Shown piece after piece: positions 1 through 64,000 of a stretch of 64,000 bases of DNA (position 1 is its first letter; each line of letters opens with the position of its first letter). Source of the DNA: Candidatus Uhrbacteria bacterium (GTDB lineage Bacteria > Patescibacteriota > Patescibacteriia > UBA9934). The translations under genes and the position numbers were made by a program. The DNA lies in contig DOZH01000005.1 of the NCBI GenBank assembly GCA_003518105.1, positions 40,513 through 104,512 of the forward strand. Direction: 5' to 3'. The notes below the pieces were generated by a model, which saw only the letters and a list, made by a program, of their open reading frames with translations, had not been told where the DNA came from and searched no databases.

Positions 1-1244
1 AGGCGTTTTTCCCTACTCTTTCCTAGCAAATCATCGGTCTGGAGGTCGAAGTATTCAGCTACTACACCAATCAACTGTCGAGCGGTTACTGTTTTTTTTG
101 CATTTTCGCTCTCGAAGCTAGCGAGTATTGGTTTGACGCTCTCAAGCGACGGCACCAGATTCTTAAACTGGTGAAAGGCAATGATCTTGGTTAACGCTCC
201 TTCTAATTCACGAATGTTGGAATAAATGACGCTAGCGACGTAGTGCAAAATGTCCCTATCGAGTAACACGCCTTTCTCTAGACACTTCTTTTGCAAAATA
301 GCTATCCGCGTTTCCAAGTCTGGCGTACCAATGTCGACGAGCATCCCCCATTCCAAGCGTGACTGTAGGCGCTTCTCGAGGGGCTGAATAGCCTTTGGTG
401 CCCGATCGGATGTAATGACAATCTGACGGTTGTCCTGATGGAGCGCATTGAAGGTATGAAAGAACTCCTCCTGTGTGGCGTCCTTACCCGAAATGAACTG
501 AATATCGTCGACCAGGAACAAATCGACGTTACGATACCTATCCTTAAACTCCTTACCCTTTCCTAAGCGCACCGAGTGAATGAAATCATTCGTGAAATGT
601 TCACAGGTGACGTAGAGAATGCGACAATTCGGGTTTTGCCTGCGCATTTCGTTCGCAATAGCGTGTAGTAAATGCGTTTTACCAAGGCCGACGCCACCAT
701 AAATGAATAATGGATTATACGTTCCACCCGGTTGCGCGGCCACTGCTTGAGCTGCTGCATGAGCCAATTCGTTCTGCTTACCAACAACAAAGTTACTAAA
801 AGTATAATTCGCGTTGATCGCAATGTTACTAGTTGGCGTATCAGTTTTAGCGCTCGCCCCACTGTCCGTCTGAATAAAACCGTAATCTTCTTGCTGACGT
901 GGCGGCTGCTGCACTACTAGAACTGGCGCTTCTTTCAAGACGACGGCTGCCGCGGGCTTCGCCTTGGTTTCAATATGATAAGTCAGACTCCGCACCGGCT
1001 CCTGCGTCACGTTTTGCAGTGATTCCAAAATCTCGCGATGATATTTCTTTTCGAGCCACGTCAACGTAAAATTATTTGGTACACCAATGGTCACCTGACC
1101 ATTATGGTACTCACTAATAAAGGTATCGCGGAACCAGGTAGTAAAATTAGCTCGGCTAAGTTTGAGCTCAACCTCACCTAGTACTGCCTGCCAGAGCTCG
1201 TGAGTGTTCATAAGGCTGCGGCTCTCACCATTATTAGTGCCCAT
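1..1244 (-). CDS. dnaA: Chromosomal replication initiator DnaA (C-terminal end runs off the window)
   Basis: Absent from the ORF track because it is open at the window edge. My reverse translation gives MGTNNGESRSLMNTHELWQAVLGEVELKLSRANFTTWF, Walker A YNPLFIYGGVGLGKTHLLHA (about 665-720) and RNVDLFLVDDIQFISGKD (about 485-540). Alternative start at 1211. Confidence 0.9.
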   Translation of the reverse strand, partial: MGTNNGESRSLMNTHELWQAVLGEVELKLSRANFTTWFRDTFISEYHNGQVTIGVPNNFTLTWLEKKYHREILESLQNVTQEPVRSLTYHIETKAKPAAAVVLKEAPVLVVQQPPRQQEDYGFIQTDSGASAKTDTPTSNIAINANYTFSNFVVGKQNELAHAAAQAVAAQPGGTYNPLFIYGGVGLGKTHLLHAIANEMRRQNPNCRILYVTCEHFTNDFIHSVRLGKGKEFKDRYRNVDLFLVDDIQFISGKDATQEEFFHTFNALHQDNRQIVITSDRAPKAIQPLEKRLQSRLEWGMLVDIGTPDLETRIAILQKKCLEKGVLLDRDILHYVASVIYSNIRELEGALTKIIAFHQFKNLVPSLESVKPILASFESENAKKTVTARQLIGVVAEYFDLQTDDLLGKSREKR

Positions 1245-1285
1245 AAACCAGAGCACCTATCCCAACTGTGAGCATAATAGCCTAC

Positions 1286-1383
1286 ATATCCACAGGCTTC
1301 AACCAGCCAGTCTGTGACTTGAAGGTGGATAGATTTGTGGATAACTTAGCCAAAACTGTGGATAAAGTGTGGAGTTATCCACA
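1286..1383. promoter_or_regulatory. oriC-type DnaA-box cluster between dnaA and rpmH
   Basis: Perfect TTATCCACA or its complement at 1336-1344, 1357-1365 and 1375-1383. Variants ATATCCACA at 1286-1294 and GGTGGATAG at 1324-1332. Confidence 0.75.
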
Positions 1384-1430
1384 ATTACCGCTCTTGCGCC
1401 TTCTGAAAACCCTCATCTAGCGGCCCGACT

Positions 1431-1459
1431 TTGACAATAATCCCTATTTTAACTATACT
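1431..1459 (+). promoter_or_regulatory. sigma70-like promoter upstream of rpmH
   Basis: TTGACA (1431-1436), 17-nt spacer, TATACT (1454-1459). Confidence 0.45.
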
Positions 1460-1521
1460 CTCCAGGACTTTTCAATCACATCAGGAACATTCTCTAAAGA
1501 GACTGACCTGCTCATTCATTT

Positions 1522-1674
1522 ATGCCTAAGCGAACTTACCAACCGAAGAAAAAAACTCGCGCGCGAGTTCATGGCTTCCGTAAGCGTATGTTGACCAAAG
1601 ATGGTCGTGCAACGCTCAAACGACGCCGTGCTAAGGGTCGCAAACGCCTAGTCGTTGCCGCCCGCCCACGCTAA
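1522..1674 (+). CDS. rpmH: 50S ribosomal protein L34
   Basis: Read by hand (50 aa, below the ORF-track cutoff): [50 protein letters not shown]. Canonical position next to rnpA. Confidence 0.9.
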
Positions 1675-1682
1675 ACATATTT

Positions 1683-1712
1683 TCCGGGCTGTTAAAGGCC
1701 CGGATTTATGTT
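1683..1712 (+). terminator. Hairpin plus T-rich tail after rpmH
   Basis: TCCGGGC-tgttaaa-GCCCGGA followed by TTTATGTTT. Confidence 0.35.
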
Positions 1713-1739
1713 TCAAGCTATTTCGACTATACTCTCCCT

Positions 1740-2126
1740 ATGTTCCCAATGGTTCACCGCCTCCGCCACGAAAAAGATGTCGCCCGCGTGCTGAAAAGCA
1801 AAAAGGGCGCCTTTGATTCAGCGTGCGGTATAAAAATGACCCCGAACGGCTTAGCCATCTCTCGCTTTAGCGTGGTCGTCGGCAAAAAGGTCAGCAAAAG
1901 CGCCGTCGTCCGCAATCGCATTCGCCGCCAATACCGCGAAATCATTCGCCTCCGCATTCCTCTCCTCTCCACCGGTTACGACGTCCTCTTCCTCACCGCC
2001 AAGCCTGCCTTAACTCTCGATTATGCGCAAAAAGAAGCTGGTCTCCTTCGCACGCTCCGTAAGGCAGGGCTACTTACTGCTAGCCACAGCGCCAATCCTG
2101 CTCTACCAAAAAACCCTGTCGTTTGA
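1740..2126 (+). CDS. rnpA: Ribonuclease P protein component
   Basis: 128-aa basic ORF directly after rpmH. RNase P protein-like core ([27 protein letters not shown]). Confidence 0.85.
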
Positions 2127-2301
2127 TCACGGGCCAATGAAAGGTCTCTACCCTTACGGTTACTGCCCTTTCTATCCATCTTGCTCAGAATATTGTCGTC
2201 TCTCCATCCTTCGCTACGGCCTCATCGGCGGCATCGCCAAAGGCAGCTATCGAATCCTTCGTTGCCACCCCCTTACCAAAGGCGGCGTTGATCTGCCGTA
2301 G
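2023..2301 (+). CDS. yidD: Membrane protein insertion efficiency factor YidD
   Basis: YidD-like [45 protein letters not shown]. Overlaps the rnpA 3' end in another frame; the true start is uncertain. Confidence 0.8.
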
Positions 2302-2337
2302 TGAATACGCTCAACGTATTCACTACTTATCAACAGT

Positions 2338-2589
2338 TTATTGCCCCAAATTTTTCAGCGAAGTCCCGTCTGGTAGTTCAAGATGCTTTACTTTACTTGC
2401 GTGTCCTCTTTTTAATATCACAAACATTTTCGCCATTTTCAAGCTCTTCGCCACAAACGCCACCAACTCCTCATTCGCCTTTCCCTCCGTGGCCGGCGCA
2501 TGAATGGCTATCACCACTGTGCCCGAATCAAGCCAGCCTGTGACTTTTGTCTCCTTGGCATTCGGTTTGACATGCACGGTCAGGATCAT
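2338..2589 (-). CDS. DUF167 (YggU-like) protein
   Basis: 83 aa: VHVKPNAKETKVTGW...IAIHAPATEGKANEELVAFVAKSL, the typical YggU/DUF167 pattern. 4-nt overlap with the upstream regulator gene. Confidence 0.7.
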   Translation of the reverse strand: MILTVHVKPNAKETKVTGWLDSGTVVIAIHAPATEGKANEELVAFVAKSLKMAKMFVILKRGHASKVKHLELPDGTSLKNLGQ

Positions 2590-3425
2590 AGAGTAAAATT
2601 ACTAGTCGACGGCCGTTCAGCTTGAAACCACAGGTAATCAAAGACACTTTTCATCATCGTCGCTATCACATCGTCCTCAATCCTAATCGCCAATAAATTT
2701 TCCGGTTGCCAAAATATTACCTTATCCGCAAAAAAATGAAACGACGCTTTAAATGGATTCATACCGGTCAAAATCCTAGTTTCTCGCATATTCTCCCTAT
2801 CCTCGACCGCAATTCTATCCGCATTCGGCCCGGCTAAGGTTAATGTTCGTGACGTCAGCCCGCGCTTCACTCGTTCTTTTAGATATTCTCGCTGATCGTC
2901 CAGGTCGATTAGATTTAGAAAGTCATCCACATTGCCAAAGAAATCCAATCCATCCTTACCCTCATCCAACATTCCAAAGAACGCTCCAATATATTGCCCG
3001 CGGCCCTGATAAATTCGCACATGACTCGGTAAATCCCCTCGTTGATATTTACTTAACAAATCAGGTAGTAAAGACGCCAGGTTCTGTTTAGTTTTCTTAT
3101 CTCTTTCCAGCTTTTTCTCTAACAAATCCGCCACAAACGTCGGCGACGCTACTGAAAATCGTTTGAGTTTTCCACCGGCTGGCAAAGCAGCCAAACCCTT
3201 ATTTTCCAAGCCTTTAATCAGTTTATAAATATTTGGCCGCGAAATTCCCAATTTAGTGGCCAACTGGCCCAGCGGATGGGGCCCAATCTCTAGACTCACT
3301 ACATATAACTGAGCTTCCCCCTCTGTCAGTCCAAGTTGCCGTAACGCTTCGTATATTGCCAATTTATCATTTTGTCCTGTTTTCACCGCCATATAATCGA
3401 TTAACTGTATAACACTACTATACAT
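2586..3425 (-). CDS. TrmB-family HTH transcriptional regulator (paralog 1 of 6)
   Basis: N-terminal winged HTH LGLTEGEAQLYVVSLEIGPHPLGQLATKLGISRPNIYKLIKGLENKGL. C-terminal domain alignable by eye with the five other paralogs (closest to 34503..35279). Confidence 0.75.
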   Translation of the reverse strand: MYSSVIQLIDYMAVKTGQNDKLAIYEALRQLGLTEGEAQLYVVSLEIGPHPLGQLATKLGISRPNIYKLIKGLENKGLAALPAGGKLKRFSVASPTFVADLLEKKLERDKKTKQNLASLLPDLLSKYQRGDLPSHVRIYQGRGQYIGAFFGMLDEGKDGLDFFGNVDDFLNLIDLDDQREYLKERVKRGLTSRTLTLAGPNADRIAVEDRENMRETRILTGMNPFKASFHFFADKVIFWQPENLLAIRIEDDVIATMMKSVFDYLWFQAERPSTSNFTL

Positions 3426-3449
3426 TAATAGCTTATACCCAGCAATGCA

Positions 3450-3478
3450 TTGATTTTATTGTAAATTAATGATATAGT
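3450..3478 (+). promoter_or_regulatory. sigma70-like promoter of cargo operon 1
   Basis: TTGATT, 17-nt spacer, TATAGT. Lies in the AT-rich divergent region. Confidence 0.45.
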
Positions 3479-3580
3479 ATCATGTCGGATGTGAAATGTT
3501 CTCTCGTCCGAATACCAAAAACAGAAGAGACGAAAACCTTAATCCCACCAGCTATGTCGCTCGAAACCCAGGAGATCCCC

Positions 3581-4426
3581 ATGAATAATCTCGAAGTCTA
3601 TCGTCATCGTCTCGATTGTGAGTTGCAGCGCGCCAAGGCTCGTTTGGCCGAACTTCCGGTTGGTGAGGCCATCGAGGATTTCGATATCCGGGGTGAACTC
3701 TACGGCCTGGCTTGTGAGATCGCACCCCGTGCTCGTCAGGGTGACTTGCTAGCTATGCGCGAGTGGATGAACATCCGTGGCAACGAACGCATCGTCGACT
3801 TGGCTGCTGGCACCGGCTTCTTTACCAAAGACTTCTTATCACAAACCGCTGGCGAAGTTATCGCCGTTGATCCAAGCCAGATGCAGCTCGGCGTACTCGA
3901 TAAGGTTTGTGCTGGCCGTGCCCGTCTTTTGTTGGGCAGTCCTGACAGTCAGCAGGATATGTCGGTCATATCCGACACCAGTGTGGACGTGGTGTCGAGT
4001 TTCGGCGGGCTTCACCATGTCGCAGATCAACGAACCATGCTCGAGGAAGTTGCCCGTATCCTCAAGCCTGGCGGTCAGTTCACCGCCGCTGACGTCTGCG
4101 CTAACACCGCACTCGCTCGTCACTTTGATGAGTTCGTTGCCGCCAAGTGTCTTACCGGCCACACCGCCCAGTGGTTAGACGAGGCTAAATTGCGTGAGCT
4201 CGCCTCTGGCTTGCCCTTGCAGCTCGAACGAGTTGCCACTGTCCCACTCACCTGGAAGTTCGCCTCGCCCACAGAAATAGCTCTATTCTTCAAAGGCCTG
4301 CACGCCTACGATCTGAGCGAGCAGGAAATTATCGAAGACCTTAAGGCAGCCCTCGGCTTCACCACCGAGAACGGCCTGATCTGCCTCAACTGGCCCATGG
4401 TCTTCTTCCGTTTTGTTCGCATCTAA
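3581..4426 (+). CDS. Class I SAM-dependent methyltransferase (GC-rich cargo 1)
   Basis: Motif I VDLAAGTGFFTKDF and LKPGGQF. The ORF is open from 3482, but the GC shift and GGAG at 3571-3574 favour ATG 3581. Confidence 0.75.
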   Translation: MNNLEVYRHRLDCELQRAKARLAELPVGEAIEDFDIRGELYGLACEIAPRARQGDLLAMREWMNIRGNERIVDLAAGTGFFTKDFLSQTAGEVIAVDPSQMQLGVLDKVCAGRARLLLGSPDSQQDMSVISDTSVDVVSSFGGLHHVADQRTMLEEVARILKPGGQFTAADVCANTALARHFDEFVAAKCLTGHTAQWLDEAKLRELASGLPLQLERVATVPLTWKFASPTEIALFFKGLHAYDLSEQEIIEDLKAALGFTTENGLICLNWPMVFFRFVRI

Positions 4427-4437
4427 ACACTAACGTA

Positions 4438-4472
4438 ACAGCCGCCCGGGAGGAGCGGCTGTTTACCTTTTA
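4438..4472. terminator. Bidirectional hairpin terminator between the methyltransferase and nfo
   Basis: ACAGCCGC-ccgggagga-GCGGCTGT followed by TTTACCTTTT. Confidence 0.55.
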
Positions 4473-4478
4473 TAACAA

Positions 4479-5333
4479 TTATTTATCACCTCTAAATTTC
4501 TTCAACAACTTCATATCCTCTTCCCTGTTCCCCGGCTCCTCTTCATCATCAAACGGCGTTTCAAGAATCAGGTCAATATGCTTTAACTTCGGGTGCTCAA
4601 CCAAATATTTAAATGCATCCGCGCCAATAAAGCCATGTCCTAAATGCTGGTGCCTATCTTTATGTGCCTCAAATTCCACCTTACTATCATTACAATGACT
4701 CGCCACTAACTTATCGAGCCCAATAATCCTATCAAAATCAGCAAAAGTTTTGTCGACGTCGGCCTTGGTCCGCAAATCATAACCACTAGCAAAAGCATGT
4801 TGCGTATCAAAACACACGCCAATCTTCTTACCCCGCTCAGCACCAGCAATAAACGCCGCAATTTCTTCGAACGAATCACCCATTACCGCCCCAGCGCCGG
4901 CACTTATTTCGATGAGTAACTGGCAACTACCCGTATACCCATCCATTATTCGGTCGAGGCCCTTAATCACCAACTCCCTCCCCTCCTCCTCACCAACTTC
5001 CTTAGCACTCCCCGGATGAAACATGATCGCCTTCGCTCCTAACTGCGAGCCTCTTTCTAATTCCTCCCGCAAAATCTTCACACTCCCAAACCGCGTTGTA
5101 TTCTTCGCACTCGCCAAATTCACAATATACGGCGCATGAATATACACGTCCTTAATCCCATTCTCTTTCATCGCATTTTTGAACATCTCAGCCTCCTCGT
5201 CCGTAATCGGCTTAGCCGCAAACGCCTGTGGGGACCTCGAAAATATCTGTATCACCTCGCACCCCAACTCCTTCCCTCTTTCTCCCGCCTTCCACAACCC
5301 TCCCGCCGCACTAACATGAGCCCCAAAGCGCAT
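4479..5333 (-). CDS. nfo: Deoxyribonuclease IV (AP endonuclease family 2)
   Basis: MRFGAHVSAAGGL...EVIQIFSRSPQ...HAPYIVNLAS...HCNDSK, typical Nfo. Confidence 0.85.
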   Translation of the reverse strand: MRFGAHVSAAGGLWKAGERGKELGCEVIQIFSRSPQAFAAKPITDEEAEMFKNAMKENGIKDVYIHAPYIVNLASAKNTTRFGSVKILREELERGSQLGAKAIMFHPGSAKEVGEEEGRELVIKGLDRIMDGYTGSCQLLIEISAGAGAVMGDSFEEIAAFIAGAERGKKIGVCFDTQHAFASGYDLRTKADVDKTFADFDRIIGLDKLVASHCNDSKVEFEAHKDRHQHLGHGFIGADAFKYLVEHPKLKHIDLILETPFDDEEEPGNREEDMKLLKKFRGDK

Positions 5334-5342
5334 AAAATATGT

Positions 5343-5873
5343 TTAAGAGTTATCCTTAAAGCCAATCGGTTCACGCTCTTCTTCAACAAAAATCCCCTTC
5401 TTTTTCTTATTGTTTCGTCTTTGTAAGGCATCGAACACAATCCTAAACTGTTCATCGTAAGTCTTCTCCATAAACTCTACACGGAGACGAAGATGTTGAT
5501 CGTCTTGCGACATATTCCTGATACTAACAAAGGTTCTCATTATCTGAATATTAATCGCTATCGCCCGTTTGCTTGTTAATACACTAGATAGCATGGCGAC
5601 TCCTTGTTCTGTAAACATCAGTGGTTTATAGCGCAAACCTTGTTTATCAGCTTTGGAGGTCACAAATTGTGACCTCCAATTTTTCAGCTCAATCGCCGTC
5701 ATTTCGAATATAAAATCAGCAGGAAATCTAGATAAGTTACGTTTTACAGCCTGCTTTAACCGCTTTGTTTCGACACCATATAGTTTCGCTAAATCACGAT
5801 CCATCATGACCTTAGTTTCTCTCAAGACATAAATTTTATTTTCAATTAGCTCAACTGGTAGTAATGCCTTCAT
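5343..5873 (-). CDS. ORF6N-domain (KilA-N-like) DNA-binding protein
   Basis: IENKIYVLRETKVMMDRDLAKLYGVETKRLKQAVKRNLSRFPADFIFEMT matches the ORF6N pattern common in mobile or phage contexts. Confidence 0.7.
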   Translation of the reverse strand: MKALLPVELIENKIYVLRETKVMMDRDLAKLYGVETKRLKQAVKRNLSRFPADFIFEMTAIELKNWRSQFVTSKADKQGLRYKPLMFTEQGVAMLSSVLTSKRAIAINIQIMRTFVSIRNMSQDDQHLRLRVEFMEKTYDEQFRIVFDALQRRNNKKKKGIFVEEEREPIGFKDNS

Positions 5874-5992
5874 ATAAATTTCTAAAATATTTTCGATATC
5901 ACAAATTGCGATATCGAGTTCAATACTGTAATTCTACCACACCTCCTTCCCTCATCTCCCCAACCCGAGTACAGTTTCCCTCGGAGTCCACC

Positions 5993-6493
5993 ATGACACT
6001 CACATCCCATCAGTTCGTCGCCCACGCCCACAATCTCGCTGACCTCGGCATCGAGGCTCTTCACCCCGACGCCACCTCAGCCGTCCTCAAGTTCCTGGCC
6101 ATCCTTGAGAACAGCACCGTTCATATCATCATGGCCGACACCACCCAGCACCGCGCTCTGGCCTTGCTGCACTACTGTTCATATCGCGAGGAGATTCTGC
6201 GCACCTGGTATGCTCGGGCCCTCGCCGACCCCAATCCTCACTACCCACGCGAAATCTTTCGCTACGTTTACGTCGGGGCTGGCTGGATCTCGCCCGGAAT
6301 CAAAAACCTGGTGCATGTCCCAGCCCAGGACGTCATCCAAGGCTGGAAATCTCCCAGTCTGCAGGTCGACACCACGCCCGAGTGGCAGGCCCTGCTCACT
6401 CCTCACCTTTTGGCCAACGTGGCCGCCACCGTCGAGCCTTCCCTCACCCTCTCCCGTGCCCTCCGCGCTGCCCCTCACCCCGATGACTTCTAA
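5993..6493 (+). CDS. Hypothetical protein (GC-rich orphan)
   Basis: ORF open from 5864. GGAGTCCACCATG places the likely start at 5993. No recognisable motif. Other ORFs over this span look like GC-driven artefacts. Confidence 0.5.
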   Translation: MTLTSHQFVAHAHNLADLGIEALHPDATSAVLKFLAILENSTVHIIMADTTQHRALALLHYCSYREEILRTWYARALADPNPHYPREIFRYVYVGAGWISPGIKNLVHVPAQDVIQGWKSPSLQVDTTPEWQALLTPHLLANVAATVEPSLTLSRALRAAPHPDDF

Positions 6494-6548
6494 TCGTTCC
6501 CCTCCCTCACCGGGTGCCGCGTCTTACCGCGACATCCGGTCTTTCTTT

Positions 6549-7319
6549 TTACCTCCCCGCAAACTCCCAAGCCATCGCAAAAATCGACCTCTGCGTTTCG
6601 TACATCGCCCCGTCATGAATCAATATCCCACCATACGGCGACTTGTGGGACATTATTGCCACCTTGCCGTCATAAATTTTAATCTCATTCGGCATCGCAT
6701 AAGTCTTCGGTACCAACCTCACCTCACGCAATTCTTCTCTACTAGCTTCGAAAAACTTTTTGCCTACATTTCCCTCATTTAATATCGCTTGCGTCCTCAC
6801 CCCAGCCGCCGTTCGCCTAGCAATATAATCACTGTAGTATTCCTTTAAGTTAGCCACCACTAAATCCGCATCACCAAAAGTTAAAATAGTTTCCTTAGCC
6901 GTTAGCGTATCCTCGAGCACCGTTTTCACCCCCTCAATTCCCGGGTAATACTGCACTCTTGGCTGCTTGGACGACACCCGTCCGGACAACGCCCGTAAAT
7001 CTGGCAATGTCTTTCGCAGGTCCTCGACACTTCTCTCCGCCTGTTTCAATAACAAGTCCGGCTCTTTAGCATAGAACAACTGCGTGCCATTTGTCTCGGT
7101 GGATCCCACCAACCCCCGCTTTTCCATCGCCTTCAATCCAACGTAAGTAGTGGACCTATTCATGCCCGTCTTCCTAGCAATCACACTGGCCGGCGCCTCC
7201 CCCAAAGCAGTACAGGCCACATATAAATCCGCCTCAGTCTGACTCAGGCCGACATTTTTGAGCGTCTCAGTGTATGCAATAGCCATAGTTGTTATATATA
7301 GTAACAGTATATAACTCAA
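6549..7319 (-). CDS. TrmB-family HTH transcriptional regulator (paralog 2)
   Basis: LKNVGLSQTEADLYVACTALGEAPASVIARKTGMNRSTTYVGLKAMEKRGLV. Probable true start is the ATG at 7286 (MAIAYTE). Confidence 0.75.
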   Translation of the reverse strand: MSYILLLYITTMAIAYTETLKNVGLSQTEADLYVACTALGEAPASVIARKTGMNRSTTYVGLKAMEKRGLVGSTETNGTQLFYAKEPDLLLKQAERSVEDLRKTLPDLRALSGRVSSKQPRVQYYPGIEGVKTVLEDTLTAKETILTFGDADLVVANLKEYYSDYIARRTAAGVRTQAILNEGNVGKKFFEASREELREVRLVPKTYAMPNEIKIYDGKVAIMSHKSPYGGILIHDGAMYETQRSIFAMAWEFAGR

Positions 7320-7369
7320 TAATAAAGCTGTAAATAGGGCTTATACACAGCAACGCACACCACACAGTT

Positions 7370-7398
7370 ATTGAAATTAACACTAAAATATGGTATAG
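7370..7398 (+). promoter_or_regulatory. sigma70-like promoter of cargo operon 2
   Basis: TTGAAA, 17-nt spacer, TATAGT. Confidence 0.45.
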
Positions 7399-7476
7399 TA
7401 CTTTGTCGAGTGAGAGCGCTTCTGCTCACACTCGGCCCCACCACCCATCGCCGACAACCTCGGTACGGAGATTCAC

Positions 7477-7947
7477 ATGGACGCTTCCCTTACTTCCATT
7501 CTCGCCCCCGAAGCCCTCATGATCGACGGTGACGCACCGCCAGTCGAGCCCTACTGGGCACAACTCGGCAAGACAGTGCAAATGCCATGCGGCCAGGTTG
7601 ATCCTGCAACCCTTGTCTTCTTCCAGACAGAGGAGATGAAGAACGGTGATAGCACCCCTGGTCTCGACCTGTCGGACAAGATCCGCCAGGCCAAGCTCAA
7701 GCCTGTCAACGCCAACGTCGCCGTATTCCTTGAGGCCCATCAGGAGTTTCTGGCTAGCGTGCCGAGGGGAATCGATTACCTGGTTTTCACAGAATCGCAA
7801 TTCCTCCGCTGGAACAACCTTCCGTCCTTCCAGTGCTTGCGCCGATGGAAAGACGGGCGATGGTACCCCTTCGACTACATCACCTGGCAAAGATACGGTG
7901 GCGAGGACGCTGCCGTGGCCTTCCGAGTCGACGAACCCACCAAGTAG
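7477..7947 (+). CDS. Hypothetical protein, family A copy 1
   Basis: 156 aa. Paralog of 8616..9062: shared LMIDGDAxPxVEPxWA, PCGQVDP, LFQTEEMK and identical C-terminus VAFRVDEPTK. GGAGATTCACATG ribosome-binding context. Confidence 0.6.
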   Translation: MDASLTSILAPEALMIDGDAPPVEPYWAQLGKTVQMPCGQVDPATLVFFQTEEMKNGDSTPGLDLSDKIRQAKLKPVNANVAVFLEAHQEFLASVPRGIDYLVFTESQFLRWNNLPSFQCLRRWKDGRWYPFDYITWQRYGGEDAAVAFRVDEPTK

Positions 7948-7953
7948 GCCTCT

Positions 7954-8040
7954 GCGTGAGGGTCGAGTAGTGCACTCTACTCCCCTCGCGCCCCCTTCCG
8001 AGGCGTCGAATTATCGACGTTTCAGATCCGGTCAACCACT
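7954..8040 (+). promoter_or_regulatory. Intercistronic double-hairpin element, copy 1
   Basis: GCGTGAGGG-TC-GAGTAG-tgcact-CTACTC-C-CCTCGCGC, then CCCCTTCCGAGG, then CGTCGA-atta-TCGACG, then TTTCAGATCCGGTCAACCAC. Confidence 0.7.
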
Positions 8041-8068
8041 ACGCCGACAACTTCGGCACGGAGACAAC

Positions 8069-8422
8069 ATGTTGTTCGACACCATTACCAGCTTCATCAA
8101 GAATGGCGCTCCTCACCAACTCACTACTGGTGACCATCTCCTGTTCCTCCATCGGGGAAATCCTGGCAATAAGCACTACTCTCTCGAGGTTGTCTTCAGG
8201 ACGGGTGGTTATGGAGCTTCTAGCGGCGACATCTGCGCGGTCCACAATACCTGTGGTTTCGTGCAGAATATCGCGTACTTGCCGATTACCCGTCAGCGTT
8301 GGATCGACGTTCTTGCATCACAAGATCGTCTGGCTGATCGCCTGAACATCGACTTCGTTCTAGGTGAAGTTTCTCCAATGTTCTGCAACAACCTACTTTT
8401 CGACGTGAAGCCGAGGACGTAG
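8069..8422 (+). CDS. Hypothetical protein
   Basis: In-frame ATG preceded by CGGCACGGAGACAAC. 117 aa (MLFDTITSFIKNGAPHQL...). The longer 7646 start runs through the upstream gene and the element. Confidence 0.5.
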   Translation: MLFDTITSFIKNGAPHQLTTGDHLLFLHRGNPGNKHYSLEVVFRTGGYGASSGDICAVHNTCGFVQNIAYLPITRQRWIDVLASQDRLADRLNIDFVLGEVSPMFCNNLLFDVKPRT

Positions 8423-8450
8423 TTTTGGAGAATGCCTTACTAGGCAGTTC

Positions 8451-8490
8451 GCGTGAGGGTCGAGTGGTTTACTCCACTCCCCTCGAACCC
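8451..8490 (+). promoter_or_regulatory. Intercistronic element, degenerate hairpin-1-only copy
   Basis: GCGTGAGGGTC-GAGTGG-tttact-CCACTC-CCCTCGAACC. The lower stem is partly decayed. Confidence 0.5.
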
Positions 8491-8508
8491 ATTAGTGAAC
8501 AAACCCTC

Positions 8509-8600
8509 GCGTGAGGATCAAATGCTGCACCGCATTCTCCTCGCGCCCCCTTCCGAGGCGTCGAATAGTTCGACGTTTCAGATCTGGCCAACCACCCCAC
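8509..8600 (+). promoter_or_regulatory. Intercistronic double-hairpin element, copy 2
   Basis: GCGTGAGGA-TCA-AATGC-tgcacc-GCATT-C-TCCTCGCGC (compensated GAGGA/TCCTC), then CGTCGAA-tag-TTCGACG, then TTTCAGATCTGGCCAACCAC. Confidence 0.7.
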
Positions 8601-8615
8601 ATCCCAGGAGTTTCT

Positions 8616-9062
8616 ATGCTTACCAACCTCATGATCGACGGTGACGCGGCCCCAGAAGTCGAGCCTAACTGGGCTGTGGCTAGCAAGACCGCACACACTC
8701 CTTGCGGTCAGGTAGATCCCACCAAACTCATCTTATTCCAGACGGAAGAGATGAAAAGAGGTGGTCGTTCTGAGGGCACAGTGCTTTCTGACCTGGCTTG
8801 CCAGGCTGGGCTCAACCCCATGAACGCCAATGGGGCCACCTTCCTCAAGAGGCACAAAAAGTTCCTAGCCAAGGTTCCGAAGACGATCAAGTATCTGATT
8901 TTTCCAGAGACGAAATACTTCTGCGGAAATGGATTCTGGTTCTTTCTGTGCCTAGACAGGAGTGCTACCGGGAAGTGGGAATTCAAGCTGAATCGCATCG
9001 TCAACAGCTACTGCGGTCAGTGCGCAATCGTGGCTTTCCGAGTCGACGAACCCACCAAGTAA
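8616..9062 (+). CDS. Hypothetical protein, family A copy 2
   Basis: 148 aa from the ATG after GGAGTTTCT. Paralog of 7477..7947. Confidence 0.6.
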   Translation: MLTNLMIDGDAAPEVEPNWAVASKTAHTPCGQVDPTKLILFQTEEMKRGGRSEGTVLSDLACQAGLNPMNANGATFLKRHKKFLAKVPKTIKYLIFPETKYFCGNGFWFFLCLDRSATGKWEFKLNRIVNSYCGQCAIVAFRVDEPTK

Positions 9063-9068
9063 GCCCCT

Positions 9069-9155
9069 GCGTGAGGGTCGAGTGTTGCACCACACTCCCC
9101 TCGCGCCCCTTTCTGAGACGCCGAATAGTTCGACGTTTCAGATCTGGTCAACCAC
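9069..9155 (+). promoter_or_regulatory. Intercistronic double-hairpin element, copy 3
   Basis: GCGTGAGGGTC-GAGTGT-tgcacc-ACACTC-CCCTCGCGC, then CGCCGAA-tag-TTCGACG, then TTTCAGATCTGGTCAACCAC. Confidence 0.7.
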
Positions 9156-9185
9156 CACGCCGACATGATCGGCACGGAGCACATC

Positions 9186-9494
9186 ATGAAAATTCGTACT
9201 GAAGCTGGTAAGGCCTACAAGTTGGTCGCCGGTGATCGCCTGCGCATCATCGATCGCTCGGATTGCGGCTACGGTTCGTTCAATCTGGAGCTGGAATCGG
9301 CTGTACGCGGCCGTCTTCACTTCATTGAGGATTACGGACCGAACAACTACAGGCGAACCAATGCTCTCTTCTTTTCAGGAGATTGCAGGAACCAGGTTGT
9401 CGACCTCATCTGTTACCTGTCTCACTTGAGCATCGCTCGTCGAGACACCAGCAGTGAGGCGTGCGATTACCTCGAGCTCGCTGCGAGCAAGTGA
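9186..9494 (+). CDS. Hypothetical protein
   Basis: ORF open from 9165. The ATG at 9186 follows CGGCACGGAGCACATC, as in sister genes. 102 aa (MKIRTEAGKAYKLVAGDRLRIID...). Confidence 0.5.
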   Translation: MKIRTEAGKAYKLVAGDRLRIIDRSDCGYGSFNLELESAVRGRLHFIEDYGPNNYRRTNALFFSGDCRNQVVDLICYLSHLSIARRDTSSEACDYLELAASK

Positions 9495-9500
9495 GCCCCT

Positions 9501-9585
9501 GCGTGAGGGTCGAGTGCTGCACCGCACTTCCCTCGCGCCCCTTTCCAAGTCGTGGATTATCGACGCTTTGGATTCGGTCTTCAAC
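9501..9585 (+). promoter_or_regulatory. Intercistronic double-hairpin element, copy 4
   Basis: GCGTGAGGGTC-GAGTGC-tgcacc-GCACTT-CCCTCGCGC. The second hairpin is weakened (GTCG...CGAC). Confidence 0.65.
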
Positions 9586-9598
9586 TAACAAACCAAAT

Positions 9599-10291
9599 AT
9601 GACCACCGTCGCCGCCACAGACCTCAACTACCATCGTTATTCCCTCACCAAATACGATCGCGACATCGTCAACGCTATTCCCTTTCATCGCGAGCTTCAT
9701 GAGCGCCTCGTGTCTATCATCGAAGCTCATTTTGCCGCCACAAAAACCTACAACATCCTGGACCTCGGCGTCGGCACCGGCCTCACGACCAAGCTCATCA
9801 AAGACTATTTACCCCAGTCGCATTTTGACGTCGTCGACTTCTCCGACAACATGTTGCAATGCGCCAAACAACGCCTCGGCCCAGTCAACGTTGATTATTT
9901 CTTAGGTGACTATGCCCTCCTCGACTTCACCAAAAAATACGACCTGATTACTTCCGTCATCGGCTTACATCACCAAGACATGGCTGGCAAGCGCATACTC
10001 TTCGCTAAAATCTATAATCTCCTTGAGCCCGGTGGCCTCTTCATCTTAGGCGACCTCATGACGCACCAAAACCCGCAGCTTAACGCCGTAGCCACAGCTC
10101 GCCACTATCATCACCTAGTCGAGCGCGCCACAGACGAGCAAACTCTCACCGACTGGGCGCACCATCATCTCTATCTCAACCAACTCGACACTCTCGAGGA
10201 TCAAAAGCTGTGGCTCGAATCAGCCGGCCTCAAGGTCGAAGTCGCTTTTCAAGAGTGGCACACGGCATTGCTTGTTTGTCGCAAAACCTAA
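9599..10291 (+). CDS. Class I SAM-dependent methyltransferase (last gene of cargo operon 2)
   Basis: Motif I ILDLGVGTGLTTKLI and LEPGGLFILGDL. ORF open from 9461, but that stretch overlaps the upstream element; the ATG at 9599 is preferred. Confidence 0.75.
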   Translation: MTTVAATDLNYHRYSLTKYDRDIVNAIPFHRELHERLVSIIEAHFAATKTYNILDLGVGTGLTTKLIKDYLPQSHFDVVDFSDNMLQCAKQRLGPVNVDYFLGDYALLDFTKKYDLITSVIGLHHQDMAGKRILFAKIYNLLEPGGLFILGDLMTHQNPQLNAVATARHYHHLVERATDEQTLTDWAHHHLYLNQLDTLEDQKLWLESAGLKVEVAFQEWHTALLVCRKT

Positions 10292-11049
10292 TACCCCGTC
10301 GTCCACACAATCTGCCAAATCATTTTGAGCGTTTTCGCAATCGCCTTACTTTCAAGAGTTAACGCAAACTCTTCATCTTGCGTATAAGAAATAAAACAGA
10401 CCACGTTATCATACAGTAACACCTCGCCCTCAAAGTTGTAGGTCGACGCTGGTACCAGACGCGACTCTCGGTCATGAGTTGCGTCTTTTGCTTTAAAAGC
10501 GTAGCCCTCGGCATTATCCGGAATAATCACGCGACCACTTACGTCATTTTTTTTGCGTTGTACTCGATACTCATTTTCCCAAAACTCATTTAACACTTTA
10601 GATCTCGCTGTTAATCTTTCAACTCCCACAAACGCCGCAATCGCCTTCTCTTTACTCAGCAACGAATCTCGATAAACATTTTTAATCCCTTCAACCCCTT
10701 CCACATACTTAATCTTCGGCTTAAAAACCCCATTCCGGCTAAGCGACAATAACTCCGGCAACAAATCGTCGAGCTTGGCTAATCTATTCTTCAGCAACAA
10801 CGCCAACTTCTCTGGTGGCTCAGCCACATATAACGCCCGCTTCCCCGTCACACTCTTCGTTAATAGTTGTTTCTCCCCCAGTCTCTCCACCACTCCATAA
10901 AGCGTAGTTCTATTGAGTTTGGTCTTCCTCGCCATCTCTAAAACACTGGCCGGTCCCAGCTCCAAACAGGCCGCATAAACCACCGCTTCATCTTCCTCAA
11001 GACCAATATTCTTCAGTTCTTCGTTCAAGTTTAACATATATGTCGGCAA
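10288..11049 (-). CDS. TrmB-family HTH transcriptional regulator (paralog 3)
   Basis: LKNIGLEEDEAVVYAACLELGPASVLEMARKTKLNRTTLYGVVERLGEKQLL. Confidence 0.75.
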   Translation of the reverse strand: MPTYMLNLNEELKNIGLEEDEAVVYAACLELGPASVLEMARKTKLNRTTLYGVVERLGEKQLLTKSVTGKRALYVAEPPEKLALLLKNRLAKLDDLLPELLSLSRNGVFKPKIKYVEGVEGIKNVYRDSLLSKEKAIAAFVGVERLTARSKVLNEFWENEYRVQRKKNDVSGRVIIPDNAEGYAFKAKDATHDRESRLVPASTYNFEGEVLLYDNVVCFISYTQDEEFALTLESKAIAKTLKMIWQIVWTTGY

Positions 11050-11130
11050 TTATGACAACAGAAATATAGCATATAATCCCAAAATTAACAACAAATAGCC
11101 AAAACAGCGAACACCATCACCATAAATCTG

Positions 11131-11159
11131 TCGACAATCACGACAAATTATGCTATATT
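11131..11159 (+). promoter_or_regulatory. sigma70-like promoter of cargo operon 3
   Basis: TCGACA, 17-nt spacer, TATATT. Confidence 0.4.
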
Positions 11160-11218
11160 ACTCAGTTCGAGGTCGCGGCATTCCGCCATAGCTGAGAACA
11201 TCACCACTGGAGTCAATC

Positions 11219-11764
11219 ATGCGCAGTTCTTTCATTCTCAGCAGCGAATCCCGGGGCGTACTCGTGGTTGGTCCGAATACCACCGAACGCTTATCCGGCA
11301 CCTGTTTTCGTGGCGGTCGCCAGGCCGGAGACTTCCTCCACTGGCGTTCCCCCGACGATGTCTTCGCCGACGAATACGTGCGACGCGAATTTCTGGCCGA
11401 CGTTGGTGAAGTGATCGGGCAGCGCGGGCAAGACCGGGCACGGCGCTCGCAAAGCTTGACCATCGTCTGTCCCGGTCAGATCGGTTGGCGCGGCACTCAT
11501 CCGAGTTCACTCTACAGCGCCCAGCAGCTCGAGCAGTTCCAGCCGAATAGGCGGAGCACGGCCTGGCGAATCAAGCCGGGCGTGGCTCTAGCACCGCTGA
11601 CTCACGATCTCACCATCATCTACGACCTGTTGTGGAATGACGACGATGAGTGGGCGGTGATTGTGGGCTCGATGTACCCCGGTCCCGACATCGGTGTCCT
11701 GCGCGGTAACATCACCGAGAACGAAGGCATTGTGTTCTTTGCTTGGGACAACCCCGGCGAGTAA
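11219..11764 (+). CDS. Hypothetical protein (GC-rich cargo 3)
   Basis: 181-aa ORF after GGAGTCAATC. No recognisable motif. Three overlapping minus-strand ORFs look like GC artefacts. Confidence 0.5.
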   Translation: MRSSFILSSESRGVLVVGPNTTERLSGTCFRGGRQAGDFLHWRSPDDVFADEYVRREFLADVGEVIGQRGQDRARRSQSLTIVCPGQIGWRGTHPSSLYSAQQLEQFQPNRRSTAWRIKPGVALAPLTHDLTIIYDLLWNDDDEWAVIVGSMYPGPDIGVLRGNITENEGIVFFAWDNPGE

Positions 11765-11779
11765 GTCGAATGAGTTCGT

Positions 11780-11870
11780 GGCGTGAGCGTTAAGAAGATT
11801 CCCGTAGACTTCTCAGCTCTCGCGCCCCCTTCCGAGCTGGCGAATAATCGTCATCTCGGAATCGCAACAT
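11780..11870 (+). promoter_or_regulatory. Intercistronic double-hairpin element, copy 5 (divergent)
   Basis: GGCGTGAG...AGAAG-attcccgtaga-CTTCT...CTCGCGCC, then CCCTTCCGAG...CTCGGAA. Same lower stem and CCCTTCCGAG box, different upper stem. Confidence 0.6.
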
Positions 11871-11889
11871 CACATCATCGAGGTTCACC

Positions 11890-12360
11890 GTGAAAATTCT
11901 CATCATCGAAGATGACCCCAAGCACTTCGCCGACGCCAACGCTTTCTTCTTTGGTCGCGAAGGCATCACCGAACTGGTCGTAGTCAAGACTTTTGACGAC
12001 GCACGCCCACACCTCTTCGACAGCGAGTATTTGAAAAGGAAAGCAGCTGACGGAGTGATTTCTGACGTCACCTTCCCGCGCTGGTACCTTTCAAAAAAGC
12101 CGTTGCAGATCGGCGTCGCCATCATGTCGCTTTGTCAAAAGCGTGGCATCCCCTGCGTGCTCAACACCGACGGCTACCATCACAACGACGAACTCGATTG
12201 GATCTGTACGTTGGGGCGTGAACTCGATTGGCCTGAAATAGTCGATTGTGGCAATCATCCGGATCAGCGAATTGAGACCAAGGACTGGGATTTGGCTTGG
12301 TCGACGCTACAAGAGTTGATGGCCGCAAAAGCCGTTACTACAGCGGTCGGTGCCCCTTAA
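11890..12360 (+). CDS. Receiver (CheY-like) domain-like protein, stand-alone
   Basis: GTG start. MKILIIEDDP...GVISDVTFP resembles a REC-domain N-terminus and phospho-acceptor region. The assignment is tentative. Confidence 0.4.
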   Translation: MKILIIEDDPKHFADANAFFFGREGITELVVVKTFDDARPHLFDSEYLKRKAADGVISDVTFPRWYLSKKPLQIGVAIMSLCQKRGIPCVLNTDGYHHNDELDWICTLGRELDWPEIVDCGNHPDQRIETKDWDLAWSTLQELMAAKAVTTAVGAP

Positions 12361-12421
12361 GCACATCGTAAAAAGCCGGACTCAGGGATGCACTCCCCGA
12401 GCCCGGCTCTTCTTGTTCATA

Positions 12422-12610
12422 TTATTTTCTACCCGATTTTTTTTCTACTTCTCCCTCAACTAATTCTCTACCAGACCACCTACCAATGCGTGCGCCACAA
12501 TCTTGGCAGTCAATTTCGCTCACACCATCATAATATTCTGGACTTAGTCTATCATATTCCACCATCATAAGATTATTACCACCGCACTTTTTACAGCTGG
12601 CTGTATCCAT
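12422..12610 (-). CDS. Small zinc-ribbon protein
   Basis: 62 aa with CKKCGG...CQDCGA (two CxxC pairs). Sits 11 nt downstream of the Fic gene on the same strand. Confidence 0.5.
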   Translation of the reverse strand: MDTASCKKCGGNNLMMVEYDRLSPEYYDGVSEIDCQDCGARIGRWSGRELVEGEVEKKSGRK

Positions 12611-12621
12611 AAATCAGCAGA

Positions 12622-13794
12622 TTAATTTCTATTAAGTGATGGCGGTACAAATCCATTTTGTTCTAGAACGTAGAATATACCCCTTAGTAAATAACTATTA
12701 ATAAAACCAATTGTGTAGACTCTGCTTTTACCCGGCACTGCTATTAGCATTTTCTTATCTTTTAAGCGCTTGAGAATGCGTGACCGTTGGACGGCTGACT
12801 CCTCGCCAATTATTACGTCTAAATCAGCCGACTTAAGTAGCATTTGCTCATGTCTAACTAGAGCACTAAGAATATCAAATTCTCTCTTTGTGATCAACTG
12901 TCGCTCGGCCGAATATTTGAGTGCAGGCAATAGAATAATTTCTGTCATGTACTTCAGGTCTAACAAACGATCAATTTTCTCAATCTCATTCTTTAGACCT
13001 CCTAATACATATAAACACCAAGCCAATACCTTGTCTTTTTCGCCAGTATCAGCTAGTGCCAAATTCTTATAGTATTCATTTCTATCCATGCAGAAAATTG
13101 CGGTTGGATTCAATATTCGTCCGTTGTGAACCTTGAATCCTTGCTTGATCAACATGGCATAAGTAAACATTCTAATCAATCGTCCGTTACCATTATCAAA
13201 AGGATGGATCCAGGCCATGCGGTGGTGTGACAAGGCCGTGACCAATAAATCATTTTGTAGGCTGGTAGGAGTATTGACGAACTTGAGAAGTTCAGTGAAA
13301 TATTCAGGTACCTTAAGTTTGTCTGTTGGTTTATGTAATGATCCTTGGATACTGATATTGATTGGCCGTAATTCTCCGGGGAATCTCGACCCCTCACCTT
13401 TAGGGGGCGGAGTAAGACCTTTTACAATTATTTTGTGAATTTCAGAGACTAAAGCTCGAGTAATATCACCACCCTCAGTCACGTTATCCTCAATGAACTT
13501 AATAGCTCGTTCAATATTGAAAATCTCACGAATACCCTCTTCCTTTGTGTCTCTTGGGACTTGTTCAATAATCCTCTCAACAAATTCAGCTAGTGTAGTA
13601 TGGTTACCCTCTATTCGCGCCGATCCCAGGCTTTCCATCATCTGAAATATCCCTTTTAACTGAAAGAAGATATAGGCTGGGACTGGCCCACCTAACTTTT
13701 TAACTCGCAGTTTCTCTAGTTCAACTATCGTGCTGGCAAGTTCCGAAGCCCAGGCTGGTTCAAATATTTTTAGAGGAATCTCATTGAGAACCAT
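12622..13794 (-). CDS. Fic family protein (adenylyltransferase-type fold)
   Basis: Canonical Fic motif HPFDNGNGRLIR, in an AT-rich segment. Confidence 0.85.
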   Translation of the reverse strand: MVLNEIPLKIFEPAWASELASTIVELEKLRVKKLGGPVPAYIFFQLKGIFQMMESLGSARIEGNHTTLAEFVERIIEQVPRDTKEEGIREIFNIERAIKFIEDNVTEGGDITRALVSEIHKIIVKGLTPPPKGEGSRFPGELRPINISIQGSLHKPTDKLKVPEYFTELLKFVNTPTSLQNDLLVTALSHHRMAWIHPFDNGNGRLIRMFTYAMLIKQGFKVHNGRILNPTAIFCMDRNEYYKNLALADTGEKDKVLAWCLYVLGGLKNEIEKIDRLLDLKYMTEIILLPALKYSAERQLITKREFDILSALVRHEQMLLKSADLDVIIGEESAVQRSRILKRLKDKKMLIAVPGKSRVYTIGFINSYLLRGIFYVLEQNGFVPPSLNRN

Positions 13795-13931
13795 ATTATT
13801 TACATATTAAGATTAAATTAATTAACATTATATACATATTACCCCTATAAAACAAGGCGAAACACAATAATTAAAATAACCTGATTTAACACTGGTAAAT
13901 CAGGTTATTTATCATTTATCCACAGTCGCAC

Positions 13932-15221
13932 TTACTTCACCATCTTCTCTTTCAAAAGGTCGATGGTCTTCCGGTTCACCATCTGGCGTTCGATGTAATC
14001 CCGATACTGTGGCTCGTAAATCTGCTTAGCAGCCTCGGCATCATCCTTATACTGCTCCGCAATCTTGTCGAGCTCAGCGTCGACCACGGCGGCGTCGACC
14101 ATCACCTTATCGTCAGCGGAAATCTTCTTCAAAATAATTCCCACCTTGATCCGTTGCAGCGCGGCTGGTGTGAAATCAATTTTGAGGTCGGTCAATGACT
14201 TATTGATGGAGGCCAAGTACTGTGTGAAGTCCATGCCCTGGCTCGTCACCTGGTGTTCCAACTCATGCGTCATCTTTTCAATCTCTTGGTTGACGAGCAA
14301 ATCTGGAATAATATCGAACGTCGACTTGTCGGCCACGAGGTCGAGCACCGCCTTGTCCAAGCGACGAGCTTCTTCAATCACATTCTCGGCACGCAAGTTT
14401 TCCATGAGCTTCTCTTCCATCTCACTCGCACTCGTCAAGCCAACGGTCACAGCAAAAGCGTCGTCGAACATTGGTGGCTGCAACAAGAAAATTTCATTCA
14501 ACTTGATGGTGAAATCGACTGGCTGACCAGCCAAGTGCTTCTGGTAGTGCTCCTCTGGGAAGTTCAAGGTGAAAGTTTTCTCGTCGCCTTCCTTCAAACC
14601 CAAAATCTCATCCACAAAACCTGGCACATAGTAACTCTCGTTCGTAAACACGCCGTGGTTCTTGCTCTCGCCGCCTTCCAGTACCACGCCATCTTTCTTC
14701 ATGGTCAAGTTTACAATCGCCTTATCACCCATGGTCAAAGCGCGACCAGCCTCTGCCTTCACCTCTTTGGTCTGCATCCGCACAATGTCGGCCTTGGCTT
14801 GTTCGAGTAACTCTTTTGTTGGCTCCGTGTCCTTCTTCTCGACGGACAACTTAGTCCAATCCGCCAACTTGGTGATCTGTGGCATCAAAGCAATTTCGGC
14901 TGTGTAAATAAATTCATTATCTGGGGCTAGCTTCTCCATGGCAAAAAATGGCTGACCAACCACGTCCAAGTCCGCTTCCACCATCGCTGCCACAAAGGTC
15001 TGACGCACCAAATCTTCTGTGGCATGCTCCAAAATAGCCATCTCACCAATTTTTTGCTTAATGGCTTCGTAAGGTGCCTTGCCCGGACGATAACCAGGAA
15101 TGGTGACGTCCTCGGCCATATGTTCGGCCGCTACGTGACAGGCCTCGGTTACTTCTTCTGCTGGGATAGTCACGGTGATCTTAGCCTTGTTCTCGGGGAG
15201 CTGTTCAACAACGTATGACAT
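13932..15221 (-). CDS. tig: Trigger factor
   Basis: MSYVVEQLPENKAKITVTIPAEEV and the central FKBP-like region, with typical length. ORF open to 15272, but the ATG at 15221 fits the family N-terminus. Confidence 0.85.
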   Translation of the reverse strand: MSYVVEQLPENKAKITVTIPAEEVTEACHVAAEHMAEDVTIPGYRPGKAPYEAIKQKIGEMAILEHATEDLVRQTFVAAMVEADLDVVGQPFFAMEKLAPDNEFIYTAEIALMPQITKLADWTKLSVEKKDTEPTKELLEQAKADIVRMQTKEVKAEAGRALTMGDKAIVNLTMKKDGVVLEGGESKNHGVFTNESYYVPGFVDEILGLKEGDEKTFTLNFPEEHYQKHLAGQPVDFTIKLNEIFLLQPPMFDDAFAVTVGLTSASEMEEKLMENLRAENVIEEARRLDKAVLDLVADKSTFDIIPDLLVNQEIEKMTHELEHQVTSQGMDFTQYLASINKSLTDLKIDFTPAALQRIKVGIILKKISADDKVMVDAAVVDAELDKIAEQYKDDAEAAKQIYEPQYRDYIERQMVNRKTIDLLKEKMVK

Positions 15222-15366
15222 AAAGAAAATTTCAGCTGATTCTAAGTCGCCAGAGTATAGGCAACTTGACAAATACTGTCAATTACTCTGCTACTGTTAG
15301 CCAAATTAAATATAAATTTTAAACAACATACTTTGACCAGCCAGGGCTTTCGAGCTATCCTAGTAG

Positions 15367-16755
15367 TTGTTATTCTTGACCCATAGGCATATTCCTACTC
15401 TCAAGAACATCTTCGTCCGTTTTGGTTTAGTCGTCGTTCGTACTTTAGTGCGCACGAAGTCGCTTGGTTTGCGCAGCCTCAAAGTCGTCGGCCGACCCTT
15501 CTTGGCCGTCGGTCGGGTTGTCTTACCGCATCTCGTTGTTCCTGTTTATCATGGCCTTTATCTTCTCCGTCGTCGCTTAGAACACTGGTATCGTCCGGCC
15601 AAGAACCGCTTCATGTATGCCCTCGCCAACCGCCACATGCTCCACGTTGTGGCTGTAGTTATTGCCGTTGTGGCTGGTGTCGTTAATTTCCAGTTGGGTA
15701 CCGTACGCGCCGAAACCTATGGCCAACGCAGCCTTATGTACGGATTAGCCACCCAACATTCCGAGCAACTCACGGACGAATATGCCAACGTCAACCGCAT
15801 TAATACTTCAACTCCTATAAAATATTTAGCTGGTACCACACTCACGCCATCTTTGGATGCTAATACTCTTGTTGGTTATGAGCAGGCCAGTGGTTCCATG
15901 GTGATTGGCAGTAGCTCACTTTCAGCTCTAACTATCGCCGACGGTAGCGCTAGCGTTGCTCCTCGTGAAAAGATTGAGACTTATATAGTCGGCAGCGGCG
16001 ATACCCTTTCCACCATCGCTTCCCGCTATGGCATTAGTCTTAATACCTTACTGTGGGCTAATAACCTTACTTCGCGTTCGCTCGTTAAACCTGGCCAATC
16101 ACTCACCATTTTACCAGTCTCTGGTATTGCTGCCACGGTTAAAAAAGGCGACACCATCGGGCGCATTGCTAGTCTTTACAAGGTCGACCAAAGCAAAATT
16201 ATTGCCTACAACAAGCTTGACGCTAGTGGCACTTTAACCGTTGGCCAGCAGGTTATTATTCCTGGTGGTTCTGCTCTTTACGTCGCCCCAGCCGTCAAAA
16301 CAAACACTGCTGGTCGCGTTCTGACAGCCGTACCAACTACCACCAAGCCTTCCACTACTCGCTATGCCGGCGCCAAAATGCTTTGGCCAACCGATCTCAC
16401 CTACATTGTACGCGGCCTCAGTTGGTCTCACAGCGGCCTCGATGTCGATTGTAACGGCCATAGCAACGGTACTTCCACCAACGACAACTACGCCGCCATG
16501 GATGGTGTCGTCTCCTATTCTGGTTGGCGCAGTGGTTATGGTAATACTGTAGAAATTCAGCACTCCAATGGTCTCATGACTCGTTACGGTCACCACTATT
16601 CTCTCTACGTTAAAACTGGCCAAACCGTCACCGCTGGTACTCCCCTCGGTCGCTGTGGTTCAACAGGTACCTCAACCGGCACTCACCTGCACTTCGAAGT
16701 TATCGGTCAGGGCGGACGCCGCGACTTCCGCAACCCACTTGAATTCCTCCGCTAA
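15367..16755 (+). CDS. LysM-domain M23 family metallopeptidase
   Basis: Two LysM repeats (GDTLSTIASRYGISLNTLLWANNL; GDTIGRIASLYKVDQSKIIAYNKL). M23 signature GYGNTVEIQHSNGLMTRYGH...GSTGTSTGTHLHFEV. The N-terminal start is uncertain (TTG). Confidence 0.85.
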   Translation: MLFLTHRHIPTLKNIFVRFGLVVVRTLVRTKSLGLRSLKVVGRPFLAVGRVVLPHLVVPVYHGLYLLRRRLEHWYRPAKNRFMYALANRHMLHVVAVVIAVVAGVVNFQLGTVRAETYGQRSLMYGLATQHSEQLTDEYANVNRINTSTPIKYLAGTTLTPSLDANTLVGYEQASGSMVIGSSSLSALTIADGSASVAPREKIETYIVGSGDTLSTIASRYGISLNTLLWANNLTSRSLVKPGQSLTILPVSGIAATVKKGDTIGRIASLYKVDQSKIIAYNKLDASGTLTVGQQVIIPGGSALYVAPAVKTNTAGRVLTAVPTTTKPSTTRYAGAKMLWPTDLTYIVRGLSWSHSGLDVDCNGHSNGTSTNDNYAAMDGVVSYSGWRSGYGNTVEIQHSNGLMTRYGHHYSLYVKTGQTVTAGTPLGRCGSTGTSTGTHLHFEVIGQGGRRDFRNPLEFLR

Positions 16756-16793
16756 ATTTTTTAGCAAGACGGAGGCCTTTAGCAGTGGGGAGA

Positions 16794-16972
16794 CTTCTGG
16801 CCGGGACGAGGGCATTACAATAAATTTCCTCTAGTCGGGTGACGCGAAGGGAGGCCCCCGGGCGGCGCGCAGCTTGCGAGCACAGAACGGGGTCCGCAGC
16901 GGCAGGACCCGACGAAGTCCGTTACCAAATAGCCCTCGTCGAACTCTTCGAACCCGGTAAGAGCTATGACTT
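16794..16972 (+). ncRNA. Candidate structured RNA (unidentified), strand uncertain
   Basis: GC-rich island between two convergent genes. Long closing helix GACGAGGGC (16803-16811) / GCCCTCGTC (16930-16938), flanked by CCGGG/CCCGG. Inner helices GTCGGGT/ACCCGAC and GGGTCC/GGACCC. Confidence 0.3.
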
Positions 16973-16974
16973 CT

Positions 16975-18504
16975 TCACTGCACCACCGTCTTCGGTCTAT
17001 ACTGCAACGCCTCAGCTATATGCCCCGCCGTAATAATCGACACTCCCGCTAAATCCGCAATCGTTCTCGCCACTCTCAGTACTCTCGTATAGCCTCGTGC
17101 ACTCATCGCCAACCTATCCACGGCGTGCTTCATCAAATTATTACTCTCATCGTCGAGCACGCAATGTTCACGGAGTAATTGCGACCGCAGTTCCGCATTG
17201 GTATGCACGTTGGTGCCCATGAATCTCTTTGTTTGCACATCTCGCGCTATTTGCACCCGTTCACGAATTTCTGCCGACGATTCTTCATTCTCGCGACTTG
17301 TCAGCTTAGCAAAGTCCACTCGTGGCACTTCGCAACACATATCAATGCGATCAAGTAGCGGCCCCGAGATTTTTTGTTGGTACTTGAGTATCTGGTGCGG
17401 ATTGCAGGTGCAAGCCCGTCCTGGGTCATTCAGGAACCCACAGGGGCACGGATTCATCGCCGCCACTAACATGAATCGTGCTGGAAACTCCAGCGTCCCC
17501 GCTGCTCGTGAAATTGTCACCACGCCGTCCTCCAATGGTTGCCGTAAATTCTCGAGTACTATTCGCGAAAACTCCGGGAACTCATCTAAAAACAACACTC
17601 CGCGGTGGGCCAGCGACACTTCACCCGGCTTTGGCCATGCGCCACCACCAACCAAGGCTGTTCCCGAACTTGTATGGTGCGGACTCCGAAATGGTCGCGC
17701 CGCCGCCAAGGCTCGTGTGCCATCGAGCGTCCCAGCCACCGAATGGATCATCGTAATCTCCAAGGCTTCACTGAACGTCAACGTCGGTAGTATCGACGGC
17801 AACGCTCTGGCTAACATAGTTTTCCCACTTCCCGGCGTGCCCGAAAGCAGAATATTATGTCCACCCGCCGCTGCAATCTCCATCGCTCGCTTCACTTGCG
17901 CTTGTCCGCGAATATTATGCATATCATCCGCCGGTGCAGTCTCAGTTGCGACTGCTGGCAGGCTAATCTGCGTCGTGAATGACTTATCGATTCCCTCTAA
18001 ACACATTAAGCATTCTTCAAGTGTCGCGACCGGGTGCACAGGAAGGTCGGCTACCAACGCCGCCTCATCCGCATTCTCTTTTGCGACAATTATTCCTTTG
18101 AATCCCTGTGCCTTGGCCATCATCGCCGCCAATAAGGCTCCGCGCACCGGGCAAACTCGACCATCTAACGCGAGTTCTCCTAGAAACACATAATCACTTA
18201 ATTTGATCGGTGTCTCAAAATGACCATGCGCCGCCAGCACCGCTACCGCAATCGCTAAATCATAAGCTGGCCCCTGCTTTTTCACATCCGCTGGTGCTAA
18301 ATTGATCGTAATGTGCGTTCGCGGAAACTTCAGTCCGCTATTCTTAATCGCTGCTCGCACTCTCTCCCTCGATTCATTCACCGCCGTGTCCGGTAGCCCC
18401 ACAATCAGGAACTTCGGCAGCCCCGATGTTATATCTGCCTCTACTCGTATTGTTTGTGCTGTTAAACCCAGTAACGCTGACGCATAACTACAAGCAGACC
18501 CCAT
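16975..18504 (-). CDS. comM: YifB/ComM family Mg-chelatase-like ATPase
   Basis: Lon-like N-terminus (GLPKFLIVGLPDTAVNESRERV), Walker A LSGTPGSGKT, C-terminal ARTIADLAG...HIAEALQYR. Confidence 0.85.
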   Translation of the reverse strand: MGSACSYASALLGLTAQTIRVEADITSGLPKFLIVGLPDTAVNESRERVRAAIKNSGLKFPRTHITINLAPADVKKQGPAYDLAIAVAVLAAHGHFETPIKLSDYVFLGELALDGRVCPVRGALLAAMMAKAQGFKGIIVAKENADEAALVADLPVHPVATLEECLMCLEGIDKSFTTQISLPAVATETAPADDMHNIRGQAQVKRAMEIAAAGGHNILLSGTPGSGKTMLARALPSILPTLTFSEALEITMIHSVAGTLDGTRALAAARPFRSPHHTSSGTALVGGGAWPKPGEVSLAHRGVLFLDEFPEFSRIVLENLRQPLEDGVVTISRAAGTLEFPARFMLVAAMNPCPCGFLNDPGRACTCNPHQILKYQQKISGPLLDRIDMCCEVPRVDFAKLTSRENEESSAEIRERVQIARDVQTKRFMGTNVHTNAELRSQLLREHCVLDDESNNLMKHAVDRLAMSARGYTRVLRVARTIADLAGVSIITAGHIAEALQYRPKTVVQ

Positions 18505-18561
18505 AAAAAATATGTGATTGGGGAGAGATTAAATTTTTAGAAAAACCCTGGGGGAGTTTTT

Positions 18562-19008
18562 CTATTTCGTCGACTGGGGAATAGACTCATTATAGTATAA
18601 AAGCAGAATCGCGCCAGCTACTATGAGGATATCTGACAAATTGATCGCCGACAGTCTAAAAAATATCAGGTAATCAGTCGTAAACCCATTAATGAACCTA
18701 TCAACTAAATTTCCCATCGCGCCAATCGCCACCACAACCGCCCCTGTCATTTGCATCTTGTTCGCAACTCTCTTCAACCACGCAAACCGTACCAACAGCG
18801 CAATGATAACCACCGTCAACGGTATCACCACGAACAACGGAATCATCGTATCCCCCGTAATCCCCGGGTTCTTATGCAGCGCGAGGTCGACGGGCCAGCT
18901 CAAAACTTCGCTATCCGGTTTAAAACTCGTAATTGCCAGCAACTTCAAAATCACATCGAGCATCCCGATCGCCAACGCTCCCGCAATTATTATCACCGAT
19001 TTTTTCAT
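18562..19008 (-). CDS. lspA: Lipoprotein signal peptidase (signal peptidase II)
   Basis: Four hydrophobic segments plus GNLVDR and INLSD motifs. Confidence 0.8.
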   Translation of the reverse strand: MKKSVIIIAGALAIGMLDVILKLLAITSFKPDSEVLSWPVDLALHKNPGITGDTMIPLFVVIPLTVVIIALLVRFAWLKRVANKMQMTGAVVVAIGAMGNLVDRFINGFTTDYLIFFRLSAINLSDILIVAGAILLLYYNESIPQSTK

Positions 19009-19025
19009 ACCGTGTCTAAACTATC

Positions 19026-19100
19026 AGGACGACGTCGAACATCGTCCTTATCAATGTTTGCAGGCCTAGGACGACTCCCGATGTCGTCCTTTGCACTTTT
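19026..19100. repeat. Double-hairpin REP-like element (AGGACGAC...GTCGTCCT family), copy 1
   Basis: AGGACGACgtcgaacaTCGTCCT + TATCAATGTTTGCAGGCCT + AGGACGACtcccgatGTCGTCCT + TTGCACTTTT. Abuts the stop codon of the HD gene. Confidence 0.7.
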
Positions 19101-19726
19101 TAGATCGCAAACTCTTTATACTTTCTCCTCATCTCCTCCGCAATCATATCACCAAACGCTCTAATCGCCGGATCGACGTCGGCATATTTGAGCCCATAAT
19201 TAATTGTGAACTCCAAATGAGCTGGGAACATGTGGCCTTGGCGATATTCGAGCACTTGCAATAGCGCCTCAATCTTATCCAGCGCTTTCACTACTCTTGC
19301 TTCAAATGTCTCATTAGCCTCGCTTTCCTGCCACAGTCCATACAACCGCTCATTCTCAACCGGTGGCAGCTTGCTAAATAGCTTCTTCGCCGCCTGCTCC
19401 TCCTTCGCCAGCTTTTCGGTTTTTCGTATTTCGTTGTAAGCATGACTGTCCTCGCCAGTCCCAGCCTTCCCTAGCGGACTCTCATCGCCACAAATAATCT
19501 CCGGCGTATCATGCAACACCGCCAACTGCACAGCTCTACCAACATCAAACGGCTGAGCCAACTTATCCGCGAACATCATCACGAGCATCGATAAGCGCCA
19601 GCTGTGATCCGCCACAGACTCATACTTAATCGGTCCTGCATAATCCTTCCAGTAATATTGTCCTCGAAATCTCTCCAGCTTCTTTAATCCTTCCAGTGTC
19701 GTCGCAAAATTTAAATAAGCATCCAT
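19100..19726 (-). CDS. HD-domain phosphohydrolase (YfbR-like 5'-nucleotidase type)
   Basis: VADHSWRLS...LHDTPEIICGD HD signature. Confidence 0.7.
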   Translation of the reverse strand: MDAYLNFATTLEGLKKLERFRGQYYWKDYAGPIKYESVADHSWRLSMLVMMFADKLAQPFDVGRAVQLAVLHDTPEIICGDESPLGKAGTGEDSHAYNEIRKTEKLAKEEQAAKKLFSKLPPVENERLYGLWQESEANETFEARVVKALDKIEALLQVLEYRQGHMFPAHLEFTINYGLKYADVDPAIRAFGDMIAEEMRRKYKEFAI

Positions 19727-19804
19727 ACAGCGTCTCGATAATATCGCAAACCACCCACAAACAAAAGACCCGCGAGTTAATCACGGGTCCTTTACTGCAG
19801 AACT

Positions 19805-19917
19805 TTCACATTTGAGACTAGTTTGGGTGCGGAGCAAGCCGAGCTTTTGAGACTCACTAGAGCGTGAGTTGAAAAAGTCGGCGCAGCGACAAACCCAAAA
19901 TAGGCCAAATGAGGAAG
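19805..19917 (+). ncRNA. Candidate structured element, copy 1 of 2 (strand uncertain)
   Basis: Shares the 5' TTTCACATTTGAGACTAGTTT and 3' AAAATAGGCCAAATG ends with 47686..47797. Interior helices are conserved by compensatory changes. Confidence 0.5.
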
Positions 19918-19922
19918 TTCTG

Positions 19923-20288
19923 TTAAATCTCTTGCGTAAGCGTCTTCTTACAAGCAATACAGGAAGTAGAAGCTGGACGTGCTAGTAAACGTTGAATATC
20001 AATTTCATGTTGGCAATACTTACACTTGCCGTAAGTGCCAGCTTCGATAGCCTTTTGGGCCGAGCGAATGTCCTTTAAGCCAGCTTCAAGTTCACTCTCC
20101 AGGGACAAGTTATCGCTAAACTCGGCAACTTCAGCCGCGTTTTCATCCTCGCTTTCCCCATGATTAGGAAAGTCCGTGGCCACAGCACCATCTACGCCAC
20201 GATGTGTGATCTTATTAATCTCAGCCTCGAGCTTTCCCTGTTCATCCTGCAGGGCTTGAGTAAGCTGAGCTAAAAGTGTCTTATCCAT
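19923..20288 (-). CDS. DksA/TraR-family C4 zinc-finger protein
   Basis: C-terminal CKYCQHEIDIQRLLARPASTSCIACK after a coiled-coil N-terminus. Confidence 0.75.
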   Translation of the reverse strand: MDKTLLAQLTQALQDEQGKLEAEINKITHRGVDGAVATDFPNHGESEDENAAEVAEFSDNLSLESELEAGLKDIRSAQKAIEAGTYGKCKYCQHEIDIQRLLARPASTSCIACKKTLTQEI

Positions 20289-20888
20289 ACAAGAAAAATC
20301 AGGTATCTGTTAAGTGCTAGCCACTATAGCAAAATCTAGGAAAAAGGGAAATCAAGGCTAAAAATACTCAAATTTAGTAAAAGAAAAGAGGGAAATAAGC
20401 GAGAAAATTGTTGAGGCGCGAGGCCTAAGGAAAGATAGAAATTAATCTACGATGATATCCTGGCTCAACAGTTTGGCTTATGTCCCTCAGACGAAGGGCG
20501 TAGGATGGACACCGGCTCTGGTGCTGGGTTTCCAGGTCATATCTTTCGTTTGGGAAAGGCATCACCGGGCAACGCAGCCACAGATCGGCGTCGACAGTCA
20601 GACGCTTTGACGTTCTACTCTACCCCGATAGGGTTACCTGGCGTGCCGAACGCATTCAAGACGCGAGCCCAGTCGACCAATAGTATGAGAGTAAAGTAGT
20701 GAGGTATCCCCCGAAGCTGAATTGTGGGGGCTTCGGAGGATTTCCCCTATGTCAGCCGTACGATGCTTCGCACGGAGCTTAGAGGTTTTGTGGAAAGAAC
20801 AAGTGAAGAGTTCACATTTATATTATAGTTCCCTGAACACCTATTGTAAACAGACTATAAGCCCTGCAAAATATAGAAAAACTCTATT

Positions 20889-20960
20889 TGTGGATAACTT
20901 TCCGAACTAATTCTGTGTAGGGCTGTGGATAACTTGTGGGGATAACGGCACTTATCCCCC
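20889..20960. promoter_or_regulatory. Secondary DnaA-box cluster
   Basis: TGTGGATAA at 20889-20897 and 20924-20932. TGTGGGGATAA at 20935-20945, facing TTATCCCCC at 20952-20960. Confidence 0.5.
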
Positions 20961-20972
20961 TCGCCCACATTA

Positions 20973-22271
20973 TTACCAGCAAAGTCTGGTCTGATTGTTA
21001 TCTATAGCCACTTCGCTAAAGTTTTTTAAGAATAATGAAACCGCACGATTGTTGTTCAGGAGTGACATTGGCGCTTGCTCGGTAATTAGCGATGTAGCGA
21101 ACCAAGTATGCGCATTTCCGAGACAAGTCGAGGCGGGCTTAGCTCCACTTTCCAGTGAAATCTCGCGATTAGCTATCGTCATTAAACTCGGCGTCTTAGC
21201 GATCCGTAGCGTTTTACCTGTATTATTGCTTAAAGTTATAAAAGTGTAAGTTTCCTCAGCTTTAATCTCAGTTGTAATATTTGCTGGGTCACTTCGCAGC
21301 TCGTTATAAACAGAGCCATCCTCAGTTGTCCACGCTAGCGTAGCCAAACTAACTCTATTCATAATGTCTTTACCCAGGCTCGCTGCTTCGTCCACTGTCA
21401 TGTCACCAGGTGCCAAACTTAAATAGTAGCCGAGCCCTTCCGCGTCTTCGGTTAGCAGAATCGAGCCACCATTCGTCAGTAGCATGGTTAAAGCCCGACT
21501 ATCAGCTGGAATTGTCAGCAACGTCGCAACGACGCTCGGCAACTGCAGAGAGTTAGCCGGAATAGTTAAATTGGCCAAAACCTTAACGTCTGCCTTGACC
21601 ATCGGCATTGTCGCGTCATCGACCGCCACATCCGTACCTCGGATCATTAAGCCTTTAGCGTTCAAGTGTAACGATTCACGCACTGCCTGCTCGCCATACG
21701 TTACCACCTCACCCTGAAAAAATGGCGACAAGGCTCGTAACGTCACGTGAGCTCCTGTATCAATGATCTCCTCGCCAGTCCTCGATATCACCGTTGTACG
21801 ACCTTGAATGCTAGCTACATAGCCAAAGCCTGCCAAGCGCTCGCTCGCTTCTACGCTCAGTTTAGTATCAACAACGTAACTAATTAAGCCGTCGTTGCTA
21901 ATATCGAAGGTCACTTCCCTTTTGCTTTCAGCGATTATTTCACCGAGCGTGACCGGCGCTCCTGTCAGTATCGCTAAGCCATGCAAGTGCTCAGTTATCA
22001 GCCGCTTATTCTTCGGCGTCACAAGTAAATGCACGCTCATCACCGTATCTTTCGGTTGATACCGCAGAGTCGGCGATACTACGTACTGCAACCGCCAAGC
22101 TACCACCGCCAGTACCAAGCCCAAGCCGAGCGCACTATAAAGGGCAACAACCCGAGCGTAATCACGCCGGGTTGTTATTTGTCCTTCCAAAGGAATATTG
22201 AGCGCGCCGGTCACAGTTTTAGCTCTTAGGAGCTGCAGTAGGTGCTGGACGTTCTGGGTAGACGTTACCAT
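20973..22271 (-). CDS. Hypothetical membrane-anchored protein
   Basis: 432-aa ORF with one N-terminal hydrophobic segment (VVALYSALGLGLVLAVVAW). Overlaps the pnp 3' end by about 50 nt, so the start may lie further downstream. Confidence 0.55.
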   Translation of the reverse strand: MVTSTQNVQHLLQLLRAKTVTGALNIPLEGQITTRRDYARVVALYSALGLGLVLAVVAWRLQYVVSPTLRYQPKDTVMSVHLLVTPKNKRLITEHLHGLAILTGAPVTLGEIIAESKREVTFDISNDGLISYVVDTKLSVEASERLAGFGYVASIQGRTTVISRTGEEIIDTGAHVTLRALSPFFQGEVVTYGEQAVRESLHLNAKGLMIRGTDVAVDDATMPMVKADVKVLANLTIPANSLQLPSVVATLLTIPADSRALTMLLTNGGSILLTEDAEGLGYYLSLAPGDMTVDEAASLGKDIMNRVSLATLAWTTEDGSVYNELRSDPANITTEIKAEETYTFITLSNNTGKTLRIAKTPSLMTIANREISLESGAKPASTCLGNAHTWFATSLITEQAPMSLLNNNRAVSLFLKNFSEVAIDNNQTRLCW

Positions 22272-24390
22272 CAGCCTGCTTCATGCTCAGGTTGGTGCGA
22301 CCCTTTTCGTCAATTTCAATCACCTTCACCTTCACCTTATCACCTACCTTCACAATGTCGGTCACCTTATCCACGCGCCATGGAGCCATTTCGGAGATAT
22401 GCACCAAGCCATCCTTGCCTGGCAAAATCTGCACAAACGCGCCAAATTCCATCAAACGTACCACCTCACCATCAAACAATTCGCCAGCTTGCACTTCGCG
22501 GGTCAAGTCAGTCACCCACTTGAGCGCTGCTTCACCAGAAGGGCCATCAAGCGCGGTGATCATCACCAAGCCGTCCTGTTCAATGTCGATCGAGCTGACA
22601 CCAGTCTTGGCAATGATCTCGTTGATCATCTTGCCGCCTGGGCCAATAACCTCACGAATCTTTTCTGGGTTAATCTTCAGCTGCAAAATACGTGGAGCAT
22701 TTGGCGACAATTCTTTACGTGGAGCTGGCAGTGCGGCCAACATCACGTCCAAAACTTGAAGGCGGGCCACCTTGGCACCACGCACAGCCTCCACAAGAAT
22801 CTCGCGGGTCAAACCTTCTGTCTTCGTGTCCATCTGAATAGCCGTAATACCCTTAGCAGTTCCCGTAATCTTGAAGTCCATGCCGCCCTCACCATCTTCC
22901 AAGTCCTGCAAGTCCGTAATCACCACGCTGCGCTTGCCGTCACTCGCCAAACCCATAGCAATACCAGCTACTGGCGCCACAATCGGCACACCAGCGTCCA
23001 TCAAAGCGAGCGTTGTGCCGCAAGTGGAACCCATGGAGCTGCTACCGTTGCTGCCCAAAACTTCCGACACCACGCGAATGGAGTATGGGAAGAATTCCTT
23101 CTCCGGAATCATGAAGTTCAATGCCTTTTCGGCGAGCGCACCGTGACCAATATCGCGGCGGCTAGCCCCACGGAGTGGCTTAGCTTCACCAACTGAAAAT
23201 GGTGGGAAGTTATAGTGATGCATGAAGCGCTTCTCACCAGTTAATTCCATGCCGTCGAGTGTCTGCTTGTCGCCCGGCGCACCAAGCGTACAGATGGACA
23301 GTACTTGTGTTTCACCACGCATAAAGAGAGCCGAACCATGGACGCATGGCAATGTTGCGACCTCGCTCGACAACGGACGAATCTCGTTCAGTGCCCGGCC
23401 GTCAACACGCTTACCCTCGTCCAAAATCATCTTGGTAATGACACCTTCAATCGCGCCATAAACCAAGCTACCAGCATAGCCAACCTCCGCTGACTCTACT
23501 CCCTGAGCTACTAAATACTCAGCCAAGCGGTGCTTAACCTCGTCGCGAGCTACGGCCCGTTCGGTCTTACTTGCCTTTGGTGCGCCAAAGAACAATTCGC
23601 GAATAACTGGTTCCAAGAAAGTCAGCGCCATTTCTTTAACGGCTTCACGTTTAGCGTGACCAAGCTTCTCGGCCTCAGTTCCTGGCGTAAACAAATCTTT
23701 CTTCTCCTTACCGACAGCGGCGCGCACCTCCTCAATCAACTTAATAACTGGGCCGAGCGCCTTACTACCAAACTCGAACGCCTTCAAGACCGTCTCCTCA
23801 TCCACCTGGTTAGCGCCAGCTTCAATCATGACAATCTTCTCAGGTGTTCCCGCTACGTCAATATCAAATTGGCTGATGCCGCGTTGTTCGTAGCTTCCGT
23901 TAATGATCAACTCACCGTTAATTTCGTTCACACGAGCGGCAGCAATCGGGCCATTCCAAGGGATGTCGCTCATGTGTAAGGCACAGCTAGCGGCAATTAG
24001 GCCTGGTACGTCAGCGTCGTTCTCGCCGTCAAAGGCTAGTACGCTCACGATGACCTGCACGTCGTGTTCAATCCGCTTATCAAACAACGGACGAATCGCA
24101 CGGTCAATAAACCGAGCGTTCAACACGGCTTCGTCTGTTGGGCGACCCTCACGCTTAATAAAACGGGAACCCTTAATGCGACCAGCGGCGTACAACTTCT
24201 CCTCAAACTCCACCATCAATGGGAAGAATCCAAGGCCTGGGCGCTTGTCCTTAGCTAATACCGCAGTGGCCAATACCACCGTGTTACCGTACTGCACCAA
24301 ACAGCTACCGTTCGCTGCTTGCGCCATCTTACCTGTTTCAATCGTCAGCGTTTTACCGCCGTACTCCATGCTGAACTTGTTCGTCGCCAT
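22219..24390 (-). CDS. pnp: Polyribonucleotide nucleotidyltransferase (PNPase)
   Basis: 723 aa with two RNase PH-like halves (GSSSMGSTCGTTLALMDAGVP), then KH and S1 regions (GELFDGEVVRLMEFGAFV). Confidence 0.95.
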   Translation of the reverse strand: MATNKFSMEYGGKTLTIETGKMAQAANGSCLVQYGNTVVLATAVLAKDKRPGLGFFPLMVEFEEKLYAAGRIKGSRFIKREGRPTDEAVLNARFIDRAIRPLFDKRIEHDVQVIVSVLAFDGENDADVPGLIAASCALHMSDIPWNGPIAAARVNEINGELIINGSYEQRGISQFDIDVAGTPEKIVMIEAGANQVDEETVLKAFEFGSKALGPVIKLIEEVRAAVGKEKKDLFTPGTEAEKLGHAKREAVKEMALTFLEPVIRELFFGAPKASKTERAVARDEVKHRLAEYLVAQGVESAEVGYAGSLVYGAIEGVITKMILDEGKRVDGRALNEIRPLSSEVATLPCVHGSALFMRGETQVLSICTLGAPGDKQTLDGMELTGEKRFMHHYNFPPFSVGEAKPLRGASRRDIGHGALAEKALNFMIPEKEFFPYSIRVVSEVLGSNGSSSMGSTCGTTLALMDAGVPIVAPVAGIAMGLASDGKRSVVITDLQDLEDGEGGMDFKITGTAKGITAIQMDTKTEGLTREILVEAVRGAKVARLQVLDVMLAALPAPRKELSPNAPRILQLKINPEKIREVIGPGGKMINEIIAKTGVSSIDIEQDGLVMITALDGPSGEAALKWVTDLTREVQAGELFDGEVVRLMEFGAFVQILPGKDGLVHISEMAPWRVDKVTDIVKVGDKVKVKVIEIDEKGRTNLSMKQADGNVYPERPAPTAAPKS

Positions 24391-24539
24391 AAGATTGTGC
24401 CTCTTTGCTCCACACCGATATCAGCCGACATCCCAAATGGGATATCATCTTCTATCGACATGGCAAAGTAGACGTTATGAATAAGTGATGGAAGCTATCG
24501 AATCAACTGACTCGATAGCTCTACATCATCGTTCATCTC

Positions 24540-25178
24540 CTAACTCTTCCTAATGTATCTTCGTGGCTTCCTCTCCGCATCATTCACCACATTCTTGTCG
24601 ACGGTCAAACTCGGTTCATCTTCCGTCGACGTTGGGTCAATACTCGAGCTGCCCGGCTTGGCTGGCCTTGGCTTATTGCTGCCCGGCAACAGGAAAGTAG
24701 CAGTATCATCACTCAAGTTGGTATAAATATCGGCGCATTCTACCAGTCTGGTTGACGTTGACTCGCGGAAAGAAGCTACATGGAAAATTCGTCCGTGTCC
24801 CTTCACATACTCGCCAACCGGCACATAGTCGCCGTCACCGCTGACGAGCACCACCACGTCCAACATGTCGAGCATACGAATAATATCGATGGTAATGCCC
24901 ACGTCCCAGTCGCCTTTCTTGTGACCAGAATCATATTCTAGCAACTCCTTGGTCATTACCTCGATGCCCGCACCATGCAAGGCCTCAAGGAACGGTGTTT
25001 CGTCACCCGTCTTGGTTGACACGCAGTAAGCAATCGCTCGAATAAGCTTCTGATTACCAGTCGTGCCTGTCACGATGTTCGTAAAGTTGACTTTATTACC
25101 GTACAAATTACGGGCACTGTAGTACATGTTCTGGATGTCGATGAACACGCCCACGCGGCGGTTTGAAGTATCTAACAT
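24540..25178 (-). CDS. NYN/LabA-like domain protein
   Basis: VGVFIDIQNMYYSARNL...VVLVSGDGDYVP. ORF open to 25235; MLDTSNRR (25178) is the likely start. Confidence 0.7.
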   Translation of the reverse strand: MLDTSNRRVGVFIDIQNMYYSARNLYGNKVNFTNIVTGTTGNQKLIRAIAYCVSTKTGDETPFLEALHGAGIEVMTKELLEYDSGHKKGDWDVGITIDIIRMLDMLDVVVLVSGDGDYVPVGEYVKGHGRIFHVASFRESTSTRLVECADIYTNLSDDTATFLLPGSNKPRPAKPGSSSIDPTSTEDEPSLTVDKNVVNDAERKPRRYIRKS

Positions 25179-25267
25179 AAAAGAAAAACTCTTTAAAAAA
25201 TGATAATGAAAGGCAGTCTTAGTATACAACAGCACCCCGCTCTGTCATAGGGCGAGGCGCTATCGAA

Positions 25268-25555
25268 TTATTTGGCGGACTTGATCTGTTGTGTCTTGAG
25301 GCCGAGATCGGCAACAAGTTCCAAGTAAGCCTTCTCGTCTTCACGTTCCAAGTACTTCATCAAGCGACGGCGTTCTGCCACCTTCTTGATCAAACCACGG
25401 CGGGAGCTGAAGTCCTTGCGGTGATCCTTCAAGTGCTTAGTCAATTCTTCGACTTCCTTGGTCAAAAGGGCGATCTGCACTTGTGGGGAACCTGTGTCCT
25501 TGGCGTGCGTACCGTACTTTTTGATCAGGTTCTCTTTCTGTTTGGCGCTGAGCAT
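25268..25555 (-). CDS. rpsO: 30S ribosomal protein S15
   Basis: HAKDTGSPQVQIALLTKEVEELTKHLKDHRKDFSSRRGLIKKVAERRRLMKYL. Sits upstream of pnp as in many bacteria. Confidence 0.9.
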   Translation of the reverse strand: MLSAKQKENLIKKYGTHAKDTGSPQVQIALLTKEVEELTKHLKDHRKDFSSRRGLIKKVAERRRLMKYLEREDEKAYLELVADLGLKTQQIKSAK

Positions 25556-25718
25556 AGCTACATTGTTCACTCGAGGATAGTAGTACCCCAGTGCTCAAAC
25601 TGGTTAACCGCCACCCACGACTTGGATTAAGTAGGCCAAGAATAGCGGAATTAGTTATCTTGGTCAATAGATTAGCAGGTAAATAAGCTAACATTAGCCA
25701 TTTTGTGCATTAACCAGG

Positions 25719-25747
25719 TTGACTTTAGCTCAATTTTCTGCTACACT
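25719..25747 (+). promoter_or_regulatory. sigma70-like promoter
   Basis: TTGACT, 17-nt spacer, TACACT, about 70 nt upstream of the 25820 ORF. Confidence 0.45.
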
Positions 25748-25819
25748 AACCTGTCGTTGCCCTCTAAAAATAGAGATTCCAACGTCGTTTTACCTTTTCC
25801 AACACCCCACGGGAGTCCC

Positions 25820-26305
25820 ATGTCCTCAAGCAAAAACACCCCCAACATCCACAATTTCATCGTGGACTGCAGCGGCACTCCTCCCACGTTCTACAATTAC
25901 AGACGAACCTATTCCCAGAGCAAGCAACTGCCCAATCTGTACCAGGGGGCAACGCTCGACATGCGTCGGGTTATCGGCATGGCGGCACCAACCCAGTTAC
26001 TACAAAGGCAAACTCGACTCGACGTTATCGAGCACGAGTTGGCTGAGTACGAGCTCGTTGGTGCCCACGGCGCCGAGTGGTTCCTGCGCCCAGAGAACAA
26101 AGCAGCCTTTTTCAAGGTTAGTCCGTCGGGCTGCCTCTACTTCCTCCACAAGGAATCGGTCGGTGACATGCTTTTGGGGCTAGTCTGCCGTCATCAACAT
26201 GAAGGCCCAATAGCCATTAGCGGCTTCTACGCCGAGGAACGCAGTAAGTTCCCCCCCGATGCTCTGTTCGCCGTCATCGACCCAGCCGCCCAGCCCACCC
26301 CCTGA
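25820..26305 (+). CDS. Hypothetical protein (GC-rich orphan)
   Basis: ATG after GGGAGTCCC. 161 aa, no recognisable motif. Confidence 0.5.
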   Translation: MSSSKNTPNIHNFIVDCSGTPPTFYNYRRTYSQSKQLPNLYQGATLDMRRVIGMAAPTQLLQRQTRLDVIEHELAEYELVGAHGAEWFLRPENKAAFFKVSPSGCLYFLHKESVGDMLLGLVCRHQHEGPIAISGFYAEERSKFPPDALFAVIDPAAQPTP

Positions 26306-26402
26306 CCTTCGGCACTTCCCCGCGAAGTGGCCCAGCGTCTCTAACCGGAGTTTGCCCGCCATCGTGCGTGCAGACTCCGGTTTCGCGTTTAGCAAGAAAA
26401 AG

Positions 26403-26440
26403 CCCCCATTGCAGACGTATCTGCAGCAGGGTCTTTTTCA
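26403..26440. terminator. Bidirectional hairpin terminator
   Basis: A-run, CCC..TGCAGA-cgta-TCTGCA..GGG, then T-run. Serves the convergent 25820 ORF and higA. Confidence 0.55.
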
Positions 26441-26470
26441 TAGTGATGGTTACATGATACCACGATCTAA

Positions 26471-26776
26471 TTAAGCCGAGACTAGCTGATGAGGTTGCAC
26501 CTCACGGCTAATACGTGCGCCAGAGAGAGATTGTTCGACCAGAAGGTCGTGACGAGATTGCAGGTTGGTCCAAAAAGCGGGTGAAGTGTTGAAGTAAGCG
26601 GCGAAACGGAGGGCGGTGTCGGCAGAAATAGCGCGGTTACCATGGACAATCTCGTTGATGCGGCGGGCTGGTACCTTGATATCTTTAGCAATTCGATATT
26701 GAGTTAGGGCCAGAGGTTTGAGGAATTCTTCGTTTAAAATTTCTCCTGGGTGAATTGGTTTTAGTTTGTTTTTCAT
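26471..26776 (-). CDS. higA: HigA-family antitoxin (XRE HTH)
   Basis: IHPGEILNEEFLKPLALTQYRIAKDIKVPARRINEIVHGNRAISADTALRFAAYFNTSPAFW. Confidence 0.85.
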   Translation of the reverse strand: MKNKLKPIHPGEILNEEFLKPLALTQYRIAKDIKVPARRINEIVHGNRAISADTALRFAAYFNTSPAFWTNLQSRHDLLVEQSLSGARISREVQPHQLVSA

Positions 26777-26784
26777 ATTGAAGT

Positions 26785-27063
26785 TTAGTGATAATCAACT
26801 ATTTTAGCGCCGTAGGCATTGCCATTTTTCCAGATAAAGCAGATACGCCATTGATCATTGATTCGGATACTGTGATATTCAACAAGCTTGCCCTGTAGCT
26901 TTTCCAATTTATTCCCTGGCGGACTAATCAAATCGATTAACGAAACTGCGGCATCTAGTATAGCCAGTTTTCTCAAGGCAATACGCTCAAATCGCTCTAA
27001 TTTTTTTACACGATCATGATTAAAAAGATTTTCCGTATCTTCGTCACCAAAACTTTGAATCAT
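26785..27063 (-). CDS. higB: HigB-type toxin (RelE/ParE superfamily killer protein)
   Basis: MIQSFGDEDTENLFN...LEKLQGKLVEYHSIRINDQWRICFIW. ORF open to 27117. Confidence 0.8.
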   Translation of the reverse strand: MIQSFGDEDTENLFNHDRVKKLERFERIALRKLAILDAAVSLIDLISPPGNKLEKLQGKLVEYHSIRINDQWRICFIWKNGNAYGAKIVDYH

Positions 27064-27174
27064 AGGCTGGGCAGAAGTTTGTAAAGTAATAGTAACGTGT
27101 CGCGTTATTAGTGTCAAATAGGCCGGTTATCGTCAGCTGTTCGTCAAGCCAGCTGTGTCGTATAATACATTGGT

Positions 27175-28095
27175 ATGGCCAAACTCATCGACAAATATCT
27201 CCAACAATTTTTAGAATACTTAGAAATCGAACGTGGCCGCTCTTTGCTCACGGTTAAGAATTATTGTTTTTATTTACGCCGTTTTCTCGACTGGTCGGCC
27301 ATCAGCGAGCCGAGCGACATCACGCAGGAAGTCGTCCGCAAGTTTCGCCTCTTCCTCAACCGCGACTTAGCTGGCCGTGAAGAAGCCAACCTCCAAAAAA
27401 CCACACAAAATTACCACCTCATCGCCCTGCGCTCATTCTTGAAGTTCCTCGCCAAGCGCGACATCGCTTCCCTCTCGCCCGAAAAAATCGAACTGGCCAA
27501 ACAAGAAGGCCGCCACGTCAGCTTCCTCGAAGCGGAAGAGCTCAAGCGCATGTTACTCCTCGCCGCCCGTGACACTTCACTCGTCGGTCTCCGCGATCGG
27601 GCCATTCTCGAGCTTCTCTTCTCCTCTGGCCTCCGCGTCTCCGAACTTTCCAACCTCCTCATCGAACAGGTCAACCTCAAGCTCGACGAATTCACCATCA
27701 AAGGCAAAGGCAGCAAACACCGCGTGGTCTTCCTCTCACCTGCCGCCAAACAATGTCTCAAAATGTACTTGGACGTCCGTCAAGACGTCGCTCCCTTCAT
27801 GTTTGTGCGCCACGACCGCGCTAAAAAAGGTGGTGTCGCTGCCCTCACCCCCCGTTCCGTGCAGCGCGTAATTGACGGCTTTGCCCGCAACGCCGGCATC
27901 ACCAAACGTGTCACCCCCCACACCCTGCGCCACACCTTCGCCACGGATCTCCTCCGTAACGGTGCCGATATCCGCTCCGTTCAATCCCTCCTCGGTCACT
28001 CTTCTATCGTCACCACCCAGGTCTACACCCACATTACAGACAAGGAACTCAAACGCGTTTACACCAAATTTCATGATAAACCCGAGGTCAGTTGA
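27175..28095 (+). CDS. Tyrosine recombinase XerC/XerD family
   Basis: C-terminal catalytic region HTLRHTFATDLLRNGADIRSVQSLLGHSSIVTTQVYTH. N-terminal SAM-like core-binding domain. Confidence 0.85.
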   Translation: MAKLIDKYLQQFLEYLEIERGRSLLTVKNYCFYLRRFLDWSAISEPSDITQEVVRKFRLFLNRDLAGREEANLQKTTQNYHLIALRSFLKFLAKRDIASLSPEKIELAKQEGRHVSFLEAEELKRMLLLAARDTSLVGLRDRAILELLFSSGLRVSELSNLLIEQVNLKLDEFTIKGKGSKHRVVFLSPAAKQCLKMYLDVRQDVAPFMFVRHDRAKKGGVAALTPRSVQRVIDGFARNAGITKRVTPHTLRHTFATDLLRNGADIRSVQSLLGHSSIVTTQVYTHITDKELKRVYTKFHDKPEVS

Positions 28096-28115
28096 TAATC
28101 TGTGGACAAACACCC

Positions 28116-28150
28116 AGGACGACGCGAGACGTCGTCCTTTGCATTTCCAT
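28116..28150. repeat. AGGACGAC...GTCGTCCT hairpin element, single-hairpin copy
   Basis: AGGACGACgcgagaCGTCGTCCT + TTGCATTTCC, directly after the recombinase gene. Confidence 0.6.
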
Positions 28151-28168
28151 AGTGTATAATCCCGCCAC

Positions 28169-29389
28169 ATGAAAAAACCTCACATTGTAATTGTCGGCGG
28201 CGGGTTCGGCGGGCTAGAGGTCGCCTGGGGCCTGCGTGGCCAAGTCAAACAAGGAAAAATCGCCGTCACGCTCATCAACATCACCAACTATTTTCTCTTT
28301 ACTCCCCTCTTGCACGAAGTCGCAACTGGCGGTCTCAGTGCCGCTAGCGTTGCCGAGCCTCTCCGTGAAGTCTTCGCCCACACCGGCCTCAATATAATCC
28401 AAGGCGAGGTCACCAAGGTCGACGCCGACAAGAAGGCCGTCTTCCTCGGCCATCACACCATTCCCTACGACGTCCTGGTTCTCTCAACTGGTGCCACCAC
28501 CAACTACTTCAATACTCCAGGCGCCGCGGAGTTTGCCCTCCCCCTCAAAACTCTCGCCGACGCCACTGCCATCCGCGCTCGCATCATCGACGCCTTCGAA
28601 ACCGCCTCACTCGTCACTACCGCTGCCGAACGCAAGGAACTCCTCTCCTTCGTCGTGGTCGGTGCTGGTGCCACCGGTGTCGAGCTCGCCGCCGAACTCG
28701 CCGAATTTGCTTTTCACATTGCCCGCCGCTATTTTTGCCAAAAAAATAGCTGTATTCTGCATAACGAAGTTTCTGTCACGCTCGTTAGTGCTGGTCCCGA
28801 ACTCCTCGCCCAGTTCTCCCCGCCAACTCGTAAGGCGGCTGAAGCTCGTTTAAAAAAGCTCGGCGTCAAACTCCGCTTGGGCGTGCAAGTCGGCGAGGTC
28901 GACGCAACTGGCGTCAACATGAACGACGGTTGGCGCATCCCCTCTGGCCTCACTATCTGGACCGCTGGCGTTAAAGCAGTCCTTCCATTGATTGTTGATA
29001 GCTCTGGCACCAAGGTAGCCAAAGCTCAGCTTTGGTCGCAAGCAAAAAAGCCAGCTGAGCTGGTCATCCTCGGCGACGCCGCTGCTGGCCTCCCCATGCT
29101 GGCCCAAGTCGCTGTTGCTCAAGGCCGTTCCGTGGCCAATAATATTGTTCTCCTCCTGGCTAGCCGTCCTCTCCTCCCATTTGTCTATCACTCCCGCGGC
29201 TCCTTCGTCTCCCTCGGTCAATGGTTCGCCGCTGGCACCATCGGTCGTATAAATTTGAGCGGTCGCCTCACCTGGTGGCTTTGGCGCACCGTCTATCTCT
29301 TCAAATTTGCCAGCCACAAAAAGCGCCTCCGCATTGTCTTCGAGTGGACGCTGAACCTCTTCTATCCCCGTGACATCACGCGCCTCTAA
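28169..29389 (+). CDS. Type II NADH dehydrogenase-like FAD-dependent oxidoreductase
   Basis: N-terminal dinucleotide fold IVIVGGGFGGLEVA and a second fold VVVGAGATGVELAAELA. Confidence 0.8.
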   Translation: MKKPHIVIVGGGFGGLEVAWGLRGQVKQGKIAVTLINITNYFLFTPLLHEVATGGLSAASVAEPLREVFAHTGLNIIQGEVTKVDADKKAVFLGHHTIPYDVLVLSTGATTNYFNTPGAAEFALPLKTLADATAIRARIIDAFETASLVTTAAERKELLSFVVVGAGATGVELAAELAEFAFHIARRYFCQKNSCILHNEVSVTLVSAGPELLAQFSPPTRKAAEARLKKLGVKLRLGVQVGEVDATGVNMNDGWRIPSGLTIWTAGVKAVLPLIVDSSGTKVAKAQLWSQAKKPAELVILGDAAAGLPMLAQVAVAQGRSVANNIVLLLASRPLLPFVYHSRGSFVSLGQWFAAGTIGRINLSGRLTWWLWRTVYLFKFASHKKRLRIVFEWTLNLFYPRDITRL

Positions 29390-29509
29390 AACAAAAACTT
29401 CCGGATCAGCCGGGAGTTTTTAGTTCTTGTTTTATCCTTGCAGATGCGTCGACCTAATCAACGACTCTGGGAGGGCGACGATCCGAGGGGTACTCGGATC
29501 GCCAGGCGT

Positions 29510-30043
29510 TCAGGTGAGCTTGAGGAACTTGGGAGCCTCATTCATCACCCGACCACGGATCACGATGTGCGGCGGTTCGTTCTCGGCCGGCAGCAGGTGT
29601 GCCTGCCAGTACAGCCGGTCGAAGTCATCGTGGTCCGGAGAGCGGCCTTCACCGTCGCGGACGACGACCTTCATGTCGAGCTGGAACTCGTTGAAGTCGT
29701 GCGGGTTGGCTTCGACCCTGCCCGCCTTGTCCAGGTTCCAGAAGGCCGCACCCTCGGCCTGGTCGAGACCCAGGAACCAGGACGCATCGCTCTGGCTGTT
29801 CTCCGAGGTGTGGATGCTGTCGCACAACTTGTCGAGGAAGTCCTCTCCAAGCTTCGCCACCTCCTCGGCCGTCGGCTGCCAGTCGATCTCCCCATCCGGC
29901 TTCGCGATGAAGAACGACCGCAGGCGCGGATTCGTCTCGAGCCCTTCCAGGGCGTCGCGCGCCGTTTCCGGCAAGCGCTCGGGGAAGAAGATGATGGCGA
30001 CAGTGACGACACTGACCTTGGAGGGATATTCGTTGCTTTCCAT
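29510..30043 (-). CDS. Hypothetical protein (GC-rich orphan)
   Basis: The only one of five overlapping ORFs with balanced composition. GGAGTATTGAATG start context. Upstream TTGACA, 17-nt spacer, CATTAT. Confidence 0.5.
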   Translation of the reverse strand: MESNEYPSKVSVVTVAIIFFPERLPETARDALEGLETNPRLRSFFIAKPDGEIDWQPTAEEVAKLGEDFLDKLCDSIHTSENSQSDASWFLGLDQAEGAAFWNLDKAGRVEANPHDFNEFQLDMKVVVRDGEGRSPDHDDFDRLYWQAHLLPAENEPPHIVIRGRVMNEAPKFLKLT

Positions 30044-30620
30044 TCAATACTCCATGTTGTTTCGAGTCCACTGAGCAGGATGATTCCCGCTCAACAGACC
30101 CAAAATAATGCCATGAACAGTGGGAATTGTCAATCTCGTTATATTACCTTATCGGTCACTATCATTCCCCCCCCCTGCATTACCTGCTTCCCAATCACAC
30201 CCATAATCGTATCGACGATAGTACTCGGGTGCTTAGCCATTTTCTGCAGCTGCGGTCCAACTTTCTTAATGTAAGCATCACCCAGGGTCGACGGTGAGAT
30301 AACGGTAAACGGCAGATAGAACGCTTCGACCACATCGTGGTAGTGCCGATTAAGTTCGTTTACAAACGAACCGAGACCAGAATTCACCAAACCATACAGA
30401 ATCAAATCCTTCGGTTTATTGTTTGGTGAACCAGCACCCCAAATCATCTGAATCGGTGTGGTGCGGTTCGTGTATTTCTGCACTATTGCCTTGGTTAAGA
30501 GCACACTACCCACCAGCTTCGCGCCAAAGCAGCTCTTAATGCCATCTTGGTCGAGCTCCTCCTGGCAGGTACCCCGCAAACTAGACACATTGTCTCGTTT
30601 CAAGGCATATTCAATGCCAT

Positions 30621-30878
30621 ATGCCTCGCCATACAGATCAGAGCACTAAGAACGAGATATTGTCAGCTATTAAAGACGGCCTAAGTGTGGCCGACGCTGC
30701 CATTAAATATACTAAACCTACTCAAACCATTTATGCTTGGCTACGAGGCCAAGTAGATAATATTGGCACCAGTGCTCTTGAAGTCGCTAAGTTACGGCGA
30801 GAAAACACTGAACTTAAAGAAATAATCGGCTGGCTGACGTTAGAAAAACGTCGCGGGGAAAAAAATCACAGAGGCTAG
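30621..30878 (+). CDS. IS3-family transposase OrfA (HTH)
   Basis: 85 aa with an HTH region and leucine-zipper-like tail (LEVAKLRRENTELKEIIGWLTLEK). Ends just after an A7 run (30859-30865). Confidence 0.8.
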   Translation: MPRHTDQSTKNEILSAIKDGLSVADAAIKYTKPTQTIYAWLRGQVDNIGTSALEVAKLRRENTELKEIIGWLTLEKRRGEKNHRG

Positions 30879-30885
30879 GCGTCGT

Positions 30886-31704
30886 ATGTCTGCCAGTAAA
30901 AACAAGGCCGAGCTAGCTAAAAAGCTCGGTGTTAGCCGTTCTTCACTCTACTACCGCCCTAAACGTCCCAAAGATGACGAAGCTCTCAGAGACCGCATCC
31001 TAGCCGTCCAGACAGAGCATCCAGCCTACGGCCACAAGAGGATTGCCATGGCTTTAAAGCTCAACAAGAAGCGTATCCGACGAGTCATGAAGAAGTTCAA
31101 TCTTCGTCCTCGTATCCTGCGGGGTCGGCCAACCAAGCGAGATGACAGAGGCAATTTGCCAACAAAAGTACCCAATCTCGCTAAAACTATCTGCCCAATC
31201 CGAGCTAACGTGCTCTACGCGGGCGACTTCACTTACATTCCCTGGGATAATGGCTTCGTTTATGTAGCCACTGTGCTTGATGTTTTTACGCGAGAGATTG
31301 TGGGCTGGCACATTGGCCTCCACCACACCACCTCCCTCATTACGGAGGCCTTCCTAGATGCTGTACGGAGAACTGGAGTGGCACCCCAGATCTTCCACTC
31401 GGACCAGGGTAGCGAATATGTGAGTGGCAGCTACGAGCTACTCCTGGCAGCCCACGGCACTAAGGCCTCACAGAGCAAGAAATCATCCCCTTGGGAAAAC
31501 TGCTACCAAGAGTCGTTCTACAGCGGCTTCAAGCTCGAGTTTGGCAATCCAACTCGTTTCCATGACTTAGGCGAGCTTGCCGAAGCAGTCCACCGCCAGA
31601 TACACTATTACAACACAAGGAGAATCCACACCGCACTCAAGATGCCACCAGTTACTTACAGGGTTCACCAAGAGAACAAAATAGCAGTCCTCATGACCGC
31701 CTAA
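30886..31704 (+). CDS. IS3-family transposase OrfB (DDE/rve integrase core)
   Basis: YAGDFTYIPW...LDVFTREIVGW...HSDQGSEY...ENCYQESFYSGFKLE...YNTRRIH. The frame is open from 30844 and is +1 relative to OrfA. Confidence 0.85.
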   Translation: MSASKNKAELAKKLGVSRSSLYYRPKRPKDDEALRDRILAVQTEHPAYGHKRIAMALKLNKKRIRRVMKKFNLRPRILRGRPTKRDDRGNLPTKVPNLAKTICPIRANVLYAGDFTYIPWDNGFVYVATVLDVFTREIVGWHIGLHHTTSLITEAFLDAVRRTGVAPQIFHSDQGSEYVSGSYELLLAAHGTKASQSKKSSPWENCYQESFYSGFKLEFGNPTRFHDLGELAEAVHRQIHYYNTRRIHTALKMPPVTYRVHQENKIAVLMTA

Positions 31705-32886
31705 TACCCAACTAATTTATTGTTTTGAAAGGTTATTAGTGTGTTTAAAGAACGGGGTACCTGCCATCCAATATTCCATGTCCGCCCTCAGCGTCCGCCA
31801 TCATCAATACCAAATCGAGACTCTTCACCTCGTTTAGCAACTTCGCAATACTTTTCTCACTTGAAATATCACAAGCTCGTTCGTGCCAACCAGCCTTGTC
31901 GACATTTTTAGCAGTCCGGCCATACAACCAAATCTCATAGCCCAACTTATGTAAGGCGACGGCGACGTAGCGGCCAATCGACTTGGTCTTAGTGCCGGCA
32001 ATCAAAGCTGTCTTGCGGGCTGGCTTTTCGGCAAAGAAAAAGCCCCAACCCATCTTGTCGTTCTCAACCGCGCTGACAATTCCCTCGTAACGGTTCTTCA
32101 ATTCCGTGTAAGTGCCATCAATCTTGTTCTCATAAGCCTTCATCTTCTTGGCTAGCTTGCCGTAGGTCCAAATCATATCTTGGTCGCGCTGTTCGGCCTT
32201 AACTATCTTCAAGCCGACCGCCTGTAAAATCTGCTGGTACACCTTAAACGAGAAGCCCTCGTTCCAGTTAACCATCTTATACACCAAGTCATGTTCATTC
32301 GACGTCAGCTCACTCTGCGCCGCCTGCGCTAAAAAGTCAGCCAAGGCGAACACGCCACCTGGCGCTAACAAGCGGTACACATTTTCATATAATGCCTGTT
32401 TGTCGGCCACGAGCATAATCGCGTCCTGGCTAATGACGTGCGTGAACATCTCGTTCTTCGGAAATACTTGGCTCAGTTCGCTAGCACTAGCGCGTACAAA
32501 CTGCACTTTAACTTTTGGCAGCTTCTTAGCCTTGCGCTCAGCATTAAGTTCACGCACATAAATCTTCGCGTCCTTAATCTGCTCGTCGCTCAGGTCGACG
32601 CCGACGCCACTACAGCCGAACTTTGCACACAGCTCAATAAGCGTCTTGCCCGTCCCACAACCAACGTCGAGCACAGTCGAGCTCTTACTAATCGGCGCAA
32701 TCGTTTCAATATTTTCTAACAAGTGTTCAGTCGCCTGTTTGTAGGCCGTGGGGAGCGAATCAGTTTCCTTCTTAAACAAACCAACGTGCAGCGTATGCGC
32801 CGCCTCGTCCCACGTTTCATCGTAATATTGCTTGAGGAAGTTGAACTTAGTGCGTGTGGTCTTTTCTTGTTCGTTAATCATATTGG

Positions 32887-34338
32887 TTATTTATCGTTCA
32901 TTAAGTAGCTCGTCATCTCGCCCAGCAACTTGTACGTCTTCACCTTGATCGACTCCTGCGTCTTCCAGCCTGCTCGGTAAGCCAGCACATTATTCGCCAA
33001 CTCTTTATGCAGCTTCCAGTCTTTCTTATCCGTCATCGGTAGCCCTAAAATATCTTTCCTTGGCAAGCCTGGGTAGACGTCGAGATAAGCGAATATTTCT
33101 TTCTTCGTCATTCTCTCGGTCAACGCTGTCTGGTCGATGGCATTCCCATCCGCCGTATTAATGAACATCGCCACGTTCTTCATCGCCTCGATGAACTTCT
33201 TATCGATCACATTCTCTGCCTTATGTGCTGGCACATGAAGTGAAATGACATCACTCACTCTTGCTAGTTCATTAATCTCTTTATATTTAATGCCGAGCCT
33301 CTCTTCGATTACTTCATTTCGCCGCTTCGAATAGTAGATAACCTCGAAGCCTAAACCCTTCGCCATCCTCGCCACTTGCTCACCAATCCTTCCTAGTCCC
33401 ACGAGTCCAAAAATCTTATCGGCGAATTCATAATCGGACGTTACTAGAGAATTGACGTCGACCAACTTCCTAGGCCACATCTTCTCTATCTTAGTGACCT
33501 CAGCTTCAGGTGTTAATCGTTTATCATAGTAGATGAGTTCATTCTCCGCCAAAAACTTATAGGTCGACGCTAGCGTAAAGTCGGTAATGCTTCGCTCTTC
33601 GATGATGACGCCAAACGTTCGTAAAGCTTTCACGGTCTCCTCGGCCTTTTCAATATTCATCAGGCCAATCATCTTATGCTCAATCATCCTCTCTGGAATC
33701 AACTGCTCTAAACTCTTCTTAGCAAAGTCGAACTTAACTTGCCCCAACTTATGAAAGTGATGTGAGAACTTTCCCAGCCTCGTATTCTTCTCATTCTCAG
33801 GCAGCATTCGAATGCGAGTAAACACGTCATTCAAAATCGCATTTGCCAGTCCCACTTCACTACTAGCCGAGCCATCACTCGCATAATTCCTCATCAATAA
33901 CTGCCACATGCCAGCAAACACCACTTCAGCCACCGCTTCCGTGCCATAGTCAGGAATATTCTTCACCTCAATTCCCAACTCGCGAGCGAGGTCGACGTTA
34001 ATCCTGTGCTCCTTTTCATGCGTCCAAAAAATAACCAGCTTTAATTGCGGGTTCAATCTTAATATCTCATCCGGAATATTCGTCCAGCAACTAACAATCA
34101 CCTCAGCTCCCTCCACCCGATTCATCAACAACTGCAGCGGCGTATTATTCGCGCCGAGCTCGGTGTAACACTTAGTCTCGGCAAACAACTCTGGCTGTTC
34201 ACTAAATTGCTGTTCTAATCTCTCTGGCAAACTCGACGGAAACTCCAACACCTCCTCCGCCAGTTTATTCAACAGCGCACGATGCTCCGGGTAAAATATG
34301 ACAGTATCGAGTATCACCACTTTCTTAAACTTCTTCAT
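32887..34338 (-). CDS. D-isomer-specific 2-hydroxyacid dehydrogenase-like protein with an extra N-terminal domain
   Basis: C-terminal half has FGLVGLGRIGEQVARMAKGLGFEVIYY and ISLHVP...FINTADGNAIDQTAL. 483 aa is longer than the usual family size. Confidence 0.65.
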   Translation of the reverse strand: MKKFKKVVILDTVIFYPEHRALLNKLAEEVLEFPSSLPERLEQQFSEQPELFAETKCYTELGANNTPLQLLMNRVEGAEVIVSCWTNIPDEILRLNPQLKLVIFWTHEKEHRINVDLARELGIEVKNIPDYGTEAVAEVVFAGMWQLLMRNYASDGSASSEVGLANAILNDVFTRIRMLPENEKNTRLGKFSHHFHKLGQVKFDFAKKSLEQLIPERMIEHKMIGLMNIEKAEETVKALRTFGVIIEERSITDFTLASTYKFLAENELIYYDKRLTPEAEVTKIEKMWPRKLVDVNSLVTSDYEFADKIFGLVGLGRIGEQVARMAKGLGFEVIYYSKRRNEVIEERLGIKYKEINELARVSDVISLHVPAHKAENVIDKKFIEAMKNVAMFINTADGNAIDQTALTERMTKKEIFAYLDVYPGLPRKDILGLPMTDKKDWKLHKELANNVLAYRAGWKTQESIKVKTYKLLGEMTSYLMNDK

Positions 34339-34502
34339 AGCAAATTCTTCTCATTATTAGCCGCAAACATGTCAGATCAAAAAACGTCACTGACCAAGTA
34401 GAATATCATAATTATACGTAAAAGTCAATGTAATTGCACTATAATTTGGCCTGATGTATAATAAAAATATACGCTAGTTACACAAATAAGCGCAAAATCC
34501 CT

Positions 34503-35279
34503 ATGATTACCAACACCGAGGTGAAACAAAATCTTTACACTTCCCTCAAGGAACTCGGTCTCACCGAGAGCGAAGCCAACCTCTACCTCACCTCCTTAAC
34601 CCTCGGCTCCGTCACCATCGTCTCTTTAGCCGAGCATCTCAGCATGCCCAGGCCCAACGTCTACAAAGTCATTGCCGGGCTGGAAAAGCACGGTTTAACT
34701 AAGTTTTCCGAACGTAAAAAGCAATCTCGCACTTTTGTAGTGGAGCCGCCAACCGTCGTCCTGGAACTATTACGCCGTAAACGCGAAGCCATGGCCAGCT
34801 TGGACCAAACCCTCGTCGGTTCCATGCCAGACCTGCTCGCGCTCTACCATCAAGGCGAAACCCCCACCAAAATCAAAGTTTACGAGGGGGAGGACCAGTG
34901 GAATAAAATTTTCTTTAAAGTTCTGGACGAAGCTAAAGATAAAATCGACTTCTTTGGTTCCGCCGACGCTTTCATCGGCCTCATCTCCTGGGAAACCGAA
35001 CTCGAATGGATCCGCCTCCGCACCAGCAAAAACATTCACATGAATTCCCTCCTCACCCCCGGCGCCGACGCTGCCACGCTCGTTCAAAACGACAAACTCC
35101 AAATGCGCACCACGCGCATCTTCCAAGGCACCCTCCCCTTCGTCACCGGCTTCATGCTCTACGCCAACAAGGTAATCATCTGGCAGCCCAAAGCCCCCCT
35201 CGCCGTCCTCGTGGAAGATGAATACATCGTGGCCATGCTCCGCAGCATCTTCGCCGCACTGTGGACACAAAGTGCATAA
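34503..35279 (+). CDS. TrmB-family HTH transcriptional regulator (paralog 4)
   Basis: LKELGLTESEANLYLTSLTLGSVTIVSLAEHLSMPRPNVYKVIAGLEKHGL. Confidence 0.75.
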   Translation: MITNTEVKQNLYTSLKELGLTESEANLYLTSLTLGSVTIVSLAEHLSMPRPNVYKVIAGLEKHGLTKFSERKKQSRTFVVEPPTVVLELLRRKREAMASLDQTLVGSMPDLLALYHQGETPTKIKVYEGEDQWNKIFFKVLDEAKDKIDFFGSADAFIGLISWETELEWIRLRTSKNIHMNSLLTPGADAATLVQNDKLQMRTTRIFQGTLPFVTGFMLYANKVIIWQPKAPLAVLVEDEYIVAMLRSIFAALWTQSA

Positions 35280-35285
35280 ACTCTC

Positions 35286-35360
35286 AGGACGACTTCGGGA
35301 GTCGTCCTGGGCCTGCAAACATTGATAAGGACGACGTTCGACGTCGTCCTTTGCACTTTT
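35286..35360. repeat. Double-hairpin REP-like element, copy 3 (core inverted)
   Basis: AGGACGACttcgggaGTCGTCCT + GGGCCTGCAAACATTGATA + AGGACGACgttcgaCGTCGTCCT + TTGCACTTTT. The spacer is the reverse complement of that in copies 1 and 4. Confidence 0.7.
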
Positions 35361-35378
35361 ACTATCTCTGGTTCACGA

Positions 35379-35705
35379 TTAAATAGCTAGTATTTTTCTT
35401 AACTTATCTTTCACTAACTTATAAGCAGTAGTCTCTAATTTACCAAGTTCTCCCAACACAATCTTTTTCTGTAAAGTAGCAATCTTATCCGTCCTAATAA
35501 ATGAGTCAGCCTTCAGGCCATTAGTTTGACTAGCCTTAATCCGAACATCAAAATTACCCAATTTGGCCTGTTTGACGGATGAAATGAATACCACAATGAA
35601 ATCCTCACCGCCTTTTTGTTCATAGAGCACCAAGCCGGGCCGTACTTTATGGCCAGACAGGTCGCTAAAAGGAAACGGTATTAAGACAATATCTCCTTTA
35701 GACAT
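35379..35705 (-). CDS. PemK/MazF-family toxin
   Basis: MSKGDIVLIPFPFSDLSGHKVRPGLVL, typical of the MazF/PemK N-terminus. Confidence 0.8.
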   Translation of the reverse strand: MSKGDIVLIPFPFSDLSGHKVRPGLVLYEQKGGEDFIVVFISSVKQAKLGNFDVRIKASQTNGLKADSFIRTDKIATLQKKIVLGELGKLETTAYKLVKDKLRKILAI

Positions 35706-35949
35706 AGCTTTTCTTAAGATCAGCTACTGAATATAGATCTGGTTCCTCGTTTAGGAAATCAAAACTCCGCGACAAAGCATTAATATTTGTAATCTCGTTC
35801 AAATTTTTATTGTAATGATTGGGAAATTGAATGACAATGGCATCAATAGAATTACGTCGACCAATTCCAAAAACTTCTCCGTGCATTTTTACACGGTCAA
35901 TCACCTGCTTAATATTCTTTCGAGCCTCAGTAGTAGTAATAACCTGCAT
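35698..35949 (-). CDS. Putative cognate antitoxin
   Basis: 8-nt overlap with the toxin gene. MQVITTTEARKNIKQVIDRV resembles Phd/YefM-type N-termini. ORF open to 36021. Confidence 0.55.
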   Translation of the reverse strand: MQVITTTEARKNIKQVIDRVKMHGEVFGIGRRNSIDAIVIQFPNHYNKNLNEITNINALSRSFDFLNEEPDLYSVADLKKSYV

Positions 35950-36022
35950 ATGTACAAATTGTACAATATTGCACAATGAAGCGCAAGACCAGGCCAAAAT
36001 AAGCCAAATAAACATCTCCATC

Positions 36023-36067
36023 CAAACAAAGAACCGCCCACCTGAGCAAGCGGCTCAGTGTGGGCGG
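36023..36067 (-). terminator. Intrinsic terminator of the radical SAM operon
   Basis: On the minus strand: CCGCCCACACTGAGC-cgctt-GCTCAGGTGGGCGG followed by TTCTTTGTTTG. Confidence 0.65.
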
Positions 36068-36125
36068 CGAGTTGCCGTAGTGAAGTTTTACTCGATAGTT
36101 GTCTCCTCCTCAGTTGTTGAATTGT

Positions 36126-37646
36126 TTACGCAAAAGCACACTGCCAAGCCTCAATCGTCTGCACATCGGACGACTCCTTCACCCACCGGATCATGCCCTC
36201 CTCGATCTTACGAGCAGTCATGTCGTTGGTGTTGTGGTGGGTGCTGAACAGGTTGTAGCCTGCCCAGTCGTCCGGGTGGACGATGTTGTGGCCGTTGCGT
36301 TCGAACCACCTGGTGCCGGGCAGCATGGTGGCGGACAATGGCAGCGCCGTGTCGAGGTACCCGTCCACAATCAACTTCCTGGAAGCAGCCATGTCTTCCG
36401 CGAACGTCTCGTGTGTCTGGTCTGGCGTACCGACCATGATGCTCGTCAACACGTACACTTTCGCCGAGCGCAGCTTTTTCAGGTTCTCCTTGCTGTTCTC
36501 GTACTTCGTGGTCATCGACCCTGCTGAGCTCTGCTTCTCGTTTCCCTGCCGCGGATTAAACGGCACATACAGTGAGAAACACTTGCCCGGCCTACCGTCG
36601 TTGTACGCCATGATAGCCGCAGTGACCTCATCCGACAGGCTCTCGAACTCGACGCCTCCGTTGTCGGACCACGAAAGTCCCCGCTGCTTCATCTCCCCGA
36701 GCAAGGGAATGAAGAACTCCTTCGGGCGGGAGAGAATCGCGTCGTCTTGCAGCACGATCTCCTGGTAGCCGCAGGCCACAAAGTGGTCGAGCTGCTGCCG
36801 GATCTTGTCCCAACCTGACTGCGTGACTTTCTGTTCCGGACGCCCGGCAAAGCAGAATTCGCAATGACGGTAGCACCCACGGCTGGCCATCCAGTCAATC
36901 GACTTCAACCCCGAGGGGAAGTTGTGCGTCGGCGGGGTGGAGTAGCCAGCGTCGGCCAAGAGGTCGCAGTTCATGACCGGGTACGCCTCCATCTTCTGGA
37001 AGCCCCCTGGCACGATCTTGTCCTTCAGTCGACCGGCCATCATGGCCTCAATGGTCGTGATTGCATCTCCCTCTGCCACGTGGTCGACCCACGGGTTGTC
37101 CCGCACGAATTTCACGGGATCGGCCGTGATGTGCTGACCGCCCATGACAACGCGGACGTGCGGCAATTCCCGCTTGATCCGCGCGCCGAGCGAGGTCGCA
37201 GCCAAGTAGTTGGCGGACGCCGCGAGCGGAATACCCACGGCCTCGATGTGGTGCCGGCGCAGGTACTCAATCGTCTCCTCCTCGGGGATGCCGATCCGCG
37301 CGATGATGCGCTGCACGCTGCCATCTTCCCTGAACGCCGAGTACTTCTTGATGAAGTCAGTCGACGACAGCTTGTGGAAGTCGTACATCTTCTCCTCATG
37401 CACTTCCCCCCACGTCCGGTTGAGGGCTTCCTCGTGGATGCCGCGCTGACCTGGCCACAGCGTGCGAACGCAGAGCTCACGCCGTTGCCAGCCACCGTTG
37501 TGGACGGACTCGTCCAGGAAGTGGACCTTCCAGCCCTTATTGAAAAGTAGCGAGGCCATCAAGGCCGGACCAATCTGCACTCCGCCACGGGGCGGCTCAT
37601 GGATGGCATCGACCTGGCGCAGGGGAGAAACGAATGCGACGTTCAT
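36126..37646 (-). CDS. B12-binding-domain radical SAM enzyme (GC-rich cargo 5)
   Basis: 506 aa. N-terminal cobalamin-binding-type region, then ASRGCYRHCEFCFAG (CxxxCxxC). Several overlapping ORFs are GC artefacts. Confidence 0.75.
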   Translation of the reverse strand: MNVAFVSPLRQVDAIHEPPRGGVQIGPALMASLLFNKGWKVHFLDESVHNGGWQRRELCVRTLWPGQRGIHEEALNRTWGEVHEEKMYDFHKLSSTDFIKKYSAFREDGSVQRIIARIGIPEEETIEYLRRHHIEAVGIPLAASANYLAATSLGARIKRELPHVRVVMGGQHITADPVKFVRDNPWVDHVAEGDAITTIEAMMAGRLKDKIVPGGFQKMEAYPVMNCDLLADAGYSTPPTHNFPSGLKSIDWMASRGCYRHCEFCFAGRPEQKVTQSGWDKIRQQLDHFVACGYQEIVLQDDAILSRPKEFFIPLLGEMKQRGLSWSDNGGVEFESLSDEVTAAIMAYNDGRPGKCFSLYVPFNPRQGNEKQSSAGSMTTKYENSKENLKKLRSAKVYVLTSIMVGTPDQTHETFAEDMAASRKLIVDGYLDTALPLSATMLPGTRWFERNGHNIVHPDDWAGYNLFSTHHNTNDMTARKIEEGMIRWVKESSDVQTIEAWQCAFA

Positions 37647-37679
37647 TGTGAACTCCGTAGTTTGGTTGCTGTCGTTGTT

Positions 37680-37758
37680 GTTTCAGTGTCGATCCGCCGA
37701 ACCGTTCGGCGTCTCGATGCTGGGCGCGAGAAGAGACGAGTGCTGTCTCGACTCACGC
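37680..37758 (-). promoter_or_regulatory. Intercistronic double-hairpin element, copy 6 (minus strand)
   Basis: Minus-strand reading: GCGTGAG-TC-GAGAC-agcact-GTCTC-T-TCTCGCGC, then CGCCGAA-cgg-TTCGGCG (compensated relative to CGTCGAA/TTCGACG), then ...ACGGAGTTCACAATG. Confidence 0.65.
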
Positions 37759-37769
37759 CAGGAAAGTTG

Positions 37770-37988
37770 TTACAGATCTCGCATGAGTTCTTCGGCCAGT
37801 TTTTTACGAAAGGCTGAAACTTCGGACTTAAACCCCCATCTACTAGAGGTCCAACTATACGTCACTCCGTGCCGAAAAAAATCACTGGGGTAGAACGGCA
37901 CGACCTCCTCAGGCAGGCTTCCCAGACTGCGTTTGGGAATAATTGTTTGTTGACCGTCATGGTGATTAATTGTCCTGAACAGCAACAC
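37770..37988 (-). CDS. Hypothetical ORF, probably the true C-terminal part of the upstream gene (frameshifted)
   Basis: The -1 frame relative to 37862..38263 reads protein-like (IIPKRSLGSLPEEVVPFYPSDFFRHGVTYSW...KKLAEELMRDL). It stops 11 nt before the conserved element, as in sister operons. Confidence 0.4.
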   Translation of the reverse strand: MLLFRTINHHDGQQTIIPKRSLGSLPEEVVPFYPSDFFRHGVTYSWTSSRWGFKSEVSAFRKKLAEELMRDL

Positions 37989-38263
37989 CGCCCAATCTCG
38001 CCATTTTCTTCAACCATGACATCCCACCACAGAGCTGGCATCTCACCGAACCTGAGTTCGATCTTCTTTTCTCCTACATCGAGGTATCGCCAGGGATACC
38101 CGCTGTTGTCCCACATGCCCTTTGAGGGTATTTCGGTGATCAGTCCATCAGGCAGCTCCTGCGTTTTAAGTTCATCCTTATATCGGTCTGCGATATCGTT
38201 GGCAGTCTTGATCACATTGTTTGAGTAGCCACTATTGCTGCTACATTCATGAATCGTTGCCAT
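37862..38263 (-). CDS. Hypothetical protein, first gene of cargo operon 5 (3' part doubtful)
   Basis: AGGAGGCCACCATG start context. After about residue 92 the translation turns Cys/Arg-rich (GRCCCSGQ...CLRRSCRS), while the -1 frame looks more natural. Confidence 0.45.
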   Translation of the reverse strand: MATIHECSSNSGYSNNVIKTANDIADRYKDELKTQELPDGLITEIPSKGMWDNSGYPWRYLDVGEKKIELRFGEMPALWWDVMVEENGEIGRCCCSGQLITMTVNKQLFPNAVWEACLRRSCRSTPVIFFGTE

Positions 38264-38334
38264 GGTGGCCTCCTGAGTCTTTGTGTAACTTGTCGAACCG
38301 GGCCAATCCCTGCTCGACTAAATACAATACCATT

Positions 38335-38363
38335 TTTTACCTCTTTCGTCAACTAATATGTGC
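38335..38363 (-). promoter_or_regulatory. sigma70-like promoter of cargo operon 5
   Basis: Minus-strand reading: TTGACG, 17-nt spacer, TATTGT. Confidence 0.4.
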
Positions 38364-38423
38364 ATAACTCCCAACAAAACTCAAATAATCAACAAACAAA
38401 GCATTATCTGCTGATAAAAATAA

Positions 38424-39239
38424 TTGACAACATGGTCATTTTTGGCTAAGATGACTTATATGACCAATCCCAAAGAACTCTTAAGCTACTTCTCCGTCAC
38501 GCCCGACGAAGCCGATATTTACTTAGCTTTGCTTAAACTCGGCACCGCCGCCGTGTCAGAAATTGCCAGTAAAATTAAAAAAAACCGCACCGCCACGCAC
38601 TTTCACCTCAAAAAACTCCTAGCTAAAGAGTTAGTTATCGAATCCAATCACGGCCGCACTCTACTCTACACCGCCATTCCACCAGCCGATCTTGCCGCTC
38701 GTTTCGACCGCTTAACTACAGACTTTAAGAGCCTCGTCCCCCAGCTCGAAGCCCTCCAAACCATCGAAGTCGACGCCCCCCGCGTCCAAGTTAGCGAATC
38801 GCGGGCCGGCTACTTCAAAGTTTATGATGAAATCTCTTCTCTCCCTGAAGGTTCAACTTTCTACGTCATCGAAGGAGCGACAGCATTAAATAGCGAGCTG
38901 ACTCTCTTAAGCAACACCGAAACTACTAACTTCTTCTCCAAAATCATCGCCCGCAAAATAGCCACTAAACTCATCCTCACTGCTGAAGCCACCCAAATCC
39001 CCAACACCCTCATCTCGCCCACCAACCTCGTCTTACTCCACCAGCGCGAAATGAGTGTCCGCACCTATCCAGAATCAGCCCTACCCTTCCAGGGCCTCAC
39101 TATTATGTACGGCAGCACCCTCGCCTACCTCTTCCCGCAAACCAACTTGGTCGTCACCATCAAACACGCCGGCATCGCCGACTCTTTTAAGGCTACTTTC
39201 GACACTCTCTTCACCCTCGGCCAGGAATATAAGTTCTAA
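38424..39239 (+). CDS. TrmB-family HTH transcriptional regulator (paralog 5)
   Basis: VTPDEADIYLALLKLGTAAVSEIASKIKKNRTATHFHLKKLLAKELV. Likely start at 38451 or 38460. Confidence 0.7.
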   Translation: MTTWSFLAKMTYMTNPKELLSYFSVTPDEADIYLALLKLGTAAVSEIASKIKKNRTATHFHLKKLLAKELVIESNHGRTLLYTAIPPADLAARFDRLTTDFKSLVPQLEALQTIEVDAPRVQVSESRAGYFKVYDEISSLPEGSTFYVIEGATALNSELTLLSNTETTNFFSKIIARKIATKLILTAEATQIPNTLISPTNLVLLHQREMSVRTYPESALPFQGLTIMYGSTLAYLFPQTNLVVTIKHAGIADSFKATFDTLFTLGQEYKF

Positions 39240-39263
39240 TTTTATTAATGCTTAAAAGAAGAA

Positions 39264-39299
39264 GCCCCGATCCACGCTGTGCAAGCGTAGAATCGGGGC
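39264..39299. terminator. Bidirectional hairpin between regulator 5 and radical SAM 2
   Basis: GCCCCGAT-ccacgctgtgcaagcgtaga-ATCGGGGC, flanked by A/T runs. Confidence 0.5.
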
Positions 39300-39371
39300 A
39301 ACGTTAGGGTTGGTGCACTCTTGGTCCCGCGAACCCTATCATCGCGGGAGAGGTTGGAAACTGGCATCTGC

Positions 39372-40385
39372 CTACAGATCATCACGCCCAGGGCGGTACA
39401 TCTGCAAGTATGCCTTCGTTTCCTCCGGCGACACGAATTGGCGGTGGCTGGTGTCCCTCGCATTATTGTGCGTGTCCATCGACCCGTCCGGCTTCATGTA
39501 GCCGTACGTTGCTTCGGTCTCAGACTCGTTCCCAATCGCGAGGTCGCCGAGCATGACTCGGATCCCGCTCTCGCAGTGTTTGAACTCGAACGTCCGCCCT
39601 TGGGCGTTGTGACGTGCAAATTCCGACACAAACGTGAAAGCGTTGCTCTTCATCACGTCGGCCACCAGCTCGTCGAACTGGGCTCGGTGGTCATCTGTCC
39701 ACTTCATGACTTCCTGACTGCCAGGTGTGGTCTGCTCATTTCTAATTGGCAGACTAAACATGTCACTGAAGTAACAGATCCCGACGCCGAGACGGGCGGC
39801 CCAGCTGACAAACTCCTCGACCTGTTGCACAGAATCGATGAACCCGTCAGCCAACACCGTCCGCGTCATCACCCGCATGCCCTTACGGACAATCGCGGGG
39901 ATTAACGTCTCGAAGTCTACATCGGCCATCGCGGGACCACTGATCACCTCCTTCTGCTCGCGCGTCAGGCCGTGTACGGAGAGGTTGATATCCTTGAGCC
40001 CCATCTCAGCCAGCCGGTCAAGGAACGTCTGCCCGCCGCAGCCCATGATCGGCCGAAGAAGTTTAACGGCGTTCGTGTACACCGCCAGGAGCTCCAGCTC
40101 CACCCCGCGCGCCTCGGTCCGCTCCCGCACGATCCGCAGCGATCCGAACAACTTCCCGGGCGCGTCGGTGGGCTCCCCACCCCCGGTCAAGATGACCTTG
40201 CGGCCACCGTTCTCGAGGTAGATGTCGAGGTTGTCCTCGAACCGCTGCAGGAAAGCCTCTTGTCCCGCCTCGATAACGACCGGCCGAATGGTCGGGCTGC
40301 AGAACGTGCAGCGCCCGTCGCTGCAGAGGTTCGTGAGCTCGACCTTCATTTCTGTCCCTGAAAAGCTAATAGGCTTGCAGTCCAT
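39372..40385 (-). CDS. Radical SAM-like enzyme with a CX4CX2C cluster motif (GC-rich cargo 6)
   Basis: VELTNLCSDGRCTFCS near the N-terminus, then ILTGGGEPT (GGE-type SAM motif). AGGAGGTCACCATG start context. Confidence 0.65.
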   Translation of the reverse strand: MDCKPISFSGTEMKVELTNLCSDGRCTFCSPTIRPVVIEAGQEAFLQRFEDNLDIYLENGGRKVILTGGGEPTDAPGKLFGSLRIVRERTEARGVELELLAVYTNAVKLLRPIMGCGGQTFLDRLAEMGLKDINLSVHGLTREQKEVISGPAMADVDFETLIPAIVRKGMRVMTRTVLADGFIDSVQQVEEFVSWAARLGVGICYFSDMFSLPIRNEQTTPGSQEVMKWTDDHRAQFDELVADVMKSNAFTFVSEFARHNAQGRTFEFKHCESGIRVMLGDLAIGNESETEATYGYMKPDGSMDTHNNARDTSHRQFVSPEETKAYLQMYRPGRDDL

Positions 40386-40570
40386 GGTGACCTCCTAGGT
40401 CGGTTATTTGTTGTGTAACTCGGGCCCGGTTGCTATCCCCAGGCTGTAACCATAATATCCTAAAAGCGGACTTTTGTCCAGAAAAAAGACACTAAATTAT
40501 AGTAAATTACCAAATAGCTTGTGTTAGTTAGCTAATATGCTACACTACTGTTGTCTAAATAACGGACAGT

Positions 40571-41308
40571 ATGAATACAATCACCTCTCTCACTCGTTTG
40601 GGCCTCTCCACCAACGAGGCTAAAATCTACGTTTGCCTCCTAAAAATCCTGGAAGGTACCGTCTTCGAAATCGCTAAACACTCCGGTATTCCTCGCACGA
40701 CCACTTATACCACCCTCGAATCTCTCAAAGTTCAGGGCCTAGTTACTGCTTTTCGCAAAAATAACGTGCAGTATTTTACACCCGAGAATCCCAAGCAAAT
40801 CCTCACTATACTTCAACACAAACAAGAAATCATCAATGAAATTCTCCCGTCTTTACAGGCCTTATCCCTCGGCACAGACGTTCAGCCATCCGTCAAAATG
40901 TTCACTGGTACACAGGGCATGAAGCTGGCTTTTGAGGACATCCTGGATACTCTTGAGCAAACAGACCAGCGCATTCTTTATGCTGCCGCTTTTCCTGATG
41001 TTATGGATGCTTTGCCTAGGTATTATCACTCTTGGGTTAAGCGTCGTGAAGAGCTTGGCGTAACCACAAAAATGATTCTGCCGGAGTCATCGCGCGAACG
41101 CCGGGCTTTCTACGAAGGGCATAATCGCCAAGTAAAGTTCATGCCCGAGCCGTATCTCTTTGAATGCGCCATGGACATTTACGGCCATAAAATCGTCTTC
41201 TTTGCTCTCCGCGAAGGTACCACCTACTCCATCATTCTCGAATCTCCCACTATCGCCGCCGCCTTTCTCAAATTCTTCCTCTTTGCCTTTGACCACCTCC
41301 CAGAATAG
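40571..41308 (+). CDS. TrmB-family HTH transcriptional regulator (paralog 6)
   Basis: LTRLGLSTNEAKIYVCLLKILEGTVFEIAKHSGIPRTTTYTTLESLKVQGLV. Confidence 0.75.
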   Translation: MNTITSLTRLGLSTNEAKIYVCLLKILEGTVFEIAKHSGIPRTTTYTTLESLKVQGLVTAFRKNNVQYFTPENPKQILTILQHKQEIINEILPSLQALSLGTDVQPSVKMFTGTQGMKLAFEDILDTLEQTDQRILYAAAFPDVMDALPRYYHSWVKRREELGVTTKMILPESSRERRAFYEGHNRQVKFMPEPYLFECAMDIYGHKIVFFALREGTTYSIILESPTIAAAFLKFFLFAFDHLPE

Positions 41309-41342
41309 CAAAAACCCTCGAAATAAATCGAGGGTCTCCTGC

Positions 41343-41418
41343 TGGGGTGCCTAGAGGGAATCGGACCCTCGTAGCCGGGACCACAACCCGGTGCACTAAC
41401 CACTGTGCTATAGGCACC
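41343..41418 (-). tRNA. tRNA-His (GTG)
   Basis: Hand-folded cloverleaf. G-1 encoded, acceptor GTGCCTA/TAGGCAC, anticodon arm CCGGG-TTGTGGT-CCCGG, T arm GAGGG-TCCGATT-CCCTC, CCA encoded. Confidence 0.9.
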
Positions 41419-41527
41419 ATGCTCGTTTGCGGGAAAATAATAACCGAAAACCATTAAATTAGCAAGCCAGAGGCACCTATTTACTAATAACAAAAACCAC
41501 CGTATCACTCCGATACGGTGTTTTCTC

Positions 41528-41601
41528 TGTTCCAGGATGGAATCGAACCATCGACCTTGGGCTTAGAAGTCCCCTGCTCTATCCAACTGAGCTACTGGAA
41601 C
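41528..41601 (-). tRNA. tRNA-Arg (TCT)
   Basis: Acceptor GTTCCAG/CTGGAAC, D arm GCTC-AGTTGGATA-GAGC, anticodon loop CTTCTAA, T arm GATGG-TTCGATT-CCATC. The anticodon stem has two mismatches. A hairpin plus T-run follows. Confidence 0.8.
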
Positions 41602-41730
41602 ACGCACTTCGAACGCCAGAAATATAGCCGTTTTTGTCGCAAATAGCAAACCTCCGGGCCAAAATTAATTGACTTATCACCTAACCTAAGGCATATTCTG
41701 GCAGCTCAACCCCACACCCAGGAACCTACC

Positions 41731-42648
41731 ATGCACCTTCACGGCCTCCACCTCCTGTTCCTCATCGACCTCGTGCGCAATTCCAGGCAGAACCGCATGC
41801 TCTTGAATCAGCACAACGTCGACCCCAGCCACCGCCCCAACCTGGACGAAGTCACCTACTTCGCCGTCGATCACGATGGCAACACCATCTTCTCCACCAC
41901 CCACACCGCCTTCCCCACGGTGAACCACTACGTCGAGCGTTGCTACGCGGCCTTCCTCACCGTCCACAACGGCTCACGCTACTACCTGTCCATTCAGCAG
42001 GACGACGGCGAGACGTTACATCACCGAGTTGCCGTCCTCGAGGCCGCCTTGTACCACGCTTGGTTGCCGGATCCCGGTGCCCACGTTGCTACCACGGCGT
42101 TGGTCGACACTACCTTCACGACCGTCGGCGTCCTTTACGTCACGGACATGAACGGCGTCATGACGCACCGCTACCAGATTGAGGGCGGATTCGCCGCCTT
42201 CTTAGCTGGTCACGACAAGCTGACCGTGCAACACCAGGGTTACGTCGGCCTCGTCGGCATCGACAGCTTCATCCGGCGCATTGTCACCGGGCAGGCACCT
42301 CTGTCGCTTGGCAAGCGTCGCCGGCTCGAGTCTGGCAGGCGCTTGACCTGCGGCGACATCAGCCTCGCTGAACCCGTGCTCACCACCTTCAGCGTGGACG
42401 ACCACGAGCTCGAGGTGCCGCGGGTTGACGAGTCGGGTCAGCAATCGGGCGGTCTGGTACTGCTCCGCCGCGATCCTGATCACGACCAAGGCAGCGTTCG
42501 CTATGTGCCGCCGCCGGCCAGTCTCCCGTTGCCACCAGTCAGCAATACGCCGGGCCCGCTCGATGCGACGGATCAGCCCTTGCCGCACCCCGACCGTACC
42601 TACCTGAACGCCTGTACTCCAAATCTCACCGCGCGCACCTTCGGCTAG
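41731..42648 (+). CDS. Hypothetical protein (GC-rich orphan)
   Basis: 305-aa ORF, no recognisable motif. The opposite-strand ORFs here look like GC artefacts. Confidence 0.5.
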   Translation: MHLHGLHLLFLIDLVRNSRQNRMLLNQHNVDPSHRPNLDEVTYFAVDHDGNTIFSTTHTAFPTVNHYVERCYAAFLTVHNGSRYYLSIQQDDGETLHHRVAVLEAALYHAWLPDPGAHVATTALVDTTFTTVGVLYVTDMNGVMTHRYQIEGGFAAFLAGHDKLTVQHQGYVGLVGIDSFIRRIVTGQAPLSLGKRRRLESGRRLTCGDISLAEPVLTTFSVDDHELEVPRVDESGQQSGGLVLLRRDPDHDQGSVRYVPPPASLPLPPVSNTPGPLDATDQPLPHPDRTYLNACTPNLTARTFG

Positions 42649-42790
42649 CCCGTCTTCTGCTCCTCTCCGACGTCTGTCGGGAAGGGGCTTTTCTTTTACG
42701 CCCCAACCCTAGCCTTTTTCTAGCCTATAGTGTAAGCTCTGCCCGACTCAGATCTCCTGAGTTTTCAACCCCTAGCCACAAAGTGACACC

Positions 42791-43231
42791 ATGCCCACCC
42801 ACTCCAGTCCTCTCCCTCTCGATGAAAATCCGGACGACATGCTCGCCCCGAACGGCGACGACACCGAGTTCGACGGCGATGCCGAGGATGAAGACTCCGA
42901 CATTGTCACCCTCATGGACGCGGACGGCAACGATCAGGACTTCCGCTTCCTCGGCGTCATCAGCTTGGAGGGCGACCCCGATGCAGGCCAGTTCGCAGCC
43001 CTCACCCCGGCTGAGGAAGACGAGGACCCCGACGCCCCCACCGAAGTCTTCCTCTTCCACTACGAGGCGGACGAAGACGGCGGCGAGTCCTTCGCCCCCA
43101 TCGACGACGAAGACCTCTTCGCCCGCGTCCAGATCGCCGCCGAGGCACACTTCGCAGCGCTGGATGACGACCCCGAGGTCGACGCCCTCGCTGAACAGAC
43201 CGAGCTCGCCTCCATCGACGACGAGGACTAG
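42791..43231 (+). CDS. Highly acidic DUF1292-like protein
   Basis: IVTLMDADGNDQDFRFLGVISLEG...EVFLFHYEADEDGGESFAPIDDEDLFARV resembles the DUF1292 pattern. Very Asp/Glu-rich. Confidence 0.55.
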   Translation: MPTHSSPLPLDENPDDMLAPNGDDTEFDGDAEDEDSDIVTLMDADGNDQDFRFLGVISLEGDPDAGQFAALTPAEEDEDPDAPTEVFLFHYEADEDGGESFAPIDDEDLFARVQIAAEAHFAALDDDPEVDALAEQTELASIDDED

Positions 43232-43259
43232 TCCACCCGATCCCCTCGCGGGTCACCCT

Positions 43260-43300
43260 GCGCCAGTCCGAGACTCTCGGGCTGGCGCTCTTCTTTTTTA
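43260..43300 (+). terminator. Intrinsic terminator
   Basis: GCGCCAGTCCGAG-act-CTCGGGCTGGCGC followed by TCTTCTTTTTT. Confidence 0.65.
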
Positions 43301-43328
43301 CTACTTTGGCCTGTACACTTAAGCCATT

Positions 43329-45983
43329 ATGACATCATCTTCTCCCGCCAAAACTTTCCTTATTCTCGACGGCAATGCCCTGCTCCATCGCGCTTGGCAC
43401 GCCATTCCACCACTCACCACCAAAGACGGCCGCGTAGTCAACGCTGTTTACGGCTTCATCATGGTTATTGAAAAAATGCTCAGTCAACTTAAGCCCGACT
43501 ACATGGCCGTCGCCTGGGACTTGCCTGGCAAAACCTTCCGTCATGACGAATACGTTGAATACAAGTCACAGCGCGAAAAAAAGGCCCCAGAACTCTACGC
43601 TCAAATCCCCATGATTCAAGAGGTTCTCAAAGCCTATCACCTCCCATCACTTTCGGTCCCCGGCTTTGAAGGCGACGACATTTTGGGCACCATCGCTACG
43701 CTCAACAAACCACTCGGTATCAAGACCCTTATCGTCACCGGCGACCTTGATGCTCTCCAGCTAGTCGACGACACCACGCACGTCGTCTTCTTCGTCAAAG
43801 GCCTCTCCCAAACCACGCTTTACGACACTGCTGCGGTGGAGGCTCGCTATCACCTCCGACCTAACCAACTTATCGACTACAAAACACTCATCGGCGACCA
43901 TTCCGACAATCTCCCTGGTGTAGCTGGCATTGGTGAAAAGTCCGCCCTCGAACTCATCCAGCAATTCGGCACGGTCGACGGTATCTTCGCCAATCTCGAG
44001 ACCGGCATGGTTCCTTCCAAGTACGCTAAGAAGCTCACCGGCAAGCAGGACGTGGCCAAACAAATGAAGCGCCTCGTCACCATCGTCCGCAACGTCCCAC
44101 TCGACAATTTCGACGTCACTCAGGCCGTCGTTCAACCTCCACACCTCGATGATCTCATTCCCCTTCTCCAAGATCTCGAGTTCCACACCATCCTCAAAAA
44201 GTACCTCCCAGCCACAGCCGAACCCATAAGCCCTCCCCCAGCCATGGGGGAGTTGGAGGGGGCCGTTAAGGTGCCAGCAATAGTTCGTGCGCCAAAAACT
44301 TCGCTCGCCAAACTCGGCGCACTTTCCGATCTTAAAACCGAAAAACTCGCCATTCTCCTCACCAACAAAATCCAACAAGATCTCTTCAGCACCGGCGGCC
44401 TCGCAAGCATTGCCCTCACCGACGGCGAAACCACCTTCATTGCCGAATCGCCGACCCCAGAAGTCATGGCTGACATCGTCAAACTATTATCGACCGCCAA
44501 TCTCATCATCGCCCACGACCTCAAGGCTATCTGGCACACTTTCGCCAAGGCCAGCGTCGACGTCACCTCAGCACTCAATCGTCCTTGTTTTGACACCATG
44601 GTTGCTGCCTACCTCCTCTCTTCCGGCGAACGAGCCATGGCCTTCGCCGACATTGTCCGCGAAACTCTGCACTCCGAGCTGACTGACGACGTTGTCTCGA
44701 CCCTCAGTATTCTTCTCACCTTGTCGATCGCTCTCCAAGCCAAGCTCGCCCACGTTGGCATGACTAAACTCTCCACCGAGATAGAAATGCCGCTCATCGG
44801 CGTCCTCTTCCAAATGGAGCACACCGGTATCGCCGTGGATAGCTCCATTCTGCAAGAACTCTCCAAAAAATTCGCCATTACTCTCGCCAACTTAACCACC
44901 AAGATCTACGCCGCGGCCGGGAAAGAATTCAACATCCAGTCCCCTTCGCAGTTAGCCGACATTCTCTACGTCGACCTCGCTATTCCCACCAAAGGCATCA
45001 AAAAAACCAAGAGCGGCTTCAGTACTGCCGCCCCCGAACTCGAAAAAATAACCGCTCTTCACCCTATCGTCGCCCTCATCGGCGAGTACCGCGAAATCGC
45101 CAAGCTCAAAAACACCTACGCCGATTCCCTTCCTCTCCTCGTTGGTGCCGACGGTCGTATTCACGCCGAGTTCAACCAGTGTATCGCCGCCACCGGTCGT
45201 CTCTCATCATCAAACCCGAATCTGCAGAATATTCCTGTTCGTTCCGAGCTCGGCCGTGAAATCCGCAAAGCCTTCGTTGCCCCTGCCGGTCGTATCCTCG
45301 TCAGCGCCGACTATTCGCAAATCGAATTACGCTTGGCTGCTGTTCTCGCTAAGGACACGGGTTTCATCACCGCCTTCCGGGACAACGCCGACATTCACAA
45401 ACGCACCGCTGCCGAAATGTGGGGCATCCCCGAGGCCGAGGTGACCAAAGAACAGCGTTACGCCGCTAAAGCTATCAACTTCGGCATTCTCTATGGCATC
45501 GGTGCCCGCGCCTTAGCACGTTCATCGAAGGTGAGCTTCGAAGAAGCGAAAGGGTTTATAGACCTCTACTTCCAAGCCCACCCCGGCATTCGTGGCTTCA
45601 TAGATGCCATGAAGGCCAAGGCCCACGCCGACGAATACGTGGAAACTCTCTACGGCCGCCGTCGTTATCTGCCAGAAATCAACGGCAATATGCCCCAGCT
45701 GGTCGCCATGGCCGAACGAATGGCTATCAACATGCCAGCTCAGGGCACGCAAGCCGATATCATCAAAATCGCCATGCGTCGTGTACAAGATTGGCTCACC
45801 ACCTCTGGCCTCACAGCGACGCTTCTCCTCCAGGTTCACGACGAACTTGTCCTGGAAGCGGACCTAGTCGACGTCCCCGTAGTCTCGCAAAAAGTTCAAG
45901 AAATCATGACCTCAGTCATCACCCTCGACGTCCCTCTCTTGGTCGACGTGGAAACCGGCACTAACTGGGGAGATCTAAAATAA
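43329..45983 (+). CDS. polA: DNA polymerase I
   Basis: 5'-nuclease N-terminus (LILDGNALLHRAWHA), polymerase motifs DYSQIELRLAA and LLQVHDELVLE. 884 aa. Confidence 0.95.
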   Translation: MTSSSPAKTFLILDGNALLHRAWHAIPPLTTKDGRVVNAVYGFIMVIEKMLSQLKPDYMAVAWDLPGKTFRHDEYVEYKSQREKKAPELYAQIPMIQEVLKAYHLPSLSVPGFEGDDILGTIATLNKPLGIKTLIVTGDLDALQLVDDTTHVVFFVKGLSQTTLYDTAAVEARYHLRPNQLIDYKTLIGDHSDNLPGVAGIGEKSALELIQQFGTVDGIFANLETGMVPSKYAKKLTGKQDVAKQMKRLVTIVRNVPLDNFDVTQAVVQPPHLDDLIPLLQDLEFHTILKKYLPATAEPISPPPAMGELEGAVKVPAIVRAPKTSLAKLGALSDLKTEKLAILLTNKIQQDLFSTGGLASIALTDGETTFIAESPTPEVMADIVKLLSTANLIIAHDLKAIWHTFAKASVDVTSALNRPCFDTMVAAYLLSSGERAMAFADIVRETLHSELTDDVVSTLSILLTLSIALQAKLAHVGMTKLSTEIEMPLIGVLFQMEHTGIAVDSSILQELSKKFAITLANLTTKIYAAAGKEFNIQSPSQLADILYVDLAIPTKGIKKTKSGFSTAAPELEKITALHPIVALIGEYREIAKLKNTYADSLPLLVGADGRIHAEFNQCIAATGRLSSSNPNLQNIPVRSELGREIRKAFVAPAGRILVSADYSQIELRLAAVLAKDTGFITAFRDNADIHKRTAAEMWGIPEAEVTKEQRYAAKAINFGILYGIGARALARSSKVSFEEAKGFIDLYFQAHPGIRGFIDAMKAKAHADEYVETLYGRRRYLPEINGNMPQLVAMAERMAINMPAQGTQADIIKIAMRRVQDWLTTSGLTATLLLQVHDELVLEADLVDVPVVSQKVQEIMTSVITLDVPLLVDVETGTNWGDLK
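44231..44270 (+). repeat. In-frame mini-palindromic repeat (PPAMGE element) inside polA
   Basis: CCCTCCCCCAGCCATGGGGGAGTTGGAGGGGGCCGTTAAG. Near-identical copies at 46728 and 60185. Hairpin CTCCCCCA/TGGGGGAG. Confidence 0.75.
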
Positions 45984-45988
45984 CTCAA

Positions 45989-46063
45989 AGGACGACTTCG
46001 GGAGTCGTCCTAATCAATGTTTGCAGGCCAAGGACGACTTTCGATGTCGTCCTTGTGTTTTGT
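45989..46063. repeat. Double-hairpin REP-like element, copy 4
   Basis: AGGACGACttcgggaGTCGTCCT + AATCAATGTTTGCAGGCCA + AGGACGACtttcgatGTCGTCCT + TGTGTTTTG, directly after polA. Confidence 0.7.
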
Positions 46064-46183
46064 CCACATATTTTTCACAGCCCTCAGCATCTTTACAAAC
46101 TCAGCAATTTATGGCAGACTTTAGCCACGTTTTGCTCCCATCGTGCCAATCCTGGCCGTCCCCCAGCAAACCCGGAGTCTCTC

Positions 46184-46513
46184 ATGTCCAAGCCCAGCCC
46201 ACTCTTCAGCCCCGAGTATATCCTCCGGGTCTGCCATCGCCCGACGGTCACCCACGTCTTCGGTAGCCTCGAGATCTTCGAATACTATCTGCGCAAACTT
46301 GAAGCGGGTGAAGGTTTCGTCCTTCGTGTCAGCTACAAGGATGAAGAGGATCGCCACATTCACGAAACCATGTTGCGTCAGCTGGGTTGGAATTTTAGCG
46401 ACAAGTTCTACTTCTCTTCCTCTCCCGCCATCCCCACCAAAGAGAACGAGCCCTTTCAATCCTTCTGGACCTTTCGGCCCCGGCACAAGCTCACGGTGCA
46501 GGTCGCCGCTTGA
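46184..46513 (+). CDS. Hypothetical protein (GC-rich orphan)
   Basis: ATG after GGAGTCTCTC. 109 aa (MSKPSPLFSPEYILRVCHRPTV...). A hairpin plus T-run follows at about 46549-46590. Confidence 0.45.
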   Translation: MSKPSPLFSPEYILRVCHRPTVTHVFGSLEIFEYYLRKLEAGEGFVLRVSYKDEEDRHIHETMLRQLGWNFSDKFYFSSSPAIPTKENEPFQSFWTFRPRHKLTVQVAA

Positions 46514-46607
46514 TCACTCGTGCTCTACCCGTTGTCGTGTCGGCCCCTCGTCCTCTGGACCTGGGGCCTTCGCTTTTTCTCCCAAAATCGTCTACCATAA
46601 GCGAGCT

Positions 46608-47600
46608 ATGATCATCTTTATCTACGGCGACGACGGCCCTCGTCTCAAAACAAAACTTTTGCAATTAACCACCCAATTTACCACTAAATTTGATACTACC
46701 GGCCTCAATCTAGCCTCTTTTTACAACTCTCCCCCAGCTATGGGGGAGTTGGTGGGGGCTTTAACTTACCCCGACGTGCTCCAGGCTGTCATGAGCTCAC
46801 CATTTCTCAGTGAGAAGCGCATGGTCATCGTCCACAATCTCATGGACGGCCTCAAAAAGGACGACGCTATTATGTGGGCCGATGGCCTCGCTAAAACCCC
46901 CTCGTCAACCATTCTTGTCCTCGTTGATAACCTCGACCCAACCAAAGTCGAGAAACACGAGCTCTTCAAGCGCCTTAAAGATGGTGCCGAGGTTCACACC
47001 TACGCCGAAGTTAAACGTGAAGGAGCAGCTCTTTATTCCTGGCTTATCGACGAGGCCAAAAAACAAGGTGCTCAACTCAGCTTATCAGTGGCTACAGATC
47101 TCGCCACCCGTGTTGGTGACGACGCCTGGCAGCTGCAAAACGAGTTGGCCAAAGTGGTCGCCTACGCCAACGGTGCGGCTATCACCACCACCATGCTCGA
47201 CCTACTCGTCCAAAGCTCCAGCGAGTCCAACATTTTCGCCTTCGTGGATGCTATTAGCCAACGAGACGCTAAAAACGCCCTCCGCCTGCTGGCTACTGAA
47301 CGGGCCGCTGGTTCCGTCGACTTCTACCTCTTAACCATGCTCGCTCGCCAAATTCGCATTCTCCTCCAAATCTGCGTCCTCCTCGCGGACGAGCCAGGTG
47401 CTGCCGCCGACGTCGCTAAACGCCTATCTTTACACCCCTTTGTGGCCGGCAAGGCTACCTCCCAAGCCAAGCGCTTCACCCTCCTCCAGCTCCTCAATCT
47501 CCATCAGCTCCTCGTTAAACTCGACCACGACGCCAAAACAGGCGGCCTCGACGCTGGCCTGGCTGTGGACCGACTTGTCGCCGAAATGCTAGCTATTTAG
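46608..47600 (+). CDS. holA: DNA polymerase III subunit delta
   Basis: MIIFIYGDDGPRLKTKLLQL... with the typical HolA layout. The ORF-track start at 46143 runs through the upstream gene; the ATG at 46608 is preferred. Confidence 0.75.
   Translation: MIIFIYGDDGPRLKTKLLQLTTQFTTKFDTTGLNLASFYNSPPAMGELVGALTYPDVLQAVMSSPFLSEKRMVIVHNLMDGLKKDDAIMWADGLAKTPSSTILVLVDNLDPTKVEKHELFKRLKDGAEVHTYAEVKREGAALYSWLIDEAKKQGAQLSLSVATDLATRVGDDAWQLQNELAKVVAYANGAAITTTMLDLLVQSSSESNIFAFVDAISQRDAKNALRLLATERAAGSVDFYLLTMLARQIRILLQICVLLADEPGAAADVAKRLSLHPFVAGKATSQAKRFTLLQLLNLHQLLVKLDHDAKTGGLDAGLAVDRLVAEMLAI
46728..46768 (+). repeat. In-frame mini-palindromic repeat (PPAMGE element) inside holA
   Basis: CTCTCCCCCAGCTATGGGGGAGTTGGTGGGGGCTTTAACTT, encoding SPPAMGELVGALT. 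Confidence 0.75.
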
Positions 47601-47685
47601 CCTGCAAAACGCCCCCTCTGCTTGACGATTTTCCTCCATTCCGCTACACTTCGCACAATCTTGATAACCTTATTTGTACCAGGAT

Positions 47686-47797
47686 TTTCACATTTGAGAC
47701 TAGTTTCGATGAACATCGAGCAAAGCTCCTGAGGCTTAGTTACTGCTAAGATGAAGGAGTTTGCGCTGATGTGAGTCGAAAATAGGCCAAATGGGAA
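47686..47797 (+). ncRNA. Candidate structured element, copy 2 of 2, immediately upstream of rpsT
   Basis: Same conserved ends as 19805..19917. Helices TTTCGA/TCGAAA, GCAAA(G)CTCCT/AGGAGTTTGC and CTTAG/CTAAG replace GTTTGGGT/ACCCAAA, GCCGA(G)CTTTT/AAAAAGTCGGC and ACTCAC/GTGAGT. Confidence 0.5.
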
Positions 47798-47810
47798 ATC
47801 CGTTGTCTCT

Positions 47811-48080
47811 ATGCCAAACCTACAGAATGCCATCAAAGCTCTCCGCCAAGCCAACAAGCGCGCCGAGCGTAACGCCGTCCGCAAGGGCCTTGTCGATAGC
47901 TTGAAGCGCCAATTCCGCAAAGCCTTGGAAGCTGGTAAAGCCGTCGATGCTAAGACCATCTACCAGAACTTGACCCAGGCTTTGGACAAAGCAGCCTCTA
48001 AGAATGTAATCGCTGCTAACAAAGCTTCCCGCACCAAGTCCCGCTTGGCCGCCAAGCTCAACCTAGCCCTCAAGAAATAA
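47811..48080 (+). CDS. rpsT: 30S ribosomal protein S20
   Basis: MPNLQNAIKALRQANKRAERNAVRKG...KNVIAANKASRTKSRLA. Confidence 0.9.
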   Translation: MPNLQNAIKALRQANKRAERNAVRKGLVDSLKRQFRKALEAGKAVDAKTIYQNLTQALDKAASKNVIAANKASRTKSRLAAKLNLALKK

Positions 48081-48099
48081 TTGACGCCAATAAACACAA

Positions 48100-48134
48100 A
48101 ACGTTACACCACTTCGGTGTAACGTTTTTGTTTT
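48100..48134 (+). terminator. Intrinsic terminator after rpsT
   Basis: AACGTTACACC-acttc-GGTGTAACGTT followed by TTTGTTTT. Confidence 0.7.
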
Positions 48135-48145
48135 AACTTCAAATA

Positions 48146-48715
48146 CTATCTCACCTCCTCAATCAACCTCTTCACCAGATCAATCGGCATGCCAAAGAAA
48201 CTGTCCACCGTTCTTTCACGCTGCACCTCATGCTTTTTCATGAGTGGGTTCTCCACCACCAATCCCCCGGCACTTTCCATCGCAAAAGAGTTGTCGACGA
48301 TCATCTCAGTCTCATCTAGCAAGCTCTTGTTATATTGAACGCTCGCTATATCGATACCCGAGGCCATAGCTCCGGTCGCCGTATTAGTCACCATGATGCC
48401 GTTAATAATTTCTGCCGGATGGTCAACGTAAGAGGCTAAGAATCGCGTCGCCTCTTCCCTACTCTGCGGCTTTTCTCTCATCTCGCCATTACAAACCACC
48501 ACTTGATCCGCTGTAATCAAAATCGCCGGCCCATCAATCTTATCGACTATCGCCTCAGCTTTAGCCTTCGCCAAAGCCAACACCAACTTCTCCGGGTCAT
48601 CACATCGTATCGCTTTTTCATCAATCCCCGGACTAATACACTCATCAACCTCAATCCCCGCCTCTCGGAGCGCCTGCGCCCTAAACCTAGATTGCGAACC
48701 GAGAATAATTTTCAT
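48146..48715 (-). CDS. maf: Maf-like nucleoside triphosphate pyrophosphatase
   Basis: MKIILGSQSRFRAQAL...ITADQVVVCNGEMREKP. ORF open to 48772. Confidence 0.75.
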   Translation of the reverse strand: MKIILGSQSRFRAQALREAGIEVDECISPGIDEKAIRCDDPEKLVLALAKAKAEAIVDKIDGPAILITADQVVVCNGEMREKPQSREEATRFLASYVDHPAEIINGIMVTNTATGAMASGIDIASVQYNKSLLDETEMIVDNSFAMESAGGLVVENPLMKKHEVQRERTVDSFFGMPIDLVKRLIEEVR

Positions 48716-48795
48716 ATTTACACCAAGTCTACCACACAGAAAATGTAAAATACAGGCTCGATAATATACCAAGTCTGTATTTTAATTTGTTGCAT

Positions 48796-50007
48796 TTAGG
48801 TGTTACGTTCCTCTTGGTTCATTCTGAACATTTCATTTTCAACCCGTAGATAGCAATTAGACCATATACTTTTGTCTTTACCGAGTTGGTTGGGATTACC
48901 AATTTTTTTTGCCTGTTCACCTATCATAACCACTAATTCATTTTTTAACCGATCAAAGACCACCTGTGGCTCGATCTTCCAGGTCGCCTTACCATCCTTG
49001 ATTTCAACAAGCGGACGAAACGATGCCAATATTGGATAGATGAAGCCACTCGTAATTCTATATTTAGAAGTTTTACCAGTGAATGGCAATTCTTCGACTG
49101 ACATTCTGCCTGCTACGGGAGTGACACCCCGAAGAAGACCAAACTTTCCTCCACTTGCATTATACTCATCTGGAAGTGCAAGATAGATAGCATCATGTAG
49201 ATCAAGAATTTCCGGCAGTAATGGAGCTAGACGATCAAGACGCTCTTTCTTGTTTGGATTATCTTTATCAATAGCGAAGTGTTCAACTGTAGCCGAAAGA
49301 GATGAGTAGGCAATGATAGGGTGCGAATTTCCTTTATAGGACTCTGTATCAAAGCATAATAGGTAGGAGAGAATATCGCGAATGTCAATATCTTTGGGCG
49401 TTCCGTCTTGAAACTCCTCATACTGCTTATAGAAGATACGATCTTTATAATCCTTATCTTTTAGCTTTTCTTTGATAACTTCATAGGCTCCAAGCAGATC
49501 CTGAAAACCTTGTTCTGCCACGGGGGTAGAGTTATTACGAGCTTCAATAATCGGTGCTACTTCTTCCCGTGACTTGAATCCTTCAAGGAACTCAATTTTA
49601 ACATAAGCCTGGATTTCGTTCTGCTCTTCTGTTGTCCGAGAATCAACGTATCTACGAATAGCTCGGTTAGTGTGACCGCCATCAGCAAGGCCACTCATCA
49701 TATTATCGCTAAACTCAACCTCTACCAGACCTGTTTTATTATCATGTGTCACACTTTCTGCAAGTACGAGCAAGCCACGGTTTTTAAAGAAAAAACTTTC
49801 TGGCTCTTTACTGAGTGAATCACTGATCTCCCTTGGCACAGTCTTACTCATTTTTGGGTCACGAACATTTAACTTACGCCAGTCTTCAAGTTCCGCAGGT
49901 ACATCTTTAATATTAACAACAGCGGTATAGAGTCGATGGTCTGTAGAATCGTATGGTGTATCTTGACGGCGGAATGAGAAGGATTTAAATCTAAGAATCG
50001 TGGACAT
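48796..50007 (-). CDS. AIPR-like (abortive-infection type) protein, tentative
   Basis: AT-rich 403-aa ORF. NVRDPKMSKTVPREISDSL...FFFKNRGLLVLAESV...LADGGHTNRAI resembles the AIPR/DGQHR-type N-terminal pattern, judged from memory only. Confidence 0.4.
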   Translation of the reverse strand: MSTILRFKSFSFRRQDTPYDSTDHRLYTAVVNIKDVPAELEDWRKLNVRDPKMSKTVPREISDSLSKEPESFFFKNRGLLVLAESVTHDNKTGLVEVEFSDNMMSGLADGGHTNRAIRRYVDSRTTEEQNEIQAYVKIEFLEGFKSREEVAPIIEARNNSTPVAEQGFQDLLGAYEVIKEKLKDKDYKDRIFYKQYEEFQDGTPKDIDIRDILSYLLCFDTESYKGNSHPIIAYSSLSATVEHFAIDKDNPNKKERLDRLAPLLPEILDLHDAIYLALPDEYNASGGKFGLLRGVTPVAGRMSVEELPFTGKTSKYRITSGFIYPILASFRPLVEIKDGKATWKIEPQVVFDRLKNELVVMIGEQAKKIGNPNQLGKDKSIWSNCYLRVENEMFRMNQEERNT

Positions 50008-50266
50008 AGAGATATTTGCTAAGTAATTAGACTACTTAATAAAAAAGCACGCTACTCGCGTGTTTAGTTAAGCAAATATATCTGCAGATACATTAGCACT
50101 AGCTAAACGTTCGTCGAGAGTAGATACCTACCTGCGACTCCTTGCAAAGCTACTATGTGCTGTTGCAAGCAGCAAATCTCACGAGCGAGATCTGATAAAT
50201 GCATTATTACTCCAAATAAAAAAATACGCAAGTGGACAAGTTGTAATTAATTCAAAAATTATGAAT

Positions 50267-51403
50267 TTACTCAATCACAGGCCGTTCAATCGTCGCCATC
50301 TCAAGCACATCATCACTCGAGCCGTCTGTAATTTTCACCACATCTTTACTCATCTTCTTCAACTCATTACTCGACAAATTATACTGGTTAATCACGGTGG
50401 TCAGGTTGTTACCCACTTTAGAATGGAACTCCGCAAAGGCCCGGAAATGCTTACCCAAATCCGCCACACGCTTTAAAATGTCCTGAGTTGATTTCTCGAG
50501 CTGTAACTCTCGTAGTCCTAGCAGCACGGTCTGCAAGTAAGCAAAAAACGACGTCGGCGACACAATCATGACGTGCTTACTAAACGCGTATTCCAGCAAA
50601 TTACGACTGTTAATACCCGAACCAATCTCCGCATTCATTAAATTATAGTAGACACCCTCAGCCGGAATAAACATGAAGGCGAAGTTCATGGTGCCGTTCT
50701 GTTGTTGAATGTATTTTGACGTTTCATCAATGCGCGTCTGAATATCCGACTTCAAGTCTTTCTCTAGCTGTACCTTCCGGGCTGGGTCCTGTTCTTCCAT
50801 TAGGCGGTTGTAATTCTCTAAGCTAAACTTGGCATCAATCGGAATGATCTGATCGCGGACGAGGATGACGGCATCAGCAATTAACTCCTTGCCGGTCGCC
50901 TCATTAACTCCCAAATGATACTGCACCTTATAAGCATCTTTCGGCAGGACGTTACCTAGCAATGTTTCCAGCCAATACTCGCCGAGCACGCCACGTTGTT
51001 TAGGATTTTTCAAAATATTCTGCAAATTCTGCAATTGACCGGAGAAGTCGAGCACCTGCTTGTTGGTCGCGTCGAGCGTAGCCAGCTTTCCAGTTACATC
51101 TTGCATAGTCTTACTCGCCTCCTGCATGTTCTTCATCATCTGCTCGAACTGAGCTGCTGCACTCTTCTGCGAATCGCTAATTCCTCGGTATAACTGGTCA
51201 TTCGTGCGGTCAAGCTTGGCATGCACCTCCTGGCGTTGCTCACTATTTAAACGCTGCATCTCAGCTCGCAGGTTTTCTAGCGCTGAACCCAGTTCTTTAG
51301 CAAGCTCACCACCATCGGTTTTTTTGCTAACCTCACGGAAATAATAAAACGCCACACTCGCAATCAACACAACCAACGTAACCACGAGCAGTATATTTTC
51401 CAT
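50267..51403 (-). CDS. rmuC: DNA recombination protein RmuC
   Basis: N-terminal TM segment, long coiled coil, C-terminal FAFMFIPAEGVYY...VMIVSPTSFFAYLQTV. Confidence 0.85.
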   Translation of the reverse strand: MENILLVVTLVVLIASVAFYYFREVSKKTDGGELAKELGSALENLRAEMQRLNSEQRQEVHAKLDRTNDQLYRGISDSQKSAAAQFEQMMKNMQEASKTMQDVTGKLATLDATNKQVLDFSGQLQNLQNILKNPKQRGVLGEYWLETLLGNVLPKDAYKVQYHLGVNEATGKELIADAVILVRDQIIPIDAKFSLENYNRLMEEQDPARKVQLEKDLKSDIQTRIDETSKYIQQQNGTMNFAFMFIPAEGVYYNLMNAEIGSGINSRNLLEYAFSKHVMIVSPTSFFAYLQTVLLGLRELQLEKSTQDILKRVADLGKHFRAFAEFHSKVGNNLTTVINQYNLSSNELKKMSKDVVKITDGSSDDVLEMATIERPVIE

Positions 51404-51477
51404 ATTGACCCAAAGCTTAAAAATGACTATACTCGCCCTGTCCTCGAGCTTCTAGTATAGCACGACACATATATTCT

Positions 51478-51551
51478 GACCTCGTAGCTCAACTGGATAG
51501 AGCAGGTCCGTCCTAAGGACAAGGTTACAGGTTCAACTCCTGTCGAGGTCA
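51478..51551 (+). tRNA. tRNA-Arg (CCT)
   Basis: Acceptor GACCTCG/CGAGGTC, D arm GCTC-AACTGGATA-GAGC, anticodon loop GTCCTAA, T arm ACAGG-TTCAACT-CCTGT. CCA not encoded. Confidence 0.85.
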
Positions 51552-51566
51552 AGAGAAATTAAAACA

Positions 51567-51590
51567 TTTGTCTAGGCCACTGTAGACAAA
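51567..51590. promoter_or_regulatory. Inverted-repeat operator candidate TTTGTCTA-N8-TAGACAAA (site 1)
   Basis: Perfect 8-bp arms with an 8-bp spacer. An identical architecture is at 52574-52597. Confidence 0.45.
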
Positions 51591-51635
51591 TAAGTTACAG
51601 CACGTGTTACAACTATAGTTACAAGATAAAATTCA

Positions 51636-51708
51636 GGGCCTGTGGCTCAGTTGGTAGAGCGCTGCATTCGCATTGCAGAGGTCAGCGGTTCGAATCCGCT
51701 CAGGTCCA
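51636..51708 (+). tRNA. tRNA-Ala (CGC)
   Basis: Acceptor GGGCCTG/CAGGTCC with G3:U70, anticodon arm CTGCA-TTCGCAT-TGCAG, T arm AGCGG-TTCGAAT-CCGCT. Confidence 0.9.
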
Positions 51709-51807
51709 CCCGAGCTCAGCTCGGTTGTCGGTATGCGCCCAAAGCTCAGCTTTGGTAATTCGACAACTAGCTTGCTGCTGAGCGAAGGGTGAGTCAGCTC
51801 AGCTGAC
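51709..51807. repeat. AGCTSAGCT hairpin repeat cluster (non-coding copy of the element found inside two surface-protein genes)
   Basis: CGAGC-tca-GCTCG, CCAAAGC-tca-GCTTTGG, GTCAGC-tca-GCTGAC. The reverse complement of 51709-51765 aligns with 60085-60135 and 55408-55460. Confidence 0.65.
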
Positions 51808-51855
51808 CACCACTCGATCATTCAACCATGATCAATATTGGTTGACTCAGTCAGA

Positions 51856-51883
51856 TATAGTAGATTATATATAATCTACTATA
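51856..51883. repeat. Perfect 28-bp palindrome
   Basis: TATAGTAGATTATATATAATCTACTATA. Confidence 0.7.
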
Positions 51884-51906
51884 ATAACGAGGTGAATTCG
51901 GCAAAC

Positions 51907-51941
51907 AAAATCAGTCACTTCTGTGGCTGATTTTGTTTTTT
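51907..51941 (+). terminator. Intrinsic terminator about 200 nt downstream of tRNA-Ala
   Basis: AAAATCAGTCAC-ttct-GTGGCTGATTTT followed by GTTTTTT. Confidence 0.6.
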
Positions 51942-52013
51942 GCGCTTTTATTGGGCTTTATTGAAAACGGCACGTGTAACAGGCTTATTTGAGAAAAAAG
52001 GAAGCTCATTTTC

Positions 52014-52042
52014 TGTTGATAACCTGTGGATTGTGTGGATAA
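52014..52042. promoter_or_regulatory. DnaA-box cluster (third locus, part a)
   Basis: TGTTGATAA (52014-52022), TGTGGATTG (52025-52033), perfect TGTGGATAA (52034-52042). Confidence 0.45.
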
Positions 52043-52441
52043 CTCAGCAATATGGAAACTGAAAAATCATATAATCATATTATTACAGGGGTAAGTTGGA
52101 AATTTAGCTATCCATCACATAAAGAATACATCTGTGCATAACTAGTTAAATTAATCGCAATCCCAGCTTATCAATCACTATTGAAAACTCTCAAGAGTAG
52201 AATATTGTTAGGTTAGTATTTGGCTAAAATTAGCCTAAAAATAGTTTATAACTTAACAGAAGATTGCCCTAGCCGCAGTAGACAATTCGAATATAACTTT
52301 TGTATTCATCAACGCAAAGTATCGATAAAAAATCTACTTCTCTGGCTCTAAAAAGCTATAAGAAATCTATAAATAAAATTAGTCCTTCAGTCATCTTATC
52401 GTAGTAATTTAGCGTCACCAACTCGTTTAAACGAACACAGT

Positions 52442-52487
52442 TTATCCACCGTCAAAAATCGCAAAATTACACCAAAAGTTATCCACA
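52442..52487. promoter_or_regulatory. DnaA-box pair (third locus, part b)
   Basis: TTATCCACC (52442-52450) and perfect TTATCCACA (52479-52487). Confidence 0.45.
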
Positions 52488-52573
52488 GTTAGGGGAAGAT
52501 GAACTCGAAATTACGCAAAAAATCACTTTAATTTTAGAGATCATAAGCCAAAAAAACACCAAAATAACCTTTT

Positions 52574-52597
52574 TTTGTCTACGCTAGAGTAGACAAA
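52574..52597. promoter_or_regulatory. Inverted-repeat operator candidate TTTGTCTA-N8-TAGACAAA (site 2)
   Basis: Perfect arms, about 120 nt upstream of the surface operon start. A half-site GTAGACAA is at 52278-52285. Confidence 0.45.
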
Positions 52598-52719
52598 TTC
52601 ATGAAACATTGTGAAACTTACAAAATTTAATTTAAGTATTCAGATAATTTAAAAGTTAGTCACCGCAGAGTCATCAGGCAAGTGGTTCAGTAGGAGATTC
52701 CGCGGTATACTGTAACCAT

Positions 52720-53634
52720 ATGCAGCGACGATGGAGCCTAATTCTAGCAGTCGTGTCACTCTTGTTGTTGGCCTTGAACGTCCCTCAAGTTTTGGCCGTC
52801 ATGTCCTCCACTAACTACTCCATCGGCTGGGACTCGGTTGGCGTCGGCGGGTCTGACACCTCGTCGAGCGCCACTTATAAACTTCGCGACAACTTCGGCT
52901 TCGTGCAGGGGGCCTCATCCTCGGCTAGTTACCAGTTTAACTCCGGCTACCGCGCCGGCGTCTATGATCGGGTAGCTGACTTCTCGGTCAACTCCCAACT
53001 CCGTTCAAGCGCCGTTGCCGCCACCTCAGCTACAGCTACCACAGTCACCGTCACTTCAACCTCAGGTTTCTCGGTTGGGGACTACATAGCCGTCATCCAG
53101 GACGAAGGTTCTGGCCAAATCTCAGAAATGGGAAAAATAACCTCTATCGCCAGTCCAATTATTACGGTCGACGCATTTAACGGGGCTGGGCCGTCAATTG
53201 ACGGTAGTAATGACCTTGTCTACCGTCTCTCAGGTAGCGCACTGGACCTCGGTACTCTCACCGCCTCGGCCGTGTCCACCTCCATCATCGGTTGGGACGT
53301 CACCGCCGACATCGCTCAGGGTTACAGTGTCTATATCATGGAAGACCACGACCTCCGTAATGCGGACAATATTGCCATCACCGACGTTGCTGACGGCACA
53401 GTCAGTGCTGGCATTGGCGAGTACGGTGCCAAGTCGTCGGACACCACCCTCGCCTCATCCACTTTCGACACCGCCGATACGGCCATCACCTCATCCCTCC
53501 AGCAAGTCGCCAGCCGCAGTGATAACAGTTTTAGCACACGCGACTTCCTCACCCTCAAAGTCGCTCCAGCTACAGCGCAGGCCTCTGGTACCTACAGCCA
53601 AACCGTGAGCCTTATTTATGTTGGCGATTACTAG
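52720..53634 (+). CDS. Secreted protein (signal peptide), first gene of the surface operon
   Basis: N-terminal RRWSLILAVVSLLLLALNVPQVLA. Ser/Thr/Ala-rich. No enzyme motif. Confidence 0.6.
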   Translation: MQRRWSLILAVVSLLLLALNVPQVLAVMSSTNYSIGWDSVGVGGSDTSSSATYKLRDNFGFVQGASSSASYQFNSGYRAGVYDRVADFSVNSQLRSSAVAATSATATTVTVTSTSGFSVGDYIAVIQDEGSGQISEMGKITSIASPIITVDAFNGAGPSIDGSNDLVYRLSGSALDLGTLTASAVSTSIIGWDVTADIAQGYSVYIMEDHDLRNADNIAITDVADGTVSAGIGEYGAKSSDTTLASSTFDTADTAITSSLQQVASRSDNSFSTRDFLTLKVAPATAQASGTYSQTVSLIYVGDY

Positions 53635-54532
53635 CCTCCGCTCGTTTGCGTTAGCCCTCGTTGGCCTTTGGTTTTTTTTATTACCAAGCTCCGCCTCGGC
53701 CTTATCGTTTACGCCTACCGCTACAGATCTCACGCTCATGCCAGGCGAAACTCTCACTAAAAATTTCACCCTTACTAACGATTCAACCGTCACTAAAAAT
53801 TATCTAACAGCCCTCAACCTTGTTCACTTCGACGCCACTACGAACGAACCTATCTTTGACGCCTGGCCTGCCTCCCTCAACTCATCGGTTATTATCGACA
53901 CTAACGACTTCACTCTCGATGCCAACGCTCAAAAAAATATCACTGTCACCGTCAGCCTACCCGCCAACACCACCGCCAGTTCACTCGTACTCGGCCTCAT
54001 CATCACCGAAGTGGCACCAGCGACCGTAGTTCAGGTCACGCCCGGCGTCAGCAGCCTCATCTTTGTCACCATCGGCCAACCCTCAGTTTTACCAGTTCTG
54101 ACAGGTTTTTCCGCCTCGTCATTTATTCGCAGCTCTCTGCCTATCGACTTCACCGGCAACATTATCAACAACGGCGATCGCACTTTGCAACCACTCGGCA
54201 CCGTTACGGTGTATAATGCGTTCAGTAAACGTCTCGCTACTTTTGACATCAACCCTACAGTGCGCCGCATTCCCACCAATCAGAATCGCGATTTCACCGT
54301 TACTTGGGGTTCGGCCCGGACCACCGGTAATTTCTTTCAAGAGTTATGGCGCGAAGTAACCAATTTTAAAGTTGGCTTCTTCACGGCAGAACTGTTGGTA
54401 GCACCATTTCCCGGCGCTGACGCCACCATCAGCCAAACCACGCACGTTATCGTGCTACCTTGGCGAGTGTTGCTAGTCGTCCTCGGGTTTGGTGCAATCA
54501 TCATCGTCTCTGTCCGCCGTCACAAGCGGTAA
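53618..54532 (+). CDS. Cell-surface protein with a signal peptide and a C-terminal membrane anchor
   Basis: N-terminal hydrophobic leader. C-terminal VLLVVLGFGAIIIVSV followed by RRHKR. 17-nt overlap with the upstream gene. Confidence 0.6.
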   Translation: MLAITSLRSFALALVGLWFFLLPSSASALSFTPTATDLTLMPGETLTKNFTLTNDSTVTKNYLTALNLVHFDATTNEPIFDAWPASLNSSVIIDTNDFTLDANAQKNITVTVSLPANTTASSLVLGLIITEVAPATVVQVTPGVSSLIFVTIGQPSVLPVLTGFSASSFIRSSLPIDFTGNIINNGDRTLQPLGTVTVYNAFSKRLATFDINPTVRRIPTNQNRDFTVTWGSARTTGNFFQELWREVTNFKVGFFTAELLVAPFPGADATISQTTHVIVLPWRVLLVVLGFGAIIIVSVRRHKR

Positions 54533-54541
54533 AAACCTCGT

Positions 54542-57082
54542 GTGAGGCAGTTTTTTTTAACCTTGCGTGCAACTTTTTTTATCATACTCGGAGGAGTGTG
54601 CATTTTGCATTCAGCCAATATTACCCAAGCCGCCACCGTGACAGATCTCTACGATCAGCCTTCGTCGCTCGTCATTTCCGCCGCCTCAAATCATAAATTT
54701 GTCTTCGTTCCAGCTAGCAATATCAGTGGCGGCAGCACCTTAACTTTCACCTTTGCCTCACAATTTACTACCACCAGTATCACCGAAGACGACGTCGACA
54801 TCGCCGACGATGGCGTAGACCTCACCACGGCCGTCAACTGCGCTGGTGCCGACCAAGCCTCAATCGCCATGGCCGGTAACATTTTAACCATCACCATTTG
54901 TGCTGGCAACGGTGGCGACATTGCACTTGGAAGTTCGGTTACTGTCGAGGTTGGCACCAACGCCTCGGCCTCAGGTAGCGGCACAAATCAAATCACTAAC
55001 CCTAGTACTGCCGCCACCTATTACATCACCTTAGGTGGTACCTTCGGCGACTCCGGTTCGATTCCATTGCCCTTTGTTACCAGCAATAGCGGCGGCGTTT
55101 CTGGTACCTTCACGGCTCCCAGTAGTGATAACGGTAATAATGGTTGCGGCGCTTGCGGTGGCGATCCAACCCCAACTCCCACACCCGACCCAACTCCAGT
55201 TCCAGATATTCCACCCGTCGAACCCACCCCAGAACCAACCCCAACACCTGAACCTACACCCACTCCGACCCCAGAACCAATCCCTACACCAACTCCCACC
55301 CCAGCGCCCGACTCAACCCCAACTCCAACCTCAGGCTCAACGCCTTCCTCGGGTTCGACGCCAACAACGACTCCCACCGAACCAACAACCCCACCTACTG
55401 AACCAATCACCGAGCCAAGTCAAAGTCCAGATTTGACCGCAAATCCACCAATCGAGCTCAGCTCGACCACCGCCACTCTTATCGTCGACGGCGGCCTTAC
55501 GCTCACCCCCGACGGAACTACTTTCTCTACTCTCGCTGGCACCCCCTCCACTATCAGCGTCACCCTAGATGAATCTACTCCAGTCACGGAAGCTCGTGTC
55601 ATCATCGACCATGTTGCCTACGTTTTAGTAGCCAACAATAGCTCGTACACAGCCAACATCGTGCTACCATCCGCCGACACCGCCCTCACCATTCAAGCCG
55701 ACCATACTGACGGTACTACGTCGACCTCATCCTACACCCTCAACGTCCAGGGCGGCGGCATGGTTTACGAAGTCGTCAATAAATCATGGGTGCCAGTTAG
55801 CGGCGCTATGGTTACGGTCTATCAAACTAGCGGCGGCTCGCATACAGCCTGGAATGCCTCAGCCTACGACTCCATCAATCCAGTCATCGTTGGCAGTAGT
55901 GGCGCCTATTCTTTCTACGTTCCGAACGGCACTTATCAAATCACCGCCAGTCACCTCGGTTTTCAAGAGGGAACTAGTCCCACAATCACAGTTACTAATC
56001 ACATCCTTACTACCTCGATCGAACTTAAACGAACAACGATTGCGCCAATTTCTCCTGCACCAACCGGTGCTATAAATATCGCAGTCGCCGCGGTCACCAC
56101 GCAGCTCGACGTCATTCGTGATATTCCGGCAGTCCAAGTTGCCACCTCAATTGCTACCCCCGCCACGGCCGTACTTGCCGCTACCTCAGCCGTTGCCTTG
56201 GCCTCCTCCTTCAGCCTTCTTCCATACCTCCAATACCTCTTCACCGCACCCTTCCTCTTCTTTGCTCGCCGTAAGCGTAAAGCTTTCGGTACCGTCTATA
56301 ATGCCGCCACCAAACTTCCAGTGGACCTCGCTATCATTCGTCTCTTTTCAAGTCCCGAGCATAAACTAATCCGCAGTGTCGTCACCAACCAAAAAGGTGA
56401 GTATTTGTTATCCGTCGCCGCCGGCACTTACACTATTGAAGTTCTAAAGCAAAATTTCTCCTTCCCAAGTGCCATCCTACAAGGCAAAAAAGACGATGGT
56501 GCATTCCTCGACGTCTACACTGGCCAAATCATCACCGTTTCTGATCAAGAAGCTACCATTGCCGCTAACATTCCGCTCGATCCTGCTGGCGCTGCTTCAC
56601 TCGCCACGCCACGTCATGCCGCCCTCATTCGCCTATTCCGCGTTGCCCAACAGGTCGTAGCTATTGCCGGCATAGTTCTGTCTATTGTTGTGCTCATCAT
56701 CGCGCCAACAATATTCACCACCATCATGTGCGTGGTGCAAATAATCGTCTATCTTTTAGTCCGTCGTTTGGCTCGTGTCCGCAAACCAAAAGGTTGGGGC
56801 ATTGTTTACGACGAGGTGACTAAGCAGCCTGTGAGTAACACCGTCGTCAGATTGTTCGAGCCCGTGTATAATAAACTCATCGAAACGGTTTTAACGGATC
56901 GCTTCGGTCGCTACGCTTTTCTTGTTGGGCCAAGTCAGTATTACGTCAGCTATAGTAAACCTGGTTACACCGAGAAATTGGTGCGACCAATTGACTTTAG
57001 CACCCGCACCGAGCCAACCGCTCTAGCGCTTGATGTACCACTAGCCGAAGCCGCAGAAGTTGTAGTCAAAACGGAGGTATGA
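54542..57082 (+). CDS. Large surface protein: signal peptide, Pro/Thr linker, CarboxypepD_reg-like repeats, several TM segments
   Basis: [30 protein letters not shown] linker. Two repeats of type GxVYxxxTKxPVxxxxxRLF. Hydrophobic segments near residues 560-590 and 700-740. Confidence 0.65.
55408..55460 (+). repeat. AGCTSAGCT double-hairpin element, in-frame copy inside the 846-aa gene
   Basis: AGTCAAAGTCCAGATTTGACCGCAAATCCACCAATCGAGCTCAGCTCGACC, encoding [17 protein letters not shown]. Confidence 0.6.
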
Positions 57083-60000
57083 TGACTCGTGCCGCATTTC
57101 ATCTGCGACGATTCTTAGCTAGCTCCATGCTGGCCATCTTGTTGTTTTCAGGCCTCTTCGGTTTTACACTTTCTCAAGTCAACGCCGCCTCAGCCCCAAA
57201 CATTCTCAACTATCAAGGCCGCCTATTGAACGCGAACGGCGTACCGATCAGTGCTGCCTCGGCTAGCATGACCTTCGCGCTCTACACCGTGCTCGCCACT
57301 GGCAGCCCCGGTGACGCCGAATGTGTCTGGACTAATAGTAGCAGCAGTGGTTTTTCAGCGACGACTCGTACAGTAACCTTAACCGATGGCCTCTTTAGCG
57401 AAAACTTGGGTGACACCGCCGCTGGCACTCCCTATGCGGCTATCACTGATTCAATTTTTTCTAATAATGCCAATCTCTACCTAGAAATTACCATCAACGG
57501 TGAAATGCTCACTCCTCGCAAACAAATCGTCTCCGCTCCGTACGCCATGAACTCGGACACCCTCGACGGCTTCGACAGCACGCAAGCCGGCGGTACCACG
57601 GCCGCCACTCTCGTCCTCAACAGTTCTGGCAACCTCCAGCTCACCGGTAATCCAAGCGGTTCCACTATCAGCAGCGGTTCGCTTTATATTAATCCAGCTA
57701 CTGGCGACGTGGCTGCCAACGACGTTCTCTTTGGCATTGCTGTCACCGGTACCACAAAATTTTCTCTCGACGCCGAGGGCGACACTATCGCTACGGGCGA
57801 CCTCGCGGTTAATGGGGGGGACTTCACAACTAGTGCTACCACCTTCAATTTGCTCACCACCACCGCTACCACGCTCAGCTTCGCCTCAGCCGCCACTACC
57901 CTCAATATCAACAACGCAGCTGGCGTCTCCACCAAAACCATCAACATTGGTGGCACTTCTGCCGACAGTCCCAATGCCATCAACATCGCCACCGAAGGCA
58001 CCCAAGCCGACACCATCATCATCGGCAACAATAACGCGTCGACTCTGATGACCTTAACTGGTGGTAATGACTGGTCAATCGACAACGCTGGTATTATTAC
58101 GACAACTGGCAATATTACAACAGCTGGCGACGTCGCTGTTAACGGCGGTGGAATCACCTCGACAGACACTCTTGATATTTCCTCATCAAGCAGCAATATT
58201 TCATTGTCAGCAAGCGGCAGCGGATCGGGTATGGTCTACGTTACAGCGGGCGACAATTTTGCTGTCGGCGGTATCACAGACGCTGTTCCTTTCTCAGTAA
58301 CCGAAGCCACCAATTCGGTGCGCATCGGTGACGGAGCAAGTGATAGCAATGATCCAGCGATCAGATTCTTTGCTTCCGATGCTTCAGACGACGGCACCCT
58401 CAAATATGCAGACACTGATGCTTTCGAATTCTTTGGTGGCGACCTCGTCCATACTGCTATCGCTACTACAACCTTCGGTCAGCATTTTGTTAATGACTCA
58501 ATCACGAGCGGGGTCGGCATGTCTATCAGCCGTGCTGATGGCGTGACAGACTTTACAGGCGCCTTGCTCAGTATTGCTCAGAATGATACCAGTACTACCA
58601 GCACGGGCAATGCTTTAGTAGTTGTCCAAGACGCTAATAATACTAGTTGCGTCGCCGGTCCTTGCGCTAAAGGCCTTTTCATTGCTCAAGCCCACACTAC
58701 AGCCCACATCGCTGACGACCCAGGGGGGAGCGCTCTTGCTATCGACATAGGTGAAGCAGGCAGTACCGACGACGCCATTGTTCTTCGAGCTGGTCCTGCT
58801 ACAACTTTCCGTGTGACTACCGAAGGTAATGCCTACGCCGACGGTGCCTTTACTGGTGGTGGCGCTGACTTGGCTGAGTATTTTCCCACCTCCAACACTA
58901 GTCTCGGCAGTGGTCAAATAGTTTGCCAAGATACAGTGAATAAAAATCAAGTTACGCAGTGTATTAACAGTCAGTACGCTCCGATCGGTGTAGTTTCAGA
59001 CAATCCTGCCTTTATCGGTAATCTCATAGGTGATGCTTCTGAAGATCTGCGCCACAACCCTAATTATAGTCTCGTCGGTTTGCTCGGTCAGATCGACACC
59101 TTGGTCGACGACAGCAGGGGAGTCATCAACATCGGTGACCCCATCACGGCCTCGTCAGCTACCAGCGGCTACGGCGCCAAAGCTATCGGCGCTGGTCGCA
59201 TTGTCGGTTACGCCCTCGAACCTCTCTCATCCACCACCGGCACTATCCGCGTGCTCGTCCAACCACAATGGTTCGGCGGTACAGTAGCGGCTCCAGCCCC
59301 TGCCACCTCGGCCGAAGTTGTCGCTGCTAACCCAGTTGTTATCGCCGATAATTCCGTTTCTGGCTTAACCAACACCTCTGTTCTCGACGTCGACGGTTCG
59401 CTCAACATGAACGGCGGTCGTATTCTATCCGTCTCATCATTGCAGGGTCTCGGTGGTAACTGGCACCTGGCCGAGAACGGTGACTTCACTACCCACGGTC
59501 AATTCATTGGCTTGGTCAATGGCTACAGCGGCGCCCCAGTCGAGACTTATGCCACGATGAGTCGCCAGCATCTCATTCAACTCTCCGGCACTGCTACCCT
59601 CCAAAACGGCATCGCTCACGTTCTCTTCGTAGACGTCGACCCTCAGTTCGCCGACGTTATCAGTAACACCTCACCTTACCGCGTCATCGCCACGCCTTCT
59701 GGTCTCACTGGCCAAATCTACATCAGCGAACGCACTCTCACTGGCTTCACCATCCGCGACATCAATAACTCAAACGGCGTCGAGGTTGACTGGTTAGTTA
59801 TGGCCTATAATAAAGACTTCTCCCCAGACTCGGTCATCACTGTGCCTGTTGTTGAGCCAGTTATCGGTAATGCTCCACCCGCCTCTGCTCCATCAGTCGA
59901 GCCATCTGCTGACACCACTGCTCCCCTCACCGAACCAGCTATCATCGATCCTCAAGTTGATGCTTTAGTAGTCGCCGAAGACCCGGTTATTACCACCGAA

Positions 60001-60207
60001 CCGGTCATTACGCCCGACCCAGTTGCCGACGCTCCCGTTATTGCCGAGCCAGTCTCGACTCCTGACCCAGCCGTTACCGAGTCAAGCCAAAGCTCAGCTT
60101 TGGCCGCAAATCCAACAAGCGAGCTGAGCTCGCCCGAGCCTGTAGCCGAAGCTGCACCAGTAGTCGAGCCATCACCCGCAAACCCTCCTCCAGCTATGGG
60201 GGAGTAG
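57079..60207 (+). CDS. Giant secreted protein (1042 aa), fibre/adhesin-like
   Basis: Signal peptide (LASSMLAILLFSGLFGFTLSQVNA), long Thr/Ser/Gly/Ala-rich repeats, ADLAEYFP...GDPITAS C-terminal domain, Pro-rich tail. ATGA overlap with the upstream gene. Confidence 0.65.
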   Translation: MMTRAAFHLRRFLASSMLAILLFSGLFGFTLSQVNAASAPNILNYQGRLLNANGVPISAASASMTFALYTVLATGSPGDAECVWTNSSSSGFSATTRTVTLTDGLFSENLGDTAAGTPYAAITDSIFSNNANLYLEITINGEMLTPRKQIVSAPYAMNSDTLDGFDSTQAGGTTAATLVLNSSGNLQLTGNPSGSTISSGSLYINPATGDVAANDVLFGIAVTGTTKFSLDAEGDTIATGDLAVNGGDFTTSATTFNLLTTTATTLSFASAATTLNINNAAGVSTKTINIGGTSADSPNAINIATEGTQADTIIIGNNNASTLMTLTGGNDWSIDNAGIITTTGNITTAGDVAVNGGGITSTDTLDISSSSSNISLSASGSGSGMVYVTAGDNFAVGGITDAVPFSVTEATNSVRIGDGASDSNDPAIRFFASDASDDGTLKYADTDAFEFFGGDLVHTAIATTTFGQHFVNDSITSGVGMSISRADGVTDFTGALLSIAQNDTSTTSTGNALVVVQDANNTSCVAGPCAKGLFIAQAHTTAHIADDPGGSALAIDIGEAGSTDDAIVLRAGPATTFRVTTEGNAYADGAFTGGGADLAEYFPTSNTSLGSGQIVCQDTVNKNQVTQCINSQYAPIGVVSDNPAFIGNLIGDASEDLRHNPNYSLVGLLGQIDTLVDDSRGVINIGDPITASSATSGYGAKAIGAGRIVGYALEPLSSTTGTIRVLVQPQWFGGTVAAPAPATSAEVVAANPVVIADNSVSGLTNTSVLDVDGSLNMNGGRILSVSSLQGLGGNWHLAENGDFTTHGQFIGLVNGYSGAPVETYATMSRQHLIQLSGTATLQNGIAHVLFVDVDPQFADVISNTSPYRVIATPSGLTGQIYISERTLTGFTIRDINNSNGVEVDWLVMAYNKDFSPDSVITVPVVEPVIGNAPPASAPSVEPSADTTAPLTEPAIIDPQVDALVVAEDPVITTEPVITPDPVADAPVIAEPVSTPDPAVTESSQSSALAANPTSELSSPEPVAEAAPVVEPSPANPPPAMGE
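60085..60135 (+). repeat. AGCTSAGCT double-hairpin element, in-frame copy inside the 1042-aa gene
   Basis: GCCAAAGCTCAGCTTTGGCCGCAAATCCAACAAGCGAGCTGAGCTCGCC, encoding SQSSALAANPTSELSSP. Confidence 0.6.
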
Positions 60208-60225
60208 GAGGGGGCTTTAACTTAT
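60185..60225 (+). repeat. PPAMGE mini-palindromic repeat at the 3' end of the 1042-aa gene
   Basis: CTCCTCCAGCTATGGGGGAGTAGGAGGGGGCTTTAACTTAT. It contains the gene's TAG stop and ends at the next gene's ATG. Confidence 0.75.
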
Positions 60226-62569
60226 GAAATTAAATTTTTTACGAGTGAGCCACCTCTGGACGTCAGTCGCGTTCCTAATTCTGGCCGTCGCCATCCCGTT
60301 ACTCTATCTCCCATTTACCATCGAACCCCACGAACTCATCAAGCAAACCCTCCTCGTTCTTATCATCGTCCTCTCGAGCCTCACCTTGGTCGCCACCATC
60401 ATCCAAACTCGCACTCTCACTCTCCGTCGTGACTGGAGTTATTTATTGTTCGCCCTCCTCATCGTTTCTCTGCTCATCGCCCCCGGTCTCCGCGAGTCAC
60501 CTTTCTTGTCGTTAATGGGCCAAGCTGGGCAGGAATACACCAGCGTTCTCAGCTTTGTCATGTACGGCCTGCTCTTCTTCCTCGGTGCCGAATCACTCAA
60601 AACACCCGGTCAAATTAGCCGTCTTCTCTCAGCCCTCCTCATTGGCAGCGCCCTAATTTCCATACTCGCCATCCCAGCCTTCTTCGGTGCCACCTTCCCT
60701 CCACCCCTCATCGGCGGCGCCAACACTTTCGCCGTTTATCTCATTACGCTGATGACCCTCGGCCTTGGTCTGTGGTTGTTGGATCGCGCCGACGCCCCTC
60801 ACCCTATACTGCCGAGCGGTTTCTTCGGCCTCATCGTCCGCGCCTCTATTCTCATCACGAGTATAATTTCTTTCATCACTCTCCTCGCCCTCGACTACAG
60901 CCCCCTCTGGTTCTTGTCGATGATCGGCCTTGGCGCCCTCTTCCTCATCGCCTTCATTAAGCCAACTGAGTTCAAGTATCACGGTCGCTTTGTCCTACCC
61001 ATGCTTTTCTTCGGCTTAAGCCTCATCTTTATCTTCTTACCGAGCCCTATCAGCAGTCCCTTCGCCCCAGAAATAGCACCCACTCAATCCGCTAGTCTCG
61101 CCATCGCCACTAGCACTCTTAACGAGCATCTCCTCTTCGGCTCCGGCGCCGGCACTTACGGCTTCGATTACGCCGCCCATTCCTCACCATCGCTCAACTC
61201 TACAGCCTATTGGGACACCACTTTTTCCTCAGCTAATTCCTATTTCTTAACACTTCTCCCAACCGTCGGCCTCATTGGCACAGGTCTTTATCTGCTCATC
61301 TGCTTAATGATTTTGGCTGGTGCGATCATCGTACTCTTCCACGCTCGCCACATTGCTAATCGAACCATCATTATCGCGCCAATAACTGCCTGGCTCGTCC
61401 TCTTTAGCGCTCAGTTCTTAGTTTCTTCAAACATCACTCTCTCCGTCACGTTCTGGCTCCTTTCCGCCATTCTCGCCTCACTCTCAGTCAAAAAACTTTA
61501 CACCGTGTCCTTCGACCGGTCACCCCGCACCGGTCTCGCCGCTATTTTTCTTTCCGTCTGCGTCATCCTCGGCCTCTTCACCGCTCTGTTCGTCACCGCC
61601 TCCCGTTACCTTGCCGAGTTATCTTTTCAACGCGCTATCACTCTCAGTCAAACTGGTGGCAATCCTGATGACGTCATTGCGACTCTGGATCGCGCCGCCA
61701 TTCTTAACCGCTGGAACGACGTTTACTATCGCAATCTCGCCCACATTCTTCTGCAAAAAACCGCCATCGCCTTAAAACAACCAGACGTCGACCAAACCTA
61801 CATTCAGCAGCTCATCGGGTCGAGCGTCAATGCCGCCAAGCGTGCTACCGAACTTGCTCCAAGCAACGTCGCCAACTGGGTCATTCTCGGCGACACTTAC
61901 AAAGAAATCGCTCCAGCCATTCCAGAATCTGTTATCTTTGAACTCGCCGCTTACCAAAAAGCCCAAGTTCTCGCCCCCAGTAACCCACGCTATCTAGTCG
62001 ACGTGGCTCAGGCCCACCTCGCAGTTGCGGATGGTGCAGCAATCGTCATGGCCGGCTCTGACAAGGACCTCGCCGCCCAAGCCACTATCAATCGCGCCTC
62101 AGCCCTCGACTCTGCCCTAACTGCCTTACTCTCCGCCCAAAAACTTAAGCCAGATTACGCTCCAGCCGGTTACTACCTGGCTGGTGTCTACGAACGCCAA
62201 GGCAAATTAGCCGACGCCATTGCTGGCCTCGAAGCCATTCGCAATTCTAACCTAAACGACGTCGGAGTCGGCGTCCAGCTCGCCTTACTTTATCTCAAAC
62301 AAGGCAAAAATACTCTCGCTCAAGATGAACTAACTCGCGTGCTCGACATCAGTTCCGACTATGCGGACGCCCACTGGTATTTGGCCACCATTTTTGAGAA
62401 CCAAGGCGACCTTGAGCGCGCCATCATTCAGGTCGAAGCCGTAGCTGCCGCTAACCCAGACAATGAACTAGTAAAAACTCGTCTCTCCCGCCTCCGTCAA
62501 GGCCTGGCCGATAAACTTCTGCCACCGCCACTTGAGACTCCGACTACCGACGCCACGACTTCTCCATAA
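60224..62569 (+). CDS. Polytopic membrane protein (O-antigen ligase/Wzy-like core) with a C-terminal TPR region
   Basis: At least 10 hydrophobic segments. LLFGSGAGTYGFDY loop. C-terminal TPR-like repeats (YYLAGVYERQGKLADAI, HWYLATIFENQGDLERAI). Confidence 0.55.
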   Translation: MKLNFLRVSHLWTSVAFLILAVAIPLLYLPFTIEPHELIKQTLLVLIIVLSSLTLVATIIQTRTLTLRRDWSYLLFALLIVSLLIAPGLRESPFLSLMGQAGQEYTSVLSFVMYGLLFFLGAESLKTPGQISRLLSALLIGSALISILAIPAFFGATFPPPLIGGANTFAVYLITLMTLGLGLWLLDRADAPHPILPSGFFGLIVRASILITSIISFITLLALDYSPLWFLSMIGLGALFLIAFIKPTEFKYHGRFVLPMLFFGLSLIFIFLPSPISSPFAPEIAPTQSASLAIATSTLNEHLLFGSGAGTYGFDYAAHSSPSLNSTAYWDTTFSSANSYFLTLLPTVGLIGTGLYLLICLMILAGAIIVLFHARHIANRTIIIAPITAWLVLFSAQFLVSSNITLSVTFWLLSAILASLSVKKLYTVSFDRSPRTGLAAIFLSVCVILGLFTALFVTASRYLAELSFQRAITLSQTGGNPDDVIATLDRAAILNRWNDVYYRNLAHILLQKTAIALKQPDVDQTYIQQLIGSSVNAAKRATELAPSNVANWVILGDTYKEIAPAIPESVIFELAAYQKAQVLAPSNPRYLVDVAQAHLAVADGAAIVMAGSDKDLAAQATINRASALDSALTALLSAQKLKPDYAPAGYYLAGVYERQGKLADAIAGLEAIRNSNLNDVGVGVQLALLYLKQGKNTLAQDELTRVLDISSDYADAHWYLATIFENQGDLERAIIQVEAVAAANPDNELVKTRLSRLRQGLADKLLPPPLETPTTDATTSP

Positions 62570-62575
62570 CGAAGA

Positions 62576-62611
62576 AGTCCCCTCTCGCCACGCGGCGAAA
62601 GGGGACTTTTG
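62576..62611. terminator. Bidirectional hairpin terminator
   Basis: AGTCCCCTCTCGCC-acgc-GGCGAAAGGGGACT followed by TTTTG. Lies between convergent genes. Confidence 0.65.
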
Positions 62612-62642
62612 TTGTCAGCGCACGCTTGGGCGTCGCTGAGAA

Positions 62643-63854
62643 CTAGAACGAAGTTGCGAAGCTGATCGTCTGGTCGGAGAGCAGGAGTGTGGTGGTACCG
62701 AGACCGACGCCCAGGCCCGCGCAGGCGTAGAGCCCGATGGCCGTGTTGCCTTGGGCGCTCAGCTTGGCCATCGTCGCGTCGTAGGCCGTGTTCATATCAG
62801 CCTCACTGCTGAAGTTGTCGGTCAGGTTGCCCTCAGCGAAGGTCTGCTTGGCCTCCTTCACGCCCTGCATGTACAGGACGCTCTCGACCACTCCGCCAAC
62901 CAGACATCCACCACCAGCCGCAAAGCCAAGCACACTCGGCACCCGCGACTTCGGCTTGGCCTTGTTGATGCTGGAGGACATCAGCACGTTTGTGAGCGGC
63001 ACCGTCGGGTCGATCACCGGCGTGAACTTGGGCGCCAGCTCGACGACCACCGGATCAGGTGGCACGCCGCTGCCCAGGAGCATGACGGTCTTCGGCGTTA
63101 CGCTCCCGCTGTACCTGGCCTCGGGTGTGAAGTTGCAGACGGCCGAACCGTTCACCGCATCGACCACGGTGATACCGGTCACCTCCTTGGCCGCCTGCGT
63201 CAGCTCGTAGAAGTTCAGGTCATGGCCGGAGGCGTAGCGCGTGGCCAGCTTGTTGAACAACATGCTGCCATAGTTCGTGGCGCACAGGTCATTCGGCAGT
63301 TGGTCAGACCTGGTCGCCGTCAGCACGAACACATTGCTGCCCGGCAACGACGCTTCCAACCACTGGCTCGCATCCGGTCCGATCAGCGACTGCTGGCTAC
63401 CTGTCGTGACGCCATCAGTCATGCTGTTGCTGATCACGGCCACCCAGGCTTGGTTGCCTTGGACCGCCTTCATGATGTCGCTCGGCCGAAGCACTGTACT
63501 GACATCATCTGGGGTTGCTCCGGAAGGTACCAGGTACGGGTCGCCGAAATCTTGACCAACACCCAGCATGTCTACGTCCAAGATGACGTGACCATACTGC
63601 TTGGTCTGGCTGAGGCCGGCGAGTATGTTGCTCTTGGTCGCCTGCTCGCCGTCAATCAGCAGGAAGCCATCGGGCTGCCAGGTGTTGATGTTGCCGAGCG
63701 TGCTCTCATCGACGTGAGTTCGGCTGATGAGCACGATCACCGTCGCCTGACTCGGGCTGAGGTTCGGGTCGACCGGCTTGATCCAGGTGAGCGGGACATC
63801 GGCAGCCAGGGCCAACGAAGAAACGAGGGAACACATGAGAATGAACAGGTGCAT
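62643..63854 (-). CDS. Secreted hypothetical protein (GC-rich orphan)
   Basis: Signal peptide MHLFILMCSLVSSLALA. C-terminal Gly/Ala-rich hydrophobic region. GGAGTCCCCATG start context. Confidence 0.55.
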   Translation of the reverse strand: MHLFILMCSLVSSLALAADVPLTWIKPVDPNLSPSQATVIVLISRTHVDESTLGNINTWQPDGFLLIDGEQATKSNILAGLSQTKQYGHVILDVDMLGVGQDFGDPYLVPSGATPDDVSTVLRPSDIMKAVQGNQAWVAVISNSMTDGVTTGSQQSLIGPDASQWLEASLPGSNVFVLTATRSDQLPNDLCATNYGSMLFNKLATRYASGHDLNFYELTQAAKEVTGITVVDAVNGSAVCNFTPEARYSGSVTPKTVMLLGSGVPPDPVVVELAPKFTPVIDPTVPLTNVLMSSSINKAKPKSRVPSVLGFAAGGGCLVGGVVESVLYMQGVKEAKQTFAEGNLTDNFSSEADMNTAYDATMAKLSAQGNTAIGLYACAGLGVGLGTTTLLLSDQTISFATSF

Positions 63855-64000
63855 GGGGACTCCGGGGGTTGGTGGGGAAGTGATGTTGCCACGGCGGCAA
63901 CCACAAAAATTACCTCAAAACTTGGCTTTTGTCAAAGTTTTTGCTATTGTTCGGCCAGTTATTTATTGTTTCAGAATATGTTGAACGTCGGTATTGTCGG

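Follow-up and report, generated by a model that had tools for sequence, protein, structure and literature searches.

The placing of an autoregulated local repressor divergently from its target is a classical bacterial arrangement, found with TetR-, MarR-, LysR- and IclR-type regulators. The locus described here resembles such pairs in its back-to-back promoters, the short AT-rich spacers, the palindromes on both promoters, the co-inheritance of regulator and target and the role of the targets in accessory metabolism or transport. It differs in that the regulators belong to another protein family, their mRNAs appear leaderless or nearly so, and the paralogs are unusually dense, with six in 39 kb of a ~1-Mb-class genome.

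TrmB-type proteins act as local or global repressors on palindromic operators that overlap promoter elements, and are released by effectors (PMC4158304). TrmB, TrmBL1 (Tgr) and the Halobacterium TrmB share with the present regulators the PF01978 DNA-binding domain family; however, they are of ~340 aa, with the PF11495 effector domain, a C-terminal barrel and defined sugar-binding residues; the six regulators are without these parts (for PF11495, by Pfam search). A closer likeness is that to TrmBL2 of Thermococcales (TK0471 / PF0496), a single abundant, highly conserved chromatin protein with little DNA specificity (PMC4158304, PMC3031468): both are of ~260 aa, with an N-terminal winged HTH that contains the conserved recognition Tyr, followed by a long dimerisation helix and only one PLD-like C-terminal domain, which lacks the sugar-binding barrel. 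Here, in contrast, there are six diverged bacterial paralogs, only ~17% identical to TrmBL2, with clade-specific palindromes at their own and neighbouring promoters. Full-length relatives are also the uncharacterised ~250-aa HTH/TrmB genes of Azospirillum, Cupriavidus, Paraburkholderia and the Bacillus cereus group (22-26% identity over 84-92% of the query), which are single copies by transporter genes and not clusters by SAM enzymes. In Azospirillum the neighbour is a divergent ABC transporter operon, in B. cereus it is azlCD. In the searched literature, no experimental evidence on bacterial members of the family was found.

The window, i.e., the whole stretch of 64,000 nucleotides analysed, is located directly beside dnaA in a genome of Candidatus Uhrbacteria (Patescibacteria/CPR), an uncultivated bacterium of groundwater; the names given to the orthologs agree with this assignment. 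Its six modules are best read, with a probability of roughly 0.7, as a lineage-specific expansion of the known TrmB family in the form of local repressors of adjoining accessory operons.

Regulator paralogs and divergent promoters

All six regulator ORFs passed the gathering score of the Pfam model TrmB, PF01978 (E 4e-9 to 6e-14), were aligned with one another over the full length at 17-40% pairwise identity, and were the only genes, exactly six, returned by a family HMM scan of the window; judged by this identity, they are old and diverged rather than a copied cassette. Their common profile aligns end to end with the TrmBL2 structures 5bpd/5box (E 2e-10), including the recognition-helix Tyr, and an AlphaFold model of a regulator (pLDDT 91.6) has TrmBL2 as the top fold match (E 2.5e-13), followed by TrmB 3qph, with the C-terminal domain similar to PLD-like folds. 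That this closest solved relative is a largely non-specific chromatin protein is a point against sequence-specific repression. The family is large, comprising 3,573 clusters (50% identity) at E <= 1e-30.

Regulator and cargo are divergent in all six modules, across spacers of 32-42% GC, each of which contains a sigma-70-like promoter directed toward the cargo (TTGnnn-17-TAnnnT), TG-extended at the -10 in five of the six. The TrmB assignment, the AT-rich divergent spacers and the 17-spaced promoters had been proposed in a preliminary description of this DNA and stand in all six modules; the regulator genes that it gave stand too, with four starts shifted to 3392, 7286, 11037 and 38460 from public gene calls and the N-termini of orthologs. 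The TrmB1 ORF reaches 3425, its likely start at 3392 gives 268 aa, and 4 bp are shared with the downstream DUF167 gene. The TrmB5 mRNA is probably leaderless, since its own -10 ends 7 nt upstream of the start. A 15-bp palindrome at 3469-3483 overlaps the -10 of cargo promoter 1. Every cargo leader opens with a hairpin or palindrome directly past the -10, such as those at 7405-7436 and 38292-38318, downstream of cargo promoters 2 and 5; these could be alternative operators or RNA elements, and no consensus structure emerged when the orthologs were aligned.

Table 1. Features of the six regulator-cargo modules (positions in the window)
Feature	Position	Strand	Basis or remark
TrmB1, TrmBL2-like regulator	2586-3392	-	PF01978, gene calls, start checked
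TGTATA-N7-TATACA, candidate auto-operator	3406-3424		over -10 of TrmB1 own promoter
Cargo promoter 1, TTGATT-17-TATAGT	3450-3478	+	TG-extended
Cargo 1, class I SAM methyltransferase, 281 aa	3581-4426	+	Pfam Methyltransf_11/25/23
TrmB2 regulator, 245 aa	6549-7286	-	PF01978, gene calls
TGTT-N9-AACA (O1)	7290-7306		directly upstream of TrmB2 start codon
AGTT-N9-AACA, relaxed second copy	7366-7382		over cargo 2 -35
Cargo promoter 2, TTGAAA-17-TATAGT	7371-7399	+	TG-extended
Cargo 2, five-gene operon	7477-10291	+	gene calls
Cargo 2, four orphans	7477-7947, 8069-8422, 8616-9062, 9186-9494	+	
Cargo 2, last gene, class I methyltransferase	9599-10291	+	Pfam
TrmB3 regulator, 249 aa	10288-11037	-	PF01978, gene calls
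TGTC-N9-GACA (O1)	11041-11057		directly upstream of TrmB3 start codon
TGTC-N9-GACA, second copy	11129-11145		overlaps cargo promoter 3 -35
Cargo promoter 3, TCGACA-17-TATATT	11131-11159	+	
Cargo 3, orphan, 181 aa	11219-11764	+	
Cargo 3, atypical receiver-domain (REC-like) protein	11890-12360	+	family profile
Cargo 4, CMAS-type methyltransferase/SDR fusion	30139-32881	-	Pfam CMAS and Methyltransf families
IS3-family insertion sequence	30563-31766	+	orfA/orfB, rve integrase domain
Cargo 4, first gene, D-2-hydroxyacid dehydrogenase-like, 483 aa	32887-34338	-	
Cargo promoter 4, TTGACT-17-TATTCT	34400-34428	-	TG-extended
GAATA-N7-TATAC, imperfect	34401-34417		overlaps cargo promoter 4 -10
GTATA-N7-TATAC, candidate auto-operator	34456-34472		upstream of TrmB4
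TrmB4 regulator, 258 aa	34503-35279	+	PF01978; sister paralog of TrmB1 (40% identity)
Cargo 5, B12-binding radical SAM enzyme	36126-37646	-	
Cargo 5, orphan, 133 aa	37862-38263	-	
Cargo promoter 5, TTGACG-17-TATTGT	38324-38352	-	TG-extended
TGTY-N13-RACA, one-mismatch copy	38409-38429		over TrmB5 own -35
TrmB5 regulator	38460-39239	+	PF01978; likely start 38460
Cargo 6, MoaA-like radical SAM enzyme, 337 aa	39372-40385	-	CX4CX2C cluster motif
Cargo promoter 6, TGGACA-17-TATTAT	40480-40452	-	
TGTC-N9-GACA (O2)	40475-40491		over cargo promoter 6 -35
TGTC-N9-GACA (O1)	40552-40568		ends 2 nt before TrmB6 start codon
TrmB6 regulator, 245 aa	40571-41308	+	PF01978

Cargo genes, their composition and their neighbours in relatives

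The families first assigned to the cargo from the sequence alone (the two class I methyltransferases, the five-gene operon, the dehydrogenase, both radical SAM enzymes and, by family profile, the REC-like protein) were all recovered; no NCBIfam equivalog was found for the cargo 1 methyltransferase. In cargo 2, a Pfam search of the four orphans was without matches, and the first and third are paralogs (53% identical). The methyltransferase/SDR fusion is real, with the overlooked feature that an IS3-family element (TG...CA inverted ends, TCC target duplication) breaks it into 31745-32881 and 30139-30588, the excision of which in silico restores an intact 511-aa ORF.

A SAM-dependent enzyme is present in five of the six modules, or in 5 of 13 cargo genes when the split gene is counted once, and none is on record among ~40 other non-regulator genes, in a scan that stops short of a few near the window end (hypergeometric p about 5e-4, post hoc). 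This enrichment is not explained by the local-repressor model, except as chance together with shared ancestry. It had led to the suggestion of a dedicated, ligand-gated expression platform for horizontally acquired SAM-dependent modification enzymes, which is also favoured by three different radical SAM families adjoining TrmB paralogs in Uhrbacteria (the B12 type, the 337-aa type and, in L066, a 454-aa type), by the TrmB5 orthologs, where the promoter region and leader are kept and the first facing gene differs, and by the GC3 of 0.79-0.82 of the two radical SAM genes. The platform is nevertheless unlikely. The cargo was supposed to be GC-richer, and its mean GC3 is indeed slightly higher (0.661 vs 0.595 in core genes and 0.555 in regulators; Mann-Whitney p = 0.03 and 0.02), but the ranges overlap widely, cargo 4 has a higher AT content than TrmB4 itself, and core or unrelated genes equal the cargo values (DUF1292 0.84, hyp177 0.85). 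The supposed foreign look was not borne out, the codon-usage distance from the core being no larger for cargo (p = 0.13, opposite direction). The 337-aa radical SAM enzyme has homologs (50-85% identical) on Parcubacteria-type contigs, its GC excess over the locus is old, since it recurs in distant Uhrbacteria relatives, and in low-GC Parcubacteria the homologs occur without a TrmB neighbour. An acquired origin of the cargo is not supported, in view of its non-deviant composition and codon usage and the CPR-resident homologs. The truly atypical genes of the window are the AT-rich toxin-antitoxin, Fic, AIPR and ORF6N genes.

The platform is further opposed by the age of the paralogs, by the lack of a match to an effector domain, and by the neighbours of the family elsewhere, most of which are non-SAM genes: atypical receiver-domain proteins, orphan genes, transporters and a sigma factor. 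Outside the window, a SAM enzyme was found in only ~5 of the ~26 regulator-neighbour pairs that had not been fetched with the radical SAM bait, receiver-domain neighbours being at least as frequent, and a radical SAM enzyme is paired with only ~1/5 of orthologs or relatives. The SAM association is thus not a family property of the regulators. Of the preliminary description, the sequence facts and the regulator and divergent-promoter modules hold, while the GC-richer, foreign-looking cargo is weak or fails and the foreign, SAM-specific platform is not supported.

The modularity that it had proposed did hold. Modules are gained, lost or re-equipped as units between related genomes: L010 is without the TrmB6/radical SAM module, and the TrmB5 orthologs keep the promoter region but face different first genes. 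In L066, a receiver-like protein stands in place of the methyltransferase. Regulator and target are nevertheless often inherited together. Of the 10 bait-fetched loci, 8 have a TrmB6-like gene divergent from the radical SAM homolog (contigs of 42-53% GC only; L032, a short mixed-composition contig with the same radical SAM ORF as L033, was excluded), and L017 retains this pair. L010, L017 and L021 again show TrmB4 paired with the 2-hydroxyacid dehydrogenase, and TrmB5 with the B12 radical SAM enzyme, the former pair being conserved in L010/L015.

The same comparison bears on a reading that is less probable still, namely that the modules belong to a single, dispersed biosynthetic pathway (e.g., for a modified peptide or lipid), with each step under a paralogous regulator. 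The B12 radical SAM enzyme is weakly similar to C- and P-methylases and RiPP maturases, and the second radical SAM enzyme, three methyltransferases, the dehydrogenase and small Cys-containing orphans would fit; however, the modules of L010 and L066 vary independently, housekeeping genes are interleaved across the 39 kb, neither a precursor nor a protease or exporter could be recognised, and one enzyme gene is inactivated by the insertion sequence.

Candidate operator palindromes

Clade-specific palindromes lie on the own promoter or 5' end of the regulator and, in some modules, also on the cargo promoter, which is the signature of autoregulated local repressors. TGTY-N9-RACA occurs in 10 copies in the window vs 3.9 expected (a number attained by 0 of 100 shuffles), five of them within the ~1.1 kb of spacers 2, 3 and 6; in the 200 nt upstream of 44 non-redundant family genes there are 13 vs 0.65 expected, with the start almost always at -19 to -21 from the start codon (as in the TGTC-N9-GACA at -20 of the TrmB3 ortholog in L016) and second copies near -100. 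In the orthologous TrmB6 spacers, read by eye, O1 is found in 10/10 and O2 in 7/10. GTATA-N7-TATAC is present in 7/7 loci of the TrmB1/TrmB4 clade, the TrmB1 ortholog of L066 having the same extended TGTATA-N7-TATACA at -32, and the exact TGTY-N13-RACA in 10/17 TrmB5-clade loci vs 0.29 expected. No convincing second, cargo-side operator was found in modules 1 and 5. Part of the palindrome conservation could be promoter conservation, because several palindromes share their GACA half with the -35 hexamer TTGACA.

These fixed promoter positions, conserved across orthologs, make it improbable that the paralogs are nucleoid-associated, TrmBL2-like chromatin proteins with incidental adjacency to accessory genes, even though TrmBL2 is their top structural and sequence match, of equal length and domain layout. 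The recognition helices of the six are strongly diverged, the regulator-target pairs are stable, and the NCBIfam TrmBL2 equivalog scores only 17-19 bits, far under the cut-off of 530. Least probable is an anti-phage defence island with the regulator-enzyme pairs as defence systems, to which the interspersed toxin-antitoxin, Fic, AIPR and ORF6N genes and the restriction-modification methylases just past dnaN may point, since these defence-like genes are clearly unlike the modules in composition, PADLOC models gave only generic methyltransferase/radical SAM domain matches, with nothing for the orphans, and the modules keep their synteny with core genes in related genomes.

Probable local repression of accessory operons

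Under the preferred reading of expanded local repressors, each paralog would be a dimeric, sequence-specific repressor acting on the palindrome of its own clade. Binding at the promoter or the very short 5' end of the regulator gene itself would give autorepression, while the second copy on the cargo -35/-10 in modules 2, 3 and 6, and imperfectly in 4, would repress the accessory operon; the PLD-like C-terminal domain may be the part that senses a derepressing signal, if there is an effector. The cargo is a mixed set of accessory metabolism (radical SAM enzymes, small-molecule methyltransferases, a dehydrogenase, atypical receiver-domain proteins and orphans), which turns over between related genomes. 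The arrangement, in which the preliminary description recognised no described operon type, is thus probably the ordinary design of a local regulator beside its target, not a new platform for foreign SAM enzymes. Its value is modest and consists chiefly in the testable operator predictions that it offers for the bacterial Candidate Phyla Radiation (CPR).

Regulators of the TrmBL2 architecture

The family HMM recognizes exactly six TrmB-type ORFs in the window, TrmB1 to TrmB6, each of which, together with its spacer and the divergent accessory genes (the cargo), makes up one of the modules 1 to 6. Against Pfam PF01978 they reach 36.6-52.1 bits (gathering score 25.6), which places a winged helix-turn-helix at the N-terminus, and four of their start codons were shifted according to the gene calls and the ortholog N-termini (see the table). 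The paralogs are alignable over the full length at only 17-40% identity, which led to the rejection of a recent tandem copying of the cassette. The recognition-helix tyrosine that is conserved in the TrmB family as Y50 of Pfu TrmB/TrmBL2 (PMC4158304) occurs in all paralogs but one within an R-x-x-x-Y motif aligned with PRTY of TrmBL2 (five of six; alignment A1), and is replaced by histidine in the TrmB5 clade, the same clade that has an N13, not an N9, palindrome. A profile of the six paralogs was aligned end to end with the TrmBL2 structures 5bpd/5box (E 2e-10), the recognition-helix tyrosine included, and an AlphaFold model of TrmB5 (pLDDT 91.6) matched TrmBL2 best (E 2.5e-13) and TrmB second, with a C-terminal domain that on its own is similar to PLD-like folds. 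In the model, the helix 78-105, superposable on TrmBL2 and TrmB, joins the winged helix-turn-helix to the C-terminal domain and may be the dimerisation helix.

The sugar-binding domain PF11495 was found in none of the six regulators at E <= 0.01, their length is 245-268 aa versus about 340 aa in the sugar-sensing TrmB/TrmBL1, and the scores with the NCBIfam equivalogs of TrmB/TrmBL1 (18-38 bits; cut-offs 500-650) and of TrmBL2 (NF041141; best 17.4 and 18.9 bits, cut-off 530) are far under the cut-offs. Thus, by the TrmBL2-like fold, the missing sugar-binding domain and these scores, the six are TrmB-family regulators of the TrmBL2 architecture that are neither sugar sensors nor TrmBL2 orthologs. 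TrmBL2 is an abundant chromatin protein that coats DNA largely independently of sequence, whereas the clade-specific conserved palindromes described below would argue against such coating here.

The family comprises 3,573 clusters (50% identity) at E <= 1e-30, and full-length relatives are carried by cultured bacteria, such as an Azospirillum gene that diverges from the operon of an ABC transporter and a Bacillus cereus gene adjoining azlCD. The characterised members are archaeal only according to the family review (PMC4158304); no characterised bacterial TrmB-family protein was found in the searched literature, and the search for TrmB together with CPR taxa returned no paper mentioning both. 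Several relatives of 510-1,079 aa (P0124, P0128, P0130, P0132, P0136 and P0139) consist of a single N-terminal winged HTH followed by the ~135-aa C-terminal domain repeated three to seven times in tandem; the domain is doubled in P0238 (370 aa) and P0254 (412 aa), and, therefore, this domain acts as an autonomous, repeatable module.

Divergent spacers and candidate operators

All six regulators are divergent from their neighbours across spacers of 32-42% GC. A cargo-facing promoter with 17-nt spacing is found in every spacer, TG-extended in five of them, and the regulator promoters are readable back to back with it in the alignments of orthologous loci. The spacers contain palindromes that are clade-specific, kept in orthologs and, overlapping the promoters, are candidate operators as judged from their sequence. 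TGTY-N9-RACA was counted 10 times in the window versus 3.9 expected (five of these in spacers 2, 3 and 6), and 13 times versus 0.65 expected upstream of 44 non-redundant family genes, where one copy begins, with few exceptions, 19-21 nt ahead of the start codon and another lies ~100 nt upstream over the cargo -35. GTATA-N7-TATAC covers the regulator -10 in all seven TrmB1/TrmB4-clade loci, with an imperfect copy over the cargo -10 in module 4, and TGTY-N13-RACA covers the regulator's own -35 in 10 of 17 TrmB5-clade loci. Two copies per spacer are counted in modules 2, 3 and 6, and in module 4 with the second one imperfect; modules 1 and 5 have a clear copy on the regulator side only. Promoters and palindromes are thus laid out as in a local repressor that controls itself and a divergent target, for which we infer the binding, the sign of regulation and an effector.

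The leaders of the regulator genes appear to be absent or very short. TrmB5 is a leaderless candidate, with TTGACA-17-TAnnnT ending about 7 nt 5' of the ATG in nearly all its orthologs, while the ~20-nt leaders of TrmB2, TrmB3 and TrmB6 are occupied by the palindrome and have no clear Shine-Dalgarno sequence. TrmB1 overlaps by 4 bp the downstream DUF167 gene (PF02594, YggU-like), and since this pair is kept in the two orthologous loci L066 and L067, TrmB1 is probably co-transcribed with it.

Every cargo leader has a hairpin or palindrome immediately 3' of the -10. However, these are individually significant in modules 2 and 5 only, the consensus fold of the TrmB5-clade leaders gave no covariation, and comparable hairpins stand at two promoters without a TrmB neighbour, those of the genes hyp177 and hyp161; for these reasons an RNA element is not claimed, and the hairpins may be operators, RNA elements or neither. 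The Rfam scan of the window returned tRNAs only, so that the cargo leaders contain no riboswitch of a known class, including the SAM classes. The design of the orphan gene hyp177 (GC3 0.85), with its own TG-extended promoter and a very stable 5' hairpin, matches that of the cargo leaders, yet no TrmB gene is adjacent; hyp161 is alike.

Cargo genes, their origin and the SAM link

The preliminary description of the cargo (methyltransferases, radical SAM enzymes, a receiver-like gene and genes without assignment) was borne out by the gene calls and domain scans, with two refinements: an IS3-type element interrupts the CMAS-methyltransferase/SDR fusion in module 4, and its in silico excision restored a 511-aa ORF, while the second of the two module 3 genes is a member of an atypical receiver-domain family. 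Eight orphan cargo proteins have no Pfam match. Part of module 2 resembles a doubled two-gene unit, in which 156-aa and 148-aa proteins, 53% identical, are each followed by an orphan of ~100-117 aa, all without Pfam match. The atypical receiver family, whose profile matches PDB receiver domains (E 2e-6), is marked by the motifs DD...DxxMP, TDxxHHxHP and a C-terminal KDW, with CxxC insertions in some members, and in Uhrbacteria no other divergent neighbour accompanies the TrmB paralogs as often as its stand-alone proteins. The radical SAM protein opposite TrmB6 (337 aa) folds like MoaA (15% identity), which gives no clue to its substrate. Its family (alignment A5) conserves CX4CX2C (C21, C26, C29), not the canonical CX3CX2C, and has no obvious cysteines for a second cluster; in the low-GC Parcubacteria loci L034, L037 and L042 and in L044, the gene adjoins one that, from a reading of its N-terminal sequence by eye, is SDR-like.

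Coordinates of features in the window (bare numbers) and in related loci (with locus prefix)
Feature	Position	Details
Revised start codons of four regulators	3392, 7286, 11037, 38460	
TrmB1	2586-3392	
DUF167 gene	2338-2589	
Doubled unit of module 2	7477-9494	
Atypical receiver-domain protein, module 3	11890-12360	stand-alone
Atypical receiver-domain proteins, related loci	L010:5092-5805, L013:5285-5815, L019:3072-3833, L066:7204-7869	stand-alone
Atypical receiver-domain member, L023		202-aa ORF starting 238 nt upstream of TrmB5-like gene at 6001
hyp161	25820-26305	
hyp177	29510-30133	
hyp177 promoter	30133-30105	TG-extended
hyp177 5' hairpin	30064-30101	-27 kcal/mol over first 45 nt
CMAS-methyltransferase/SDR fusion fragments, module 4	31745-32881 and 30139-30588	split by IS3-family element
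IS3-type element	30563-31766	1,204 bp; TG...CA inverted ends; 3-bp TCC target duplication
TrmB5 leaderless candidate	38447-38462	
MoaA-like radical SAM gene, module 6	39372-40385	
AT-rich outliers (ORF6N, Fic, HigBA, PemK toxin-antitoxin, AIPR)	5343-5873, 12622-13794, 26471-27063, 35379-36015, 48796-50007	GC3 0.32-0.45
Co-directional block	52720-62569	five long ORFs (304-1,042 aa), N-termini hydrophobic

The cargo had also been taken as foreign, which would be expected to appear as deviant composition or codon usage and as relatives outside the lineage, and this did not hold for GC3, codon usage or the radical SAM homologs. The mean GC3 of the cargo is 0.661 versus 0.595 in core genes (p = 0.03), with overlapping ranges and core genes reaching equal extremes, and the codon-usage distance of the cargo from the core is not larger. 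The homologs of the 337-aa radical SAM protein, the one cargo gene whose relatives were examined, are 50-85% identical and located on Parcubacteria-type (CPR) contigs. Among the 10 bait-fetched contigs of 42-53% GC (excluding L032, a short contig of mixed composition with the same radical SAM ORF as L033), eight carry the gene back to back with a TrmB6-like one; in one of the remaining two a TrmB4-like gene lies about 0.8 kb upstream, and the other has no TrmB. The GC of the gene exceeds that of the locus in most of these contigs, and, the excess being recurrent across related loci, the GC offset is old. In low-GC Parcubacteria, the radical SAM gene has no TrmB neighbour.

Within the window, SAM-dependent genes make up 5 of the 13 cargo genes, whereas none of the other non-regulator genes, about 40, has a recorded SAM-enzyme family (the scans left out a few near the window end), an enrichment of p about 5e-4 in a post hoc calculation. 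The neighbour loci comprise TrmB5-clade loci and loci baited with the radical SAM protein, small samples partly biased by the fetching. Outside the window the association is weaker. In only 3 of 15 distinct loci are the TrmB5 orthologs opposite the B12 radical SAM enzyme; in L010 a receiver-like gene comes first and the B12 enzyme after, and elsewhere the first position belongs to a receiver-like gene, an orphan or some other gene. The TrmB1 ortholog of L066 is opposite a receiver-like protein, not a methyltransferase, and another paralog of this locus is opposite a radical SAM enzyme of yet a third type. The neighbours of more distant relatives are a periplasmic binding protein, a TauE-type exporter with a 202-aa protein in which a PRPP-binding-like motif was read by eye, and orphans, or there is nothing divergent. 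In total, SAM enzymes occur in about 5 of about 26 pairs fetched without the radical SAM bait. The link of radical SAM enzymes with the regulator in Uhrbacteria is suggestive; the SAM link is not a family-wide property.

Genomic setting and meaning of the modules

The same genes, identical, were found on contigs of the project PRJNA292723 and of the JGI sample 3300009031, from an uncultivated groundwater bacterium, and the orthologs are labelled Candidatus Uhrbacteria or Patescibacteria in their source records. The window starts within dnaA, with dnaN just beyond it, and, therefore, lies directly beside the replication origin region; the GC skew is negative over nearly all of 1-64000 and the cumulative skew declines steadily, which together with the position of both genes assigns the entire stretch to one replichore beside the origin. 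A co-directional block of five long ORFs is also present. The AT-rich compositional outliers, of lower GC3 than the core genes (about 0.6), are interspersed among the regulator modules. The defence-system reading of the modules was dropped following the PADLOC scan.

The earlier observation was largely right, but its reading as a new expression platform for acquired SAM enzymes finds no support here, except that the units are gained, lost and re-equipped in a modular way. The modules have the same working design as the classical divergent regulator-target modules. The locus reveals no new kind of genetic system and represents a known regulator kind expanded in one lineage at an unusual local density, six in 39 kb. 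In related genomes the paralogs cluster too, by twos or threes in stretches of a few kilobases.

It is conceivable, though unlikely (a probability of roughly 15%), that the TrmBL2-like family is the main local control of the flexible gene pool in Uhrbacteria, as a CPR-specific regulatory architecture in which a stable 'socket' is kept and the downstream accessory genes are exchanged. The unit would then consist of the regulator, the spacer bearing the operator code TGT-N(11-15)-ACA, and a leader with structure, and the genes swapped would be receiver-like proteins, radical SAM enzymes, methyltransferases and orphans, of which the recurrent atypical receiver-domain proteins would be partners or a signal relay, not mere cargo. 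Transcriptional regulation in CPR/Patescibacteria is, to our knowledge, almost unexplored. Two uncharacterised families, the atypical receiver domains and the CX4CX2C MoaA-like radical SAM proteins, are flagged by the locus, which also offers six natural regulator-promoter pairs with the predicted operators TGTY-N9-RACA, TGTY-N13-RACA and GTATA-N7-TATAC, testable in vitro or in a heterologous host, with no need to grow the organism itself.

Follow-up and report, generated by a model that had tools for sequence, protein, structure and literature searches.

A two-hairpin RNA element following stop codons in accessory operons of Candidatus Uhrbacteria

Results

The 64,000-nt stretch of Candidatus Uhrbacteria DNA analysed here (the window), the GC skew of which has one sign throughout, contains several operons of accessory genes. 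Operon 2 carries the genes g1, g2, g3 and g4 and a methyltransferase gene, and each of g1 to g4 is followed by an element of about 85 nt that consists of two hairpins, H1 and H2, joined by a linker. In total the window holds seven full copies and one half copy of this element, which is located in accessory operons, most of them divergent from the gene of a TrmB-like regulator. The copies and the features that accompany them in operon 2 are listed below (CM, covariance model; SD, Shine-Dalgarno sequence; L numbers denote loci of relatives).

7371-7399, plus strand: operon-2 promoter, TTGAAA-17-TATAGT (promoter scan).
7405-7436, plus strand: 5'-terminal hairpin of the operon-2 primary transcript, GUCGAGUG...CACUCGGC (promoter scan and fold); it begins about 6 nt past the extended -10 TGGTATAGT, i.e., at about +1.
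7954-8031, plus strand: copy A (type I), 6 nt past the g1 stop TAG (7945-7947); H1 7954-7991, H2 with closing CC/GG 7992-8031; CM R1 103.2 bits; both hairpins in the MFE fold, z = -4.8.
8032-8068, plus strand: copy A tail and translation-initiation region (sequence reading and alignment of the tails with the UTR), with CA-rich UCAACCACUAC, small hairpin H3 (8043-8057) and SD ACGGAG (8058-8063), followed by the g2 start at 8069.
8451-8488, plus strand: copy P, H1 only, 28 nt past the g2 stop and with copy B directly after it; CM 29-31 bits.
8509-8587, plus strand: copy B (type I); H1 8509-8546 with the compensated lower stem GAGGA/UCCUC, H2 8547-8587; CM 91.7 bits; folded; g3 start downstream at 8616.
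9069-9147, plus strand: copy C (type I), 6 nt past the g3 stop; H1 9069-9106, H2 9107-9147; CM 100.8 bits; fold z = -4.5; H3 and SD at 9159-9179, then the g4 start at 9186.
9501-9577, plus strand: copy D (type II), 6 nt past the g4 stop; H1 9501-9538, H2 9539-9577, whose outer stem CCAAG/UUUGG is a compensated variant of that in type I; CM 93.5 bits; the methyltransferase gene (start 9599) follows without SD or H3; orthologs L028_2, L040_1 and L036_2.
11781-11865, plus strand: copy E (operon 3), 16 nt past the stop of a 181-aa gene; H1 11781-11825, whose upper stem is longer and differs in sequence, H2 11826-11865 (UUCCGAG...CUCGGAA); CM 63.1 bits; folded; GTG start downstream at 11890.
29435-29504 (site 29424-29510), minus strand: copy G (type IV, lower stem GGCGAUC...), 5-6 nt past the stop of an orphan 177-aa gene (29510-30043); H1 about 29503-29477, H2 29475-29435; CM R2 47.4 bits, E 7e-10 with filters off; an intrinsic terminator (about 29420-29390) and no gene downstream.
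37683-37758, minus strand: copy F (operon 5, type III), 11 nt past the stop at 37772-37770; H1 37758-37724, H2 37723-37683; CM 58.5 and 67.2 bits; fold z = -4.1; a B12-binding radical-SAM gene (start 37646) downstream.

An initial annotation had listed seven of these sites (7954, 8451 with hairpin 1 only, 8509, 9069, 9501, 11781 and, on the minus strand, 37758-37680), and all of its coordinates and sequence details that were checked are present in the sequence; the eighth site, copy G, had been missed. The pattern GCGTGAG-N14-40-CTCGCGCCC matches six times in the window against 0.00 expected, and the CCTCGCGCCCCYTTCYRAG box five times against 0.22 expected.

H1 is GC-rich, with 12-16 bp, a 2-nt bulge and a median dG of -22 kcal/mol, the linker is C-rich and 5-9 nt long, and H2 has about 13 bp and a median dG of -18 kcal/mol. 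Both hairpins are present in the MFE structure of every copy. The lower stem of H1, GCGUGAGGG/CCCUCGCGC with a U.G pair, the variants of its upper stem and the GAGGA/TCCTC compensation in copy B are as originally described. The description of the second hairpin was right about the change from CGTCGAA/TTCGACG to CGCCGAA/TTCGGCG and too short in its stem; the box CCGAG and the tail TTTCAG, which had been taken for separate parts, form the outer stem of H2. Ahead of most small downstream genes H2 is followed by a CA-rich tail, an optional small hairpin and an SD. The three GCCGA-N5-TCGGY hairpins said to abut ACGGAG were located at 7450-7470, 8043-8063 and 9159-9179. The tail of copy A is homologous to the 3' half of the operon-2 primary 5'UTR (7437-7476), where the 5'-terminal hairpin is followed by a CCACC/GCCGA-N5-UCGG/ACGGAG tail. 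This 5'-terminal hairpin is kept in L028, L036 and L040, and we infer that at the first cistron it takes the functional place of H2.

Covariation was assessed on CM-fitted as well as on structure-agnostic alignments and was strong on both. Among 24 distinct copies, 91.8% of the cells were paired against 72.7% in shuffles, double (compensatory) changes were found at 28 of the 30 pairs, and the covariation score was 0.484, compared with 0.167 after shuffling and at most 0.096 when the partners were slid. A 21-copy set and a MAFFT-only alignment (A2) gave the same picture, and RNAalifold recovered both hairpins de novo from a MAFFT alignment (A5). Both hairpins are strongly supported and the fold has clearly been kept by evolution. 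The element is 82-89% identical between genomes, whereas identity at third codon positions is 0.53-0.65 for TrmB and the cargo genes. Because the element lies so far above the third positions flanking it, a recent duplication is ruled out and the element is, judging from this comparison, under purifying selection.

At paired positions G.U or U.G was observed 51 times and A.C or C.A 17 times. Every copy found is co-oriented with its flanking genes, including copies F and G on the minus strand, and reverse-strand CM matches of 22 bits or less in the window and in relatives are a palindromic echo only. The excess of G.U over A.C together with an orientation that tracks transcription points to an element that acts as sense-strand RNA.

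The constant feature of the element is its position after a stop codon. The distance from the stop to H1, previously given as 6 nt in three copies and 11-28 nt in others, was confirmed (6 nt at 7954, 9069 and 9501; 28, 16 and 11 nt at 8451, 11781 and 37758). Six copies that have diverged from one another, namely A, C, D, G, L028_2 and L071_2, share a gap of 5-6 nt, and coordinate reading adds L077 as a seventh; no gap is shorter, and the longest is 44 nt. In most copies the next gene of the operon lies within about 110 nt with no promoter between, and the distance from H1 to the next start is 107-117 nt in type I, E and F. The label intercistronic therefore suits most copies but is too narrow, as copy G and L036_2 have a stop codon on one side, a terminator on the other and no gene downstream. 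The element also occurs in tandem, as P and B in the window, as P and type II in L036 (where the ortholog of P is found at 3648-3704, so that the tandem of P with a full element is kept), and as two full elements in L077 at 9184-9351. The element had been said to precede non-homologous genes. The downstream genes, which comprise small orphans, a methyltransferase, a radical SAM enzyme and a PEP-utilising enzyme, are indeed unrelated. Two of the preceding genes, g1 (7477-7947) and g3 (8616-9062), are paralogs with 53% amino acid identity. The small operon proteins have no match in Pfam, NCBIfam or PADLOC, and a search for an ortholog of the 177-aa protein encoded before copy G returned only the protein itself.

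The same operons end with canonical U-tract terminators, and a hairpin-plus-U-tract scan of the window gave no site at any element. H1 resembles the hairpin of an intrinsic terminator in being GC-rich and is as stable as the terminators at operon ends (-22 against -21 to -25 kcal/mol), but it is followed by CCCCC or CCAG rather than U, and most copies are not at the end of a transcription unit. With no U-tract at the element and real terminators closing the operons, it is not a classical terminator, and the earlier statement, which also denied a gene fragment, holds. The sole exception is L065_2 of a relative, which ends an operon and in which H1 is followed by the U-tract UCUUUUGUUUUU; in L071_3 H1 is followed by a terminator. 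This arrangement implies that H1 is able to occupy the 3' end of an RNA. It could be argued from L065_2 and from the stability of H1 that the element is a leaky terminator or pause site, where H1 without a U-tract pauses the polymerase or ends some transcripts so that expression is graded along the operon. We find this quite improbable given what follows H1 and the empty terminator scan; it also leaves the conserved and covarying H2 unexplained, and at copy G and L036_2 termination still depends on a canonical terminator of its own.

Outside the window, covariance-model searches added 17 or more copies from eight related Candidatus Uhrbacteria genomes, each of them in sense orientation and located after a stop codon. 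Among GTDB species representatives, a scan gave real copies in only three loci, all Uhrbacteria-type. The matches in viral contigs (11, all GC-rich) and in metagenome contigs (17) were all due to chance, and BLAST against phages and plasmids gave none. Copies are absent from loci L075 and L076, the TrmB orthologs of which have 56-64% identity, and from the monocistronic distant homologs of g1 (L004-L007). Rfam 15 at gathering score detected only 4 tRNAs in the window, and at E<=10 over 7300-12000 three weak matches that were outside the elements or unrelated; since no family fits at either setting, a known Rfam family was rejected. The element is a new RNA family of an established sort, confined to a narrow clade of the ultra-small Candidatus Uhrbacteria (CPR). 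The proposal of an undescribed cis-acting structured RNA is thus upheld: covariation is present and strong, homologs exist elsewhere, the copies form diverged subfamilies, and no known family explains the element, which settles in its favour each of the points on which it had been staked.

Discussion

The best reading of the element is that it is a module for RNA processing and stability at cistron boundaries, to which we assign a probability of roughly 0.4. RNA polymerase would read through the element because it has no U-tract, and the polycistronic RNA would either be cleaved within the linker, which is single-stranded, or be shortened by trimming until the hairpins are reached. H1 would shield the upstream cistron at its 3' end from 3'-to-5' exonucleases, and would be set as near the stop codon as the terminating ribosome permits; with the stop codon in the A site and 6 nt of spacer, the stem would begin at about +13, immediately beyond the mRNA entry channel. 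H2 would cap the 5' end of the downstream cistron in the way that the 5' hairpin of the primary transcript would for the first cistron. Each cistron would in this way be bracketed by a 5' and a 3' hairpin and equipped with an identical initiation region, and the stability and translation of each gene would be uncoupled from its neighbours.

There are precedents for the individual steps. Exonucleases are stopped by hairpins at 3' ends, mRNAs gain stability from 5' stem-loops, and the processing of polycistronic RNAs yields segments that differ in stability (PMC7509114). The hairpins of the Rhodobacter puf operon, the E. coli malE-malF REP and the pap operon are intercistronic stabilising hairpins or processing sites, and are thought to block exonucleases and give cistrons individual stability (PMC7509114). 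The element shares with these its stable, co-transcribed sense-strand hairpins, which lie without a U-tract and without terminator function in a transcribed intercistronic region, and on these grounds it may belong among them. It differs in being a fixed H1-linker-H2 unit found after almost every gene of an operon and in being kept as a family across genomes with compensatory evolution. In phage T7, RNase III signals are irregular hairpins with bulges or internal loops between cistrons, and after cutting the hairpin becomes the 3' stabiliser of the upstream RNA. The element is similarly an irregular hairpin with a bulge between the cistrons of a polycistronic RNA, although H1, at 15-16 bp, is shorter than typical RNase III substrates and the proposed cut is in the single-stranded linker. 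Finally, intercistronic sites in chloroplasts that carry the footprint of a PPR protein stop exonucleases arriving from either direction, and a single such site thereby sets where the upstream RNA ends and where the downstream RNA begins. A single site defining both RNA ends is also what we propose, but the barrier in chloroplasts is a bound protein and here it would be two RNA hairpins.

Three observations count against the boundary module. First, cleavage in the linker is purely what we infer from the model, and the linker is C-rich while RNase E and RNase Y usually prefer AU-rich sites. Second, in copy G and L036_2 there is nothing for H2 to protect and H1 is redundant with the hairpin of the terminator. 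These two may be remnants, and it is seen that L036_2 has a degenerate H1 arm and that copy G is near an IS3 insertion; alternatively they may mean that the unit acts on the upstream gene only. Third, tandem elements are not required by a model with a single cut.

The position close to the stop codon could also be taken as a sign that the structure acts on ribosomes and not on RNA decay. In one version H1 abuts the terminating ribosome and modulates termination or causes stalling, and the minimal gap of 5-6 nt that recurs in diverged copies would fit this. REP hairpins of E. coli within about 15 nt of a stop codon reportedly affect termination or stalling, a result credited to Liang, Rudd and Deutscher in 2015. 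In the other version H1 and H2 insulate the downstream initiation region and keep the CA-rich, single-stranded standby site open for the 30S subunit, in line with the constrained distance from H1 to the next start and with the tail, H3 and SD that follow H2 ahead of small genes, the same tail being present at the first cistron. We consider such a translational device rather unlikely, as gaps extend to 44 nt, type II copies precede genes without an SD and without the tail, and some copies have no gene downstream. Translational coupling was among the initial suggestions; the specific version in which the pyrimidine-rich spacer after the stop sequesters the SD fails in silico. The MFE structures of copies A, C and F had suggested pairing of CUCU or CCCU with GGAG, but in partition-function folding of 11 full intercistronic regions the partners of the SD differed between copies, and masking the ribosome-covered spacer had no effect and did not open the SD.

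Some sequence is kept beyond what the structure demands, namely U(C/U)GAG at the bulge and the start of the upper stem, a frequent YCAC(U/C) in the H1 loops, and the inner H2 stem CGNCGAA/UUCGNCG, which is common to all subfamilies. Together with the confinement of the element to one class of operons, this is what might be expected if the hairpins were the RNA operator of a trans-acting RNA-binding protein, the accessory operons forming a post-transcriptional regulon in parallel to their TrmB-like transcriptional regulators. This seems to us decidedly unlikely. The copies are split into several diverged subfamilies in which the loops (GUAA, AAAA, UACCC) and the lower stems (GGCGAUC vs GCGUGAGG) are completely different, and no candidate RNA-binding protein was found, the small operon proteins being without matches in the three collections searched. 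A riboswitch would have a conserved unpaired ligand core upstream of related genes, while here loops and linker vary between subfamilies. A ligand-binding leader, which had been considered at the outset, is accordingly unlikely, with varied loops, unrelated downstream genes and copies without any downstream gene. A DNA operator of TrmB was rejected too, since the operator-like palindrome of the divergent promoter, TGTTATATATAGTAACA, is unrelated and the stems of the element covary and have no fixed half-sites.

Compared with the cistron-boundary module, a role at the level of DNA is very improbable. The content of operon 2 differs in L028, L036 and L040, and the arrays between the conserved TrmB and tig genes of four close relatives read g1-g2-g3-g4-MT, g1-g4-MT, g1-g2 and g4-AT-MT, in units that are bounded by the element. 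It is conceivable that folded single-stranded DNA or a palindrome is recognised by a recombinase or transposase, leading to gain and loss of cassettes, and that any effect on RNA is secondary. Tandem and half copies, a GC content of the cargo genes above that of their surroundings, and a Xer-type tyrosine recombinase 1.3 kb from copy G, with another near L069_2, could be cited in support. However, copies are oriented with transcription whichever strand of the one replichore they occupy, G.U outnumbers A.C as is fitting for RNA, no copies were found in the phage, plasmid and viral collections, and ordinary homologous recombination between direct repeats of 85 nt explains the turnover of cassettes.

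The closest formal parallel is the attC site of integrons, likewise a structured repeat after each promoterless gene of an array with one promoter, where structure is kept more than sequence and close relatives differ in their cassettes. The parallel goes no further than resemblance. By sequence reading the element boundaries carry no R''/R' core sites (RYYYAAC, GTTRRRY), no terminal inverted repeats and no target-site duplications, its H1 ends being GCGYGAG and CUCGCGC or GGCGAUC and GAUCGCC. The gene divergent from the array is TrmB-like and not intI, and the strand asymmetry of the element fits sense RNA. The only tyrosine recombinase of the window (27175-28095) is XerC/D-like, with XerC, XerD and XerA as best matches, and scores 132 bits against the 265-bit cut-off of the integron-integrase model TIGR02249. 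An even bolder reading, to which we give hardly any credence, is that the element serves as recombination site for an integron-like cassette platform which is specific to CPR and shares no parts with integrons, and that its hairpins are recognised as folded DNA, perhaps by the nearby Xer-type recombinase. This would account for the cassette-wise differences between close relatives, for sites that are halved or in tandem and for cargo of foreign GC content, and if true the TrmB-linked operons would be expression platforms for shuffled promoterless cargo genes.

Short structured extragenic repeats that often lie just past stop codons are known as REP/BIME (REPIN) in proteobacteria and as BOX in pneumococci. 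Like the element they are co-transcribed, modular and sometimes tandem, and can affect mRNA stability or translation. In contrast to REP/BIME, all significant copies of the element in the window and in relatives are in sense orientation with no inverted pairs, there is no GTAG-type flanking tetranucleotide, and the element is confined to one class of accessory operons at low copy number (8 in 64 kb). No RAYT-like or Y1 transposase gene was found among the subset of window ORFs scanned with Pfam. A MITE was rejected because the flanks, read directly, lack terminal inverted repeats and target-site duplications.

Hardly anything is known of how CPR/Patescibacteria, which cannot grow alone, organise their genes at the post-transcriptional level, and no description of such a structured RNA family in these bacteria was found in the literature. 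The impact of the finding is limited for now by the narrow distribution of the element and by a function that is deduced, but the element is a clean, covariation-backed case of a modular gene boundary in accessory operons. It is also a marker of TrmB-linked cargo operons, a class with fast turnover, and its covariance model provides a handle for finding such operons in metagenomes. If the element defines RNA ends as proposed for the cistron-boundary module, reduced genomes would obtain gene-by-gene control from one promoter, and it would be a natural counterpart of the insulators used in synthetic biology.

Copies in the Window and Their Genomic Setting

The element, a module of about 85 nt in which hairpins 1 and 2 (H1, H2) are joined by a C-rich linker, was found after stop codons at every site listed in the initial annotation (7000–12200 and, on the minus strand, 37300–38200 were read). 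The pattern GCGTGAG-N14-40-CTCGCGCCC had six matches against 0.00 expected from shuffles and the CCTCGCGCCCCYTTCYRAG box five against 0.22, and a repeat finder placed the operon-2 copies in families of 96 and 48 nt. Agreement with that description extends to the stem variants, copy B's GAGGA/UCCUC compensation, the CGCCGAA/UUCGGCG variant on the minus strand, the three GCCGA-N5-UCGGY hairpins abutting a Shine-Dalgarno (SD) sequence and the 6-nt gaps after stop codons. The count did not hold, as a covariance model run with filters off added an overlooked eighth site at 29424–29510 on the minus strand (47.4 bits, E 7e-10) and none beyond it within the window.

Copies and operon-2 signals
7371–7399, +, operon-2 promoter, extended −10, TTGAAA-17-TATAGT, divergent from the TrmB-like regulator gene
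7405–7436, +, hairpin of the operon-2 primary 5'UTR, starting at about +1
7954, 8509 and 9069, +, copies A, B and C (type I)
8451, +, copy P (H1 only)
9501, +, copy D (type II)
11781, +, copy E (operon 3)
~29504–29435, −, copy G (type IV)
37758–37683, −, copy F (type III)

The proteins carry a Candidatus Uhrbacteria (CPR) annotation in a TPA MAG, and rnpA, dnaA, and dnaN are found within a few kb of the locus. Operon 2 encodes a class I methyltransferase (MT) and four small proteins, g1–g4, without a family match in Pfam, NCBIfam, or PADLOC. These genes had been called non-homologous, which fails for g1 and g3, paralogs with 53% amino acid identity, while g2 and g4 are remote relatives at most. 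Operons 3 and 5 are also divergent from TrmB-like genes. Copy G is preceded by an orphan 177-aa gene with its own promoter, downstream of a TrmB-divergent operon (34338 down to 29510) that appears to be broken by an IS3-family insertion (30620–31704, +; HTH orfA, then rve integrase-core orfB), which divides dehydrogenase and methyltransferase genes from two small genes ending with copy G. The gene upstream of copy F (37770–38263, −) is split over two frames, a 133-aa ORF with its stop at 37862 and a second frame open to the TAA at 37770 preceding the element; the frameshift may mark a pseudogene, reflect recoding, or stem from misassembly beside a T7 run. GC content is 0.53–0.58 in element-bearing operon stretches (6001–10000, 28001–30000, 36001–38000) and reaches 0.60 in 42001–44000, against 0.42–0.45 in neighboring stretches (e.g., 12001–14000, 48001–52000, 34001–36000), which suggests that the cargo is of different origin or under different constraints.

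Two further repeats occur in the window. A 44-nt palindrome (CCCTCCCCCAGCYATGGGGGAGTWGGNGGGGGC; 44229–44272, 46725–46768, 60181–60224) lies in frame within coding sequence, reading ..SPPPAMGELEGA.. in DNA polymerase I and ..NSPPAMGELVGA.. in a holA-like gene and forming the C-terminal NPPPAMGE* of a 1042-aa ORF; the repeat is reminiscent of the palindromic elements of Rickettsia, which insert into genes. The other family (19019–19091, 28113–28146, 35279–35351, 45982–46054) has paired hairpins, AGGACGAC-N6-GTCGTCCT, around ATCAATGTTTGCAGGCC, followed by TTTGCA; it probably represents bidirectional terminators or another repeat element and is unrelated to the two-hairpin element.

Structure and Covariation

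H1 is 29–45 nt long, with a median dG of −22 kcal/mol, and in most cases has a 5' bulge of two nucleotides, U(C/U); the C-rich linker spans 5–9 nt and H2 39–43 nt (median dG −17.7 kcal/mol). H2 had been recognized but drawn too short: it has about 13 bp, and the 'CCGAG' and 'TTTCAG' previously set apart form its outer stem. Compensatory change, noted at the outset, is strong. Across 24 distinct copies, standard pairs fill 91.8% of pair cells (72.7% in column shuffles), and in 28 of the 30 pairs both partners have changed (111 cells; 28.5 in shuffles). Covariation scored 0.484, compared with 0.167 after shuffling; none of 500 shuffles reached it, and sliding the 3' partners by 1–3 columns gave at most 0.096. 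The result also holds on 21 copies. Aligned by MAFFT without regard to structure, the first 11 copies gave 13 double-change pairs (score 0.245 against 0.143), and RNAalifold, folding a MAFFT alignment of 18 copies de novo, returned 22 pairs, 17 with double changes. Examples are the H1 lower stem (GCGUGAGGG/CCCUCGCGC in some copies, GGCGAUCUGA/UCAGAUCGCC in others), the H2 inner stem (GGCGUCGA/UCGACGUU in the window, GGUAUCGA/UCGAUGCU in the related locus L036) and the H2 outer stem (CUGAG/UUCAG in type I, CCAAG/UUUGG in type II). The bulge and inner H2 retain some sequence conservation, as a platform for an RNA-binding protein would, but Pfam, NCBIfam, and PADLOC gave no candidate protein among the small operon products, and such a role is improbable.

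Relatives and Turnover of the Locus

Of the 26 loci picked up when GTDB species representatives were scanned for the pattern, three were real, two labeled Uhrbacteria and one Gammaproteobacteria. The latter (L036, CAYHFQ010000001.1, titled 'uncultured Gammaproteobacteria') is syntenic with the Uhrbacteria loci and its TrmB about 86% identical to theirs; the MAG is probably misbinned or mislabeled. In all three the locus is orthologous to that of the window but carries other cargo:

L028: TrmB-g1'-element-g4'-element-MT-terminator
L040: TrmB-g4'-element-aminotransferase-MT
L036: TrmB-g1'-element-g2'-P+element-terminator

The expectation of homologs elsewhere was further borne out when contigs with TrmB orthologs were fetched and searched with two covariance models, which gave more diverged copies in L065, L066, L069, L071, and L077. 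Loci whose TrmB ortholog reaches only 56–64% identity yielded no copies, nor did the distant monocistronic homologs of g1, and viral, metagenome, phage, and plasmid searches gave no real copies. Across these searches the family thus proves real, though limited to a narrow clade.

Between TrmB and the trigger factor gene (window 7287–10291, L028 4766–6700, L036 3500–4760, L040 3190–5820) gene content varies among the four close relatives in element-bounded units (g1-g2-g3-g4-MT, g1-g4-MT, g1-g2, g4-aminotransferase-MT); the interval is a hotspot of cassette-like turnover. In L077 (9184–9351, −) two complete elements of different subfamilies stand back to back between 148-aa and 198-aa genes, so that the module can duplicate or insert independently of genes. 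Other tandems are P+B and, in L036, P plus type II.

Sense RNA and Selection

Cassette-wise turnover and tandems could point to a recombination or mobile site acting at the DNA level, but this is very improbable, given the orientation of copies, an excess of G.U pairs, the absence of core sites and a recombinase of Xer rather than integron type. G.U/U.G outnumber A.C/C.A at paired positions (51 vs. 17), and the conserved lower-stem U.G becomes C-G in five copies, never an A.C-type pair. Every copy is oriented with its genes, including the minus-strand copies F and G; as the GC skew does not change sign anywhere in the window, orientation tracks transcription, not replication. These observations favor sense RNA over a sense-strand ssDNA fold as the folding molecule.

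Sequence identities (window against L028, L036, or L040; last two lines, paralogs)
TrmB gene: nucleotides 86%; third codon positions 0.62–0.65
Cargo genes: nucleotides 60–76%; third codon positions 0.53–0.63
Orthologous elements: 82–89%
Elements A and C: 85%
g1 and g3, flanking A and C: third codon positions 0.53

The element evolves far slower than near-neutral sites, which rules out a recent duplication.

Position on the mRNA and Possible Function

The gap from stop codon to H1 ranges from a minimum of 5–6 nt, seen in six diverged copies (A, C, D, G, L028_2, L071_2) and, from coordinates, a seventh in L077, to 44 nt. Behind type I copies, E, F and their relatives come a CA-rich tail, in some cases a small hairpin, then an SD and the next start, 87–125 nt from H1; type II copies precede genes without SD. 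The tail behind the operon-2 5'UTR hairpin is homologous to the post-H2 tail, and this arrangement is kept in L028, L036, and L040. Spacing and the shared initiation tail would fit a role in translation, which is unlikely overall; its SD-sequestration version failed when tested. The last 25 nt of g1 and g3 (7920–7944, 9035–9059; CTTCCGAGTCGACGAACCCACCAAG, encoding ..FRVDEPTK*) resemble the linker, the H2 5' half and the CA-rich tail; because distant homologs stop earlier (..VAFGE*), the C-terminal extension may, judged from sequence, be a captured element fragment.

Canonical hairpin-plus-U-tract terminators stand at operon ends, so internal copies are read through. G and L036_2 are full units followed by a terminator with no gene downstream. 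Solitary H1 hairpins are P, L065_2, which a U-tract turns into a bona fide terminator, and L071_3, which stands ahead of another terminator. A leaky terminator or pause would explain neither H2 nor the missing U-tract and is very doubtful. The element is neither an intrinsic terminator nor REP/BIME nor attC, since at least one defining feature of each was looked for and found lacking, and it belongs to no Rfam family.

The element is an RNA module of two hairpins that lies after stop codons on the sense strand, is conserved and under selection, and is not a terminator. The preferred reading, with a probability of roughly 0.4, is that it would mark the boundaries between cistrons on the mRNA, with H1 as 3' barrier and H2 as 5' protection. 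H1 would block 3' exonucleases for the upstream cistron and would sit as near the stop as a terminating ribosome permits: with the stop codon in the A site, a further 6 nt would place the stem base at about +13, the mRNA entry site. Ribosome-footprint and helicase data, on which this placement draws, are well established. After a cut in the linker, H2 would shield the 5' end of the downstream cistron, as a counterpart of the hairpin with which the primary transcript begins. Exonucleases are blocked by 3' hairpins, mRNAs are stabilized by 5' stem-loops, and polycistronic RNAs are cut into segments differing in stability (PMC7509114). Terminal full copies, tandems, and the C-rich linker are weak points of the cistron-boundary reading. 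In its working the element is most like intercistronic stabilizer and processing hairpins (puf, malEF REP, T7 RNase III sites), and in logic it is similar to chloroplast intercistronic barriers.

The element is a new RNA family of a familiar category and narrow taxonomic range. It represents a well-supported new structured RNA, with a proposed function, in a poorly understood lineage, and is useful as a marker of fast-evolving TrmB-linked cargo operons.

Follow-up and report, generated by a model that had tools for sequence, protein, structure and literature searches.

Where an IS3-family element carries its orfB in the +1 rather than the -1 frame relative to orfA, the question arises whether the copy is broken or whether it is built to make its transposase in another way. 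The element studied here, located in a window of 64,000 nucleotides of contig DOZH01000005.1 from a Candidatus Uhrbacteria genome, raises this question because its two reading frames overlap around a run of seven A residues (A7). The first-pass annotation of this DNA had offered two answers, namely that a 1-nt change in the homopolymer had inactivated production of the OrfAB fusion, or that the fusion depends for its expression on slippage within the A run.

The element and the gene it interrupts

The element is complete, 1204 bp long (30563 to 31766, plus strand) and bounded by inverted repeats and a duplicated TCC. Its repeats extend over 27 nt at 78% complementarity and its termini read TG...CA. 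IS3-family elements have TG...CA terminal inverted repeats, create target duplications of 3-4 bp and measure about 1.2-1.55 kb, and the element has the end structure, duplication size and length of the family. The ends and the interrupted gene comprise the following features:

30139 to 30562, minus strand: 3' part of the interrupted methyltransferase/SDR gene, last ~140 codons; an open reading frame that matches positions 5114-5538 of a related locus (L081) at 79% DNA identity
30560 to 30562: left copy of the TCC target-site duplication, 3 bp, read directly from the sequence
30563 to 30589: left inverted repeat (IRL), starting TG, exact over the 14 bp TGGCAGGTACCCCG at 30563-30576
30582 to 30611, plus strand: promoter-like site TAGACA - 18 nt - CATATT from a consensus scan, in or just past IRL and 10 nt 5' of the orfA ATG
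31740 to 31766: right inverted repeat (IRR), ending ...CA, exact over the 14 bp CGGGGTACCTGCCA (the reverse complement) at 31753-31766
31767 to 31769: right copy of the TCC target-site duplication, 3 bp, read directly from the sequence
31770 to 32881, minus strand: 5' part of the interrupted methyltransferase/SDR gene, codons 1 to ~371, which covers the class I SAM methyltransferase domain and runs into the Rossmann/SDR-like one (open reading frame, Pfam and ortholog alignment)

Repeats, duplication and element length all lie where the first-pass annotation had placed them. A GTACCC(C) core akin to that of IRL is also found in the ends of two relatives (L046 and L070). The promoter-like site is a weak lead only, because sites of this kind are no commoner in the consensus scan than in shuffled sequence; L046 and L070 likewise have TAGACA at their left ends. 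On the right, relatives terminate in TTGACA and the element in CTGCCA. As a lead only, TTGACA could act as a -35 box in these relatives once circularised, in keeping with the copy-out-paste-in route of the IS3 family, which passes through a circle with a junction promoter.

Neither blastn nor tblastn detected a second copy in the window, and the element was located at one place only. An independent Logan assembly (L082) shows all 1204 bp unchanged, A7 included, at this insertion site, and on this ground we rejected a sequencing error at the A run.

Removal of the 1204 bp and one TCC restores a single minus-strand open reading frame of 511 codons (32881 to 30139) that reads ...ADAEGGHGILEELDQDGIKSCFGAK... 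across the junction. For the rejoined protein, Pfam reports Methyltransf_31/23/25/11/12 and CMAS above cutoff and, at residues 290-401, a weak match to adh_short (24.8 bits, just under the cutoff of 26.6). Most of the 67 homologs of the host gene are 500-512 aa long and contain both domains, and several are named SDR family oxidoreductase. Both halves align to one full-length protein of ~508 aa, the best of these homologs being 88% identical (P0121/L081). Halves matching no single homolog would have refuted the first-pass annotation, and this is not what the alignments show. The domain content identifies the host gene as a predicted class I methyltransferase/SDR-like fusion, in line with the ~510-aa protein proposed before. 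The intact ortholog occupies the same gene neighbourhood in the related genome, a syntenic relative without the element at ~83% DNA identity (L081), where homology stops exactly at the element ends (window 31774 to 30561).

The insertion is antisense to the host gene and knocks it out. By this comparison the insertion postdates the split from the relative at ~83% DNA identity. The first-pass annotation had taken it as recent; the perfect target duplication and the two intact gene halves make this plausible, but the dating goes no further than that split. The knocked-out gene is conserved across many Patescibacteria, and the host genome is ~1 Mb, a size at which gene loss may matter.

Transposase frames and the A7 run

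Within the element, the transposase region is organized as follows:

30621 to 30878, plus strand: orfA, 85 aa, the DNA-binding/regulatory part, with a weak HTH and a coiled-coil-like segment LRRENTELKEIIG; conserved in relatives
30830 to 30857, plus strand: predicted nascent-RNA hairpin (core GACGUU-agaaa-AACGUC) that stops 1 nt short of the A run; MFE -11.8 kcal/mol
30844 to 31704, plus strand: orfB frame with the DDE (rve) catalytic domain, which lies +1 to orfA and opens at 30844; its 272-aa protein has an ATG of its own at 30886 and ends at the stop at 31704
30859 to 30865, plus strand: A7 slippery run, the proposed recoding site, within the orfA/orfB overlap; context GGGGAAAAAAATCAC

The element belongs to the IS3 family. 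OrfB matches the NCBIfam model NF033516 (transpos_IS3) with 222.2 bits, against a cutoff of 160, over model positions 103-369, which upholds the earlier family assignment. In Pfam, OrfB matches rve (81 bits), rve_2, rve_3 and HTH_21. The catalytic residues D114, D173 and E209 are invariant in an alignment of 27 sequences and lie in the motifs GDFTY, HSDQGSEY and NxxQES. Their spacing of 59 and 36 residues, together with K216 seven residues past the E, corresponds to a DD(35)E-type triad. OrfA gave a weak HTH_23 match (16.4 bits, below cutoff) and aligned weakly with the N-terminal region of the IS3 model. A sequence search of the PDB with the fused OrfAB returned no match at E <= 0.001. The deposited annotations of the two frames read "hypothetical protein" and "IS3 family transposase". 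The +1 position of orfB does not exclude membership, because the -1 layout is typical of the family and not universal, the IS1447 subgroup being +1.

As in other IS3 elements, the two frames are consecutive and partly overlapping, here by 35 nt. The offset of orfB modulo 3 is 1 in the element and 2 in IS2, IS3 and IS150. The +1 frame, its opening at 30844 and the overlap at the A7 run, all described in the first-pass annotation, were borne out. That annotation assumed a -1 shift to be required in IS3 elements, which is true of the classical subgroups, for which we checked IS2, IS3 and IS150, and not of IS1447, which is +1 (PMC6211511). Because this exception had already been published, the +1 layout is less surprising than was assumed.

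The classical elements IS911, IS3, IS150 and IS2 use -1 programmed ribosomal frameshifting at A_AAA_AAG/A. They share with the element the family assignment by HMM, an HTH/zipper OrfA followed by a DDE OrfB, TG...CA ends and a 3-bp duplication, and the IS150 ends TGTACTG(C)ACCC(C) resemble the core ...GTACCCC... of the element's inverted repeat. They differ in the frame of orfB, which is -1 in those elements and +1 here. A -1 shift at the A run of the element would meet a stop 18 codons later, at 30916. The codon phase of A7 is GAA AAA AAT and the run ends at orfA codon position 2; read directly, A8 in its place would put A_AAA_AAA in phase for the classical -1 shift.

The predicted hairpin is more stable than expected, with z = -2.40 against dinucleotide shuffles and z = -1.85 against synonymous recodings of the window element. 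Averaged over 19 relatives with A7T, z for synonymous recodings is -0.74, compared with 0.03 in a control region. Most of these 19 have upstream stems, but in differing registers, and the RNAalifold consensus of their gapless 46-column alignment is weak, with only 4 pairs; we therefore do not count the hairpin among the conserved elements. An Rfam scan of the element at permissive E-values gave no match, known frameshift elements included.

The +1 layout across the lineage

Among 155 related elements, whose shared ancestry means that the counts cover non-independent sequences, orfB lies in the +1 frame in 114, and 108 of these 114 carry a run of A7-A9. Every analysable relative with at least 57% OrfB identity is +1, and the three closest relatives obtained (84-88% identity) carry the identical GGGGAAAAAAATCAC. 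As judged by gene coordinates, a further relative at 86% identity (P0001) has the same 85-aa and 272-aa reading frames at the same offset of 265 nt. The run is never shorter than seven in the close clade. In the A7T clade G[G/C]GG invariably stands 5' of it and its phase is constant, whereas the 5' context varies in relatives with A8 or A9. The run ends at orfA codon position 2 in 93 of the 108 +1 elements with at least seven A's, at position 1 in 13 and at position 3 in two. The prevalence of position 2 may reflect shared ancestry; a phase-dependent (ribosomal) mechanism would fit it as well.

More distant members of the lineage include 40 elements with orfB in the -1 frame, several of which have an in-phase A_AAA_AAG/A motif. 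The lineage as a whole contains both shift directions, in every case at poly-A, and in one sub-lineage A8 (-1) versus A7 (+1) is the sole difference. Mixed shift direction served as a criterion for transcriptional realignment in Antonov et al. 2013 (PMC3711429).

The coding pattern of 26 unique sequences suggests that the fusion is translated through the run. Deleting one A yields an open and conserved junction ...KR[G/A]EK-I-x-x-x-R-x-x-M... in all 26, while the orfA frame meets a stop 2-13 codons past the run, usually at the fifth. From the run to the orfB ATG, which is itself kept in 26/26, every sequence has 7-8 open codons in the +1 frame that encode a conserved peptide, and variability is highest where the +1 frame has its third codon positions. 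The best 120 protein matches include no in-frame OrfAB fusion; the longest has 324 aa, and no match covers more than 78% of the fused query.

Two distinct +1/A8 elements are each present in three copies, 99.7-100% identical and with different flanks, within one genome. Identical +1 copies at different sites of one genome imply that such elements transpose. With ends defined by BLAST, no target duplications were identified for these multi-copy relatives (L046-48 and L070/71/73). CPR/Patescibacteria genomes account for 38 of 80 record titles of lineage hosts. In 72,556 plasmid records, even the closest annotated IS3 elements do not exceed 36% identity, and a full-text search of the literature for work on Patescibacterial IS3 elements came back empty.

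These comparisons indicate that the +1/A7 layout is a native, conserved design of the lineage and not a lesion. The inactivating homopolymer change considered in the first-pass annotation finds no support in a lineage that conserves +1/A7 throughout; the slippage that it named as the other option is the one that the comparative data support. Annotation pipelines built on -1 frameshifting for IS3 will overlook the fusion or report these copies as defective.

Proposed production of the OrfAB fusion

We consider it probable that this is an intact and likely still functional IS3 element with a native +1/A7 layout, and that OrfAB arises from RNA polymerase dropping one A. That the slip is transcriptional is the most likely reading of the comparative patterns and of the analogy with IS1447 of Clostridium (Acetivibrio) thermocellum, listed in ISfinder as IS120 (Liu et al. 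2018, PMC6211511). At the A9T site of that element, cDNA cloning showed the loss of one A in ~16% of transcripts, and at least seven A's were required (PMC6211511). The minimum of seven in the present lineage equals this experimental minimum and exceeds the four A's needed for a +1 tRNA slip. A7 is also the lower limit for slippage in IS1447, which is a caveat to the transcriptional reading, and the usual slippage threshold lies near 9 (Baranov et al. 2005, PMC1088944). According to the review by Atkins et al. 2016 (PMC5009743), several IS with +1 transcriptional realignment are known and none with +1 ribosomal frameshifting.

The element inserted antisense into the methyltransferase/SDR gene, duplicating TCC and disrupting the gene. 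In the proposed course of expression, RNA polymerase would slip on the A7/T7 tract in a minority of transcripts and omit one A, and the resulting A6 mRNA would encode an OrfAB fusion of ~360 aa with the junction ...RRGEK-ITEARRRM... The predicted nascent-RNA hairpin 1 nt 5' of the run may aid slippage. Unslipped mRNA would give OrfA and probably also OrfB from its own ATG, and slippage confined to a minority of transcripts would hold transposase levels low. Separate translation of OrfB is also plausible given its conserved ATG.

Since tRNA-Lys is prone to shift on runs of A, the same fusion might instead be made on the ribosome, with P-site tRNA-Lys on AAA slipping +1 (or -2) inside the run. 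The Shine-Dalgarno-like, G-rich GGGG/GCGG immediately 5' of it may drive the slip, as in prfB. We regard ribosomal production as unlikely. The shiftiness of A runs for tRNA-Lys has been reviewed (PMC5009743), and the invariable G[G/C]GG and constant phase GAA AAA AAT of the A7T clade would suit such a mechanism; moreover, a +1 tRNA slip yields the same ...GEK-ITEA... product as the loss of one A from the mRNA, and therefore the conserved junction cannot discriminate between the two. However, AAA_A suffices for a +1 slip, yet runs of seven or more A's persist in 108 of the 114 +1 elements; conservation of the 5' context is lacking in A8/A9 relatives, and the phase differs among +1 elements, with 13 ending at position 1 and two at position 3. 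The A-site codon, AAU or AAG, is neither rare nor a stop, a -2 tandem slip in the A7T group would be expected to leave tRNA-Asn mispaired with AAA, and an IS with +1 ribosomal frameshifting was unreported as of the 2016 review (PMC5009743).

It is very unlikely, in our judgement, that recoding plays no part, with OrfA and OrfB acting separately, OrfB starting at the ATG at 30886, and the A run representing incidental lysine coding. The universal orfB ATG would fit this, as would the separate OrfB made by IS1447 and other IS3 members (PMC6211511), but the conservation of the +1 peptide between run and ATG in 26/26 sequences and the tracking of variability with the +1 codon phase speak against it. 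Runs of at least seven A's in the overlap of 108 of 114 +1 relatives go far beyond what lysine coding needs, AAG being usable, and the OrfAB fusion is the transposase in the IS3 family (PMC5009743). Least credible of all is a dead copy, in which a change from A8 or A6 to A7, or a sequencing or assembly error, moved orfB out of the -1 or in-frame register. Homopolymers are indel-prone, A8 would give the phase for a -1 shift, A8 (-1) and A7 (+1) variants occur within one sub-lineage, and the element is single-copy in the window and located at one place. Against this stand the same A7 in the independent assembly, the identical motif at 84-88% identity and the +1 state of all analysable relatives down to 57%, the best 120 matches without an in-frame fusion, the multi-copy +1 elements of the lineage within a genome, and the perfect duplication and intact DDE triad, which favour recent activity. 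We conclude that the comparative data largely refute this reading.

Transcriptional slippage as preferred here has its closest described counterpart in IS1447. Both are IS3 elements with orfB +1 relative to orfA, 3-bp target duplications and, where orfA ends, a run of A's with a T behind it (A9T in IS1447, A7T here, 7-9 A's in relatives). A stem-loop beside the run is predicted for both as well, for the present element with weak support across its lineage. They differ in length (1447 versus 1204 bp), in their ends (TA with imperfect repeats of 48-49 bp versus TG with short near-perfect repeats), in the codon position at which the run ends (3 versus 2) and in their hosts (Firmicutes versus largely CPR/Patescibacteria). 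The element is 27% identical to IS1447 over OrfAB and 29% over OrfB, and its OrfB is 28% identical to InsK of IS150, i.e., IS1447 is no closer than IS150. These values fall below the threshold for "IS1447-like" elements in PMC6211511 (at least 35% identity over at least 50% coverage), and members of the IS1447 subgroup are 57% identical to one another. We therefore rejected membership of that subgroup on the 27-29% identity and the end structure, and this identity places the element in a separate lineage.

The +1/poly-A kind is already known from IS1447, and the element is an ordinary new member of it in a separate lineage. We see only a rather small chance of greater novelty, whether the lineage is an undescribed IS3 subgroup that evolved +1/poly-A independently of IS1447, or whether it uses +1 (or -2) ribosomal frameshifting on G-GAA-AAA-AAU aided by the G-rich element, which is undocumented in any IS. 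The layout, shown experimentally in one Firmicutes subgroup, is common in a second, distant IS3 lineage of many CPR genomes (114/155 sampled), which broadens the case for transcriptional slippage as a regular route to IS3-family transposase.

Slippage at other tracts offers a looser parallel. In the Roseiflexus IS630-family element (Penno et al. 2015, as described in PMC5009743), hairpin-dependent transcriptional realignment occurs at T5C5, and a hairpin just 5' of the tract promotes the loss of one nucleotide, leading to the +1 frame. Together with the 9A/8A IS elements of Baranov et al. 2005 (PMC1088944), it resembles the element in that transposase comes from transcripts that lose or gain a base at a slippery tract, and in that homologs keep the run at a constant length, free of indels. 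These systems belong to other IS families and use other slippery motifs, and the hairpin of the present element is a prediction with weak support from its relatives. Across the present lineage, A7 recurs as the shortest run retained by selection.

The element and the gene that it interrupts

Features of the element (window positions)
30563–31766: IS3-family element, 1204 bp, bounded by inverted repeats and TCC
30563–30576: left inverted repeat, exact 14 bp, TGGCAGGTACCCCG
31753–31766: right inverted repeat, exact 14 bp, reverse complement of TGGCAGGTACCCCG
30560–30562 and 31767–31769: TCC target duplication
30621–30878: orfA, 85 aa
30886 (ATG) to 31704 (stop): orfB, 272 aa; frame open from 30844
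30859–30865: A7 run in the orfA/orfB overlap

The boundaries, repeats, and duplication are as described in the first-pass annotation, as is the position of orfB in the +1 frame relative to orfA, overlapping it around the A7 run. Beyond the exact 14 bp, the repeats extend to 27 nt in all at 78% complementarity. The −1 frame has a stop at 30916, 18 codons past the run. In the metagenome-assembled Candidatus Uhrbacteria genome to which the window belongs, the deposited proteins are HCC83504.1 (OrfA, hypothetical protein) and HCC83505.1 (OrfB, IS3 family transposase). OrfB scores 222 bits against the NCBI IS3-family model (cutoff 160), contains rve, rve_2, rve_3, and HTH_21 domains, and has an invariant D114/D173/E209 triad with DD(35)E-like spacing. 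The TG...CA ends, 3-bp duplication, 1.2-kb size, and two-ORF layout all fit the IS3 family. The sole atypical feature is the +1 frame of orfB, which in IS2, IS3, and IS150 of Escherichia coli K-12 is in −1 in all three.

Deletion of the element and one TCC in silico joined two minus-strand ORFs as one frame of 511 codons (32881..30139), reading ...ADAEGGHGILEELDQDGIKSCFGAK..., in agreement with the proposed in-frame rejoining to about 510 aa. In the rejoined protein, several Pfam models score above cutoff for a class I SAM methyltransferase domain. The proposed methyltransferase/SDR-like fusion gene has single-protein counterparts, since the 67 homologs are mostly single proteins of 500–512 aa from Patescibacteria genomes; the short-chain-dehydrogenase match itself is weak (adh_short, 24.8 bits vs. 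a cutoff of 26.6). The top homolog, P0121 (512 aa, 88% identity), is encoded at L081, a syntenic, element-free locus of a related genome, in the order 2-hydroxyacid-dehydrogenase-like, P0121, NDH-2-like, and integrase-family gene. The L081 and window DNAs align at ~83% identity, unbroken except at the element (window 31774 to 30561). The exact OrfB is present on 10 contigs, with the same neighbourhood in all, and an independent Logan assembly has the identical 1204 bp, including A7, at the same site; no second copy was found in the window. These comparisons indicate a genuine insertion into a genuine gene.

Frame and poly-A run among relatives

Genome and metagenome contigs yielded 160 related loci, each of which was scored for the frame of orfB relative to orfA and for the homopolymer where the two overlap.

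Frame of orfB in the 155 analysable loci (window included), which are phylogenetically non-independent, so that the counts give a pattern and not a statistic
+1: 114/155; A7 in 42, A8 in 44, A9 in 22, shorter or no run in 6
−1: 40/155; A5–6 then G4–5, A7G, or A8–A9, several with in-phase A_AAA_AAG/A
Ambiguous: 1/155; no motif given

The first-pass annotation had considered that a 1-nt change in the A run might have inactivated the fusion. Against this, every one of the 34 analysable entries whose OrfB is at least 57% identical to that of the window (window counted) is +1 with A7–A9, and the independent assembly has the same A7. Comparison of run lengths gave A7–A9 in 108 of the 114 +1 elements, and GGGGAAAAAAATCAC is identical in the three nearest relatives (84–88% identity). 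The 86%-identical relative P0001 has 85-aa and 272-aa genes with the same 265-nt offset as the window element. Moreover, one long-contig genome holds two different +1/A8 elements in three copies each, 99.7–100% identical and with different flanks, which shows that +1-layout elements do transpose. When 5.8 billion proteins were searched with the conceptual fusion, no in-frame fused protein was among the best 120 matches (longest 324 aa; widest coverage 78% of the query). The +1/A7 layout thus appears, from these sequence comparisons, to be the design of the lineage and no lesion.

L040, a genome locus from Candidatus Uhrbacteria and the 35th entry in the ≥57% range, received an ambiguous automated call ('in frame'). 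Read directly, its junction is +1/A7T like that of other relatives, and this copy may carry an extra indel elsewhere. The metagenome loci L148, L151, L154, L161, and L156 share the context ttaatgcttgA(n)cgggag; the first four have A8 and orfB in −1, whereas L156 has A7 and orfB in +1, the only difference within the sub-lineage. This single A reverses the needed shift direction, and is either tolerated via bidirectional transcriptional slippage or the sign of a dead copy.

Probable route to a fused transposase

In the A7T clade (A7 followed by T), represented by 26 unique sequences, removal of one A opens the frame into OrfB, with the conserved junction ...KR[G/A]EK-I-x-x-x-R-x-x-M.... Within the 18 nt from the run to the orfB ATG, the third codon positions of the +1 frame vary most in these sequences. 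The T is invariant in the clade and forms the middle base of an Ile/Met codon in the fused frame; the orfA frame ends 2–13 codons beyond the run, mostly at the fifth, with a little-conserved tail. This pattern points to an OrfAB fusion read across the run.

The IS3-family element IS1447 (ISfinder name IS120) from Clostridium thermocellum likewise has orfB in +1, with an A9T run. Its cDNA clones had one A fewer in 9/52 and one A more in 8/52 cases, it requires at least seven A's, and a stem-loop lies beside the run; its relatives have runs of 7–9 A's (PMC6211511). Exploitation of 8–9 A runs by IS elements was also noted in an earlier survey (PMC1088944). A mixture of +1 and −1 clusters at poly-A within a family is a sign of transcriptional realignment (PMC3711429), and both directions are present, at poly-A, in the lineage of our element. 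Omission of one A at A7 by RNA polymerase would yield OrfAB. The main rival, ribosomal +1/−2 shifting, would give the same ...GEK-ITEA... product, so that the two routes are inseparable by sequence alone. We regard it as unlikely, since the shortest run retained in the close clade, seven A's, exceeds what a +1 tRNA-Lys slip would need, and since Atkins et al. (2016) list no known IS with +1 ribosomal frameshifting but several with +1 transcriptional realignment (PMC5009743). Given this review, the 7-A minimum, the mixed directions, and the match to IS1447, OrfAB most likely arises when RNA polymerase skips one A. Of the two earlier alternatives, slippage at the A run is the one favoured by the conserved +1/poly-A pattern and the IS1447 parallel.

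Predicted structure before the run
30830–30857: predicted hairpin, core GACGUU-agaaa-AACGUC, −11.8 kcal/mol, 3' end one nt ahead of A7

For the window sequence, z was −2.40 against dinucleotide shuffles and −1.85 against synonymous recodings. A stem is possible at the equivalent place in most relatives, in differing registers, and group-level tests were weak (mean z −0.74 vs. 0.03 for a control segment; four consensus pairs only). The predicted hairpin is a plausible stimulator of slippage, not an established part.

Membership in the IS1447 subgroup was rejected. OrfAB and OrfB are 27% and 29% identical to their IS1447 counterparts, below the 35% inclusion threshold (PMC6211511), whereas subgroup members are 57% identical to one another; IS1447 has TA ends with 48–49-bp imperfect repeats, our element TG with short near-perfect ones. 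Low identity and unlike ends place the element, though probably IS1447-like in working, outside the subgroup and in a separate IS3 lineage. OrfB is 28% identical to IS150 InsK and 26% to IS2 InsD; its match to IS3 InsF is partial, covering 112 residues at 35%. The nearest plasmid relatives of the lineage among 72,556 records are at most 36% identical, and CPR/Patescibacteria lineages are named in 38 of 80 genome records. Our analysis indicates that the element is intact and its 'wrong' frame a conserved recoding site, of a kind already demonstrated experimentally for IS1447. This matters mainly for annotation, and is also evidence for widespread +1 poly-A recoding in a second, distant IS3 lineage.

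Ends of related copies and surroundings of the insertion

In one genome (CAVXKL01), the copies L046–L048, L070, L071, and L073 have right ends finishing TTGACA and left ends with TATTCT ~17 nt in, a 3-bp spacer allowed. On circularisation these would form a −35/−10 promoter; circle-junction promoters are known for IS911 and IS2. The window element's ends (CTGCCA/CAAACT) fit such a promoter more poorly. Target duplications of the CAVXKL01 copies were not found with BLAST-defined ends.

Features near the insertion
29399–30139: GC-rich stretch, ~740 bp, 59% G+C (window 51%), separating the NDH-2-like gene from the 3' end of the interrupted gene
29510–30043, minus: ORF, 177 aa, in this stretch; no Pfam match
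35379–36021, minus: PemK/MazF-like toxin, 108 aa (Pfam E = 1.7e-14), with upstream Phd/YefM-like antitoxin (weak match)

The GC-rich stretch is missing in L081, where the NDH-2-like and methyltransferase/SDR genes are 45 bp apart, and looks like a second, unrelated insertion adjoining the IS. At the toxin/antitoxin position, L081 has a 320-aa choline-kinase/APH-family gene, of which tblastn found no trace in the window; two genes of the conserved neighbourhood thus differ between window and L081. The conserved cluster holding the interrupted gene (window 32887–37646; L081 1–5539) includes a 483-aa 2-hydroxyacid-dehydrogenase-like protein, a TrmB-family regulator, a B12-binding radical-SAM protein and, in L081, the choline-kinase-like protein. 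The fusion protein is conserved at ~508 aa in many Patescibacteria, and the cluster's gene content gives a hint of a pathway for modifying small molecules, possibly phospho-bases.
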